Positions 1 through 64,000 of a stretch of DNA of 64,000 bases are shown one piece after another (positions within the stretch are counted from its first letter, which is position 1; the number at the start of each line of letters is the position of its first letter). The translations under genes were made by a program, and so were the position numbers. The notes beneath the pieces are model-generated. The model did no database searches. It saw only the letters and a list, made by a program, of their open reading frames with translations, and was not told the DNA's origin. The stretch covers positions 24,800,001-24,864,000 of the forward strand of contig NC_086386.1 in assembly GCF_036588685.1 (NCBI RefSeq), read 5' to 3'. The DNA is from Mytilus trossulus (lineage: Eukaryota).

Positions 1-1447
1 TCATTAAAAATGTCTATACGACCACTTTGATTTTTATTTGTAAAACTATGCATTTTCAGACAAACCAAAATCGGTTACCATATTCACGACCGTAAATTAA
101 CATCGTCACTTATACACTTGAACGCCTAAAGCGTTCTTTATAATCGTCGAAATCGGCTTAATTTGAGGAACGTCGTGTAAATAGTACCAACATCGTGCGC
201 AACGTCAAATTTCAAAATTGCATACGCATATGCATATATTCTAAGAGAAAAACAGTTTGTTACATATTTGTATATTAAGTCATGTTATAAGTATGTGTAA
301 TAAGCTTATGATGAAATGCCAGTTTTTGATTGGTTATAACGAGAGAGACCGTTTGCCTTATTTCTGACTTTGAGGATTTTGAATGTCACCCTATTATTCA
401 GACTAATAAAAAATCAATGTTTTGGAGACAATGAATTGAATCTACATACATTGTACATAATTCTATAACACATTTTAAAGTCATATGAAACGAGTGAGTG
501 GTGAAAAATAATGTTTATCCAATTCGTGAACCAATGCATGTATATATCTTAAACTTAGTCCTCGGTGCACGAATTTATCATTTTTTACGCAAATATATCG
601 TTTAATTGTCAATTTGTTTCTCTCTGTCTGTGATGATTTAACAAATATGGCTGCTCATTAAATGCCGTGTTTTGAAGCCGATGTTCACCGATTGTCACCT
701 TATAGTAAACAAATAACAAAAAGCATGGGTATTGAGTACGTGTTTATCATGTACAATCAGATAATTGTTTATTTCAATGACAGATCCATGCGTATTGCGA
801 TCACTGGATATTTACTAGGAGGGTTACGCTCAAGTCACTATGCATACGGAAATTATGTCAGCGAATTGCTTCCTGGAAGAAAGCAATTAAAAATAAGAAA
901 ACTTCTTCTAAATGTGGATAAAGTAAAGAATGTTCATCAGAAAAAAGTATATGTACATAAGTTGTATAATGAAAACTATCTATTTAGTTATAAAAAAAAC
1001 ATATGCATAATTGTTTTTAATTTGATGTTTCTTGTGACTTTAAAGTTTATCGTTTTGACCTCAGGTCTTTTTCATAGACTGTTTTACATTAATAAACTCA
1101 TCATAGATACCAGGAATAAAATTACACTTACACCAGACGCGCGAGTCGTCTACAAAAGTCTCGAATCAAAAAAATGTTTAAAAGGACAAATAAGGCACAA
1201 AGCTAAAGAGCATTGAGGATCAAAAATGCCTAAAATATTTACCAAATACAGCTTAAGTATCAATCTTCTCGTCACTTTTGTTACATTTCTAAGGAAAATA
1301 ACGTGTGAGATCGTCTTCATATGTCCTATTTATACATTATTCAATGTCACAGGATTTTTAATTGCATACTTTATGTTTGTTTATGTATGCGTTTGTACGT
1401 ACGTATTTATCATTTTTTTAAATCTTTTTTTCAAATCTTTTTTTCAG

Positions 1448-1833
1448 CTCACTTTACAGTCACATTACCTTCAGGTAAAACAACAGTGGGTGTAGGAAAT
1501 AAAGTCAAATACAACACGGCCGTCGACAACCCCGCAACTAGCGGATATAGTACCACTACGGGTATTTTTACTGTACCAGCAACTGGAACTGGAGCTGGAA
1601 ATGGTGTTTACTCACTGTCTGTGTCCATGATGTCTGGTACTCAATCCGCTCACCTCACTCTAAGGAAGGGTACAACAGTTTTGGCATGGCTATACACTAA
1701 TAAAGATTATAACATGGCATCTCAAACTGTAAATGTTAATTTGGTAGCAGGTGATATGATTTCTGTACAAATGAATAGCGGGGCAGACCTGTTTGATGTT
1801 TACAATACTTTCAGCGTAGCTAAGGTAGCATAA
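1448..1833 (+). CDS. Terminal coding exon of a secreted C1q-domain (C1qDC) gene; upstream exons lie outside the window
   Basis: Acceptor ttttcag|CT at 1447/1448 (phase 1). Translation AHFTVTL...GYSTTTGIFTVP...GVYSLSV...NLVAGDMISVQM...YNTFSVAKVA* has the gC1q pattern. About 55% identical by eye to the exon at 51734-52110, with the same acceptor phase. The first 42 aa of the listed 1321 ORF are intronic. Confidence 0.85.
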
Positions 1834-1907
1834 ATATGAGAGAACAAATTTATCGAATCAGCCTAAAACATAAAATGGACTAAAAATGTAAGCAGTGAAT
1901 GCTGTCA

Positions 1908-1913
1908 AATAAA
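1908..1913 (+). promoter_or_regulatory. Polyadenylation signal of the first C1qDC gene
   Basis: AATAAA 75 nt after the stop, in a 3'UTR block also conserved in the paralog (51652-51657, -). Confidence 0.7.
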
Positions 1914-2906
1914 GTTTACCATTCTTATATTGTTACACTTTTTTGATCGAGTAATAAGCTACCAAACACATTCAAAGTATTGTTTAGACTTTATACGTAA
2001 AACAAAAAAAGTATTCCATTATTGTATTATTAGTATATTGTTATGCATTTTATCACAACCTTAACTTTGCGATAAACATATAATCTTATATTATACTAGA
2101 TTATGGAATTTGTGTCCGACCGAGAACATCTCTATGTTCAATACTTTAGGAATAAAGGCCTTCGACTGTTGTCTGCTATATGGTCGGGTTGTTGTCGCTT
2201 TGACACATTCCCCATTTCTTTTCTTAGTTTTATTTTCTAATTATTACATGATTTATCTTTACCCTGGCATGTTGATTTTGTTTCATAGATCACACTACTT
2301 CCTTGATCAAAATTCGACAATGTCGTTAAGTTTTCATGCCTTTCTTCTGAATACTAGTATCCTGTTATCACGAGTTAAAAGTAGACCAGACCTGATGATG
2401 TCACATAGAAAGGACACACCTTTCTACACATTTTTTGAAAGGAATGATAAAATGTGTCTGCATATTGTTTAAAATAAAAATTATTAGCGAAACACCAAAT
2501 ATTGTGCAAAACGATACTTATCCACCCTTGACAGTTTGTTTTGAAGTATTCAAAACGCTCGGCGATCGTCTCGTTTACAATTTTGAAAATTTAATTGTCT
2601 TGACTGGATAAATATCGTTTCACACTCGATACAGTAGTATAATATCTATATCTAAGACGGATATGATATATATAAGAAAATGAGGAATTCGTGAATAAGA
2701 GAACAAAACGACACATACAACATACTGATCTTAAATATCTAAACAAAATAATGGTCAACTCATATTGTTGCATATCAGTTTGAAATACAACAAGATTCCT
2801 TACGACAACATGTTAAAAACCAAACAGTCTATTCAATTCTACAAGTGAATTTTCCTGTTTGTGTGAAGGTATTTCAAAATTTCTGGAACAAATAAAAAGA
2901 TAATAA

Positions 2907-4269
2907 ATTGCTTTGCTGAGCGTAGCTGGATACGACTGCAGAAGTCCAACCTTGAAAAGTTGGGGCTAAACTGGACACAAAATTCACGTTTGATGCAGGT
3001 CTGAATTTGGAATGTATTTTAAGTTTTGACACATAATAGGTTTGTGACAAATAAAACTGTACTCAAAGAACTTCAAATTAGTTATATGATTTCGATTTAT
3101 ATTCAACCTTTTGCTTTTGTGCAATACACTATTCGGTTGCAATAAAAATAAGAATGGAAATGGAGAATGTATCAAAGAGACAACAACCCGACAATAGAAA
3201 AAAACAACAGCAGAAGGTCACCAACAGGTCTTCAATGTAACGAGAAATTCCCGCTCCCGGAGGCGTCCTTCAGCTGGCCCCTAAACAAATATATACTAAT
3301 TCAGTGATAATAACGCCATACTAATTTCCAAATTGTACACAAGAAACTAAAATTAAAAAAAATACAAGACCAGAGGCTCCTGACTTGGGACAGGCGCAAC
3401 AATGCGGCGGGGTTAACCATGTTTATGAGATCTCAACCCTCCCCCTATACCTGTAGCCAATGTAGAAAAACGTTTTTTATCCCATTTTTCTTTGCTTTTG
3501 TGTAATACATTTCGCTGTTGAATATGAAACACCAAAAACAAATATTTGAAGAAATTTTCCTTTAATTTCTGAAATCTGATATAAAAAAATGTGTCCCCAT
3601 TTTATTTTTACCCCTATCCACTTTCCCTGATTCCCAAAAGAAATCTCTTTCCCTCATGATATGGATAGTATCGCTATTCAAATTGTAATGGTGTTCGCAA
3701 CCACAATTACACATTTAAATACATCATAAAAGTTTTTAAATATAAAATGACATACATAATCATGGCTAAAATTAATATTAATTAATAGTAATTAATAGAA
3801 ATAAATTAACAGCTTATCATCTGAAGATAATCATCGTTAATTAAAATATAATTAACAAGCAGTATAAGGGAGGTAATCAAACAGTGTTCTTTTAATTGAT
3901 TTTGATTACCTCCCTTACACTGCTTTTAAATTGTCTCAATTGTCCTTTAACCAGAAAACCTCTTGTTTTCCTTTCCCCCATAATTTCATAATGGTTTGCG
4001 CCATAATCCCGATCCTAACCATCCCTGTGTAGTATGGACACTTGTGGTATAATTTCAGAGAGATTGATACACTTTAACACAAGTTATTGTCTTGAAACTA
4101 AAACAATGCTTATATGGGCCCCTTTTTTGGCCCGTAATTCTTAGACAGTTGGGACTATAAATACGAAAATCAATCACAATCTTCCTGTCTTCGGACGAAG
4201 CTGACGACGACAACGACATTGTAATACAATTTACAATAAGAAAAAATGAGTTTTGCGGTCGTATAAAAA
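2907..4269 (-). mobile_element. Non-autonomous Helentron/HINE (DINE-1/pearl-like) element with a nested SINE-like repeat
   Basis: On the minus strand: 5' TTTTTATACGACCGCA subTIR, (GTC)n microsatellite near 4200, 3' subTIR copy TGCAGTCGTATC followed by a short hairpin and TTT. Confidence 0.55.
3145..3470 (-). repeat. Abundant SINE-like interspersed repeat (related copies about 2155-2225, 5385-5890, 36190-36430)
   Basis: Shared blocks GAATGTGTCAAAG(A/C)GACAAC, GGCGTCCTTCAGCTGG and CTCCTGACTTGGGACAGG recur in both orientations. Confidence 0.6.
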
Positions 4270-7200
4270 TGGGGGGGGGGGGGCGACCTAGTTTTGTCAC
4301 AATAGCAACCTAAGTTTCTTTTTTTCCCAAAAATTCACATGATATTTGCTTGTTATACAAACAATTAAATAATTCCACTATATCAAACCTACAAGCATAT
4401 AGAGTAATTCTTGTTTCACGTTAAAGTGTAGATTTGCGCCTATTAAATACAGATTCAAGAGTTTTAGAATCTGAGACTTATTATTTCGATCTTAAAAAAA
4501 AGATGATTTATTTCATTCCCGCAAACAAAAATGTAAGAATGAAAAATGTTTCTGGTATTTACGAGTGATTTCTTTATAATAATTTCAAGATGGAAAGTGG
4601 CATGTATTCTCATTAACATAAAACAAAAAAGTATTTGTCACCGACCATTCCGAAAAGTTCTGAGTGATTCTCATGGTTTTTTTTTCTCTCTCTCTCTCTC
4701 TCTCGTTTTTGGGAGAATAGTTGTCTTTCTTCAGAACTTCAGAACATTGAATCTGACGTCACAGTAAAAGTTGTCCTTACAAGCGCAATACTCGAGAAAA
4801 AAATGGCACATTGGACGATGTTAACCCATATTCCAATTTTCAAGAATAACAACCATATTCACATTAAAATCTGTTCGAAATAACCATTTATGCCGCTTTC
4901 GAAAGGAAAGTCTGTTTTTTGTCCACACCCTGTCATATGCAAAATCATTGAAAATATAATGTGAAATGAGAGATGACACTGGCTAACTTATAGACTATTT
5001 GACTATACTAGACTAGATGTGAAGATTTTGTTTGGTCTCGGCAATTTCAGAAGTTTGCCCTATTGCAGTTTTTGTCACTATTGACAGACATATAGACACT
5101 AGCATGGACGGACATATTTATATCATTATATGGTTTGTACATGTTGTATAGATTGCCGGCATTGAACATTGAAATTTGTTTTGGTTATTGTAGTTTCTTG
5201 ATAGTGAGAAATTTTATGTTGGATCTTATTCTTTAAGCAATTATTTTTGTCATAACTTAAATTTACAAATACTTTAGTTTTAAACACTGTAATTTTTTAT
5301 TTCAATTCACAATCACGAAGTATTGATTACTTATAATTTTTATCTTATTATATAAAAAGCTGACGAGAATCATCCAGAAATACAAAATTGAGAAAAAAAA
5401 TGGGGAATGTGTCAAAGCGACAACATCTCGACCATAGAGCAGACAACAGCCGAAGGGCACGAATGGGTCTTCAATGCAGCGAGAAACGCTCAAACCCGTA
5501 GGCGTCCTTCAGCTGGTCCCTTAAAAATATGTATACTAGTAGTACAGTGATCATGGACGTCATACTAAACTAGGAATTATACACAAGAAATTAAAACTAA
5601 AAATTGTATAAGACTAACAAAGGCTAGAGGCTCATGATTTAGGACAGACTCAAAATTGCGACGGGGTTAAACATGTTTATGAGGTCTTAACCCTCCTTCT
5701 ATACCTCAAGTCAATGTAGAAAAGTAAACGCTTAACAATACGCACATTAAAATTCAATTTAAGAGAAGTCCGAATCTGATATCCATAATGTCAGAAGATG
5801 TATCAAAAGAAAATAAATAAAATAATAAAATGACAATAATACAAAAATAACAACAGACTATTAGCAGTTAACCGACATGCCAGCTCCATACGTTTATCTA
5901 AACATGCATACGTTGCCAGTATATCGAAACTTCTCGAAAGTATTATTTGCTGGCCTAAACTTCTAACAACTCGACTTTTAAAATCACATAAGTTCAAATC
6001 CTTAGTGCAAGTCATTAGAATTTTTCAGTATAAAGTTCCATGGGCGTACAGATTTGCGTTGATTTAAAAAAAAATCGAACTTTTATTTGCGCCGATATAG
6101 TAATTTAATGAAGTAATCAAACCTAGAATGTATATTGGTTTTATATGGATATAAAAAGTATTCCATTATATTTAAGATAATTTTGGTTATATTATTCGGA
6201 AACTTCGTTTTTACACGATAACGAAAAGAGCGGTGTTGGCAAGCACAGCAAGTATAGAAGATATAAAAAGAGAATCGAAAAATCCCTAATCAAATGACAA
6301 AACCAAAAACTCAGACACATCAAACGACTGGACTCGATATTTTTCGTCGTATTTGTGAAGCATGTTAAAAAGGTTGAATTGTGCAGCAATTCGTATCTAG
6401 TACCCCTTGCCTTTCTTTTGGAGAAACCATATATCATCGTTCTCAAACCAAAAATTATCAACTTTTTAAACATTGTGACTTGGATGGAGATTTTTGTATT
6501 GGCACTCATCCACTAAAACCACATCTTCTTATTTCTATCATTTCTTTCGTTCTGTTATTGCTTAAGATCGAATCTATATTCTTACAGACTCATCCCAAGT
6601 ACATTTAAATATCCCTTTAACGGATCACTTTTCTAACTCGTGTTTTAGAAAACAACATCGAATTATGAGGGGAAAAAAACATAATACTACACACGTTTTC
6701 TGTTAATTTTTGTTTAAATTAACATTGTCATTACCATCACACAATGTCGGTTGGTTATGTGAGTAATGTTATAGATAAGACGACTGTACATTTTTTTCTA
6801 AAAAAAAATTCATCGGAAGGTACCAAGACCTTGTTGATAGATATTCCATATCAATCTCACAAATATTACACGATGGTCTTAAAGTATAGATTCTGTGTAC
6901 TAACGTGGTTTATCATCTTAATAACGTGTTATAGTATTTTTAAATGTTAAGTCTGTTTTTGGTGATATCCATTTGACAATGTTTGACGTGTTATTGTTCT
7001 TAAATTTTTTTGTCTTCTTATCTTTTATATATGTTAATGTGCTTCGTCTAAATGGCTTTTGTTTTGTTTCTTTGATACATATGACGTGGCTCTGTACAGT
7101 CCGCCGTTGTGTTATTTTCTATGATAATTTTTGTATTATTGTCTTTCATTTTTGCTGATCTGCTTTGTTTATAATAAGCCCTTTTGTGTTTCTTGGCTCT

Positions 7201-7467
7201 TTCATAGAAAAAAAACCCACAATTAGCATATAGACAAGCGACAAGAAGGACAAGGGAAACTTCTAATTTAGATTTTGCAAAGAATATGCCTAAAAGAAAT
7301 AGACTATAGCCTGTTTTTTACTTTAAACGACAAATTTAGTAGATATCTACCTGTGTGACGTCAAATGCGCGATTCTTCGTCAGAGTTAATGTTAACTTTA
7401 CCATGTGCCGGTCAGGGTATAGATTCAGTTCCGGTGCTTAAAATAGTTCAATCCTTTATCAGTGAAC

Positions 7468-7985
7468 TTAAGAAAGAGGGACAAAAGATACCAGAGGGAC
7501 AGTCAAACTCATTAATCGATAATAAACTGATAACGTCATTGCTAAAATGAAAAGAACAAACAGACAAACAATAGTACACATGACACAAAATAGAAAACTA
7601 AAAAATAAACAACACGAACCCCTCGAAAAACTAGGGATGCATCGGACAGGGTCAGCAGATTCTGCTCCACATGACAACATAACAAATCCGGAAAATAGTC
7701 TTATTAGGTAGATCACATTCATGAAAGGGAAGGGAATATAGTTTCGACGTAAGGAACAAATTCGATATCATTTGTGAAACGGTTATTTCAAAATGGTTAA
7801 CCAACTCGTGATTGCGTCCGTAAAATTTACGAAGGGATGATTTCATCTTCACCATTTGGAACTCTTGGTTTGATAGCTTCCTTGTGAGCAGCAACTCTCT
7901 ATCAAGAAAATCATGATAGAAAATGCAATCACGAAAATATCTTATCAATTGGGAGATATATACCCCGTATGCAGGTGCTGCTGCA
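7468..7985 (-). mobile_element. Penelope-like element fragment: RT C-terminus plus 3' UTR (Naiad-like arrangement)
   Basis: ORF 7652-8038 contains APAYGVYISQLIRYFRDC...DFLDRELLLTRKL...LRKFYGRNHELV, a PLE-type RT thumb. Related copies at about 39605-40265 (-), 47530-48070 (+) and a UTR piece at 61160-61350. Confidence 0.65.
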
Positions 7986-8839
7986 AAGTGGTTAAGATTA
8001 TGATATAATATTGACTGCTGTTCCCCTATATTTGACAATTTTGTCTATTTGACTTGTTCACTCATCGTTGCCAATATAATGGAATTTGATGCGACTGTCA
8101 TACAAGTCAGAGGTTTAGCTAGCTGTAATACCAGGTTCGACCCCCCCCCCCCCATATATGTGTATATGCAAATGATACTTTAAAAACATTATATCAAATA
8201 CTTTTCAGCTGCGTTTACAGCAACATCACCTTCATGTATTGAATCAGTGAGTATAGGAGGTTTAGTTATATATAGCAGATTGATTTTTGGACATGGAACT
8301 GCATATAGTACAAGTACGGGTATTTTTAGTAGTCAGTGCTTTAGTACGGTGACCGAGTAAGGAAAAGTCGCTTATTTAAGGAGTTTAATTGTCATTCGGA
8401 GTAAGCGGCTATAAATCACAGTATTGGTAGTTGAAATATTATTCTAAACATTATGACTTGTCGGCAAAAAATCGTACAGTGCAATTTTTGTAAATTGGGC
8501 TTTGAAATACGTTAGTTAACTTGAACGCAAAATCGACGTAGAAATGTTTTTAGCTCTAAATTGTAAAATAACATCCGTGATATGATTTCTGTTATTATAT
8601 ACTTTGTTGTTACACCTTATTTCAACGATTTCAAATAAAGTTTAGCAAAATTAATGCGATATTTAGAGTTTATGTAAAAGATTAACACTACGAATATTTT
8701 GCATTGAACAGAGTACGTTTCAATTTAATTTCATCATTTTTTTTAACACAAATTGTAAAATAATTCACAGTTTTATGATATTTAATACCTTTATTTATCA
8801 ATAATATCAAATTCATTTATATCAGAAGCATTATTTTAG

Positions 8840-9950
8840 CAATTCAAGCCAAATATAAGTTGTAACCCTCATACGACGGAGCTAGTCGAAGATAATGTAC
8901 AGCCTATTATAGATACATATAAGCAATTGGGAATGTGCTGTATCAACTGCCTTCAAAAACTAGGATGTGTTCCTTGAAGCAGTTGATATTTACTGTCAAA
9001 TGTTAGAGTAGAACGAAAGGGAAATTGGTCACTTCCTTGAGATCGTCATCTCAAATGTAACCTCATGTTTTTGTAACCAACCGTACTAATTACTGAAGGC
9101 GTACGCCAGTTTACATACTCGGTATGCTTCAACCTTCTGAGAATTTGATAGATTGTTACGTTACCTTCAGACAGACTCCTTGGCATTTCAGCGGTTCATG
9201 GAAAGACATGGCAACAGAAAGACCATTCTAGAAGCCTCGCGTGGATCAGGTGGCACTGTAGGCATAACAAATCAAAAGTCTGCGCTTGTAAGATGGACCT
9301 TTTCTAGACATTTCTAAGAATCTCTTAGACGTGTAACGCAGAAAAGGGCTGGAACTGCTGCAAATAATGCATTATCACAAGGGGAAATAAAGCTAAAAGC
9401 AATGAAAAGAGATGAAGAACATGTTATTGCCATTGTTGATCTGAATGATCCATGAATAATCCGTTTGATGTGGAATCACATCCTCCATGTCTTGAAGGCT
9501 TGAGAATGTCTAAACATTTTATCACTAGTGCTCTGTCTTTAGATCCAGGCAAGGAGTCTTTATAGTCCAATATCAAAGTCAAAACTAAAAAAGTTTTACA
9601 ACATGACCACAAAAGCAAACAAAAGATATAAATCGGGGGAAATACTTTTATCTCACATAAATCCATAACTTGTATTTAGACGTGAACTGATTTTGGCAAA
9701 ATGTAGAGATGCTGTTACCATAGAACGTGTGCTGTCGCACTCTGTAGGTTCCATTCCAAATTCTGACTATTAAAACATATGTTCTGATGAATTTCTATAG
9801 CGCACACAGTAGCAGATGTTTTGACCGCTACGACATGAACAACTCTATAACGTCTGACGAAAGGGAACGCTGCACAAAGACTACAGCTTCCACCAAAGTG
9901 TATAAGATTATTGAGGTGAGAAGTACTCCTGATGGCAATACCTTGACAAA
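8840..9950 (+). pseudogene. Degenerate Academ-type DNA transposase relic
   Basis: Broken frames read ERKGNWS, TNRTNY, RQTP.HFSG...DMATE, RGSGGTVGITNQKSALVRWTFSRH, MKRDEEHV, NPFD and (F)DRYDMNNSI...ERER. This motif series matches Academ transposases as I recall them. Many stops and frameshifts. Confidence 0.55.
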
Positions 9951-10570
9951 TCCCTTATGATTCCCCCTGATGTGAGCTTTACATAGCCAGAACGGTTTTT
10001 TTTAAATGTAAATTTCGAAATTGTCCAAGTTATTTATACCAACACTGTTAATGGCTGTTGTAACTTGCTTAGCACTCAAGAGGAGACCTAGGCTGATACT
10101 TAATGCCTTAAACTTTGACGCGAAGTTTAGAGAAATTGGTAAGATCGGAAGAATATGTATACAAACATCTTATTTAAATGTGTTTGTTCTATGTGTTCAC
10201 TACTATAAATATATGACACATTCAAGCGAATTGTGGGTGCAGATGGGGAGCATTAGCAGTGTAAAGGATGAACGGCGATTTTCACCCATTCACTAACTAT
10301 GTGTATGTTTTCCCAACAATTTGTAAACTACTAACTGCTGTACATGCCCTACCGGATGCAACACAACTTTCTCTCTGCTTGGAGTAGGTAAACAAACTAT
10401 CCAACAGACTTTGAAGGACACGCACGACTTTTTCATTGGTTTTTAGAGTTTCGATAATATTGCCAAAGATAAAGCCCTTTCTGTTCATGAAAGTTAATTT
10501 CTAAGCTCTCCGAATGGTTTACAAAAAAAAAATGGACATTTGCAAAATTACTGCAAGGATTGGTACTTAA

Positions 10571-11709
10571 GGTGGTATAGTAGTCTAAAATAGAAATGAT
10601 AGAATTTGTTCATACTTTGACAAATAAAGGCAACAGTAGTATACCGCTGTTCAAAACTCATAAATCCATGGACAAAAAACAAAATCGGGGTAACAAACCA
10701 AAACCGAGCGAAACGCATTAAATATAAGAGGAGAACAACGACACAACACCGAAACGCAACATACACAGAAACTGACCAATCATCAGACAAAACACCACGA
10801 GAATAACAAATATAACATGAAAACCAAATACATGAATTTGGGATAGACAAGTACCGTGCCACGTCTTATCTCAATATCTCAAAAATAAGAGAAAACACAA
10901 ACGACTCAACGTTAAAATGCAATACACAGAGAAACGAACAATAATATAACAATGCCCAGGATGAATTGTATAAAAAGGCACTAAAAGCCTATTATAAGTT
11001 ATCTAAAGATTTTTTATCCTTGTATCCTTTAGTCAAAACAAGCATGCATGTTTTGGATCATACCATCAAATCCATCCTATTATACAGCTGTGAGATATGG
11101 GGTGCCTTTAACCCAAACGTAGTATCTATAATTGATACATGTTGAAAAATATAATAAAAATGATAGGTCACCGCGCATTTTCTCAAGCTACAGGACGTGA
11201 AAAAATGACACATTTTGTATGGATTATACAGAAAAAAACACCGTTTTCAGATTAGAAACTAAACCAAATGATAGAATTGTTAAATACTTAAGGAAAAGAT
11301 AGCTTTCCGCGCGTCTGGCGTATTTACTAAATTTAGTCCTGGTATCTATGATGAGTTTATTTCAGACAATGCTTTGAGAATATCAATAGAAAAGATATGG
11401 TCACCGTACGTTTTTCCCGGCTAAAATTCAAAATAGGAAAATTCCATGTAGATTCCTTAAAAAAATGCACTGTTTTAGAGTTAACTCTCCTTAAAATGCC
11501 AATTTAAAAAATAAAAAAAACCAAAATTAAACAACATTTGCCAAATTATTAATATTTATGAGGTATATTCTTATAAATTGGTTCTTTTAAACGAAAATTC
11601 ACATTAAATATTTGCATTCTGTATCAAATTTTGCTGACTTGATAGAAAATCTGGACCTTTGGTTCTCAATTTTTTACAATCCAAGATGGAGGAAGACACC
11701 CATACCACC
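10571..11709. mobile_element. Kolobok-type non-autonomous DNA transposon carrying nested insertions
   Basis: TTAA TSD at 10567-10570 and 11710-11713; termini GGTGGTAT...ATACCACC; same family as the uninterrupted copy at 50992-51588. Confidence 0.75.
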
Positions 11710-12320
11710 TTAAGTGTGAAAACAAACAAAACAAAGGTTCTTATATTCAACAAGACAGGTATATTGATATACAATATGATTTTATGCTAAATGGTGTAAA
11801 ACTAGAGTGTGCTAATACATATAAATATTTCGGTAAACATTTTTGTGCATCTGGCTCCTTTACAGTTGCCCAGGATGAATTGTATAAAAAGGCACTAAAA
11901 GCCTATTATAAGTTATCTAAAGATTTTTTATCCTTGTATCCTTTAGTCAAAACAAGCATGCATGTTTTGGATCATACCATCAAATCCATCCTATTATACA
12001 GCTGTGAGATATGGGGTGTCTTTAACCCAAAATGTGGTCTAATTATAGAAATGAGATTTTTTGATTTGATCATATTTACTCTAGATTACCTGCTGAAAAT
12101 CTTTATACTAAATTCTGTAAATTTATTCTTGGAGCTCCAAAAAAAAGCACCAATTTTGCAGTACTAACTGAGTTGGGAAGACTATCAATATATTTTAACA
12201 TGATTAAAGCAATGGCTAAATACTATTACAGACTAGAAAAATCAGACACTAACTTTCCATTGTTATATAATGCATTTACATAATCAAAGAAATTGTATGA
12301 ATCAAAGAAACCATCGTGGT

Positions 12321-12731
12321 ATAGTTATCAAAGGTACCAGGATTATAATTTAGTACGCCAGACGCGCGTTTCGTCTACATAAGACTCATCAGTGACGCTC
12401 CTATCAAAATATTTATAATGCCAAACAAGTACAAAGTTGAAGAGCATTGAGGACCCAAAACTCCAAACAGTTGTGCCAAATACGGCTAAGGTAATCTATG
12501 CCTGGGATAAGAAAATCATAAGTTTTTCGAAAAATTCAAACTTTTGTAAACAGGAAATTTATAAAAATGACCACATTAATGATATTCATGTCAACACCGA
12601 AGTGTTGACTATACTGGGCTGGTGATACCCTCGGGGACGAAACGTCCACCAGCAGTGGCATCGACCCAGTGGTGTAAACAGTTATCAAAGGTACCAGGAT
12701 TATAATTCAGTACGCCAGACGCGCGTTTCGT
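12321..12731 (-). mobile_element. Retrozyme-type (hammerhead-containing, non-autonomous) repeat: one 357-nt monomer plus terminal redundancy
   Basis: The ~51-bp block AGTTATCAAAGGTACC...ACGCCAGACGCGCGTTTCG occurs at about 12323 and 12680 (period 357). GTATA is repeated at both junctions (12319-12323, 12730-12734). Removing the insert restores the LINE frame KPSWYMSSEKL. Confidence 0.8.
12355..12398 (-). ncRNA. Type I hammerhead ribozyme, family A
   Basis: Minus strand reads GCGUCA CUGAUGA GUCU-UAUGU-AGAC GAAA CGCGCG UC UGGCGU: intact core, stems I, II and III pair, GUC cleavage triplet. Confidence 0.88.
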
Positions 12732-12967
12732 ATATGTCATCTGAAAAACTTCTTTCACTGATTAATAATTATCAAATATCCTCAGACACGGCTAAACCAA
12801 TTGACAACAAAAAACTAAGAAATGTTATGTTGAAAGATCGGGAAAAATCTCAAAACTTTCTCAGAAGGAAAACTATGCACAGATGTTACCTTTAAATCAA
12901 ATTTGGTTATGAAAAATATCTTAATATTGTAAAATAGTTATCAAAAGTACCAGGATTACAATTTAGT

Positions 12968-13011
12968 ACACCAGACGCGCGTTTCGTTTACATAAGACTC
13001 ATCAGTGACGC
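12968..13011 (-). ncRNA. Type I hammerhead ribozyme, family A, in a partial retrozyme copy (about 12934-13182)
   Basis: Core CUGAUGA/GAAA/GUC intact; one C.A mismatch in stem II and an extra G.U in stem I. Confidence 0.72.
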
Positions 13012-14031
13012 TCGAATCAAGATAGTTATAAAGCCAAACAAGTACAAAGTTGAAGAGCATTGAGGATCCAAAATTCCAAAAAAAGTTGTGCCAAATACGG
13101 TTAAGGTAATCTATTCCTGGGACAAGAAAATCTTTAGTTTTTCGAAAAATCAAAGTTTTGTATCAAAAAAATGACCACATAATTTGAAGATAGACGGAGT
13201 CTAACAAGATTTCGCATATCTGCTCACCATTTACTTATAGAGAGAAGTAGATATAGTAATACTCCCTGACACAATAGAATATTTAAGAGATGTTGTAGTA
13301 ATGAGGTTGAAGATGAAACACATTTTCTTTTCAACTGTGATAGTTTATCGGACCAAAGGAAAGACATGATATCAATGATAAATAATTGCTGCAAATTTAA
13401 AAAAAATCTTGACCCTAACCAAAAACTGATATGGTGAATGAATAATGTCAGACATGAGAATTTATTATCAGAATTATGCATGTTCATTAAAAAATATGAA
13501 AAGGTTTAATGGGATTTATCTCCCTCTACTACTTGTAATTTGAACTTTATGTTTTCTCTATAGTGAGTTCTAGAGCACCGTCCCTTGATGAATATTGCCC
13601 AGTAGCAATGTCAACCCTTGCTGCTGTGCATTACTCATGAGGAGAATCACTATTGATGTACATGTAATCTCATGTATATGTAGCTAGTTCTGAAGGATCT
13701 CCCCTTGATGACCTTTGCATTGTTGTGATGTAAAAGTCCCTCACTACTGTGCACTGGTCATGAGGAGAACTACTGCAGAATGAGATACTACATTCCTGGT
13801 TCTATTTTTACTTCTTACGTTTTCCTATTCATAAACTTTATATCATATTCTTTTAATATTAAATTGGCCTCATTAAACTCAATGCCTCTTACCATAATTG
13901 TATCCTACATTGCTCATTTTATCAATTTATTATTTGTGTATTACGTATTGTGTTTTTCAATAATGTTTATATAATCATTGTATTATGATGTTTTTGTATC
14001 TTGCCTGACAAGGGCCCATGATTGGTATACT

Positions 14032-14211
14032 TGTAACCTCCAAAAACGATAAAACTGGCTTACGAAAGCACACATGTTAAGTTCATAAATTTATTATACT
14101 GTATTCATATATTCGAATTCACATTATACATATATCGAAAATAACATTGATTATTGGCAACGCTTAAATTTTGAAATATTCTGAGACACAACAACACCTG
14201 TCGATCAGTCA
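14032..14211 (-). repeat. 3' LTR (clearly alignable part)
   Basis: TGTAACCTCC...GATCAGTCA aligns with 19787-19979; weaker homology continues to about 14258/20002, so the far boundary is uncertain. Confidence 0.75.
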
Positions 14212-17200
14212 TTTATCAATAGTAAAAGCGTACAATGTAGTGAACAGTTTTTACTTGTACACTAATAACTAGAATTAAGTAAATACTCTTTTGAAATACC
14301 TTTAGATAATATTTAGACAAAATAATCAAACTGTATCATACATATGATTTAATAAAATATATAAATGCTAATATAAAAATTATCTTTTCTCTTTTTTTTT
14401 CAATTTTATTTAATTTCCAAATTTCACTTCATTTGCCTTACTCTATCCAAAGAAAGATTACTCAAGAATTGTTAATGTAAAATTTGACATGTTACAAAAT
14501 TTCAATCGCTGAACTCTATACAAAGAGAGATAATTCAAAAATTTCAAATGTTACAATTTTTGGCATGTTTTCTTTATTTGCCCTCAACAAACAAAATAAA
14601 AATACACAACTACACAACAATTTATGCAATATCATCATCTTTGTTATTATAATGATGTACATGAAAATATTCTGATCATTTGACTATACAAATAAAATAA
14701 ACTTTCTCGCATAATTAACATTTTCAACATAAATCTAATTGTTAGTCATATTATGCTTAAACCATCCTTCTTGGAGTGTTTGTCCTAAACTCTGTCCAAG
14801 ACTAGTTCCTAATGCAGCTATTGCTTTGCCCAATTGTTAAAATTGCACTAGTTCTTTGTTTCCATGAACAGATGTTTCTTTTAACAAGACAGACTTTGGC
14901 AAGTTAAAAGGATTTGAATGTTTTCCAGCGTTTGTTCGTTTTGATCTCCTTTTTGAATTGTCATCATCTACGCTAGCTGTAGTTACATCTTGTTCATCTT
15001 CGCCAGATTCCTGATGGTCAATTTAAACTGGTAACAAATTCGGGTTGACTATGGTCACATTCAATCCTCCAAAACTCGAATGCTGTCCTCAGTAATATCT
15101 GAACTTGAGTTTTGCATCATTTCTACTTATCCTGTGTCACAGAAAACATTCCTAACCTGGCCACTACCATCCGCTAACTGAATTCCGTACACATTGTCCT
15201 TAAACGGTGAACAACTCTGTACCTCGTTGGATGCCAATTTTCCTGCCTTTTGTTTCGTCCTTGTACATGTTTCTTCAGTAAGATGTTGGAACCAATTTCT
15301 ATAGACTTGTCATCTATTCCTCTGTTCATAATTTCTTGTCTTTCACACGCTTTCTTGTAAAAGTTCTCATTAACTGTCTTAATTAACTCAAGGCTTCGGT
15401 CATTCGCTTCTGATGGTAAGCTGAATAAGTGTCTAAATCGGTGTCTATCTCCGTCATTCCATTATATGAAAAAGATTGTTAATAGGGAGGCTCGGCTCAT
15501 GACCAAACATAACAAAATATGGAGTATATCCAGTTGAAGAATGCGGAGTTGCATTGTATATAAAAGTTAGTTCTGGCATATATTCCGGCCATTCAGCTTT
15601 CCTTTCGGGCATCAATGTTCTTAATCTGTCATGCATGGTCCTATTTAATCTTTCAGTTTGGGCGTTTCCTTCTGGTTTGTACGGTGTTGTCCGTGATTTT
15701 TTAATGTCATATATTCTACAGAGTTCACGTATCACTACATCCTCGAAATTCCTACCCTGTTCACCGTGTAACCGTTTAGGTATCCTTAGTTTCAAAAACC
15801 AATCCTTAACTAAAACTTTAGTATTTAAATCTCTACCATCTGAAGATTTCTCCAAAACTGTAAAATCCATAGCTAAAACATCTAATGGTTTACATGCTAT
15901 TAACGAACCTATTGATGGACGAACAACTGTTGGTAACGGATTTTTAGCAACTGAACAACGTTCACATGTTTTGATACAATGTTTTACATCGTTTACCATA
16001 TCTGACTAGTAACATTGTTTATGCAATAGTGCTAATGTTCGTTCTGTACCTTGATGTCCGGATAAATTGTGTAGTGTTTCAAGAACGTGGTGTTAGAATG
16101 TTTCTGGTATTACTAACTGTTTACACTCACCACATTCTATGTCATTTATCTTTCTGTATAAAATACCATTGTCTATCACCAATGAATCAAATTTCCTCAG
16201 TAACTTCTTCACTTGTTTCGTTTGTCTCGTCATCATCTGTACATGTGTTGACAGTTAACCCTGCTCTACAAAATTTAAAACAACAGAGAGAACATTATCA
16301 CTACTTTGCAATTGTTTATATCGTCTGCAGTATACTCTGGAAATGTTGACATTGTTTCTATCTGATCAGTCAAATTTATTTAGTTTATATGCATGTTTTG
16401 TACATCATTGTTTTTAAAACATTCGCAAGTTGCTCAACATCTAATGCATTCCTGCTCAATACATCTGCTTTGACATTAGATCGTCCGGATCTATATTTGA
16501 CCTCATAGTCAAATTGTGCAAGTTGAGAAACCTATGTCATTTCAGTCGCACTCAGTTTTGCAGTTTGCAGGTAACATAAAGGATTGTTATCGGTATAAAC
16601 TATGAATTTTCTTCCTATCAAATAGTCTCTGAATTTTTCGGTCACAGCCCATTTTAGAGCCAATAATTCAAGTTTCATAGAACTGTAGTTTTCCATGTTC
16701 TTTTCATTCGGATATAAGCTGCGTGATGCGTACGCTATTACAACAGTTCCTGTTCTTGGTCTTGCGATAGAACAGCGCCTAAACATTGAATACACGCATC
16801 GGTTTCTAAACGAAATAGCTTTTTGAAATCAGGAAAGCCTAAAATTGGTGAACTTACTAACTTCTGTTTTAGCTCTTCAAACGACTCTGAACACTTCGCA
16901 TCCCATTTTTCTTGAAATTCTTTAGCACTTAGTAATTTAAATTGCTTGGATTTCCCATCCTTTCCATTTGTTTTTGTAATGAGTGCATGAACTTTGGATC
17001 AAACTTCCTATAGTAACGTTTCTACATAGTCCAAGGAATGACCGGAGTTCTTTTTCTGTGGTAAGTACTTTCCAATCTTGGATTGATTTTGTTTTGTCTG
17101 GGTTTGTTTTTTTATGTCCTAAATATCTTACCTCCTTCTTGAAGAAATGACATTTTGACAATTTTAATTTCAAACCATGCTGTCTTAGTCGTTGAAATAA

Positions 17201-19764
17201 AAACTCCAGGCGTTCTAACTGTTCTTCTGCTGTCTTTGAAAAGATAAAAATATCATCTAAATAAATCAGTTATATTTCAAAAATTTTGTCATTAAACATG
17301 ATTCCATTATTTTTTGGAATGAAGCCGCACTATTAGAAAATCCCATTGGAATTCTAATGTACTCATACAGACCTCCCGTTCCAACGCGAAATGCAGTCTT
17401 ATGTATATCTTTTTCATCGGTCGCTACCTGATAATAACCTTGGGATGAGTCTAGCGTGGTATCAAACGTCGTTCCGTGCAAGGTGTCTAATGCCTCCTCG
17501 ATTCTTTGAAGTGGATAAGCGTCACGTATTGTCTTTTTATTCAGGAATCTGTATTCTACACAAAGTCTAATAGACTTGTCATGCTTACGAACTGTTACTA
17601 CGGGCGCTGCATAAGGACTAATACTCGTACGAATAATGTTTTGATTTAACAATTGTTTGATGTGTGCTCCAACTTCTTCCATTTGATTAGGTGGAATACG
17701 TCTATGCGGAATCGCAATTGGTGTCTCGTCTGTTGTAAGAAATCTATGCTTTACAATGTCTGTGTATCCTAAATCTAAATCGTTTTTACAAAATATATCG
17801 GTGTTCTTGTTTAACGAATCTTTAACTTTTTCTATTTGTTCATCGGTAAGGTTTTTCTTTTGTATGTCGAGGTCACTCAATTGTATTTTCTTATTGTTCT
17901 CTGTATTTGTTGTAGTTTGCTTACCAACAGCAATATCTATTTTCTTTATCTAAACATTAATTTGAGTCTGATCTATATTAATGTCAATATTGTCTTGTGA
18001 CACCTCGTGTATCAGTGAAGCTGAATGTAATGTACCAACTCTTGTTTTCTGATTAATCCATACATCTTCTAATCCTATATTAATCATACGTACCGGTACT
18101 GGTCCTTGACTTATCTCAGCATAACTATCAACTACCATAATGTTTCTCTCGGTAAAGAGCCTTGGTTACCTTGTAATGGCTGAACAACTGCACAATACTT
18201 TTATTATTGTCTTTTTTTCTGGTTGTACACATTACTGTCTTCATTGAATTTCCCGGTATATGTACTGGATTGCTACCTGCTATCTTTACAAAAGACATTT
18301 TTCGAGAATCTATTTCACAGTCAAAAGAATTATTGTATACAGTTAAGATACCTTAAAATTGCTTCCCAATAAGTCTGTTTGTTTCGCTTCCATTATAATC
18401 TTCTAAAAGCTTCTTTCATCTTCATAAATAAATAATTTCCTAGTAAAAATGGTAATTTACTAATGTTATCAGTGTCTTTCACAACAAGAAACCCAACATT
18501 CGGAATCATTGTTTTTGCTACTGAAATATTGAGTTCAATATAACCTAAATAGGGGATTGGTAAATCATTGGCTCTGTGTCTTTCGTCCATTTTGTTTTAT
18601 CATGTAGTATTGGTTTCTTTTGTAATAATGTTTTAAAATATGTTTCAGTAACTGTTGAAACCTGAGAACCAGTATCTATAAGATCTATAACTGATTGATT
18701 TTCAACAACAATTTCTGTCTCTGGACTTTTACTAGCAATGTTTTTAATATATTACTATGAAATGAATTGGCGTCTACTTGTACTGTAGTATCTTCTACTG
18801 ATCGACTCACCGCAGTAGAAGCTACCCTTTTACCTCAATGTCATTAGGAACAACACCAACTCGACCTTGATATATGTTACCTCTTTGGTTATATCTACCA
18901 CGAAAACCTCTTCCTCTACCTCTAAACTGTCCACGCGTATGCGTTTTCTGTGTATCTTTGTCAATTCTTTGTGCTTGAAAAGTTGATGGACATTCCGGAC
19001 GTTTATGACCCTTACCACCACAATTATAACAATTAATTGGTTTATGGCTATAATATACATCATTGTTTGTTGAATCACTATATGTTTTAACATTATACCT
19101 GTTGGACAACCTATCAATTTGCTGTTGTTGCTTTTCTAACATTTCCTGTTTGTAAGAAGTTTAAATATCTCGGAGTTATCTTTCGATGTGTGTTCGGATT
19201 TTATTGCTTGATTGCTAACAAGTTCAGCATCTTGTATTTGTAGTTTTAATTTCCAACTTTGTGCATTTTCAATCACTCAAAGTAACACTTCATGTCTAAA
19301 CTCAAGAAATTTCATTGTTTTGTGCTCATAACTGAATCGTTTTACTTCTCTTTTCAATTGCCATCAGATTCATAGAATAGTCTTGCAAAGTTTCATCATC
19401 TTTTTGGTTTCTTTGTGAAAAAATAGCTGTTGTAATTGACTTACTGAATCATAACCATCATATATACTTTTAATCACAAGCAAAATTTTGGCAACATAAT
19501 CTCTTTCTAATGACGGTCTTAGTTTTATCTCATCTTTTGCTGGAGATATTAGATTTTGCATAAGCAAATCAATTTAGGCTTTTTCTTCTGGTATTGCTTT
19601 AATTGTAAGTTTTTACCTTTTTCTTTGTGCATATGGTATAATTTCTTACTCAATTCGTCTACTTTCTGTAACTTATCTTCTTTAGTTTAAATCTTGCTTG
19701 TTATTTCTATACCCTAGAAAATATTGACTAACCAACGTTGCCAATTTTATATATATATTTAGTT

Positions 19765-19782
19765 ATCCTGTCGATGACGCCA
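19765..19782 (-). other. Primer binding site, tRNA-Ser-like
   Basis: Minus strand TGGCGTCATCGACAGGAT, 4 nt inside the 5' LTR; resembles the complement of tRNA-Ser 3' ends. Confidence 0.65.
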
Positions 19783-19786
19783 TTTT

Positions 19787-19979
19787 TGTAACCTCCGAAA
19801 ACAATAAAACTGGCTTACGAAAGCACAAATGTTAGATTCATGAATTTATTATACTGTATTCATATATTCGACTTCATATTAAACATATATCGAAAATAAC
19901 ATCAATTATTGGCTACGCTTAAATCTTCAAATATTCTTGTTCACAAAACTGAGACACAACTACACCTGTCGATCAGTCA
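19787..19979 (-). repeat. 5' LTR (clearly alignable part)
   Basis: Direct repeat of 14032-14211, adjacent to the PBS. Confidence 0.75.
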
Positions 19980-20887
19980 TACATTGTATCGTTTCTACTT
20001 GACGATTGCCGGAAAAGAAAAGATAACTCTTATGTATACCGGAAGTGTGATTCGGTTGTGTGCTGCACGATACCAAGAAGAAATTGACAAGTGGTGCTGC
20101 TATATTACGTTTTGTAACGAAGAAGAAATTAAGAGATTGGTAGAAATAAAAACGTACATACCAAATATGTATTATTTTGAAATCTATGTATTAAAAGAAC
20201 CATGCATTTATTTATTTTAAGTAAATATTAAACATGGCAAAAGCGACCTTTCACTGAAATATATTTTTTTTAATATAAAGAGGTGTTAAAGTTATCCTTA
20301 TCCATGGATGTCTAATGAGCCATTAAGATAGACAATTTAGTGTGAAAATTTCAAAAGCGTCACTCCAGCACTTTAAGCTTTATATGATTCTTCCTCTGCC
20401 GGTTTTAAATTTCCCGTCAGAGTTATGCCCCTTTATACTATATTCTAAATAAGAGAACACATATAATCACTGATAATGAATGATAAAATATTTTTTTCTC
20501 TCATCATAGAAATAAAGCAATCAAAATGACAATAACAATAAAGTAATTCAATATTGTTCATTATTTAGATAATGTTATTGACATATTATAATTTAAGAGC
20601 CCTGGTGATAAAAGGGTAGGGGTATGGAGTCTGAACATAAAAGCACTGTGAGTGAAATAAAAACTGAAAAAAAGAAGCACATGAAATAAAATTGTAAATA
20701 TTAAAGTAAAAGCTACTACTTATAATTACTTCTTAGATATAGAGATCGTGCAGTCATGATAAATAGAAATGACAACCCTGCATTTACATTTTAGCATCCA
20801 CTAGCATTATTTTTATTGAACCTTAGCTTTTTTTAAAGAGTTAATGTAATGTCCTTTATTTTAGTTCTTGTTAAGTCCCAGAACTCC

Positions 20888-22879
20888 TTTTTAGCTCACC
20901 TAGCCCAAAGGGCCAAGTGAGCTTTTCCTATCACTTGGCGTCCGGCGTCCGGCGTCGTCCGTCGTCGTCGTCCGTCGTCGTCCGTCATCGTCGTCGTCCA
21001 TCGTCGTCCGTCATCGTCGTCGTCCATCATCGTCGTCCTCCGTCGTCGTCGTCGTCCTTTGTCGTCTGTCGTCGTCGTCGTCCGTCGTCGTTAACTTTTA
21101 CAACAATATTCTCCTCTGAAACTACTTGGCCAAATTAAACCAAACTTTGCCACAATCATCATTGGGGTATTTAGTTTACAAAATGTGTCCGGTGACCCAA
21201 CTAACCAACCAAGATGACCGCCATGGATAAAATAGAACATAAGGGTAAACTACAGTTTTTGGCTTATAACTCAAAAACCAAAGCATTAAGGGCAAATCTG
21301 ACAGTGGTAAAATTGTTAGATTAGGGAGAAATATTTCTTAAGCAACAACGATTTCCAAAAATTTCAAAAACAGCAGAATACAATCAATTAGTAGCATTAT
21401 TGTCGTGCCATAACCGAGACTCCGGCTATTGGGTTGTGATACCCTCAGGGATTAACCTTACTTACAGAGAATATATTCTAATTGTAGTAGTTAAATAAAG
21501 GGAATAAGTTTTACTGCACCTTAACTTATTATTGAGGCCAAGATATTTAAAAAGTCCAAAATCTAACACAAACGTTGAAGAAAAGATAGTAGTAAACAAA
21601 CCTGAAGTAAATCAAATTCAGACAATTAATCAGAGCTTTGCATTATTTTAGAAATCCGTCCGTCGTCGTTAACTTTTACAACAATATTCTCCTCTGAAAC
21701 TACTTGGCCAAATTAAACCAAACTTTGCCACAATCATCATTGGGGTATTTAGTTTACAAAATGTGTCCGGTGACCCGACTAACCAACCAAGATGACCGCC
21801 ATGGCTAAAATAGGACATAAGGGTAAACTACAGTTTTTGGCTTATAACTCAAAAACCAAAGCATTAAGGGCAAATCTGACAGCGGAAACATTGTTAATCA
21901 GGTCAAGATCTATCTGCCCTGAAATTTTCAGACAAATCAGACAATCCGTTGCTGGGTTGCTGCCCCTGAATTGGTAATTTTAAGGAAATTTTGCTGTTTT
22001 TGGTTATTATCTTAAATATTATTATAGATAGAGATAAACTGTCAACAGCAATAATGTTCAGCAAAGTAGGATTTACAAATAAGTCAACATGACCGAAATT
22101 GTCAGTTGACCTCTTTCGGAGTTATTGCCCTTTATAGTCCATTTTTAATAATTTTTCGTAAATCTTAGTTATCTTTTACAAAAATCTTCTCCTCTGAAAC
22201 TACTGGGCCAAATTAATCCAAACTTGGCAACAATCATGTTTGGGGGTATCTAATTTAAAAAATGTGTCCGGTGACCCGGCCATCAAATCAAGATGGCCGC
22301 TACAGCCAAAAAAAGAACATATGGGGTAAATGCAGTTTTTGGCTTATAACTCAAAAACCAAAGCATTTAGAACAAATATGACAGATTTAATTGTTTATCA
22401 GGTCAACATCTATCTGCCCTACAATTTTCAGATGAATAGGAGAATCGGTTGTTGGGTTGCTGCCCCTGAATCGGTAATTTTAAGGAAATTTTGCCGTTTT
22501 TGGTTATTATCTTGAATACTTTTATAGATAAAGATAAACTGTAAACAGCAATAATGTTCAGCAAAGTAAGATTAACAAATTTGTCAATACGACCGAAATG
22601 GTCAATCGACCCCCAAAGGAGTTAGTGTCCTTTATAGTAAATTTTTAACAATTTTCGTAAATTTTAAAAAATTTTATCAACATTTTCCACTGAAACTACT
22701 GGGCCAAGTTCATTATAGATAGAGATAATTGTGAGCAGCAAGACTGTTTAGTAAAGAAAGATGTACAATCCCATCACCATCACCAAAGCACAATTTTGTC
22801 ATGAATACATCTGCTTCCTTGTTTAATATTCACATAGACCAACAAGGTGAGCGACACAGGCTCTTTAGAGCCTCTAGTT
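20888..22879 (+). mobile_element. Helentron-associated HINE (pearl/DINE-1-like) with (CGT)n microsatellite and ~500-bp internal tandem units
   Basis: 5' TTTTTAGCTCACC plus inverted GTGAGCT; (CGT)n at 20940-21090; the unit marker CTGAAACTACT at 21116, 21694, 22194 and 22690; 3' GGTGAGC, hairpin AGGCTC-TTTA-GAGCCT, then CTAGTT. Confidence 0.75.
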
Positions 22880-23969
22880 ATCTTTAAACTTATTTCTGTT
22901 TCCAAGATTTCCAGAATGTTTCAAAAGCATTTTTGAAAATGTCGGTTTTAATTACACGTTTGTTCATTTTCCAATAACCCGGGCCTCTTTCTGGTTCGAT
23001 GATGTTTATAGAAATTGCCACGCCGTCATGATCACTGTCAGGGAAATAAACAATTGTGCATTATTTTTTTTTTATCTACAATCGATATTCTCACTATATA
23101 TAATATAGTCTCGAGTATGATTGACCCCTACTATATTTGTAGAAAATTAAGGGACGATAATTGTGTGCATAGAACCTTTTAGCGTATCTAATAAATTATG
23201 TAGGGTACAAATTATAACATTACTGTTCTCCAACAGCACTCTGATGCTGTGAAAAAAAGACAAAATCAATATAAAATTCAAAATTATTTTTTGTATATCC
23301 CTGCAACTTAATACCATCTGTTTACAAAATTGGGCAAAGATATTTAATAAATATTTTTTCAAAATCAGATTTTTTTGATTCCTATCTGAATATTAGTATT
23401 TGTTTATAAATGTAATTTATTTCAGTGTTCTCATTTAATTGTAATAAGCTTGTTTAACATCCAAACACGTCCGAATATCTATAGATATCATCAATTGTTG
23501 AGCTCTAATAATTATATTGTTCTTGAAAAACTTTGTAGATTTATAAAAAATATAAATGTGAGGGACACTCCTCCTGGTTACTTTGTAATTTAATGTGTAT
23601 GTTTGTATTGTTCACATGTGCTTTATTATTTAATGTAATTGTTAATACATATATATGTTCTGTAACTATGTAATTTGTAGTTAATGAGAAATAAAATTTA
23701 AGGCCCTATTGCACAGTTATTTTGTAGTGCATTTCTTTGATACATTAAATGAAAATTTAAAAACATCTCAGCACCACACAGCACTTTTTCAATAATATTT
23801 GTTTATTGTGTTGTACTATTTTTGGGACAAATTATATCAAAGTTATAGAAAACCTCATCTGCTCGAACTCAAAATATGGACAATTTTATGGTTAGGGAGT
23901 CTTGAATTTTTTTGACAGAATCGTAACACACTGTACACACAATGTTCTATTTTTAACACATTTGTTAAA

Positions 23970-24118
23970 CTAGATACCCCCACCAAGATTGGTTAAATTT
24001 TGCCCAGCAGTTTCAGATGAGAAGATTTTTGTAAAAGTTGACGACGAAGGACGACGAACAATGAAAGACGACGGACGACGACAGAAGATGGACACCTTCG
24101 GGTCAGGTGAGCTAAAAA
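23970..24118 (-). mobile_element. 5' fragment of a HINE-type element
   Basis: Plus strand (GAC)n-like tract followed by GGTGAGCTAAAAA, the reverse complement of the HINE 5' end. Confidence 0.55.
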
Positions 24119-24687
24119 TATGTTGTTACTTACATCATAGCGATCACTATTATTTGTAAGATTAGGGGTCTGCCTAGGTTGACGAGTGGTCGTGAAGGGT
24201 GCACTTGACTACAATCTTAATTGACAAGTATTGTCAGTTTTCCAATCGAAGGTGTTCTTCAGGCACATTGGTTTCTCCAACTGGCAGCCACAAAAAAGTC
24301 CAAAAGAAGTGCTTAAAAGATGCAATTATAATACTTAAAATAAAATAAAATCTTTGTAAGAAGATAAACATTTGAGTGATAGCTACCCGTTATTTTAAGT
24401 TGGATATGGTCAGTGTTGAATGTTTATATATATATATATATATAACATTTTCCAAAAGACCAAAAGAGTGAAAAAGTATATTTAAACAAAACGCATTTGA
24501 CTAACAGGTCGAACAACTGATGTTCTTTAACCCTGCTGACTGCCATTGGCGATTGCCAAATAAAATTGATCACAAGATGTTACAAAATGGATCCTAATAT
24601 AAATTTAATACGTCACAGAAAAAAAAAATTGTTAACTTGTGGACAGGATGTTGTGCCACAAACATTCGGTGTCAATATTTCTTTAGT

Positions 24688-24731
24688 ACACCATATCCGG
24701 ATTTCGACAATAAATGTCTCTTCAGTGATGT
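24688..24731 (-). ncRNA. Type I hammerhead ribozyme, family C (mirror copy)
   Basis: Exact reverse complement of 24904-24947. Confidence 0.82.
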
Positions 24732-24903
24732 TAGGGATCGAAACGGTATTTGGAAGGCCATATAAAAAGTACCCTCATTTTTAGAGAAAGTACCCTCATT
24801 TTTAGATTAACTCTTGAATTTTAAGAGTCAATATATAGGATGAACGGATCATAAAAATGAGGGTACTTTTTATATGGCCTTCCAAATACCGTTTCGATCC
24901 CTA

Positions 24904-24947
24904 ACATCACTGAAGAGACATTTATTGTCGAAATCCGGATATGGTGT
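24904..24947 (+). ncRNA. Type I hammerhead ribozyme, family C
   Basis: ACAUCA CUGAAGA GACA-UUUAU-UGUC GAAA UCCGGA UA UGGUGU; all stems pair; AUA triplet. Confidence 0.82.
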
Positions 24948-25489
24948 ACTAAAGAAATATTGACACCGAATGTTTGTGGCACAACATCCTGTCCACAAGT
25001 TAACAATTTTTTTTTTTCTGTGACGTATTAAATTTATATTAGGATCCATTTTGTAACATCTTGTGATCAATTTTATTTGGCAATCGCCAATGGCAGTCAG
25101 CAGGGTTAAAGAACATCAGTTGTTCGACCTGTTAGTCAAATGCGTTTTGTTTAAATATACTTTTTCACTCTTTTGGTCTTTTGGAAAATGTTGTTTGTGC
25201 TGTTTTTAGACCCTTCTACAACGAAATTTGTTTGACATGCACACGTATAAAAACTGCGGTTTTTATCCAACGCAGTCATAGGTTTGAACGTAGTTTTCAA
25301 TTTAGACTCGTTTATATATATATATATATATATACAAACTACCACATAAAGTTGATATACTGTACAGTGCTCCAGCTAGTAATCAAAAGGGGCAGGGTGC
25401 CATTGGAGGCAGGGCACCTTTTATGAGTGGAAAAGGTACTACTCGTTTCGTTTGTCTTCGTTTCTGTGTGTATCACGAGTTCACATTCT

Positions 25490-28400
25490 TTTTCTTTTAC
25501 TATATTTGTTGTTAATAAAGATGCATAAGTTATTGTTTTGATTATTTATTCCCTAAAATTTGCATACATCACATCACTATTAACGAAAAGATGCAAAATA
25601 AACTTACTATTCCCTTCCCATTTATTCCAAAGTAACAACATAAACCAAACATCTCATAGTTAAGCATACATGTGCCAGAGTTGTTTTATTTAAAAAAAAA
25701 GCTGGCCCTTGCATCTTCTTTTCATTGTTTGTGATATGGAATTATTTTGTACAACACTCTAATACATCATCAATTCTATAACAACAAATGGAAGTTTTTA
25801 ACAACTTTGACTGGCTATAGATAATATAAAATTGACAAAACTTACATTTAGGTCTTTGATAGATCCAAATAAACCAAACATAAGTACCTCTTTATACACT
25901 AAATTATCAATTTTGTCAGAATCAACATAATCAAATAAAACTGACAACTTTTGTTGCATAAACAGATGAAATTCTACTACTTCAGAACATAAAAGAACTT
26001 TCTTTTCACATACATCACATACTTTGTAATTCATAAGTTTCATAGTCATAAGTTTAGAATCTGTGAAAATACAATTTTTTGCTATTTTGAAATCAAGATC
26101 CATTAATATAGATGGTTTCCAATAAAAATTCACGTTTTTCCATACTTTATAAATAATATTCTCTTCAATCGCAAAAACTTCCGTCCACTTTGATAGCAAA
26201 TAGGATGCTGAAATAGTTTACTAGTAAGTTATAAATACAATTCTTCAGTGGAACACATAGAAAACTTTGAAAATGTCATTAATATTTGTAGAGCGAGAAA
26301 CATGTTTCCTATGAATAATTTTATGAATAATTTCTGTCCATTATTTAGGCAAAACAACTTTTAAAGTATTATATCTCTTTACAATACTGTTAATATCACA
26401 ACGATTAGTTACATTTTGTATCATCTCAACTATAGCCATTTCTGGTAAAGAAAACCAACCCCATAACTTCATAACATATATCTTTTACTTGAACAATTCC
26501 AGCATTTATAAAATCATACCTTCTGATAAGTTCATATTTAAAATTTTTGAAATAAAATATCTAAATGTAGACTTTCATAGCACTTTATAATTCTTGTCTT
26601 AAAACCTGGCAACAAATTTTAATCTAAATGCATACATCTTTAATTCAATATCAGGTAAATGTAAACCTCCATGATAGTTTTGATCAATGATGGTGTTATA
26701 TTTTATTAAGTGTGCACCATTATTCCACACAAAACTAACACATGCATTTTTAATATCTCGTAAAACATGATCTGGCATCGATGTTACAAACAAAGAATAC
26801 CACAATATTGACTTAAATAATGAGGAAATCACCACATTCACTCTACCCTGTATTTTCAATTGCCTCTGCATCCACATATTTAATAAGGACTTAATTTTAA
26901 TAACTTTGCCACTCCAATTTAAATGATCACAAACAGTTTTGTCTTTTCCAACATACACTCCTAACAATAAAATATTGTTTACACAAACTTGCAAATTATA
27001 TTTGTTTTTTCATTATCAGTAATGCTACCTTTGCCAATTGGCAATGTCTCTGATTTTTGCCTATTTATTTTGGCGCCTAAACTGGCCTCATTCATTTCAA
27101 AAACTCGTAAAATTGCATCAACAGAACATTTGTCAGACACAGTTAAAGTAGTGTCATCTGCGTGCTGAAAAAAAAAAGAGCTTCATCAGAAGTATTTGGA
27201 ATTTGAATACCAGATATATTCACATTTTTTCCAGTTCCAGCTGCTAAAACATAGAGAAGGGCACTTATTGGACATCCTTGTCTTATCCCATTATCAACAC
27301 AAAATAGGGTGTCAAAAATCCATTGCATTTTACACAGTTATTAATTCTTGTATAGAAAATCTCTATCCACTTGATCAATACATCACCAAACCTAAATTGC
27401 TTAAATGTTTTAAAAATTAAACTCATGACTGTCTCTGTCAAAAGCTTTCTCTTGGTCAATTTTAACAATATAGCCTTCAAGTTCATCATTTTCAACTAAA
27501 GTAATTATATCTCTTACATTAGCAATATTATTACTAATATCTCTACCAATAATACAGCAAGTTTGGTTTTCTGCTATAATAGTTGGTAATACTTTTTTAA
27601 ATCTATTTGCCATTATTCTTGCCATTATTTTATAGTCAACTTCTAACAAAGATATTGGTTTATAATTTTTCAAAATTCTTCTATCACCTTCTTTCTTATA
27701 AATTAGGCTTAAAACACCTGCTCTCATAGACCTTGACAAAATATTTTCATCATAAATACTATTATAAACATGACATTATATATTTCTTAAACAATCATAA
27801 AAGTTACTGTAAAACTCCGTTGTAAGCCCATCTGTACCGGGACTTTTGTTTTTTGACATATCCACCAAAGCATCAGTAATTTCATCATATAATAATTCTG
27901 CATCACACATGTCTTTATCGTACTGATTTATTTTTACATCAATAGAACTAATGAATTCTTCCATTTTCACATTATCTACTTTAACACAAGAATATAAATT
28001 CTTATAAAAAGAATATTCAATATCTAGTATATCATCAGGATCACTAATGACATCACCCTTGTCATTTATAAGCTCTTTTACAGCATTATTTTCTTGCTTG
28101 TATTTTTCTAAGTTGAAAAAAAATTAGTATTCTTATCACTTTCAGAAGCCCATATTGCTTTGGATCATAGAACTGAATTTTTCTAATTCATAATTATTTA
28201 ACTCACGCTTTAAGTTTTCTAATTTCGTAAAATCTATAGCAATACCGTCTGCTTGCATGGCACATATACTTTGGATTTTATTTTGCAAGTTAAAAAAATC
28301 TTTCTTTTTTTCTTTTTCCAAATTAACGGAAAAAACTTGTGAGAACTTTTTGATTCTAAACTTAAGATTATCCCATCATACAAGAGGTTAAACAGTATAC

Positions 28401-29830
28401 AATGAACTTTGAACAGCTTCATTAATTATATTCCTTGCTTTTTGAACATGTTCATCATTATGTATTAAAATGTTATTTAAAACCCATAGTCCATGTCCTT
28501 TTTCAACAGTACAAACATTGAAATGTATTATAACATATTATGGTCACTAAAACTAGTTTCGTTATAAGTCACATTTTGTAAATTAGATGACAATATTCGA
28601 CTAATAAGAAAATAGTCAATACGACTTTGTTGTAACATACCATTTGTAATTCTTTTCCAAGAAAATATCTTTTTATTTTCATTTCTACTACTCCATACAA
28701 CATATACATTACATGAATGAATTTTTCAAATAACTCTTTATAAGCTTCATCACAAATATGTTTTGATAAACCACCTCTATCTAAACTACTTAAAAGAGTG
28801 ACGAAATATACAAAAGGGAAAGTGGTACTAAAATCACCTCCAACAATGAGGTGTTCTAAACTTAATATATATTCTCTAACAAACATAAAAAAATCTGTCC
28901 TTTCGTAATAATTATTTGGAGCATATAAAGAAACTAAATTAGTCACTTTTAATAGATAATAATATGTAACATGTATAAAACGACCATTGTCATCTTTAAA
29001 AACTAACTTAACACTTTCTTTACAGTTATTACTTATCATAATAGCTACACCTTGTCGACAATTGTTACCATTACTTTCATATATTACACCTTCATAAATA
29101 TGTCTAATTCCATTGACATAGACATCTTCCCGAATTGTTTCCTCTAACAGAGAAAAACTAATATGCCTATCGTATAATACAGATATATAATTCTGAAAAT
29201 TATTTACATTTTTCAGACCATTACAATTATGTGTACATATTAATACCATTTTTCAAAGTAAGATAAGTAATATAAATTTAAACATTGCCATCATTTTAAG
29301 TATCTGAGGCCTTTTTACCAGCATTTTGTTTCCAATCTAATTTTGACTTTAACCTGTCCTTCCATCTTGCTTTTAATCGAACTCTTCATAATTGCTTGGC
29401 AGTTAAGGCCTTTGTGTTTTTATACTACCTCTACCTCATTATTCTTAACAAAACCTCCTCCGTCCGAGCTTTCATCTTCATCACAGACAGAGGCCGAGGC
29501 GTTATCACCGCAAGTGTCATTATCCTCCCCTCCTGTATCAATTTTTTCACCAGATTGAGAGGCTTCTCTTCTCACCTTTTTATGATCTATATGCTCATCT
29601 CTCCCTGTATCATTTACTTCACACAAAGAGATGACATCATTCATTTCAGTCTGACAAACAGCCTAAACATTATCATTATAACAATTTTCATCAGAAATTA
29701 CAATTTTCCTTTTTCTACTGTCTACATTTTCAGTGTTATGATTTGTAATAACATAACATCATTCAAAGATATATAGTTTTTACATAATTTATTTTGTTCA
29801 TTCGTTTTCGTTTTCAATTTCAATTTTTTA
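25490..29830 (-). mobile_element. Decayed Tx1/L1-clade LINE (end of ORF1 plus full ORF2 APE-RT)
   Basis: ORF2 starts at 29249 MVLICTHNCNGL (APE: NLVSLYAPN, IVGGDF). RT motifs NKSPGTDGLTTEFY, NYKPISLLEVDYKI, IDQEKAFDR, GIRQGCPISALLY, GRVNVV.S, GGLHLPDI. Frameshifted. Outer boundaries approximate. Confidence 0.88.
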
Positions 29831-32800
29831 TGGAAGTTCTATAGATTAGAGCTTATATCATTGGCTGATCCATGGGGGGGGGATGAAACCCCCTTTATTT
29901 TTGGTGATCAATGCAATTGAATGGGGACATATAGTTGGAACCTCCCCTTTGTCCTGGGATGGTGGTCTATATAACCCTGTTATTAGCCATTTTCTATTAT
30001 TGACAAATAGGTCTACACAAATTGATTCTACTGAGTTAAGCAGTCATGAAATAGTATTAATAACCAATGAAATACCGTTTACAGATTTACCACATTCCAG
30101 ACGTCCAGCCTATGACTAATCAGACCGTATCACCATGGTGATACGGTAATAAAGGGTATGATATAGGGTGCACATCTACACACTACTATATATTGCATAT
30201 AGTCATCAATAATAAATATAAAGTCGCCCTTGTTATCATGTTGGACAATCTTACGTCCATTTTTGGTGCATATGTTTTCACCCTTAATGAAAAGTACATT
30301 TAAAACAATCATACTCAGCATTAAAAAAAACTTTTATGCCCTTTTTATTTATTTTTTACGTTTATTGCTTCGTGTGATACGATCAGTTTTAAGACGCAAA
30401 CAAAATAAAACATAAAATAAAGGAGGAAGTAGTGTTTGGTAGTGTAATCTTTCGACTTTTTATTGTGATGGCACTTGACATTTTTGTAATTACTGCTTTA
30501 TTTTACATTACTTAGACCTTCAAATGTAAATCCGGTTATGTTTCGTTCGTATATTAAATAATCTATTTTTATAGAATTTGATTGATGAGACTGTCGTTAA
30601 ATTGAGTGGATTAGCCCTATAAAATCAGGTTCAATCCACCATTTTCTACATTTGAAATTGTCTGTCCCTAGTAAGGAATATGACTGATGTTGTCCATTCG
30701 ATTGATATGTTTTTTCATTTGATTTTGCCATTAGATTAGGGATATCCGATTGAATTTTCTTCGGAGTTCAGTATTATTGTGATTTACTTTCCACTTCATA
30801 CCTTAAATATATCAGTGTTTTGTATCATGCCTTAGCGCCTTCAAAATGATAGATTTGATCAAAATTGATAATTAGATGAACAGCTTACTTATTTTTGGAA
30901 TACAGTTATTTTGCAATTTAAATTAGTTACTTACCGGGAAACATGACAATTCATTTTTTTAGGGGCAACATATTTAATATGTTTTATGAAAGAACTTCAA
31001 GTTAACGTAAGGTTCTAAATAATTATAAAAGAATGTGAAATGGGTAAATGCATTTACTATAAATCCCGGTATCATTTCTGCAGTGTGTGTGTGGTGTATA
31101 TATTTTTTCAATTTTTTGGGGGAGGAGGGGGGGAGTAGAACAAGTCCTAGTTTCGAAATCCTGAGCTTAAAAAACTTGAAATCCCGAGGTTTGGAATTTA
31201 AAAAAATTTAAATCCGACATCCTGAAATTCGCAAAAAAGATTTTCCGAATCCCGAAGGATCAATCTCGAGTTTAAAAAACACCCCATCCGGACGTCTCTC
31301 AAAATGTCCAGATTCCCCTCTATTTCCTTATGAAATCTTTTTTTTCTTTTTGACTCTCACAACATGTCTTGTTGATTTATTGTTAATTTGATTTTGTCAA
31401 GCATCATTGGTAAAATTAAATGCGCGAAATTTAAGCAATACACTTCGAACTCCAAAATGAAATGTGTTGTTTTCATTTCAAATAATCCTCGAAAACCCTC
31501 AAAATTCTGTTTGGATGGCAAGGAAATAGCGATGCGGAGGGTGGTCGATGTGGAGTTATGAATCGCATATCGAATTTCCGGCTCAATCTTGTGCCAAAAG
31601 CAAAAAAAAGGGGATGATTAAGTGCAAATGATTCAAGAAAGCTCCCATATGAACACATAATTTTTGTTATTAATTGAAAATAAGTTTATTGATATCTAAA
31701 TGATAAACGCTTTTACTACCGGCAAAAAGTTAACCTTTTAATTAACCATACTCATGTCTATAATAGCGCATTGTCGATTAGGGCATTTATATAAATGTTA
31801 CAATTATATTATGAATGTATAAATAAATATAACCAAAAAGGGAAGGAAAGGGTATTACAGATTTACATATTTTCTCATTATCATATGAAAAAAAAGTATA
31901 TTCTCATTGACACACTGCATGTGTTAATAAAACCGGTGTTATATCTTAGAAGTTAAACGAGTTCCTATAGGACATTTTCTATACCTAGTGCAGTGCAACC
32001 TATTATCCGCAAATAAAAAACCTTAATGTCCAAGGAAATGTGTGCACTGTGTATTGCTTTCGTAATATTATCTTAGTATTCCGTGACTTGAATTACATCG
32101 TAGGTGTATTAATCGGCTTTGGTTTTTGTTATGCATGCACAAATACTAAAATATTACAACCACTATTGGGATGATTATACATGAATGTTGGTATAGTTAT
32201 TCATTTGCCCCTTATACATCAAAATCTTGTAATGACAGAAAGAAAATTGGAAGGTTTACGTCTGAATGATAGTTCATCGTATCGTATAAGCTCGGGTTTT
32301 TAACTGTTGTTTTGTAGCTGTTCTGCGGACAATTATCTAAATTTTCGTTTAATCATCAATAAAAATAATGCCTTTACTTCTGGTATTCCAAACATTCGTT
32401 TCTTCACATAGAAACAACTATTCGTTACTCTGAGCAACGAATTCTTTATATGACGAATAAATATATCTATAACTATCGTTATGTCATAATTCAATTCTCT
32501 ATCCAACAATATGTATTGCTTTTTACTTAGTAGGGTTTGTTTTGATAGACTTAAGTGTCCTACATACTTTGTAAAACTTGTTCATGCTTTTGACGCCGTT
32601 TATTGTGTGTCTCGTTGTTCCCTGTTTATCTCGGTTAATAAATTTGAAATGTCTTCAAGGTATATACCGCTGATCCTTTTCAAGCAAATAATAATTACAA
32701 AAAATCATCAATAAGTAAACGACTATGTTATATTGCTAAAATTCGCATTCAATTTGAGAGACTCAACGATTTGGATTTTTGTATCGTATGAACTGGTCAT

Positions 32801-33251
32801 TATTAAAAACCGTAATGTATCATTAACATTAGAAAGGTTGCCATAGCTCGAGATGTTTTGTGGATGTCTTTTTCAAAAGGAGATATAGGTAAAACAGGAA
32901 GAACACTGCGATTCAAATAAGAAAACATTACCACAAATTTAATCAGTGCACATTAAGATGTCAATCAAAGTTATTACCCCTTCTCTATTTGAAAATCTAC
33001 ATATACTTTATGTTAGAACATCTTTACCTTTAAATGTTCATTTCTGGTATTTTCAAGATCATGATAACATCTGTTGGTCTAAAGCAATGCTTTTCACTTG
33101 GTTTAGAAAAAAAGACAATTTTACCGATAAACATCTTAAAATGCTTTCTATGCATTAACATTTCTATTACATTTTTAACTGCAAACAATTGCGTCCTTTT
33201 TTTCATTTGATGTGGAAGAAAAATGAATATACATGACATTGATTTAGAGAA

Positions 33252-36159
33252 TATAAACTGTTGTTCCATTATACATTTATCCACACACCTTTGATTGAAA
33301 AAACTTCAACGTCAGAGTTGTAGCAGCAGAGCCTTATATTATTTATAAAGGTAAGTGTTTGTGTTTTCGTAAGTATTTTCTTCAATAATTGCTACAGTTG
33401 AAATTAAAAGGACTTACATAAGTGATTTAGCAAAACTATTCTTTTCAGAAAATAAGTTGTATAAAACAAAAAATTGTTCAACCTTTTTTGTTTTTTCCTT
33501 TACATTTTGTAGTATTGCGCTGTTTTGTTTACACAAATATTATACTGAATTCTTTTTCATACATTCATTTATTTTGTAAGTTCAGTATAAAATAATCAAC
33601 CAACATCTCTTGTGGAGAGTTGTCTCATTGGCAAACATCCCACATCTTCTTTTGTTACATCATAAATGTCGTTAATGATGTAATATACTAAGCTTTCAAA
33701 TTGTTTTGATTTGTCTAAAGCAAAGTGTCAGAGCTCCCGCGTTGACATAAACTAATATTGATACACTCACTCCCGGTATATTTTTCTGTTTATTAACCAC
33801 ACGTAGTGTTCAAAGCCATATGGTGTTTTTACTTCTTGGATATAATCGAGGGATTGATTTGGTTAGGTTTTACTTTTTCATTTTTTAAATTTATTTTTGA
33901 GGCCTATATTTGTGTTGATACTTTTTTACTGAAAAAGATGAATGCATGTTTAAACATATGTTTAAATGTATGCATGTACGATGTTCCCTTATGGATTTTT
34001 ATCTCTTTAAGAATCATATGTATATACATATTATTCAGGTAATTTTCTTTCTTGCAGATACGCTTATCAACTTCAAAGACAATTATAATGACTTCTATTC
34101 TAACCGGGTTCTTGTTTGCGTGGATGTGTCTTGATAGTACTGGTCAGATTTTAATTTATATAAATAGTGTTTCAAGAAAATCCTGTTGCTTAATCTGACT
34201 AAAAATTACGACTATCATTTACTAAACAAAAAGATTGCTTGTCATAGGATTATTTTATGATTGCAAAACATTTAACTTTAGACAGATCAGCCACTAAAAT
34301 AATGTTAAAACGAGTCTTGCACAGAGTTCACTTCGACCATCCTTGTTTAAACAATGAGAGTTAACATTTGCCTTGGTCCACCATTTACTATTTCAACTTC
34401 TGTCTGGGGCTAGCTTGCATTGGTTGTAAACATACAATTAATTGTCCATGTTTCTTCTCAAATACATTACAATATGCATTCAATCTTAACTGAAATTTCC
34501 GATTTGCCTTTTGCATATCGAAAACGATTTTGTTACTCTTTAAAAATAAGTTTACGTACATTGCATAATGAAACGAAGACCATATTCTTCAAGTCATAAA
34601 AGATTTTGGTCAAAGGCAAAGTTTTAAACAGTTCTATCATGTAGCAGTCCGTAAATATTCATAAGCTTACAGTTTAATTACAATAGCATCGCATAACAAG
34701 GTTATCGTACGTATTCTAAAAAGAAATGTATCTATGGCAATATTTAACATTTACTTACGGGGTGATATAAACATGCTTAATGACAGTAATGTGGATGTAC
34801 AACAAAAAAACTGATGGTCGTCTTAGGTTTAGAGTCTTATTATTTCTTCTTGTTATTAAAACAAAAATGAACCTGCATTAAGATTCCGTAGTTTTAATAT
34901 GTCAGGATAGTTTTGCTCGCATTAATCAAAAACAAAAATGTAGATGTTGGTATTACCAATCAACAAATATAGTTTGATGTATTGACTAATATAATAATTA
35001 GTTTTAAATTACACAATTATGTCGGCTAAAAGATCCACTTTGACACAGTTATGTTGTCTTTACGATATAACTTTACACAATTATGTCGACGTTAAGATTT
35101 AACTTTACATATTTCAATTCATAATGCTGAACCGATACTCAAAATAGAAGTTTTGATATTTTAACTTGTTTTTTAGTGACAACGTTTGTCCCCCATAGAC
35201 AATTTGTACTCATAATTTAACTATGTGCCGATATCATTAATTAATACATTTTGCTACTTTGATGGCCAATATTTTTTCCCTGAAATATATAAAACATCCA
35301 TACTAAAGAAAAATCGCCTAACGAGAGCTTCGTAATTTTTCTTTTATCGTTTTAAAGATTAACTTCATCTATTGATCATTATATAATTAGCCTTACAAAA
35401 GTAAAACTGCAACCAGTTCATTGTATACTTACTTTAAACACATACTTTGATTGGTTTTTTTAAGAGAAGGGATAAAGTTCATATTGCTAGCACAATCATG
35501 TACAACTCTAAACAAAAAAGCTTTGAAATGCAGGAAAATTTAATTACTGTGAAGAACTCGCAAAATAGCTATCTAAGTTCAAAATTTCTTATAACGTATA
35601 AATGTTAAATGGTATAAATTGTGTAATAAATCTTACGATGAAATACCAGATTCTGATTGGTTAATACGAGGGGAGAACATTTTCTCTCTCGCTGGCCATG
35701 AGGGTTAGCATAAATAACATACATCTCGTCACTTTTGTCACATTTCTTATCAATTTTAAAGTAACGGATGATAGAGCAAATGGTCACCCATCGGAAAATA
35801 TTGTCTATATTGCCTCGCCTTGGTTGACAATCTTATTTCGAAGAAAGAAGCTGCTATCCAACCCTTTCTGATTAAAATTATTTAAAGTCAATTTATTTTT
35901 AAAAGGCAAACTGTATGTTCGTTTATGTATGTGTATATTTTACCTGTTTCAAAATATGTTTTAAATCTTTTTTTCAGCTGCATTTTCACTGTCATTACAA
36001 TCAGGCAATATCACCCTACGCCATACAGTGGACCAAAACATATTTGAAGTGAATACTATTGAACAAAGTTTACCATTTTTATATTGCTACAGTTTTTTAT
36101 CGAGTAATAAGCTATCAAATGCATTTAAAGCGCTATTTAGACTTTTGATTACCTTATGA
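33252..36159 (+). pseudogene. C1qDC paralog with the C1q domain deleted
   Basis: TATAAA 33252-33257; non-coding exon 1 ending 33350 (AAG|GTAAGT); exon 2 34058-34142 with ATG at 34088 (MTSILTGFLFAWMCLDST, donor GTCAGA); exon 3 acceptor 35977/35978 (AAFSLSLQSG), then a jump after 36007 straight into 3'UTR-homologous sequence; AATAAA mutated. Confidence 0.85.
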
Positions 36160-38010
36160 CTAAAACAAAAAAATATATTGCATGTATGTCTGGCCTTTGT
36201 TAGTCTTGTATTATTTAAATTTTAGTTTCTTGTGTACAATTTGGAAATTAGTATGGCGTTGATTATCACTGAACTAGTATATATTTGTTTAGGGGTCAGC
36301 TGAAGGACGACTCCGGGTGCGGGAATTTCTCGCTACATTAAAGACCTGTTGGTGACCTTCTGCTGTTGTTTTTTTTATTTAGTCGGGTTGTTGTCTCTTT
36401 GACACATTTCCCATTTCCATTCTCAATTTTATTATAAATGAATTGTAACTTATTTAGTTATCTGAATTTCCGTTTTGTAATACAAATATTTTTCTTATTC
36501 TTACACGATTCATCCTTTTCCTTGTTTAATCTCACTACTGTTTCAGTAAATATTCGATTGTGTCGTCAAATTTTCTTGCCCCTCCTTTAAATTTCCTACT
36601 ACCACAAAGAGAAAAAGGCGACCATGCTTGATGATGTCACATAGAAAGAGGAAGGATTGAGTTTGTCTGCATATTGTTTAAAAATCATTAGTAAGTGCAA
36701 TACGATGTTTATCCACTTTTGACAGTTAGTTATAAAGTATTCAAAACGCTCGGCGACTCTTTTGGTACAATTAAATAATTATCATGTTCTAGCCTGCACA
36801 CAAGTACCATAATGCTGCTTTGAGAAGAAGTGAATCTTACAGTTTTAACAATATAATAACATGAATACCATACAGCAACATATATACGTACAACTATGCT
36901 GTGAAATGTCGTGTACATCATAGATATATACCGAGGGATAGGTATGTCTAAATAAGAATTCCCGTCAGCCGGAGGCCGGAATGGTTTCTTATCAAGAAAT
37001 GCCGTATCACGAGGTGTATAACTTACTTACATATATGAGACAACTATCCACATGAAGACCAAAATGACACAAACATGAACAACTATAGGTCACCGTACGT
37101 TCTTCAACAATGAGCAAAGCCCATACCGCAGTCAGCTATAAAAGGCCCCGAGAAGACAAATTTAAACAATTCAAACGAGAAAACTAACGGCCTTATTTAT
37201 GTAAAAAAAAATGAATGAAAAACAAATATGTAACACATAAAAAAACGACAACCACTGAATTACAGGCTCCCGACTTGGGACAGAAACATACATAAATAAT
37301 GTGGAGGGGTTAAACCCTATTCTTAACCCTATATTTGTAAACATTGATTATGAAATTAAAAAAAAACGACTAACAGACACGCAAATCTAATATTTGAGAA
37401 CTTTCTTTTTGTGAGAAATCAGGTGCTGATTCGTAACAACGCATCAGTTCAATTTACTCTAGCATCTATGATATAACGTGAAGCAATCTGAATAGACGAA
37501 TTACCAGCAGCTATTTGGACATTTATTTGGGCTTAAATACATTTTGATAGTTTGTTGGTTTTTTTCTTCTTATTGTTTTCTATTGATTAATAAATAATTT
37601 ATTTCTTCTTTTAGTTGATTATGTGCTAGTTATTAAGAACAAATCACTGAGACAATTCTTCGTCCGTTCGTCTTTGACAATGCCATACGCAATATTCAAT
37701 TTCTAGTTTATAGCATCATAAGTTTGTCGTCTATTTTTACTGAATATAAACAATAAAATGCGGTATCATTGCCATTTAGACAACTCTTCACAAGAAACAA
37801 AATGACATGGAAATTGGAAATATAGTTTACTCTACGGCTTTAAACAATAATAAAACTAATACTCCATAGTCGGCTCGAAAAGGCACCAAAATGACACTAG
37901 CAAAACAAGTCACAAAGAGAATAACAACTTCTAATTAATGAAGGACAAAATGAACGAAAATCAAATATGTGCCGCATGAACATACGACAATCAGTTAATT
38001 ACAGGCTCCT

Positions 38011-39061
38011 CAGTCAGGATTCTACTTCGTCAAAATTATCTCCCCATTACGCAAGTTCATTTTCAAAATCGTTAAAACGGAAGCCATTGTAGGGATAACG
38101 CGCTACCAATTTTGCTTTTGGAAACCGATAAATTTATCCACATTGCACCATTACGATCCTTATATGTCAGTTGTATTTTTAAAGACAAATGTATCAACTA
38201 GTTAATGAGCATCAGTTAATAATCTTGTCTGCATTTATTCAACTTAAAACTTTTGTCTGATCGGTTGTCTGGTGGAATTAAATATTTCCTGGAAGGGCAG
38301 ACTAGATTTGTTTAGTGTATGAAGACTATAAACTCTAGTTATCACACACAAAAAAAATAGAATTTTTCGAAGATATGCATTTTCATCATCCAACTTGAAA
38401 GACTGTCGTCAAGTAGTTTCAGTAAAAAATAGCTTTTCTAACACACCTTCTCTGTTTTTGTGACTCATTAGATAGGGATTTTACTTGACCCATATACTTC
38501 ATCTTTTAGTGCTGTGATTTTTTTGTGTTATAAAGCCAACCTGTAGCTTTAATATAAATAAATGATAGAATCTGAAGCGAGACGATGTATGAAATATTCT
38601 TACTTTGTACGATTTCAAGACAAAATACTCAACTCAAACACGCCGTAACATAAAAAGGTGCACTAGATTTTCTCTTTTCGATACAATTGTTACCCATTTG
38701 TGATTGTTTAATTCAGTCACATAATGGCAGGTCAGACACGAAAATTACTGAACTAATAGATTGATATGTTTTCTGTCCGTGGTAGTTTTTTCCAAAGAAA
38801 ATCGGAGGTTATGCATTTTTTTCATCTAACTTGAAAGATACCCATTTCGTCGACTTGATATATAATTGTTCTGCTTAACTATGTACTAGATAAATTAAAA
38901 ACTTATGCACATGGTGTTTTTAAAATAAAACACCTCGTAATTGAGAAGAAAACTGCAATTTTGTTTGTGTCTATCAACTTTTAAAAATGTTGTCACTATG
39001 CTTAGTAGTAAACAATACAAAATTCATTTATTTTGTTCTATTGTAACCTGGTTTCAGACTG
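38011..39061. mobile_element. 1051-bp non-autonomous TIR element with 4-bp TSD; superfamily unassigned
   Basis: TCCT TSD (38007-38010, 39062-39065); termini CAGTC...GACTG; the other arm has an empty site with a single TCCT at about 48593-48596 (-). Confidence 0.75.
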
Positions 39062-40562
39062 TCCTTACTTGGGACAGGCACACAAATCCATACAGAATGC
39101 AGCGGGGTTAAGCATGTTAGCGGAACCATAACCCTCTACTATTCTGGGACAGTGGTGTCAAAGTTTTTTTAGTTCTTTTTTTGAACTATTTGATTTTATT
39201 TTTTTTTGGTTGTTATGAATATTCATGGCTGGATGTGGAAATTAACTCATAATAAACACCAGGGTTAAACTTTTATATTTGGAACAGATGCACGTTTCGT
39301 CTACAAAAAAAATTGAAGAGCATTGAATTCCTAATTTTTTTTCCAAATACAGCTAAGACAATATATGGCTGACGTAGAAAAGTATTTTCAAAACAAAATC
39401 AAAGTTTAGTAAACAGCTAATTTATAATTATGAATATATGGATGATAATTCAAGTCAACACAAAAGTTCTGACTACTCGGCAGGTGATACACTCGGTGAA
39501 CTCTACTTACACTGACATAGACCAAGTGGTTGTAAAGAAAATCATTATAGATATCAGGATTGAAATCTTATGTTTGGGACAGATACGCGTTTCTGTTGTC
39601 TACAAAAGACAGGCGAAAGATATATATACCAGAGGGACAGTCACTCATATATCGAGAATAAACTGACACTGCCTAGGTTGAAAATGAACAAGACACATGT
39701 CATATCATAGAAAAACTAAAGACTTCACAACACGATCAACACCAAAAATTCGGGGTGATCTCTGTTCGTTTTTGATGCGTTTTGTTATTTGATTTTGCCA
39801 TGTGATTATGGACTTTCCGTATTGATTTTCCTCTGAGTTCAGTATTTTTGTGATTTTACTTTTTGCTCGGGAATAATAAACTGATCCTGCTCAACATGTG
39901 GCACCTGAAGTGTTGTTTATGTTATGACAAACCCAGTATAAAAAGTCTAATTTGTTAGGTTCAATTGTATTTACGACGTTAGAAACACATACGATATCAT
40001 CTGTGAAACGGTAATTCCATAACGTTCAACCAACCCATGATGGCGTCCGTAACAATTACGTTGGGAAATTCACAATTTGGAACTCTTGTTTAACAGTCTC
40101 CTTGTAAGTAGCAAACCTCTATTAAGATAATCATGATTTGAAATACAAAGACGGGGATATCGTATCAATCTGGAGATATATACTCCGTATGTAGGCGCTG
40201 CTGCAATGTTGCTTCTCAGATATGTAAGTTCACAATTGGCAAGCTAAAATCATCTCTTTTGTCATAAAGTATACAAAGTCAGGAATCTGATGTACAGTAG
40301 TTGTCTTTTGTTTATGTAATATATACGTGTTTCTCGTTTCTCGTTTTGTTTATATATATTAGACCGTTGGTTTTCCCGTTTGAATGGTTTTACACTAATA
40401 ATTTTGGGGCCCTTTATAGCTTGTTGTTCGTTGTGAGCCAAGGCTCCGTGTTGAAGGCCGAACTTTAACCTATAATGGTTTATTTTTTAAATTGTTATTT
40501 GGATGGAGAGTTGTCTCATTGGCACTCACACCACATCTTCCTATATCTAAAGACTCACCAGC

Positions 40563-41160
40563 ACATTTAATGTAGATTAAAAATTACACCACTCCAGGCC
40601 TTTTTATTTTCCATGTAATTAATATTGCCAATAATTAAAAATCCGGGTCGAGTCCGATACCGATACCAATAGTATATTCACCTGTTACCTTTTACCTTAT
40701 TTGTACGTGTTGCATCTGACAGGCGCACCACAAAACAGTGTATTCAGAATTAATATGCTATATAAACGGGTCATAATCACAGGGTTGACACTACTAAATT
40801 GTAAAATTGTTACCTATTGTAGTATTTCAATCAGTAAGACTTTCTAAGATAACAGTACGAATACTAAAAATCTTGACAAAAAATAAGGCGTATAGGTACA
40901 GTTTTCAATTTGTTAGCGGGTATGACGTAAAACAGCGAGTTTTTGTTTTCCAAATAATTAATATTACCAATAATTGATAAGTTCCAGTTCGACGGATTCA
41001 AACAAAAAGATTTGAAAGAAGAGAAAACTGTATCTTATAATCGGCATGACTTTATCAGATTACAATACTATAGTACTAATACTAAAAAAAGGCTTGCGCA
41101 TAGTTATATACTTTTTTTTTAATTCAGTCACAGACCTGCGATATGACGGGTGTGTTCTAG
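40563..41160 (+). mobile_element. Non-autonomous Helitron-like element, 3' part
   Basis: Ends in an imperfect hairpin ACCTGCG-ATATGA-CGGGT followed by CTAG|T at 41157-41161; 5' boundary uncertain. Confidence 0.45.
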
Positions 41161-41459
41161 TATATATATATATATATTAATATACCATGGTACATAGTAG
41201 TAGGATTGGAAGGATTGTAACTCCCATCTGTACCAAAAGAATTATTTACTAGTAAGCAGGGGCGTTATCACGATATACAACTCATTATTTGCTCGTTCAC
41301 TCCTTTTTTTATACTGAAATTATGATAAATATATGGGAGTGACCACACCTAACCATCTTTTACTGCCAAAAAATCAAACATCTGTACTGCATAATACATG
41401 TTCAATTTTATTTATATTGACATTTGATGAATACACCTGGTATGTGTTGGAGTGACGGT

Positions 41460-42380
41460 ACTGCTGGTTGAGATTTATTTCCATTAGGGTATCACCAGCC
41501 CAGTAGTCAGCACTTTTGTTCTGACATGAATTATCATTGATATGGTTATATCTATAAATTTACTGTTCACAACATTTTGAATTTTTGACATACTAAGGCT
41601 TTTCTACCTCAGACATAGACTACCTTAGCTTAATTTTAGGAACTTCGGTCCTAAATACTTTTTAACTTCATACTTTATTTGACCTTTTTAACTTTTTTGG
41701 ATTTCGTCACTGATTGGTCTTTTGTAGACGAAACGTGCGTCTGGCGTAGATACAAAATTTAGTCTTGGTATCTCTGGTGAGTTAATTCACTACCACTGCG
41801 TCGATGCCACTTCTGGGTGAGATTTATCTATGATGAGTTTATTTCCTGCCTGTTATCAAAATCTGTACATCTTACCTCCGTAACTATTTTATTGTCAATG
41901 TTGTAGACAATAAAATATGTTTTGGATTTAAATGCTCTTCAACTTTGTTCTTGTTTGGCTTTATACATATTTCGATATAAGCGTCACTGATGAGTCTTAT
42001 GTAGACGAAACGCGCGTCTGGCGTACTAAATTATAATCCTCGTACCTTTGATAACTATTTGAAATAATAGTACAAAGTTGAAGAGCACTGAGAACTCATA
42101 ATTTCAAAAAAGTTGTGCCAAATACTTCTAAAGTAATTTATTCCTGGAATAAGAAAATACTTTGTAAAAAGTTTTGTTAACCGTAAATTTATCAAACATA
42201 ACTTGTAATTGATATTCATGTCAACACCGGGGTGCTGATTTCTTGGCTGGTGATACCCTCAGGGACTAAATGTCCACAATCATTGTCATCGACCCAGTGG
42301 TGTTCATAATTATCAAAGAAACCATTGTTATTTAGTACGCTAGACGCGCGTTTCGTCTACATGAGAATCATCAGTGACTC
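41460..42380. mobile_element. Cluster of three retrozyme-type copies (two +, one -)
   Basis: Homologous to 12321-12731. Hammerhead copies at about 41705-41747 (+, core mutated to CUGAUUG), 41981-42024 (+, intact) and about 42337-42380 (-, stems partly mismatched). Confidence 0.75.
41981..42024 (+). ncRNA. Type I hammerhead ribozyme, family A
   Basis: GCGTCA CTGATGA GTCT TATGT AGAC GAAA CGCGCG TC TGGCGT; predicted cleavage after C42018. Confidence 0.88.
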
Positions 42381-42828
42381 CTTTACAATTCATTTTATAC
42401 TATAACTGGTTGGATAATTGGTATATGTGGGAGCTCCGTAACAACTTAACTTTATGATGTTTTTTTCCATTAATAATCCAAAATGATCTGATTGGGTTCT
42501 GTTAATATCTCATTCAGAATAAATTATAGAAAAGATAGTCACGGCTTCCTCTGCCTCATTATAGCACTTATACCTCAAATTTGACATACGCATTCATCTC
42601 ACAGAATCTGTGTCAAACGAGATGATTTCAATTTTGTAAAAAAAACAATTTACTCAAACTTAGTAGCAATATACCAAGTCGGATAACTTGTCCGTGTGGG
42701 AGTTAACTCGCTGTATCATATCTTACTACCTAAAATATGTAACGAAAAAAAATTATCGCTAAGTTCCGTCATAACTTTATGTACACATACATAGATATCT
42801 ATGGTAAATGTGGTAGTACATCGTTTTA

Positions 42829-45800
42829 TACGGAAGCCGATAAGGGCCATTCAAAAAAACAATTTATGTCGTAATTACGACATAGCATGTCGTAATTTTG
42901 ACATATCATGTCGTTATTACGATTCTAATTCTTTGGAATCAAGTCGTTATTACGACATCGCTATGTCGTAATTTCGACATAACATGTCGTTATAACGACA
43001 TAGATAATATTTATAATATAAGTAATAATATTAGTACTGGCATGAAAATACGGATTTACTGTGTTATTAAAATTTGCTGTTACAAAATATAAGAAATTAT
43101 TATAAATTAAGGAATGTATCTCCCTCATGCAAAGCTCTGATTCCTTTCACGGATTTGGCTATACTTTTTGGACCTTTTGGATTATAGCTCTTCATCTTTT
43201 ATATTAGCTTTGGATTGCAAATATTTTGGCCACGAGCATCACTGAAGAGACATGTATTGTCGAAATGCGCATCTGGTGCAAGAAAATTGGTACCGTTTAT
43301 TTTATTATAGTTTACCTCTACTGCAAGCTAAGCATTTCATCTCCCTTTTAATAAGCGCAAACTACATGTCTCTTTGTAATTAGGGTAAATTGAAGTGTTG
43401 ATTGCTCTAATTTACTTTCAAACGTTGGGCACCATGCTCCTACAACACGTTACACTTAAAATGCGGTGTCGAAGAGGGTTTTACATTGTTGGTTAATTCT
43501 TGTTCTGTTCGTTTTGTGATGTCATTTTATCAAAAATTACCTCGGGTTGTGGAAATCGATTTGATAATGTTTACGCTTTTTAAAGTTTTTTGAACTAAAA
43601 ATGCAGTACTGTCGCAATTAATGCAAGAAGGAAAGATGGGATGGAAGTACATGTAAACGGTTTTCCATGGTTTTTTTTATCATAGGATGTTTAACTTTCA
43701 AGGTGCATAGCATTCAGTGTGATATCATCTGTCATTGTATATTTTCTATATCTTAATTCAACCCTAATACAAATATATTGAACATTTTTACCCTTGGTTA
43801 AATTTGAATAGAATTGTATTTCCCTGGCACATATGTTGTCGAAATACACCCCTTCGATTACTTGAACCTTAGCTTGAGAATTATTTCCCAAGTTAGTCAT
43901 CTTGACTCCAGATATATACATTTTAAAATATAGAAATCAACTCCTGGATCGTCCGCGAAAACGGCAAATATTATCCTGGGTTTTTATTAATTCAATGAAA
44001 CGGTTTTCGTCGCTGTTTGGGATTTGTTTTTCAATTACCTCCATTTCATTCACAAGTTTATATTCGGACGAAAAGTTCCGGCTTGCGCTAGTACAGGAAT
44101 TGCTTTCATCAAGACATTTATACCATGAATAGCAGGACAAATCGCGGGGTAAATCATTGAATTTCCGTTAACTGGTATTTAGTCTTTTAAAACTGATGAT
44201 TGCACCTTACTGAAGTGACGCATTTAAATGATCTATTTCGGAGTACTTCCGTAACATAAATTTCCTTTCGCGTTTTACATTTAGAGGACTGTCTTGGTGT
44301 CTCAAATTTGTCTTTGCAGAAGTTGGACGAAGTTCATGTAATGGTATTTTTTCCCAATTTCATTTTTTTTTAAATAACTCGTTAAAAGCTTTATAGTTTT
44401 TCGATTAATAAAAAATGCAAAATTTAACCTGTGTCGAACCTATGTTCTCGGGCGGAGTCTATAGCAACATGCACTTTTGTTTCCGGCAGCAATCATCAAC
44501 CTCTTTTTCCGAATTTCATAAACGATTTCTTTTAATTCTCATGAACATTTAATTGAAACTTAAGCACATGCATATGTAACGTCAGAAATTAGCGTCTTTA
44601 GGATCTTAGACGTTTTAAGATGTTTGGACGAATTGGCTACCGTTTAGTAATGTATAGAAGCATTTTATTCCTTTAAGACCCGAATATGTAGTTGATAACT
44701 TGGCATTGTTTACTCCTCGTGTATCAAACTTTTGTTTTGATCAATTATAAAAAAATACGCAATATTTGCTTTGAAAAATGAAATATTAACTTGGACAAAA
44801 TGACTACCTTTTGAAAAACGACTATGTAGAGAGGATTGTATTGAATCAGCAATATTTGCACTCACATGAGGCAAATATTTGTACTTTTGTTAGTTATTAT
44901 TATTGTCTTACTCTTTTTTTCATTTTCTGCTATATCTACGTTTAGTCGTTGAGTTAACGAAAAACGTCGGACATTTTTGTTTTATTCCAGCTTAATATGC
45001 AGCCAGCGAGTCAAATGAAATTAGGTAAAATAAGTGCTTTAACGCCAAAAAGAATCGACACATGTCGTTGATCCTGACAAAAATAAAAAAGATCGGAGAA
45101 TAAGAAATAGGATCACAATACATGAGAGTTAAAACAGTTTTTCATAAATGTACCGTTGGACATCCGGGTTTTTTTCACGATTGCTTTCTTATTTTAATCC
45201 TCAAATATACTAGATATTACTTAGAATATGATCAAGAGCTGTAAAAACATAATTCAAAACATATATTAAATTTGATTTAATATTGGTTCGTGTTTTCTTA
45301 CATTTTTATTTTGTTTTTGCGGACGAAATTGAGAAGATTCTGTATTAAAACCTAGGGGTTGTAGAATCATCGTGCCCTACGTTTGAAAGTAGAAATAGAG
45401 CAAACAATACTTCATTTCACCCTCATTACAAGAAGCCATGTAGTTTACGATTATTTATAAGGAGATAGAAAGAATGGCTTGCCTCGGAAGGACGAGTCCA
45501 CTTCTCTAATAAAATTTCAATATCGACAACTTGGCAATGTTTGTGTCTATCATTTTTTTTTTTATCTGTATTCAATTCTTCAACATATATATACAACAGA
45601 TATATTACATATTACACAAAAATATCACAAGGCAATGTTTTAAGTATAATCACATATATATCTATCATGTCTTGCAGTAAATCTTTTTTACGACCGATAT
45701 TGGGATCTATAAAATATATATGCTTCTCACTGAAGGTTACCAAAGAAAGTACCCAAAGATTTTGCGACGATGCAAATATTAAACTTTAAAATATAAATAG

Positions 45801-46296
45801 AAATATTTAACCAATGAATTCAAATAACAAAAGCTATGCAATTAACAAATATATACTTATTAAGCTTCATGTAAATCATTTAACAATAAAATACATTAAA
45901 TATGAAATTTGGAGTTTTACCAAGGGAGCTATTAATTAAATAATAACACTGTCTGCAACACAGCATTTCGGGGACTCTCCCTCTGGTATCTTTCCTCCCT
46001 CTTTTATAGCTGACAATGCGGGGGCTTTTCTAATTATTGGGGGCATTATGTTGACCTATAGTTGTTAATTTTTGTGTCATTTAGTTTTTTGCTAATCATA
46101 ATACATATTCTTTTATATATAGCGATGTCGTTATTACGACAACACTATGTCGGTAAAACGACAAAGTGATGTCGTTATAACGACATGATATGTCGAAATT
46201 ACGACAAAGCTATGTCGTTATAACATGTGTAACGACATGTTATGTCGAAATTACGACATGCTATTTTTTTTTGAATGGCCCTTATCGGATTCCGTA
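42829..46296. mobile_element. Non-autonomous IS3EU-type DNA transposon (3468 bp)
   Basis: ~30-bp TIR TACGGAAGCCGATAAGGGCCATTCAAAAAAA with one mismatch; 6-bp TSD GTTTTA (42823-42828, 46297-46302); subterminal palindromic ATGTCGT...ACGACAT arrays. TAY...RTA termini with a 6-bp TSD match the IS3EU definition. Confidence 0.75.
43236..43279 (+). ncRNA. Type I hammerhead ribozyme, family B, in a ~200-bp PLE/retrozyme-like insert (about 43100-43310)
   Basis: GCAUCA CUGAAGA GACA-UGUAU-UGUC GAAA UGCGCA UC UGGUGC; all stems pair; AUC triplet. Confidence 0.85.
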
Positions 46297-49200
46297 GTTT
46301 TACCATCCTTTACTGTTTGGACTCAAAAATGTTTCTCTTAGCTCTATCACAACCTAAGTTTGACTGACTTTTGGTGGATAACTCTGACTAAATCCATATC
46401 GAATTCATTTACAGCATTGAGGTCAGGAGGGATAGAATTCAGACCAAGGTTTTCAACTTAAAATTTTTGAACAATCATCTAAATCAATTAATGAAAAAAA
46501 CGAACAAAATCGAAGGAAAATCTACAGAAATAATCTGTATGCTAAAACATTTAGAGAAGAAACTAACGGGCGTAACCATCATCAGTTTGTTTTATTGGAC
46601 ACCAAAGCCAAGCTCCAAAAACTGAACCTTATAAAAGAGAACTCCTTTATAAACGTAACAAAAAGAAATGAATGACTGTAAAATGCTAAAGCATTACCAC
46701 TAATCTGACAAAAAAACATGCATGTATAAATGGCTAGTTCATTAAAGCCAAAGCTAGATAAAACTCCAACACTCTGCACGATGTTGATTATTTACATCAT
46801 ATCATAATAAAAACTGCTTCAAACGTAAAAGCAAAGTTCTTACAAGTGGGGTCTCATTTGCAAAATGTCATCACTGGATACATGGTGCTGGTGAAAAGCT
46901 ACAAGAGTAGATATTGACCGGCTACAAGATCTATCCGGTAGTAAATAATACTTACATTTGCTTTCTACGTCCAGAGACGGACAATAACCTTTACTATAAT
47001 CTCTTGTTGCAATTCATTTAATAATTCAACAACTGAATAAGTCTCGAAACATGACTTCTGACCAAGCTGACATTTCCTTGATTGGCATGTCAAAGCACGT
47101 GAATAAAAAAAAGGACAATGTAACAGTCTAAAATGGCCTATATCCGTACTCGACTGTTCGTTCTGGTTTTCACTCGACCAGTCTGAATTGGTTTGAATTT
47201 TACTAGGAATTAATTGACCCCAGTCTTAACCGTACTCGACTGTATGGTAATGTCAAAGCAAATGGATATTAAAAGGACAATGCCAATAGCAACAAACACC
47301 ATATACACTCACAATAAGTGCAATCCTAGATGTTCTATCACTGTATCGAAAACCTGATAGGATAAAGAGATGTTCTTAAAAACACAATTTATTGAGGGAT
47401 TTTTAACATTTTTAATGTGCTGGAATCGGCAAATCTTTTAGGAATTTTTGGTCCAAATGTTCTTCAACTTCGTACTTTATTTGATCTTCTTTTTATTCTA
47501 GGTTCACTGGGGGGGTCTTTGTATACTTTACGACATAAGAGATGAGTTAAGCTTGCCAATTGTTAACTTTCCATGTCTAAGTAGCAGCGCCTTCAAACGG
47601 AGTATCTATCTCATAATTGATACGATATTCCCGTACCTGTATTTCAGATCATGATTTCATCGATAGAGGGTTGCTGCTAACAAGAAAGCTTTTAATCAAG
47701 AGTTCCAAATGTTGAAGTTCCAAACGTAAATTTTACGGACGCCATCACGGGTTGATTGAACGTTATGGAATAACCGTTTCACAGGTGATATCGTATGTGT
47801 TTCTTACGTCGAAACTACAATGAACCTACTAAATTAGACTTTTTACCGGGTTTGTTATAACATAAAAAACACTTCAGGTGCCACATGTGAAGCATTATCT
47901 GTTTACCCTTCCCGAGCAACTGAGATCATACCGAGTTTTTGGTGTTGATCGTGTTGTGAAGTCTTTAGTTTTTCTATGATATGACATGTGTCTTGTTCAT
48001 TTTCAGCCTAGGCGTTGTCAGTTTATTCTCGATATATGAGTGACTGTCCCTCTGGTATATATAAATTTCGTCTGTCTTTTCTAGACATGGAAGCGCGCAT
48101 CTGTCCCAAACCAAAACTTTCAATCCTTATATCTATACTGATTTTATTTACAACCACTGGGTCTAGGTCAATGCTAGTACAGTTCCCCGAATATATCACC
48201 AGCCGAGTAGTCAGAACTTCTGTGTTGACTTGACATTTCATTGATTCATAATTATAACTCAACTGTTTACTAAAATTTGATTTTTTTGAAAATACTAAGG
48301 CTTTTCTACGTCAGCCATATACTACCTTAGCTGTATTTTGAATTTTATTTTAGGAATTCAATGCTCTTTAACTTTTTGTAGACGAAAAATATAAAATCTT
48401 AATCCTGGGTTCTATGATGAATTAATTTCCACATACAGCCATGAATATTCCTAACAAAAAAAAAATTAAATAGTTTATAATAAGATATAAACAACTCTGA
48501 TATCACTGTCCCGGGTAAGTAAAGGGTTAGGGTTCCGCTAACATGCTTAAGCCCGCTACATTATGTATGGATTTGTGTGCCTGTCTCAAGTAAGGAGCCT
48601 GTAATTCACTGATTGCCGTATGTTCATGCGGCATATATTTGATTTTCGTTAATTTTTTTCCTTCATAAATTAGGTAGTTGTTATTCTCTTTCTGACTTGT
48701 TTTACATGTGTCGTTTTGGTACCTTTTAAAGCCGACAATGGGGTATTTGTTTTATCATTGTTTAAATTCGTAGGGTAACCTATATTTCTAATTTCCGCGT
48801 CATTTTGTCTCTTGTGGAAAGTTGTCTCAATGGCAATTTTCTTGTTCATATTCTTGTTCATATTCAGTAAAAATAGACGACAAATTTATGAAGCTAGAAA
48901 ATAGTTATTGTCACGGACGTATGAACAAAGAAGTCTCTCAGTGTTTGTTTTTACGAGCAAATAATCAACTGTCAGAAGAAATGAATTATTTATTAATCAA
49001 ACAAAACAATTAGAAAAACAATTAGATAATTTAATGTCCAAACTATCATAAATGTAGTTAAGCCCAATTTAATGTCCAAATAGCTGATGGTAATTCGTCT
49101 ATTCAGATTGCTTCACGTTATATCATAGATGCTAGTTTGGACAGACGTTTAACGGTATCTTACATCTAGGTTCTCTTCTCTTGTTATACCTCATAGTTTC

Positions 49201-50211
49201 TATCTCTGAAACAAGATTAAATTGAACTGATCTGTTGTTGCGAATAACAATGGATTTTGACGATTTTGACGGTGTGACGAGCGGTCTTTCTAGACCCCCA
49301 CCCCAGTTACCCAGTGACCATTCGACATTGGGGGTTCTGCGTGTTGGATCCGACTTTTGTTTGGAAGACCAATGTATTTGAATGGTTGGACCCCCCTTTC
49401 CTTCGAGTTGGAAACCCCCGGATGGATCAGTACATGATTGCTCCTAAAAAGGGAATTCTTAAATATTAAATTGTATTTTTGTATGTAAAGTGTGTCTGTT
49501 AGTCGGTTTTGTTTTTATTTCAAAATCAATGTTTACAAATATAGGGGTAATGATGGGGTGTAAGTGAGTTATACACCTCGGGATACGGCGTTTCTGGATT
49601 AGAAACACCTCCGGCGTCCGGCTGACGGTAATTCCTATCTAGGCATACCTATCCCTCGGTGTATATCTATGAAGTGCACGAAATTTCATAGTATAGTTGT
49701 ACGTTGAAATGTTGTTGTATGGTTTTCGTGTTGTTATATTGTGAAAACTGTAGGATTCACTCCTTAACACATCGGCATTATAGTACACGGGTGCAGGCTA
49801 GTACATGATGATTATATAATTGTACAAAAAGGGTCTCCGAGCGTTTTGAATACTTTAAAACTAACTGTAAAAAGTGGATAAATATCGTACTGCACTTACT
49901 AATGATTTGTAAACAATATGCTGACAAATTCAATCCTTCCTCTCTCTATATAGAGACATCGACAAGCATGGTCGCCTTTTTTCTTTTTGTGGTAATAGAA
50001 AATTCAAAGAAAAGGCAAGAAAATTTGACAACATAAGCGAATTTTTACTAAGGCAGTAGTGAGATAAAACCAGAAAAAGGATGAATCGTGTGAGAATAAG
50101 AAAAATATATTTATTACAAAGCGGAAACTTAAATCACTTAATAAGTTACAATTCATTAATAAGTTACAATTCATTAATAATACATACTTGGAAGATTTTT
50201 TTTTGCTTTAA

Positions 50212-50987
50212 GGATGTACACCTCTGAGGAGCCAAAAATTTCTAGAATTAAACTTTTTTTCTTAACCTGATTTTTAGGTTTATAAGACTGTAACAAAACA
50301 ATTGGTGAAGAAAAAATCATATGGTGGTGTGCTTCTTTTTTTGCTACGGCCCTTTGAAAATGCCCAATTTTGATGATTTTCTCACTTTTCATTGATTTTT
50401 ACCTATTTTTGGGCTATTATCGTGAAAAAAATCACAGTTCCACAATTAAACTTTTTTTCATACTTTCCATAAAGATGAAGTGGACCAATCTGAATAAATT
50501 TAACTTACAAAAACTATAGGTAGGTGTTAATATAAGAAAGTTTTATCATATTTTGATGCTTTTTTGTGTAAAATTTACCATACTGCCAATTTTGTATTTT
50601 TATGATTTTTCTCATTTTAAAGAACAAAATGCATATTAATTCAACTTTTTTGTTATAAATGATTGAAAAAATACATATCTAAGAAATTAGAAAAGACCAA
50701 AATGAGATGGGATGTATATTATTCTTGTAAAATCATTTTTTGTATCCCTCATCCATTTTCTCAAAATTTTGACTAAAAATACTGACTTGAATGGTCGTAA
50801 AATTTGAAAACTGGATTATTCAAAAACCGTTCATGGTAAATACACAATTTTTTCACAGAGTTATGTTTGATTATAATATTTTTAAAGTTCATTGATATTT
50901 TCCACTTCTATCATATGTTTTGGAAATAATTTAAGAACGAGATTTCAACGAGACTGAACGAGACTGAAAAGTCAGAAGAATACATCC
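50212..50987. mobile_element. Kolobok-type non-autonomous element, family 1
   Basis: TTAA on both sides (50208-50211, 50988-50991); imperfect TIR GGATGTACACCTCTGA / TCAGAAGAATACATCC. Confidence 0.75.
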
Positions 50988-50991
50988 TTAA

Positions 50992-51588
50992 GGTGGTATG
51001 GGAGTCTAAAATAAAAATGATTGATTTGTTCATACTTTTCCAAAACTTAGTATCTATTGCTATTTGTTGAAAAATATAATAAAAAAGGTTAAGTCACCGC
51101 GCATTTTCTCAAGATACAGGACGTGACAAAATTACCCCTTTTGTATGAATTATACAGCAAAAAAACATCATTTTGTAATTAGAAACTAAACAAAATGATA
51201 GAATTGTTAAATACTTTTGGAAAAGATAGCTTTCAGACAATGCTTTGAGAATTTCAAAAGAAAAGATAGGGTCACCGTAAGTTTTTTCAGGCTAAAATAC
51301 AAAACAGAAATATTCCATGAATAAATCTTTCAGAAAATGCACTGTTTTAGAGTTATCTTCCCTGAAAATGCCAATTTTAAAAAAAAATTAAAAACAACCG
51401 AAAATAATCAACGTCTGGAAAAATATTAATATTTATAAGTTATATTCTTATAAATTGGTTGTTTTAAATGAAAATTCGCAATAAATATCTGTATTCCTGC
51501 ATCAAATTTTGCTAACTTGATAGAAAATATGAACCTTTGGTTCTCTGTTTTTTTACAATCCAAGATGGAGGAAGACACCCATATCACC
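50992..51588. mobile_element. Kolobok-type non-autonomous element, family 2
   Basis: TTAA on both sides (50988-50991, 51589-51592); TIR GGTGGTATGGGAGTCT / AGACACCCATATCACC. Confidence 0.78.
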
Positions 51589-51651
51589 TTAAATGCACTT
51601 GATATCCAAAACTCGATAAAAAAAAGTATAACAATATAAAAATGGTAAACT

Positions 51652-51657
51652 TTTATT
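51652..51657 (-). promoter_or_regulatory. Polyadenylation signal of the intact C1qDC gene
   Basis: AATAAA on the minus strand about 77 nt after the stop. Confidence 0.7.
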
Positions 51658-51733
51658 AATAGTATTCACTGCTTATTATATGTTTTGGTCCACGGTATGT
51701 TGTAGGGTGATATGGTAAACTATTGTCTCATAT

Positions 51734-52110
51734 TTAGGCTATCTTAGTTACGCTGAAAGTGTTATAAACATCAAACAACTCCGATCCAAACTTCATCTGT
51801 ACAGAAATCTGCTCGTTGGCTGCCAGAACAGCGTCGATAGTTAGTGATGCCATGTTATAAGTTTTATCAGTGAAAAGCCACCCCAAAATAGTTGTTCCCT
51901 TCATTACATTAAGGTGAGCGGATTTAAAGCCAGACATCATGGTAACAGATATTATGTAAGTACCAGCTCCGTTAGTAGTTGGAACAGTAAAAACACCCGT
52001 AGCCTTATCATATCCACTATTTGCGGGAAGATTAATGTCCTTGTTGTATTTCACATTAGTTCCTGCGCTCACTGGTATGATGCCTGATTGTAATGACAGC
52101 GAAAATGCAG
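51734..52110 (-). CDS. C1qDC gene, exon 3 (globular C1q domain)
   Basis: Acceptor tttttcag|CT (phase 1); AAFSLSL...GYDKATGVFTVP...GTYIISV...VLAANEQISVQM...YNTFSVTKIA*; joins exon 2 in frame to give 432 nt, 143 aa. Confidence 0.88.
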
Positions 52111-52937
52111 CTGAAAAAGATTTACAATACATTATGAGAAAGGAAAAAGTATACACATACATTAACGAACATATAGTATGCCTTTTAAAAATCATTTGAC
52201 CTTAAATAATTTATAAATCAGAGAGAGTGTGATAGCCGCTTCGAAATAGCATTGTCAACCAGGGCGAGTCAACATAGACAATATTTTCATCCGTTACTTT
52301 TAAAAATAATAAGAAATGTGACAAAAGTGACGAGATGTGTGTTATTCATGTAAACCCTTATAGGTAGGGCAAACGTTCTCCTTCGTATTAACCAATCAAA
52401 ATCTGTTATTTCATGTCAGATTAATTACCGATTGATACCATTTAGCAACACGTTATAAGAAATTTTGAAATTATATACATATTTAACGAGTTCATTACAG
52501 TAAATCCATTTTGCTGCATTTCAAAGCTTTTGTGTTTAGAGTTGTACATGATTGTGCTAGCAATATGAACTTTATTCTTTCTCTTCAAAACAAATATTTC
52601 AAAATCTGTTTGTAAAGTAAGTATAGAAGGAATTGGTTACCGTTACATTTTTGTAATGCTAATATAAGGATCAATAGACGAAGTTAATCTTTAAAATGAT
52701 AAAAGAAAAACTTTGAAGCTCTCGTCAGGCAATTTGTTTAGTATATATGTTTTATATATTCTGGGAAGAAAGCTTGGCTATCTAAGTTACAAAATGTATA
52801 AATTTATGATAATTGCATATAGTTTAATTATGAGCACAAATTTTGTCTATGGGGGACAAACGTTGTCATTATAAAACAAGTTAAGATATCAAAACTTCTA
52901 TTTTTAGTGTCGATTCAGCAATATGAATTGAATTATT

Positions 52938-54058
52938 AAATTAGATCTTTACGCCGACATAATTGTGTAAAATTAGATCTTTACGTCAACATAATTATGT
53001 AAAATTAGATCTTTACGCCGACATAATTATGTAGAGTTAGATCTTTACGCCGACATAATTATGTAAAATTAGATCTTTACGTCGACATAATTGTGTAAAG
53101 TTAGATCGTAAAGCCAACATAATTGTGTAAAGTTGGATCGTAAAGCCGACATAATTGTGTAAAATTAGATCGTAAAGCCAACATAATTGTGTAAAGTTGG
53201 ATCGTAAAGCCGACATAATTGTGTAAAGTTAGATCGTAAAGCCAACATAATTGTGTAAAGTTAGATCTTAAAGCCAACATAATTGTGTAAAGTTGGATCG
53301 TAAAGCCGACATAATTATGTAAAATTAGATCTTTACGTCGACATAATTGTGTAAAGTTAGATCGTAAAGCCAACATAATTGTGTAAAGTTGGATCGTAAA
53401 GACGACATAATTGTGTAAAGTTAGATCGTAAAGCCAACATAATTGTGTAAAGTTGGATTGTAAAGCCGACATAATTGTGTAAAGTTAGATCGTAAAGCCA
53501 ACATAATTATGTAAAATTAGATCTTTACGTCGACATGATTGTGTAAAGTTAGATCTTTACGTCGACATAATTATGTAAAATTAGATCTTTACGTCGACAT
53601 AATTGTGTAAAGTTAGATCGTAAAGCCAACATAATTGTGTAAAGTTGGATCGTAAAGCCGACATAATTGTGTAAAGTTAGATCGTAAAGCCAACATAATT
53701 GTGTAAAGTTGGATCGTAAAGCCGACATAATTGTGTAAAGTTAGATCGTAAAGCCAACATAATTGTGTAAAGTTAGATCGTAAAGCCAACATAATTGTGT
53801 AAAGTTGGATCGTAAAGCCGACATAATTGTGTAAAGTTAGATCGTAAAGCCAACATAATTGTGTAAAGTTGGATCGTAAAGCCGACATAATTGTGTAAAG
53901 TTAGATCGTAAAGCCAACATAATTGTGTAAAGTTAGATCGTAAAGCCAACATAATTGTGTAAAGTTGGATCGTAAAGCCGACATAATTGTGTAAAGTTAG
54001 ATCGTAAAGCCAACATAATTGTGTAAAGTTAGATCTTAAAGTCGACATAATTGTGTAA
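52938..54058. repeat. 32-bp minisatellite, about 35 copies, in intron 2 of the intact C1qDC gene
   Basis: Unit ACATAATTGTGTAAAGTT(A/G)GATCGTAAAGCC(A/G), head-to-tail with no spacers. Confidence 0.95.
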
Positions 54059-54949
54059 TTATAAACTAATTAGTATATTAGTCAAAACATCATACTATAT
54101 TTGTTGATTGGTAATACCGACATATACATTTTTGATTTTTATAAATGCGAACAAAACTATCCTGGCATATCAGAACTACGGATTCCTAATGCAGGTTCAT
54201 TTTTGTTTTTACACCAAGAAGAAATAATAGGACTCTAAATTAAAGACGACCATCAGTTTTATTGTTATACATTTACATTACTGTCATTTAGCTGTTTATA
54301 TAACACCGTAATCAAATGTTAATTATTGCCGTAACTATATTCCTATTTATAATACGTATGACATCATTGTTATTCGATGCTATCATAACGAAACTGTAAG
54401 CTTATGAATATTTACAGGCTGCTACATGATAAAACGGTTTCGACCTTTGCCTTCGACCAAAAGATTTTATGACTTGAATAATATGGTCTTTGTTTAATTA
54501 CGCAATGTACGTAAACTTATTTTAAACTTGTAACAAACCCGTTTTCGAAATACAAAAGACAAATCGAATATTCCCGTGAAGATTGAATACATGTAGTAAT
54601 GTATATGTTAAAAAACATTAACAATTTATCGTATGAACAACCAATGAAATCTAGCGCCATGCATTAGTTGATGGAGAAAATGGTGAACCAAGGCAAACGT
54701 TAACTATCATGGTTTAACAAGGATGGTCGAAGTGAACTTTGTGCAAGACTCGTTTTAAAGTTATTTTAGTGGCTGATCCGTCTAAAGTTATTTGTTTTGC
54801 AGCCACAAAATAATCCTATGACAAGCTGTCTTCTTGTTACGTTAATGAGAGTCGTATTTTTTAGTCAGATTAAGCAACTGGATCTTCTTGAAACACTTTT
54901 CGCTATCAATGTATACATATTTGTAAATTTTTGTCAATTAAATTCTTAC

Positions 54950-55004
54950 CAGTACTTGCAAGACACATCGACACAAACAAGATCCCTGTTAGAATAGTAG
55001 TCAT
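54950..55004 (-). CDS. C1qDC gene, exon 2 coding part (signal peptide)
   Basis: Exon 55033-54950 bounded by ttcttgcag| and G|GTAAGA; ATG at 55004; MTTILTGILFVSMCLAST plus G, which joins CT of exon 3 to give Ala. Confidence 0.85.
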
Positions 55005-55485
55005 TATAATTGTCTTTGAAGTTGATAACTTATCTGCAAGAAAGAAAATTACATAAATAATATGTATATGATTCTTAAATAGATAAATGTCACAAGGAAA
55101 CCATCGTACATGCATATGTTTAAACATGCATTCATCACAGTCAGTAAAAAAGTATAAACACAAATATCGAACTAAAAAATAAATTTAGAAAAATAAAGAA
55201 GTTCGTAAAACCTTACCAAATCAAAAACTTGGTTATATCAAACAACGGAACAAGCGTAAACTATATGTCAACTCTTCGATTTAAGACGTTCGAAATGAAG
55301 TTAATTCAAAATTTTAAATAGATGTGCCAAATCTATCAATGTAAATCTAATGTAAAGGAAAAAACAAGTAAAGGTGAACAAAATATTGTTTAATACAACT
55401 TATTTTCTGAAATAAATACTCACTCAATATGTAAGTCCTTGTAATTTCAACTGTAGCAACTATTAAAGGAAACACAAACACTTAC

Positions 55486-55585
55486 CTTTATGATGAATAT
55501 ACGGCTCTGCTGTTACAACTCTGAAGTTGAAGTTTTGTCAATCAAAGGTGTATGGAAATATGTTTAAGAAGCAACAGTTTATATA
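55486..55585 (-). promoter_or_regulatory. TATA box and non-coding exon 1 of the intact C1qDC gene
   Basis: TATATAAA at 55585-55578, about 70 nt of ATG-free exon, donor AAG|GTAAGT at 55486/55485; conserved in the left arm. Confidence 0.7.
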
Positions 55586-58500
55586 CCCTAAATCGCTGTC
55601 ATAAATATTCATTTTTCGTACACATCAAATGAAACAAACAGGATGCAATTGTTTACAATTAAAAAAATGTTATAGAAATGTTAATGCATAGGAAGCATTT
55701 TAAGATGTTTATCAGTAAAGTTGTCTTTTCTTCTAAACCAAGTGAAAAGCATTGCTTTACACCAAACGATGCTATCATGTATCTTGAAAATACCACAAAT
55801 GAACATTTAAAGGTAAAGATGTTCTAACATAAATTATATGTAGATTTTCAAATAGAGAAGGGGTAATACCTTTGATTGACATCTTAATGTGCCCTGTTTA
55901 ATTTGTAGTAATGTTGTTGTTTTTTTGAATCGCAGTATTCTTCCTGTTTTACCTTTATCTTCTTTTGAAAAAGACATCATCAAAACATCTCGATCAATAA
56001 ACACTTTTCTTATGGTTAATGATAAAATAAAATTCTTAATAATGACCAGTTCATACGATACAAAAATCCAGGTCGTGGAGTCTCACCTAATTAGATTATC
56101 AAATTTAATGCGAAGTTTAGCAATATAACAATATCGTTTACTAATTGATGATTTTTTTTAATTATGATTTGTTCAAAAAGAATCAACGGTAATTGAAGAC
56201 ATTTCAAACTCATAAACCGTGATACACAGGGAACTTAGCGACATACAATTAACAGCGTCAAAAGCACGAACAAGTTATAAAAAGTATAGAGGAAACTTAA
56301 GACTGAGCAAAACAAGCCCTACTAAGTAAAAGGCTGATCTGGGTAAAGAGCCTGTTAATATAAAAAGATAACTACATTCATAAATTTATAGGTTTATCAC
56401 TCATCAATCTGATCCGCATTTTATTTTTAAAGGTGAACCTCAATTCTAAACTGCAGCTCCAGAAACGGATGGCCCCCTTTTGTTTTGATTTATTTAAAAA
56501 AAATGAAAAAAAAACACAAAAATTAAAAAAAAAAAAATTTCCTTAAACAATACTTCAAGTCTTCTTTTTGCAATATTCCTTTATGAAATGTATAGTATTT
56601 TTCAAAGTTAAACATAGTATTTAAAAAAAATACAAACAATAACAATTGTCCATGTATAAGGTATCAGCATTAAGGGTTTACTCATTCATATATACTTTAA
56701 TCATCGAAAAATGAACACATATTATTATGATGATATTTAAATGGCAAGAACTAAATTTAGAATATTTACTTCAAGATTTATCGTGAGTATTACAAATGAA
56801 AATTTAGATAAGAATTGTTTGACAATTAAGTGAGAACTTTCTATACGTTTGTTGAAGTTGGAGCAAGTAGGATAAAAACACTTTCAACAGGGGTTAAATT
56901 ATTTTAATCAATCTACCTCATCAAGGACCACCTATTTGTGAAGAGCTTTTTGTAAAACACGAAAGTCATATGCTCCTCTTATTGGTTTTTAACGTTGGCA
57001 ATATATATTGATTGATAGATGGACCAACACTGATTAAAGGGCTAATTGAACGAAGACACTATGATAGTTATAAATATATTTAAGAGATTTTTTCTCCCCC
57101 TCTTCGCCACCTCCACCTCCTACTCCGCTCCTACTCTTCTTCGTCATTATCGCAATGTTAGAGTATATTAATCTGAATACGAATATAATAATTAAAAGTT
57201 CTGTTTATAAACTTGTTGGTACCCCTAATGTAAGCTATGCAAATGTGCATTGATTTCAACGTGAACACCATCATAAGTACTTGTAGGTTTTACTTGCCTG
57301 TGAATTCTAGCTTGAAAATCATGATGTGCTCAAAGGCAAATATTTTCATATTATTCCTCAGGTTAAATGAAACCCTCTCACTCCCCCCAAAAAAAAATTC
57401 AAAAAAGAAAGGATACCCGTATAACAACCTATATGTTTTTTTTTATTATCTTACATTTTTATATCATTGTGGTTTATGTTTATAACTGAAAAATATAGTC
57501 CCCTAAACACATTTTACTTTCGCACAATCATACATGAACAATACTTCTGTTAAAAAAATAAACAAAAGCAATCCTTTGAAGCAAATCATTATGTTCAGTG
57601 GATATTATTATGTGTACTCTAAATACATTGATTGTATTTAATTAATATATCACATATTTTCTAATATGGTTCGTCATTTAAAGAATTCGTTGCTCAGATT
57701 AACGAACAGTTGTTTCTATGTGAAGAAACAAATGTTTGGAATAACTGAGGTAAAAACATTATTATTATTGATGATTAAACGAAAATTTTAGAGAATTGTC
57801 CGCAGAACAGCTACAAAACAACAGTTAAAAAAAATCATACGATTCGATGAACTATCATTCAAAAAAAAATAAACCTCCCAATTATCTTTCTTTCATTACA
57901 AGATTTTGATGTATTAGAGGCAATTAATAACCATACCAACATACATGTTTTATCACCCCAATATTGTATATAGTTTTTTAATATTTGTGCATGTTTAACA
58001 AAAACCAAAGCTGATTAATACGCCTATGATATAATTCACGTCACGGAATACTAAGAACATATTACGAAAGCAATACACAGTGCCCAACTTTACTTGGACT
58101 TTAGGGTGGTTTATTTTCTGATTATAGGTTGCATTCGACTAGATATAGAAAATGTCTGATAGGAACTCGTTTTACTTCTAATATATAAGGCCGGTTTTAT
58201 TAAAACATGAAGTGTGTCAACGAAATATACTTTTGTTTCAAATGATATTGAAAACTAAGGAAATCTGTATAATACCCTTTCCTGCCCTTTTTGGTAATAT
58301 TTATTTACATTCATAATATAATTTTACAATTTTACATCACATCTCATATTTTTTACAGAAATGCCCTTATCGACAATGAGCTATTATAGACAAATAAATG
58401 GTAAATTTGACTATTTGCCGGTAGTATATGTAAGAACGTTTATCATTTAGGTATCAATAAACTTATTTTCAATTAGTAACAAAAACTATATGTGTATATG

Positions 58501-59954
58501 AGAGTTCTTGCATACTTTGCACTTAATCACACCCTTTTGTTTTTGTTTTTGACACAGGATTGTTACGTTAATTCGATATGCGATTCATAACTTTACACCA
58601 ATCATCCTCCACATCGCTATTTCCTTGCCATTCAAGTAGAATTTTGAGGACTGGTTTTCGAAAAATCATTTGAAATGAAGATAACGAATTACATTGGGGA
58701 GGCCATATTTTTTCATGTTTTCCGAAGTAACTAATTTAAATTGCAAAATAAAGTTATTACAAAAATAAGTCAGCTTTTCATGTAAGTAATAATTTCGTTT
58801 TAATCTATCATGTTGAAGGCGTTCACGCAAGTTAAAAAACATTGATATATTTAAGGCATGAAGAAAAAAGTAAAAATATAAAAATACTAAACTCCGAGGA
58901 AAATTCAATCGGATATCCCTAATCCATGGCAAAATCAAATGATATATACTTGAAACGAATTGACAACAATAGTCATATTACTGACTAGGTACAGAGATGG
59001 TCAAATAAAGAAAATGATGAATTGTACCTGTTTTTTTAGCGCTAAAAATCTTAATTTAACGACAGTCACATCAAGTTCTAGAATAAAAATATGTTAACGA
59101 ACAAATCATAACCGGATTTACCTTTGAAGGACTAAGTAATGAAAAATAAAGTTGTTAAATGCCATCACACAAAATTGTCGAAAGATACCACTACCAAACA
59201 CTACTTCCTTCTTAATTTTATGTTTTATTCATTTGCATCTTAAAACTGATCGTATCACACGAAGCAAAGAAAATAAAAAGGGCATATCAGTTTTTTTTAA
59301 GCTGTTTATGATTGTTTAAAATGTACTTTTCATTCGAGATGAAAACATATGCACGCAAAATGGACGTACGATTGTTCAACATGATACAAGGGCGACTTTA
59401 TATTTATGATTGATGACTATATGTAAAATATAGTAGTGTGGATGGTATGAAATAATGATAAGATAGTTGTTTGATATTTGTAAATAAAAAAATGTCACTA
59501 ATAATATATCTCAACATTTGTTTGGCAAAAACTAGACTGCAAGATTAATTTGATTGCAGTAATAAATTTTTGAAAAAGGTATTCCCAAAATACTGGCTTC
59601 AGATGTAAGTCTGAAAGTTCTATTAAAAGCATTGTTAATATTCATAACATAAACTAATCTGGAAATGTAATTACATTGAGGGGTCAAGCTTTCCAACACA
59701 TTTATTGAATAAGTCAATTAGTAAAGATAAAACTGAACCATCAAATGTTGTTAGTAAATGGATATGTAGTTTACAAATTAACGAGAACCTTAGTATTAAC
59801 CAAATTTATTTACGAGATATAAGTTGAAAATATATAGATGTAAACTTTAACAATTCATATAACCAAAAACACTTATTTTTTAAATGGAAACAGAATAATA
59901 CATACGGTCTATGTAAAGTACATGGCAAGCCGTTTTGTTATTTATTCGTACTTA

Positions 59955-60430
59955 AAGATATCTCATTAACTTTATAAGATATCTTATATAGTTTATAAGA
60001 TATCTTATATAATATATAAGATATCTCATATAATATATAAGATTTCTCATATAATATATAAGATATCTTATATAGTTTATGAGATATCTCATATAGTTTA
60101 TAAGAAAGCTTATATAGTTTATAAGATATCTTATATTGATTTTTATAAGATATCTTATATAGTTTATAAGATATCTTATATAATTCATAAGATATCTCAT
60201 ATGATTTATCAGATAAATTATATAGTTGTCTTTATAAGATATCTCATAAACTATATAAGATATCTTATAAACTTTTTTAGATATCTTATAAACTATATAA
60301 GATATCTTATAAACTATATAAGATATCGTATATAGAAATTGTCTATAAGATATCTCAAATACTTTTTAAGATATCTTTTAATCTTTAGAAGATATCTATA
60401 AAGTTTATAAGATATCTTATATCTTATAAG
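59955..60430. repeat. ~21-bp tandem repeat with a palindromic core, in two oppositely oriented blocks
   Basis: ATAAGATATCTTAT-ATAGTTT units to about 60200, then AAACTAT-ATAAGATATCTTAT units from about 60234. Confidence 0.85.
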
Positions 60431-61899
60431 TTTTTTTTCTAAATTTGGAAAAGAATTTATGAGTTTTTGATAAATCAAATTTAAATGTTACAGTAACGTC
60501 AAAGCAACTAACCCTACGATTAAAAAAAATTGACAAAAATTATTTTGGTTTGATTTATTTACTAACAATTTTAGGTTTTGCTATATACAAATCATACTGT
60601 GTATATAATCAGAAATTGATAAATATAAATGTTGATAATTTTTTTCGTCAATAATACATTAAAAGATATAACGAAAACAGAACAATGAAATACAATCCAT
60701 AGTAGTCGATAAAAAGAAGTCTAGACGGTTGAATTGATTAAAACATAATGCAATAAAATGTTGTACAATTGTATTTCAAGAAATTTGTTCATATAATATA
60801 TACATTTATCATACATTTAGTAGTAAATACAGTAGTTTTGAATATTTGATAAATAGCCTGCTGTTTAATCCATATCGCGCAACTTTGATGCGCACCCTTT
60901 ATCATACCCTTTATCATATAAGGTGATACAGTCTGATTAGTCAGACACTGGACATGTGCAATGTGGTAAATCTGTTAACGGTATTTCATTGGTTATAAAT
61001 ACTATTTAATGACTGCTTCGTGGTTCCTTCCAGTATGATTCTGGGGGAAATGAAGGCCTTATTAACGTTTGATTGGCTTTTGTTGAGTGATATCCATTAT
61101 ATGTCAACGCGTCCATATGTCGTGTCGGATACAAATCATGATGTAGGTCATCGATATAAAAGAGGGACGAAAGATACCAAAGGGACAGTCAAACTCATAA
61201 ATCCAAAACAAACTGACAACGCCATGAATAAAAATGAAACAGACAAACAGTAAAACAATAGTAAACATGACACAACATACATTAAAGAATAATCAACACG
61301 AACCCAACCAGAAACTAGGGGTTACCTCAGGTGCTCCGGAAGGGTAAGCAGGGTAATCCGGAAGGGTATATAAATTATAAAGAAGTGTTCATTTGCTCTC
61401 GTAAAGAGCTTTAATGTTAATTAACGAAGCACTGTCAATGTGGGTGCAATTAATTACAACAATATACCTGTGCGATAATGAAATAATGCAATATTCTATA
61501 ATTATGTTGTAAATTTGTTACGAGTCTGTATATTTATGTATCATTGATATTCTGCAAAAATAAAACACTAATACACATTGTCTACACTTAACAATGTGTA
61601 TTCAAACGGTTGTATGATTGGGATACTTTGGTGTTAGATTTTCCTCGTTATCTCAGATTTAAAATAGAAAATACACAAACCGTATGCTCTATGAATAAAA
61701 ATGATAACCATTTATTTTTATTGCTTGGACATATTGATTAGAAAATGTTAAAATCACGGAATTTCCGAAGATGTCAATTCGTTTCTTACGCTTTCACCGC
61801 TTGGTTGATTTCTGGTGTAAATAAACAAATCCTACAATACAAAACAACTGACAGATTAGAAGAATACAAAACCTACTAGGTGAGCAATATGGTTTCTTG

Positions 61900-62450
61900 T
61901 ATGCAAAGAAGCCTACACCAAGTATCACGGTATATTTATTGGTAAGGGTTTCAATTCACAAAAGTGTCAGCTGTTTCAATAATAGCTTTTTACAATGTAC
62001 AGTTCATGACCCCTCTAGCATGTCTAGCTGGACGTCCACAACTATAGATGATATTATTATTGAAGGCAGCAATTTATATATTTCCTTCAAAACCAAATAC
62101 TTGAAATATAGCGAGCTCCAAAAAGATGTTCGCATGTGAGGTAGACAGTTTGATGTACTCGTACATGATGATTGATTCTGTAGTCAGAGGCGAATTAAGA
62201 GGGCCCCGCCCCACACCCTTTTTCTGGGAATATTTGGTTGATCTGCCACTGGTTGTTGGACCTGGGACTATCATAGTATAAGAGTCCCAGTTTGAAAACA
62301 GTGGCGATCAGCAGTCATTATCAATTGATATATCAACAGCACTAAGAGTTGCATTTGATATGTCTGATTTCAATTTATTCACATCATCAGGTCCTACAAT
62401 TTTCTTTTTTTTTGGTGATGATAATTACTTTTTGGTTGATTAATGTATTA
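61900..62450 (+). pseudogene. Possible relic of a herpes-tegument-like (peptidase C76) cysteine protease domain
   Basis: SIHKSVSCFNNSFLQCT...SWTSTTIDDIIIEGSNLY...YLKYSEL, then STALRVAF...NYFLVD*C; a small insert at about 62185-62250. Pattern recognition only. Confidence 0.4.
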
Positions 62451-62881
62451 TGTAGGGAGTAACTAAAGCATTACTGGAGAAGTCGCCCCCCCCCCCCCCC
62501 CTAATTGTCCCAGCTGACCTAAGAGTCTGTCCCTCTTCAACTGTTGACGTTATACAACAATTAATTTTCCAGTGTTGCATCAGATTTTTTGTATCATAAA
62601 ATAAATTTTTACATGGAACATTTGTGATGTACAGTTAGTAATGGCGGAGATATTCATATTATAGCAATAAGGTGTATGCAAAGCACAATAATTAATAATA
62701 AATCAACTAATCATCTATGGATGGAAGCATACTGATAAGTTAAATTACTTTATTTTTCACACAGCATCGACATAGAGTGATAAGATTTAAATAACGATCA
62801 GAAGTCAAGAATTTTTATATTTCACTTGTTTGGGTAGATACATGTACATTATGTAACATAACACTTATCTTGACATTATAC

Positions 62882-63130
62882 AGTAAGTAAGTAAGTAAGT
62901 AAGCAAATAATTTATTATAGTGTCACGATCCAATATATATCATCATATACAATATAAAAAATCTTTAAAACCATATTAGATTCATGCCTTTAAGACATAT
63001 GAGACACTTTCATCCTTTTTCAACTGAAAAAAATATATACTATAATGTAAAAGAAATATTTAAATAATAAAACATGTACGCAAGTATGGGAAGTAAATAC
63101 AGCCCAGAAATTTGCGATATTAGAGCATTC
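62882..63130 (-). repeat. (GTAA)n tract, probably the 3' tail of a LINE on the minus strand
   Basis: Minus strand AATAAA followed by (TTAC)n. Confidence 0.4.
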
Positions 63131-63403
63131 TAATTTATCAATGAAATTATTGAATTATATAAGTATAAAAAAAAATCTTATTTTACGGAAGGTATAGGGA
63201 TGATGCGTTTATAATAGCTCATTCATCACGAGAAGAAATTGAGGAGTTTTTTTTAAATAGCAAATGATCATCACCCTTAATAAAGTTTACGTTTGAAATT
63301 TCAATCGAAGAAATAATTTTTCTCGATACAGTCGTACATAAAGGGTTGAGGTTCAGGAATACCGGTATCCTTGATATTACATGTAAGAGCTACACCAAAC
63401 CTA

Positions 63404-63574
63404 ACTAAATATCACTTCTCGTTATGAAATATAAATAAAGCTTTACGAAAACATTATAGAAAACTAGTTAGCAATGTGAAATGTAGGGAGCTATTTCCAA
63501 AACCACCAATGGTGGCGTAAAGTAGACATCGGAACTTAAAAGAAATACTGACTAGATCGGTAGTCAAAGCTTAG
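63404..63574 (+). pseudogene. C-terminus of a Penelope-like RT ORF
   Basis: One frame reads TKYHFSL*NINKALRKHYRKLVSNVKCRELFPKPPMVA*SRHRNLKEILTRSVVKA*, matching the PLE YH...KH...LF..PP.VAY.R..NL...L.RS motif. Confidence 0.6.
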
Positions 63575-63593
63575 TACAATATGAAGGATTGGG

Positions 63594-63693
63594 TCAGGAC
63601 CCCTGATGAAGCACCCACTCTTCATATGAGCCACGGAATATTATAGAGTTTGTCCTATTCTGTACTGCAGAAACACGATGTGTTGGGTCCTGG
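63594..63693 (+). ncRNA. Atypical type I hammerhead ribozyme with expanded stem II, family D
   Basis: Stem I UCAGGACCC/GGGUCCUGG; CUGAUGA 63603-63609; 60-nt stem II closed by GCA/UGC; GAAA 63670-63673; stem III ACAC-GAU-GUGU; GUU triplet; A.A mismatch at position 10.1/11.1. Confidence 0.7.
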
Positions 63694-63734
63694 AGAATAG
63701 GCAGACGTGGCTGATAGGTACTTCCAGACATTCA

Positions 63735-64000
63735 AAATGACACGTACATTTTAACACTTATAATCTGCTTAAAAGAAAAACAAACTTTTATGTTCTTTTC
63801 ATTTTCTTTACATGTATGGTTTCGTGTGATACGATCAGTTTTAAGACAAAAATTGAAAATTACATCAAAATAAGACTGAAGAAGTTTTTGGTACTAGTCT
63901 CATTTTTGACATGTATCAGAGACAGTATAGTTGGATTGCAATTACAAACTATTTTAATGACTGCCTCATTTTACAGAACTTAGTCATTCAAAAGAAAATC
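63735..64000 (+). repeat. Third, more diverged copy of the C1qDC far-upstream region
   Basis: Aligns with about 30286-30532 (TTCGTGTGATACGATCAGTTTTAAGAC is identical) and, inverted, with about 59115-59335. Confidence 0.75.

Follow-up and report, generated by a model that had tools for sequence, protein, structure and literature searches.

Short hammerhead-like motifs recur in a 64,000-nt stretch of Mytilus trossulus DNA (the whole stretch that was analyzed, hereafter the window), and an earlier note on this DNA proposed that their different stem III palindromes act as family-specific pairing codes that stop co-resident retroelement RNAs from forming cross-family dimers. The locus raises the questions of which elements carry these motifs, how such elements are copied, and whether the palindromes represent a selected code or differ by descent.

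The full window was searched with a hammerhead pattern in which the six inner palindrome letters were free and up to three mismatches were allowed, which revealed eight motifs compared with none in 100 shuffles. Five of the eight are exact and the remaining three are damaged copies of the family A lineage. The core CUGANGA...GAAA...UH is present in the five exact copies together with helices I (6 bp, open), II (4 bp), and III (2 bp plus a tetraloop), and judged by this anatomy, as read from the letters, the eight short motifs are type I hammerhead-like and belong to three non-coding repeat families. Beyond the window, 10 exact matches spread over eight loci were identified in metagenomes, and the family pattern had no match in viral contigs or in prokaryotic genomes. 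The letters confirm the description in the earlier note of stem I (GCGUCA/UGGCGU in A, GCAUCA/UGGUGC in B, and ACAUCA/UGGUGU in C), of stem II (GUCU/AGAC vs GACA/UGUC), and of one palindromic stem III per family with the triplets GUC, AUC, and AUA. Its five-nucleotide loop II holds for the motifs it described but not throughout, as the loop is 6 nt long in one of the 10 outside matches (L008). Its three families were recovered as well, on a window basis of two intact A copies, one B copy, and one C event. The features are as follows.

12321-12734, minus strand: family A retrozyme copy, slightly longer than one unit (sequence comparison)
12355-12398, minus strand: intact family A hammerhead (RF00163 33.0 bits; predicted cut between 12361 and 12360)
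12590-12673, minus strand: conserved structured domain of A and B (A/B comparison and structure)
12934-13180, minus strand: 5'-truncated family A copy (hammerhead 12968-13011, one stem II mismatch, 28.7 bits)
24444-24850, minus strand: left arm of the family C inverted insertion (hammerhead 24688-24731)
24851-25317, plus strand: right arm of the same insertion (hammerhead 24904-24947; stranded RNA reads)
39240-39620, minus strand: decayed unit of subfamily A', adjoining the 3' end of a reverse-transcriptase-like remnant
41451-41787, plus strand: decayed subfamily A' copy (broken hammerhead 41704-41747, core and palindrome changed)
41919-42060, plus strand: 5'-truncated family A copy (intact hammerhead 41981-42024, RF00163 33.0 bits)
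42069-42380, minus strand: decayed family A copy (hammerhead 42337-42380, changes in both stem I and stem II, 19.3 bits)
43034-43309, plus strand: 5'-truncated family B copy (intact hammerhead 43236-43279; 96.7% identical to L006 over 276 bp)
about 48075-48420, plus strand: duplicate of the arrangement of A' unit and reverse-transcriptase-like remnant (sequence comparison)
about 1162, 12736, and 39307, all minus strand: further decayed A-lineage remnants (similarity)

The Rfam check that had been proposed gave a divided answer. Among the RF00163 matches listed up to E 10, both exact A copies score 33.0 bits (E 2.4e-4), 1 bit under the gathering score of 34 bits, and two damaged A copies score 28.7 and 19.3 bits; the B and C hammerheads are missing from the 18 rows listed. 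Family A aligns to model positions 1-45 of 45 and has the same stem III (ACGcgCGU) and GUC triplet as the consensus, whereas B and C carry the GACA/UGUC stem II and the triplets AUC and AUA. The sub-threshold score weakens the formal filing under Rfam but leaves the anatomical hammerhead call intact. None of the 44-mers has the hammerhead as its minimum-energy fold, and mussel hammerheads are described in the text of PMC7229834 as lacking most conserved loop 1-loop 2 contact residues.

Unit lengths are 357 nt for A (in the window, from predicted cut to cut at 12718 and 12361 on the minus strand), 350 nt for B (L006), and 573 nt for C (L003). Families B and C are seen as exact head-to-tail units at these two outside loci; the C tandem at L003 is possibly a collapsed assembly. 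One ribozyme of the A tandem in the window is damaged: the one lying 357 nt upstream of position 12361 is missing its 5' half. No tandem pair of intact same-strand hammerheads was found in the window. Families A and B are, from their sequences, sister families with 68% identity, and they align along the entire unit, with 250 of 366 columns identical and a score of 342 vs 98 ± 10 for shuffled sequences; C has little in common with either beyond the ribozyme. The units have a GC content of 34-40%, and their longest stop-free stretches span 68-90 codons. All three families thus show the short head-to-tail repeats around a hammerhead, the lack of a coding frame, and the GC content below 50% that define non-LTR retrozymes, whose repeats are about 150-450 bp long with a consensus range up to 972 bp and which are regarded as derived from Penelope-like elements (bioRxiv 10.64898/2026.07.22.740005). 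The units are likely to be non-autonomous retrozymes.

RNA reads exist for A, B, and C in the same runs. In two runs of one study, 86% and 87% of the reads at family C have the direction in which most stranded libraries would report hammerhead-sense RNA, whereas two other abundant repeats show 39-44% by the same measure. Read starts and ends do not pile up at the predicted cut sites 24941, 42018, 42343, and 43273 in three RNA runs, from libraries of a type that may miss cleavage, and the RNA depth of the units is of the same order as that of other repeats; cleavage and abundant circles therefore gain no support from these runs. Circle junctions were absent among the 15 joints listed of 2124, and palindrome-position variants among the 40 read variants listed of 1152. 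A read end at 24905 (X24) does not coincide with a cut site.

Insertion ends bear on how the units were copied. Thirteen of 17 A, A', and B copies end 28-47 nt beyond the cut site, and because such ends resemble the "tail" and internal initiation of Penelope, they were counted in favor of Penelope-like copying. The two C arms are 99.7% identical over 341 bp and lie on opposite strands, forming a single insertion of two 5'-truncated arms head to head; the left arm ends 250 nt and the right arm about 376 nt beyond the predicted cut site, both at (AT)n tracts. The pair at 24444-25317 accordingly combines 5' truncation, an inverted copy, alternative 3' ends, and a microsatellite target, which together form the insertion signature of Penelope-like elements. 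(A miRNA-like Rfam match, mir-5984 at 24745-24887, stems from the inverted junction of C, lies far under thresholds, and was discarded.) The enzyme that copied families A, B, and C was likely a Penelope-like reverse transcriptase. An open reading frame with telomerase-like reverse transcriptase and GIY-YIG endonuclease was not found within or between units, nor was an autonomous element having the same ends as A, B, or C. The same features might indicate that what remains here, particularly in family C, are pseudo-LTRs left by autonomous Penelope-like elements instead of retrozymes in their own right: type I hammerheads are known from the literature in such pseudo-LTRs, the majority of copies stand alone and are 5'-truncated, C is inverted and flanked by (AT)n, and one decayed A' unit adjoins a reverse-transcriptase-like remnant. 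That adjacency, however, is one event that was duplicated, and a further copy of this reverse-transcriptase-like 3' end, at about 7460, is not followed by a hammerhead. Moreover, the exact head-to-tail B and C units contain no long reading frame, and the helix sizes match the form termed canonical, not minimal, in the literature, so that a pseudo-LTR origin appears improbable.

The double-hammerhead literature is said to include Forster 1988 and Lunse 2017. The earlier note took it as known that a palindromic stem III goes with dimer cleavage. Published work bears this out, both having long been reported from newt, axolotl, Schistosoma, and Aedes (in the text of PMC4209133, PMC3088659, and PMC6765202). 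Perfect palindromes are present in 17 of 22 copies, and the other five carry six palindrome substitutions, five of them CpG transitions; the change from the A to the B palindrome likewise amounts to two CpG-type transitions. A selected code would find support in a nearest-neighbor model, in which homodimers (A:A -29.5, B:B -27.3, and C:C -24.7 kcal/mol) would be 18-21 kcal/mol more favorable than a pair of monomer folds and heterodimers (A:B -13.4, B:C -13.0, and A:C -3.5 kcal/mol) are 13-24 kcal/mol worse than the homodimer mean. The C loop CCGG also meets GCGC with G.G and C.C mismatches, of the nine possible one-step changes B-to-C discriminates most (an outcome that drift gives 1 time in 9), no copy among the 22 carries the whole palindrome of another family, and the three RNAs occur in the same runs. 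Against this, the A and B palindromes both contain GCGC and pair at 7 of 8 positions in register; the A-to-B penalty of 3.0 kcal/mol is the least of the nine changes and lies within the lowest 1.4% of 2016 palindrome pairs. The A palindrome is that of the Rfam consensus and is common to the distinct subfamily A', stem I pairs across families at 5-6 of 6 positions in all combinations, and a cost of heterodimers is not evident. Because a palindrome and its flank adjoin each other within a single element, common descent is enough to keep them linked, and the proposed tally of palindromes against flanks does not discriminate; in a tandem transcript the nearest partner is always of the same family, which makes a code unnecessary. 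The literature, including the text of PMC7229834, has mussel ribozymes cutting from one repeat and invertebrate hammerheads as efficient monomers. In both Schistosoma and Aedes, two palindromic loops per species were already given in Fig S8 of PMC3088659, with some doubt about the order of the letters in the extracted text; the three family motifs were not found in 11 supplementary files of that paper. The pairing differences thus stand as a model result, a selected code to prevent cross-family double hammerheads is very unlikely, and the evidence mostly points to descent. There is similarly little to expect of the idea that family C switched its loop from GCGC to CCGG under selection against cross-pairing with abundant A and B RNAs.

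Less remote, yet still doubtful, is that the palindromes serve the monomer alone, as a stem capped by a stable tetraloop, or persist by chance, with dimers irrelevant in either case. One cloned mussel repeat is reported to self-cut at about 0.1/min, i.e., as a monomer, and a stem III of 2 bp plus a tetraloop is termed the more stable form (text of PMC7229834). The monomer hammerhead fold is nevertheless marginal here (-2.1 to -5.7 kcal/mol), and GCGC and CCGG are both self-complementary, which implies two matched changes, whereas a loop serving the monomer would require no such matching. In addition, a palindromic stem III was found in four of 120 loci matching a broad core pattern in prokaryotic genomes, mostly chance matches, compared with eight of 10 mussel-type motifs, which are non-independent and represent three lineage states. 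The monomer reading is otherwise compatible with the best explanation.

According to that explanation, which we consider probable, the motifs belong to non-autonomous retrozymes that are copied by a Penelope-like reverse transcriptase and whose palindromes differ by descent under selection for self-complementarity, not as a code. Read-through transcription of tandem or scattered copies, for which RNA reads were seen, would be followed by cutting after GUC, AUC, or AUA, either by a lone ribozyme or by palindrome-paired neighbors in the same transcript, as published work suggests. A host ligase would close the monomers into circles, as published for mussel retrozyme RNA. Reverse transcription may then initiate within a template that is uncut or circular, in A and B about 28-47 nt beyond the cut, where the ends are observed, and would yield the 5'-truncated, tandem, and inverted insertions that are all present. 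A compensatory change that keeps the palindrome would lower the fit to the old palindrome as a by-product.

Directly beyond the usual A/B insertion end sits the conserved, partly covarying domain of about 84 nt, in which unit positions 45-106 are identical between A and B at 56 of 62 sites and to which a UUCG hairpin with compensatory changes adds. Its structure was drawn from one of the compared rows, and the pseudoknot is putative, with one two-sided change in each of two helices, both in decayed copies. A second ribozyme was considered and rejected: the helix order is similar to that of an HDV-like fold, yet P4 and the catalytic joining strand are absent, and no Rfam match is listed at the domain up to E 10. 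A polymerase III promoter was likewise set aside; an 11-mer 43-51 nt beyond the cut site resembles the B-box consensus, yet the units contain runs of 4-5 U, which would halt polymerase III. We tentatively suggest that this possibly pseudoknotted domain is a candidate signal by which a Penelope-like reverse transcriptase recognizes retrozymes, a lead that is likelier than a selected palindrome code; a recognition motif of this kind had not been found according to a 2020 review. Together with the 573-nt family and its inverted insertion and the fixed 3' end of the 350-nt families, the conserved downstream structure would help to name the element that mobilizes animal retrozymes. A selected code, if true, would represent natural self-recognition among RNA parasites and provide orthogonal dimeric ribozymes.

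This class of element is already published for the host group. In Mytilus, about 5000 type I hammerheads have been described that fall into two families resembling each other in sequence, with 350-390 bp repeats expressed as circles, and the retrozymes of Mytilus galloprovincialis have a GC content under 50% and no ORF (Cervera and de la Pena 2020; text of PMC7229834). Matched on this description, the 357-nt A unit and the 350-nt B unit agree in length, GC, and lack of an ORF, whereas the text of PMC7229834 mentions neither a third, 573-nt family nor a fixed 3' end or conserved downstream structure; family C, with its Penelope-type inverted insertion, is probably unreported in the literature found. 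Retrozyme circles are described there as highly self-paired, whereas the fold stability of the circular units here is not above that of shuffles (z -1.1 to -1.6). Short self-complementary stem III and loop sequences are shared with known double hammerheads, in which they permit an 8-bp helix between two ribozymes; the 2-bp stem III with tetraloop is, in contrast, the form for which monomer cleavage is reported in invertebrates, and dimer use is modelled here. Unlike Penelope-like elements, the units carry no reverse transcriptase or GIY-YIG frame, and the extra stretch at one C end is about 125 nt, compared with 30-40 nt in those elements. Similar to Neptune, Naiad, and Poseidon, as described in the text of PMC8557442 and PMC11167929, the units nevertheless combine a near-3' hammerhead, 5' truncation, inverted head-to-head copies, two 3' ends ("tail"), and (TA)n targets, and would likewise be reverse transcribed from uncut RNA.

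The window is repeat-rich animal DNA (32% G+C) with C1q-domain exons and retrotransposon fragments. These features, and the agreement of the repeats with published ones, suggest a mussel-like bivalve as the probable host. Its hammerhead motifs are real, of a known class and correctly described by the earlier note, with which the stems, loops, palindromes and triplets of the three non-coding repeat families (A, B and C) agree on re-reading of the window sequence. A search pattern with the hammerhead core fixed and the six inner palindrome letters free had eight matches in the window and none in 100 shuffles used as control; five were exact and three were damaged copies of the A lineage.

Exact hammerheads in the window (core-fixed pattern)
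12355-12398, minus strand: family A
24688-24731, minus strand: family C
24904-24947, plus strand: family C
41981-42024, plus strand: family A
43236-43279, plus strand: family B

Rfam had no match in the window at gathering level. At E-value level, RF00163, whose consensus has the stem III and triplet of family A, scored 33.0 bits on the exact A copies (threshold 34), and the B and C hammerheads were absent from its matches in the window. The predicted minimum-energy fold of every 44-mer differs from the hammerhead fold, and the modelled circular units gain no folding stability over shuffles (z -1.1 to -1.6), both of which count against a retrozyme reading. A hammerhead-like string (CUGAAGA...GACGAAAC) at 15240-15285 on the minus strand, within the LTR-element region and without pairing stems, is likely due to chance.

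Other features of the window
1309-1833, plus strand: C1q-domain exon (Pfam PF00386), with related copies in the next two lines
51734-52201, minus strand: C1q-domain exon (PF00386)
about 35877-36145: related copy of the C1q-domain exon
15454-19160, minus strand: broken LTR-retrotransposon of Gypsy gene order (zinc-knuckle-like stretch, RT PF00078, integrase core PF13683)
20946-22713: (CGT)n-like tract, then a 500-bp tandem duplicate, belonging to a dispersed repeat also at 23956-24092
26599-29776, minus strand: broken LINE-like element (endonuclease-like and RT PF00078 frames)
59955-60437: AT-rich 21-bp array; about 470 bp of it are self-complementary, with a 78% inverted self-match

The PF00386 matches have E values of 8e-7 and 2e-3, and the related copies form a small gene cluster. 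An old, large inverted duplication (30179-40278 versus 47517-59440, about 80-86% identity in blocks) includes a 32-bp minisatellite with 35 copies at 52937-54058 and three at 35009-35109.

One metagenome scan added eight loci with 10 exact hammerhead matches outside the window. The window has one A unit, 357 nt from one predicted cut site to the next. Locus L006 carries a head-to-tail family B repeat with a 350-nt period, and this repeat shares 96.7% identity with the B copy in the window; dense, prokaryote-looking reading frames flank this tandem on both sides (1-700 and 2150-3178), and the contig may be a chimeric assembly. Family C has a 573-nt period in locus L003, which is possibly a collapsed array or circle because its two copies are 99.7% alike. 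A and B can be aligned along the full unit, with 250 of 366 columns identical and a score of 342 (98 for shuffles). Alignment scores of C with A or B are weak, and the clear match is limited to the ribozyme surroundings (90% over 42 nt between C and B). A', a subfamily of A with distinct loop II and tail, is present in the window and in loci L001, L002 and L008. No long reading frame was found in A, B or C units (68-90 codons at most).

The earlier note proposed that the differing palindromes of stem III could act as family-specific pairing codes against cross-family dimers. Among 22 copies (14 A/A', four B and four C), ACGCGCGU occurred in 10 of the 14 A/A' copies, AUGCGCAU in three of the four B copies and AUCCGGAU in all four C copies, which represent two events; none of the 22 carried another family's whole palindrome, and CpG transitions made up five of the six substitutions in imperfect copies. 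Linkage already predicts this association of palindrome with flank, and the tally cannot separate a code from descent. Mussel-type palindromes are far above the control, where 4/120 prokaryotic pattern matches were palindromic. One of 120 broad-pattern matches, on prokaryotic contig L102, has the family A palindrome without a full stem II. Both loop states being self-complementary in sequence supports some presumptive dimer use. When the full double hammerhead is modelled with nearest-neighbour energies, homodimers reach -24.7 to -29.5 kcal/mol versus -3.5 to -13.4 kcal/mol for heterodimers, so cross-family dimers would be disfavoured, a result in favour of the earlier note's idea.

However, any two different palindromes are partly incompatible, and the relevant question is whether they are more so than by chance. 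The A and B palindromes keep 7/8 pairs, and their modelled stem III penalty (3.0) ranks among the smallest 1.4% across 2016 pairs. Among nine one-step changes each, A-to-B has the smallest penalty from A and B-to-C the largest from B (9.7); in the model, one lowest plus one highest value is no pattern. Stem I cross-pairs at 5-6 of 6 positions in all family combinations. Moreover, A' has the same palindrome as A, the A palindrome is the Rfam consensus, the nearest partner in tandem transcripts is same-family, and cleavage as single units has been reported for invertebrate ribozymes with this architecture (PMC7229834). A family-specific code is therefore very improbable. Family specificity more likely resides in the partner enzyme than in the palindrome, because family C has other ends and targets and a domain conserved between A and B was not found in it.

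This domain of about 84 nt lies immediately beyond the point where A/B insertions usually stop. Within unit positions 45-106, a region picked after inspection, A and B are identical at 56/62 positions versus 194/295 elsewhere, and a UUCG hairpin follows.

Copies of the conserved domain
12590-12673, minus strand: window
42209-42300, minus strand: window
L006 860-945, plus strand: metagenome locus

The domain has no Rfam match. A five-helix structure drawn from an A copy and scored on seven copies, most of them decayed, paired in 85% of cells and had eight pairs with two-sided changes (five in two hairpins), the covariation control being biased by copy relatedness and by the drawing of the structure; a pseudoknot is possible. 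Because the Poseidon element requires RNA downstream of its start sites (PMC11167929), the domain is, by analogy, a tentative candidate for a binding signal of the mobilising reverse transcriptase. A 2020 review (PMC7761336) describes animal retrozymes as having no conserved motif that points to a partner.

Judged by eye, 13 of 17 A/A'/B copies end 28-47 nt past the predicted cut site, and the other four continue into the following unit. The family C pair (24444-25317) consists of two 5'-truncated arms placed head to head (joint at 24850/24851). One arm stops 250 nt and the other about 376 nt beyond the predicted cut site, and each end abuts an (AT)n tract; within the unit, about 125 nt separate the two ends. 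A transcript through this inverted insertion would form a hairpin of ~340 bp, 99.7% perfect. Inverted 5'-truncated copies, one-end-only extension and (TA)n targets are the reported signature of Penelope-like elements (PMC8557442), and a purified one initiates reverse transcription at two positions inside uncut RNA (PMC11167929). The template of the genomic copies would be uncut or re-ligated RNA, since they keep the ribozyme joined to its 3' flank. Remnants of reverse-transcriptase-like element 3' ends lie at 7460-8044 (minus), 39620-40260 (minus) and 47520-48070 (plus); they have no Pfam match and presumably resemble Naiad-type Penelope-like elements. A decayed A' unit begins right at the end of such a remnant in one case, which is duplicated.

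Two studies provided three RNA runs, of which 6-18% each was compared, together with one contig set, with window positions 24852-43330; reads were present for all three families. First-mate directions in the C bin were 253 versus 41 and 375 versus 57 in two runs, a bias that would represent hammerhead-sense RNA under the convention of most stranded libraries. In two runs, the same-direction share was 62% and 61% for A, 71% and 53% for B, and 39-44% for two other abundant repeats; directions in the third run were symmetric everywhere. RNA depth of the hammerhead families is of the same order as that of other repeats, and no read-end pile-up at predicted cut sites was found in the three runs over this region, both of which count against a retrozyme reading. 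Absence from the best 40 of 1152 variant rows and 15 of 2124 joints is uninformative.

Palindromic stem III with dimer folding has been described before, in agreement with the earlier note (PMC4209133, PMC6765202, PMC3088659); Fig S8 of PMC3088659 presents two palindromic loops each in Schistosoma mansoni and Aedes aegypti. In a literature search that covered mainly open-access papers, no title or abstract put forward palindromes as family-specific codes or described a mussel retrozyme of 573 nt. A 2026 preprint (bioRxiv 10.64898/2026.07.22.740005) links such hammerhead repeats to pseudo-LTRs. For Mytilus galloprovincialis, Cervera and de la Pena (PMC7229834) describe some 5000 type I hammerheads, which fall into two families with similar sequences, occur in 350-390 bp repeats and are expressed as circles; a ribozyme from one cloned repeat is reported to cut at about 0.1 per minute, and Penelope-like elements are named as likely mobilisers. 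By that paper's description, A and B fit these elements and are likely the published mussel retrozymes, and family C is probably an unreported third family.

Follow-up and report, generated by a model that had tools for sequence, protein, structure and literature searches.

A type I hammerhead with a long stem II insert in the 3′ untranslated region of an endonuclease-less Penelope-like element from Mytilus

The window, a 64,000-nucleotide stretch of a Mytilus trossulus contig (NC_086386.1), carries near its end a complete type I hammerhead motif with a long stem II, which lies just past the stop codon of a reverse transcriptase (RT) reading frame. The best explanation, which we hold to be fairly probable, is that this is the 3′-UTR hammerhead of a dead copy of a young, endonuclease-less Penelope-like element (PLE), and that pairing of the 3′ tail of the element with the stem II insert makes a fold that does not cleave, or one that holds the cleavage ends. 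The family to which the copy belongs is called family A here.

The hammerhead and the copy that carries it

The hammerhead, read from the sequence, occupies 63594-63693 of the forward strand and comprises the core, three helices and a GUU site. Stem I begins 19 nt past the RT stop codon TAG (63572-63574). The features of the copy, with RNA letters for the ribozyme, are as follows.

63079-63408, forward strand: RT fragment with YGRYRDD motif, frameshifts and stops; matches L031 6003-6326 at 91% (blastn)
63402-63574, forward strand: C-terminal end of the RT ORF, with two in-frame stops; ends in ...LKEILTRSVVKA and TAG (63572-63574)
63594-63602, forward strand: stem I 5′ strand, pairing with 63685-63693 over 9 bp (8 Watson-Crick and one G.U)
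63603-63609, forward strand: core C3 to A9, CUGAUGA; position 7, the sole variable core position, is C in one subfamily
63610, forward strand: unpaired A between A9 and G10.1, common to all family A copies; U in families B and E
63611-63668, forward strand: stem II, a 3-bp base (GCA 63611-63613 with UGC 63666-63668) around a 52-nt insert
63611 with 63668, forward strand: the G10.1-C11.1 pair, intact
63620-63625, forward strand: CUUCAU in the insert, complementary to the core AUGAAG (63606-63611); a possible core-sequestering hairpin
63629-63661, forward strand: segment X, three insert blocks (AGCCAC 63629-63634, GUUUG 63648-63652 and CCUAUUCU 63654-63661) complementary to the 3′ flank
63633-63640 with 63656-63663, forward strand: the insert's own hairpin, ACGGAAUA/UAUUCUGU
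63669, forward strand: extra A between C11.1 and G12, non-canonical; only family A needs a 1-nt bulge on the 3′ side in the search descriptor
63670-63673, forward strand: GAAA, being G12, A13, A14 and the first nucleotide of stem III
63673-63676 with 63680-63683, forward strand: stem III, ACAC/GUGU with loop GAU; A15.1-U16.1 is A63673-U63683
63684, forward strand: U17 of the GUU site, with predicted cleavage after it
63685-63693, forward strand: stem I 3′ strand, which opens the predicted 3′ cleavage product
63694-63712, forward strand: segment Y, 19 contiguous nucleotides of the 3′ tail that pair with X
63713-63739, forward strand: rest of the 3′ tail, with the element end ...CATTCAA(CA) at about 63736-63739

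An earlier reading of this DNA, made from the sequence only, had claimed the core, the stems, the GUU site and a 60-nt insert, and each was found exactly where it had been placed. The spacing from A9 to G12 is 60 nt (63610-63669), and the predicted cut lies 52 nt upstream of the 3′ end of the element. The G10.1-C11.1 pair (G63611-C63668) is present, with an unpaired A on each side of it, towards A9 and towards G12. An unpaired nucleotide between A9 and G10.1, together with a conserved G10.1-C11.1 pair, is a hallmark of PLE hammerheads (PMC4209133), so A63610 is the usual bulge and only A63669 is unusual; no precedent for an extra A on the 3′ side, before G12, was found in the accessible literature. 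The same reading had taken the copy to be decayed, on account of two stop codons and an A.A opposition in stem II. The stop codons are indeed present, but the A after A9 and the A before G12 occur in all family A copies and are therefore not decay of this one.

A relaxed type I descriptor was used for detection: stem I of at least 6 bp, CUGANGA, a stem II closed by G-C and allowed a 1-nt bulge on either side, at most 150 nt of insert, GAAA, stem III of at least 3 bp and any nucleotide other than G at position 17. On both strands of the 64-kb window this gave exactly one match, the hammerhead at 63594-63693, and in 100 block-shuffled windows it gave none, by which a chance match is ruled out. 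The Rfam hammerhead models (RF00163, clan CL00010) gave no match here at the gathering score or at E ≤ 10, and at both the gathering score and permissive E-values they detected none of the hammerheads of these families in the window and 16 related loci. Rfam misses the motif because of its long stem II (58-60 nt); such a miss is to be expected and is not evidence against the motif. The analysis thus supports a genuine hammerhead of a PLE, and it means that standard hammerhead searches, whether with Rfam or with descriptors of fixed size, miss whole families.

The copy in the window is a dead fragment of a young Mytilus PLE family. It is 5′-truncated, starting at 63079, has an internal deletion of about 266 bp relative to the full unit, and its last 57 codons (RT fragment 63404-63574) contain the two in-frame stops. 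From 63402 to 63739 the window matches a full unit (L031 6593-6930) at 97% in blastn, and the uninterrupted ORF of another family A copy has an identical C-terminal end. A protein annotated in Mytilus edulis is 98% identical to the RT of the element. With a family A query of 327 bases, at least 40 copies were found in the genome, at 83-100% identity. More than 30 copies have flanks that cease to resemble one another directly behind ...CATTCAA(CA), and the end of the element is therefore placed at about 63736-63739. Upstream of the copy, the window contains a run of about 15 C (62486-62502) and a short (GTAA)n microsatellite (62884-62903).

Full-length elements were recovered and their domain order was read as ORF1, spacer, RT. 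The full family A unit is about 3.4 kb long, with a spacer of about 400 bp and an RT ORF of about 640 aa that has a basic stretch at its start and ends in ...ELFPKPPMVAYSRHRNLKEILTRSVVKA. ORF1, upstream of the RT, is about 210-255 aa long (at L031:7210-7833 about 207 aa from the first ATG), and no relatives of it were found in Pfam or Atlas. The genome has only about seven full-length 5′ ends. A partial copy lies ahead of each of them, and often an inverted truncated copy lies beside it. These partial tandem (pLTR) and inverted 5′-truncated arrangements are the usual ones for Penelope elements. A search of genome contigs for related loci gave no match.

An endonuclease-less clade and the variety of its hammerheads

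In the RT ORF, RVT_1 was the sole Pfam domain found. A search of 5.8 billion proteins returned more than 100 homologues, nearly all of 640-650 aa, from Mytilus, Pinctada, Saccostrea and Argopecten, being mussels, pearl oysters, oysters and scallops, and from further assemblies. All share the same N-terminal and thumb regions, and their C-termini stop 2-10 aa past the linker motif ...AY.RH.NL.D.LT.S; no GIY-YIG domain is on record among these close homologues. The uninterrupted family A ORF stops 8 aa past this motif, and 13 relatives on metagenome contigs also stop shortly past it. Longer homologues, at 30% identity or less, do carry GIY-YIG. When the full units of five families were searched for GIY-YIG with Pfam and tblastn, only the linker motif was matched by the endonuclease parts of endonuclease-bearing (EN+) proteins. 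The family is therefore endonuclease-less, ending exactly where canonical elements continue into the GIY-YIG domain.

The sequence-only reading had proposed an endonuclease-less or permuted PLE family, the intact copies of which would not read through into GIY-YIG. Uninterrupted ORFs do stop past the linker and, together with the more than 100 homologues, bear out the first of the two proposals. The second did not hold, the N-terminal endonuclease being absent: where a permuted PLE of the Naiad/Chlamys type has an N-terminal GIY-YIG domain and a CxC linker, the N-terminus here is a basic stretch followed by PLE N-terminal motifs. No endonuclease similarity was found in ORF1 or in the spacer. 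The canonical EN+ PLEs (Penelope/Poseidon, Neptune, Nematis and Hydra) were rejected on the absence of the C-terminal GIY-YIG domain, and a retrozyme is ruled out by the autonomous, coding nature of the element.

A quick maximum-likelihood tree united the 20 bivalve-type sequences in a single group (SH-aLRT 100). Apart from these, a second RT-only group nests with endonuclease-bearing sequences, and one of its members ends in (CCCTAA)n directly after the stop. An RT-only relative at 29% identity (L077:3330-3482) has a long (CCCTAA)n run about 30 nt past its stop, and is therefore regarded as telomere-attached like Athena and Coprina. Loss of the endonuclease inside EN+ clades and telomeric clades without endonuclease have both been described (PMC8557442). 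Athena and Coprina resemble family A in being RT-only PLEs with a hammerhead near the 3′ end, but they are telomeric and end in reverse-complement telomeric repeats (PMC8557442), whereas family A copies are interstitial (that of the window lies at 24.86 Mb in a contig of 81.8 Mb), and unrelated DNA follows their CATTCAA(CA) ends. Family A also has the upstream ORF1. It is by position and 3′ ends that it is set apart from Athena and Coprina. No mention of an interstitial, bivalve-wide clade of RT-only PLEs was found in the accessible literature. RT-only Penelope elements can evidently thrive away from telomeres, which makes their mode of integration a question of interest.

At least four further families of the clade (B, C, D and E, with 38-44% protein identity) are present in the same genome, and every one of them has a hammerhead just past the RT stop. 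These hammerheads, and that of a more distant relative, are laid out as follows.

Family B: type I, GUC site, a 5-bp stem II base enclosing 126 nt (136-nt stem II insert) and a 7-bp stem III
Family E: type I, GUA site, 36 nt enclosed in stem II (46-nt stem II insert)
Families C and D: circularly permuted type III, with GUC 50-100 nt upstream of CUGAUGA and a loop 1 of 40-78 nt
Metagenome relative (L067:3470-3625, 41% identity): type I, with a loop 3 of about 100 nt

The window copy is not alone in having a large stem II insert, as its sisters have ones of 46 and 136 nt. Sister families in other mytilids, known as proteins, show 53-71% identity. All three helices covary across the families. Stem I is GGACCC/GGGUCC in A and B, CAAUCC/GGAUUG in E and GGCCC/GGGCC in L067; the stem II bases are GCA/UGC, GGUAG/CUACC, GGCGG/CCGCC and GGAUU/AAUCC; and stem III is ACAC/GUGU, ACACGAA/UUUGUGU, ACGCUA/UAGUGU or ACACUGC/GCAGUGU. 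The unpaired U after A9 in families B and E has nothing opposite it. The layout of the hammerhead follows the RT tree, in which A, B and E form one subclade and C and D another. Stem III is also long in families C and D (L054, L055, L056, L057, L058 and L059). One of these loci additionally holds a canonical minimal type I hammerhead belonging to another element (L057:396-439; Rfam Hammerhead_1, 28.4 bits against a gathering score of 34).

In a sister clade (L069 and L092) a compact minimal hammerhead lies upstream of the ORF (L069:782-820 and L092:336-405, both weak Rfam HH9 matches), and the expansions therefore look derived. That the ribozyme is kept while large insertions shift between helices, and while even the topology changes, argues for selection on the ribozyme. 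A conserved motif of about 45 nt that is not a hammerhead was seen right past the stop in L069 (3400-3445), L072, L082 and L092.

Hammerheads in Penelope elements, the bulge after A9 and RT-only Penelope elements were already known. "Atypical type I variants" in mussel Penelope elements have also been mentioned in passing (PMC7229834). What is new is that insertions of such size occur in stem II, loop 1 or loop 3 among members of a single clade, that an extra A precedes G12, that tail and insert are complementary and, as far as the accessible literature goes, that there is an interstitial RT-only clade. The closest known systems are the PLE hammerheads of Cervera and de la Pena (2014, PMC4209133), which are likewise of type I, lie in the repeated 3′/pLTR part of the element, have the unpaired nucleotide between A9 and G10.1 and the conserved G10.1-C11.1 pair, and are without recognisable loop-loop contacts. 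The published metazoan examples are minimal, with a helix II of 6-8 bp and a helix III of 0-2 bp, and are palindromic and thought to act as dimers (PMC4209133). The hammerhead of family A differs from them in its structured 58-nt stem II, the extra A before G12, the GUU site and its invisibility to Rfam; its 4-bp stem III is stable, so that it is monomer-capable. Discontinuous type III hammerheads with very large inserts were reportedly described by Martick et al. in 2008 in the 3′ UTRs of rodent Clec2 genes. There too the core tolerates a long insertion in one helix, within a 3′ UTR, but the helix, the topology and the host context are different and there is no link to a retroelement.

Pairing between the 3′ tail and the stem II insert

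The complementarity between flank and insert, which the sequence-only reading had also claimed, is real. Segment Y (63694-63712) is contiguous and complementary to the three blocks of X, and the pairing overlaps and excludes the insert's own ACGGAAUA/UAUUCUGU hairpin. Formed together with stem I, X-Y would be a pseudoknot; formed without stem I, it makes a long hairpin (63626-63715), the tip of which holds stem III and the cut site. The duplex energies of the type I families were compared with those of 500 dinucleotide shuffles of the flank, and the hammerhead-compatible nested fold was compared with the minimum free energy (MFE) fold; all values are nearest-neighbour energies, which ignore hammerhead tertiary structure and pseudoknots.

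Family A: insert-flank duplex -27.3 kcal/mol, shuffles -18.4 ± 3.6, 10 of 500 as good; hammerhead-compatible fold 9.2 kcal/mol less stable than the MFE without the tail and 16.6 with it; stem I lost from the MFE with the tail
Family B: insert-flank duplex -23.9 kcal/mol, shuffles -18.3 ± 3.3, 32 of 500 as good; hammerhead-compatible fold 2.0 kcal/mol less stable than the MFE without the tail and 8.6 with it; stem I lost from the MFE with the tail
Family E: insert-flank duplex -5.5 kcal/mol, shuffles -6.1 (sd 1.7), 305 of 500 as good; difference of 0 both without and with the tail; stem I kept, the MFE being the hammerhead

The X-Y duplex dominates the family A MFE. The gap seen for family A without the tail arises because CUUCAU (63620-63625) pairs with the core AUGAAG; this pairing is in the MFE fold both with and without the flank, although its significance is not established, and analogous core complements of the CUUCAU type exist in families B and E. 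Pairing of the X-Y type is present in two of the three type I families (A and, weakly, B) and absent in E. It is thus somewhat beyond chance, to a modest degree, and not universal in the clade.

In the least-changed copy (L065, from a metagenome) all 19 X-Y positions are Watson-Crick. The three subfamily-defining changes (63696, 63694 and 63657) are all A>G opposite U, giving G.U with the pairing kept, and changes that break X-Y occur in single decayed copies only. At 63704 other copies have A, and their CAAAC/GUUUG block is thereby Watson-Crick throughout. No compensatory double changes in X-Y were found among the family A copies (83-100% alike), the family being too young to give any. The pairing is possibly under constraint, and it offers a mutable handle for asking whether cleavage is regulated.

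A mechanism that would accommodate these features can be outlined. In transcripts running through tandem or partial-tandem copies, the ribozyme would cut after U63684, and the downstream RNA would then begin with the 52-nt tail. Once made, the tail could form 19 bp with the insert of stem II, in its 3′ half, and CUUCAU in the insert could also pair with the core. The most likely result of these pairings is a rod-like fold that is more stable and does not cleave, which would limit self-cleavage or hold both cleavage ends together. In the hammerheads of viroids and retrozymes, the strands can instead take part in a more stable extended duplex that holds both cleavage ends in this way (PMC7229834, PMC7761336). 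Those RNAs are small, non-coding and circular, whereas the family A motif lies in the 3′ UTR of an autonomous 3.4-kb element.

X-Y might instead coexist with stem I, as a pseudoknot that stabilises the active hammerhead and replaces the contact between loops 1 and 2. Stem I, being open-ended, lacks a loop 1 and with it the usual tertiary contact; Y follows the 3′ strand of stem I without a gap, so that X-Y could stack on stem I; and the pairing is stronger than that of the shuffles. It does, however, destroy the insert's own hairpin, and the family E hammerhead has a compact, self-sufficient fold without any such pairing. Hammerhead pseudoknots are known as short loop-loop contacts and are not known to take the form of 19-bp helices. 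A catalytic pseudoknot is less likely than the non-cleaving rod-like fold, and we regard it as improbable.

The complementarity could also be unrelated to control of the ribozyme, being either a 3′ hairpin recognised by the RT, with cDNA starting about 25 nt downstream, or an accident of a single young family. All copies share a fixed 3′ end, about 21-24 nt short of which the hairpin 63626-63715 stops, and a PLE that has been studied starts reverse transcription internally, near a stem-loop downstream of its hammerhead (PMC11167929). The modest significance of the duplex and its absence from family E would fit as well. The presence of a tail-insert duplex in family B too (with 32 of the 500 shuffles as good) and the preservation of pairing by all the subfamily-defining substitutions speak against this explanation, which we consider rather unlikely, and the rod-like fold is still preferred.

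A bolder extension of the preferred reading is that the elements form an undescribed, species-rich bivalve clade of interstitial endonuclease-less PLEs, in which the hammerhead has been rebuilt with long insertions and the tail-insert pairing is a selected toggle between cutting and non-cutting folds, holding the cleavage ends. Taken as a whole this is speculative and we would put it forward only with considerable doubt. If true, the toggle would yield tail-first partial-tandem copies, the hallmark of Penelope insertions.

Core conservation and evidence on cleavage

The role of hammerheads in PLEs has been an open question since 2014, and PLE hammerheads cleave poorly in vitro. Three departures from the canon are fixed in all family A copies, namely the extra A 3′ of C11.1, the 3-bp stem II base and the GUU site, and the activity of the family A hammerhead is therefore uncertain. 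The family has spread all the same, which would be in keeping with a relic that has lost catalysis and is simply passed on with the element. Insertion was unaffected by hammerhead mutants in the one PLE examined biochemically (PMC11167929), so that activity was dispensable for insertion in vitro in that case.

The state of the core points the other way. All 11 invariant positions are kept in young family A copies, and the sole core change among at least 40 copies is at the free position 7, so the claim that other copies conserve the hammerhead core is upheld for the young ones. Older copies (83-85% identity) have decayed and have quickly lost the core; taken by themselves they are uninformative on constraint, and the speed of the loss suggests that the active lineages are constrained. 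In addition, one full-length copy starts 5 nt from the cut site. On balance a dead relic seems unlikely.

RNA data were of little help with the position of the ends: three raw runs gave 3, 1 and 0 reads on the family, too few for RNA ends to be read, and the contigs of a fourth run cover the stretch, although contigs cannot show ends. The 5′ boundaries of genomic copies are more informative. With a family B query spanning the cut site, the match of one full-length copy begins at query position 201, the first nucleotide past the cut, and at L044 a 59-nt family B tail module begins at unit position 1, beside an inverted copy. Of the seven or so full-length copies of family A, one (L040:165) has its start at unit position 6, 5 nt past the cut and behind 4 filler nucleotides, and it too adjoins an inverted copy. 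There is thus one such case in family A and there are two in family B, the later counts being taken from reported match coordinates. That boundaries should fall on one specified position, among a handful in a 600-nt query, is unlikely by chance. Copies starting at the cut site link cleavage to the RNA that serves as the template for copying. Judged by these boundaries, cleavage in vivo is probable in family B, and there is a hint of it in family A.

Some further observations were made on family B, which is without any ORF1. In perfect arrays, at least 4-5 complete units of 2564 bp follow one another head to tail, and the 659-aa frame is uninterrupted in every unit (L064, at G000:C27:1-10000; G000:C12:16982229-16994425; C12:18454806-18467002). 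Unlike the usual partial-tandem Penelope arrangement, these arrays are compatible with reverse transcription of more than unit length. A stretch of 37 nt identical to the last part of the family B 3′ tail lies between two family A copies (L031:5854-5890, on G000:C7), where it adjoins the 3′ end of one copy and precedes the next, 5′-truncated one. This suggests either template switching between RNAs of different families or insertion into a family B tail.
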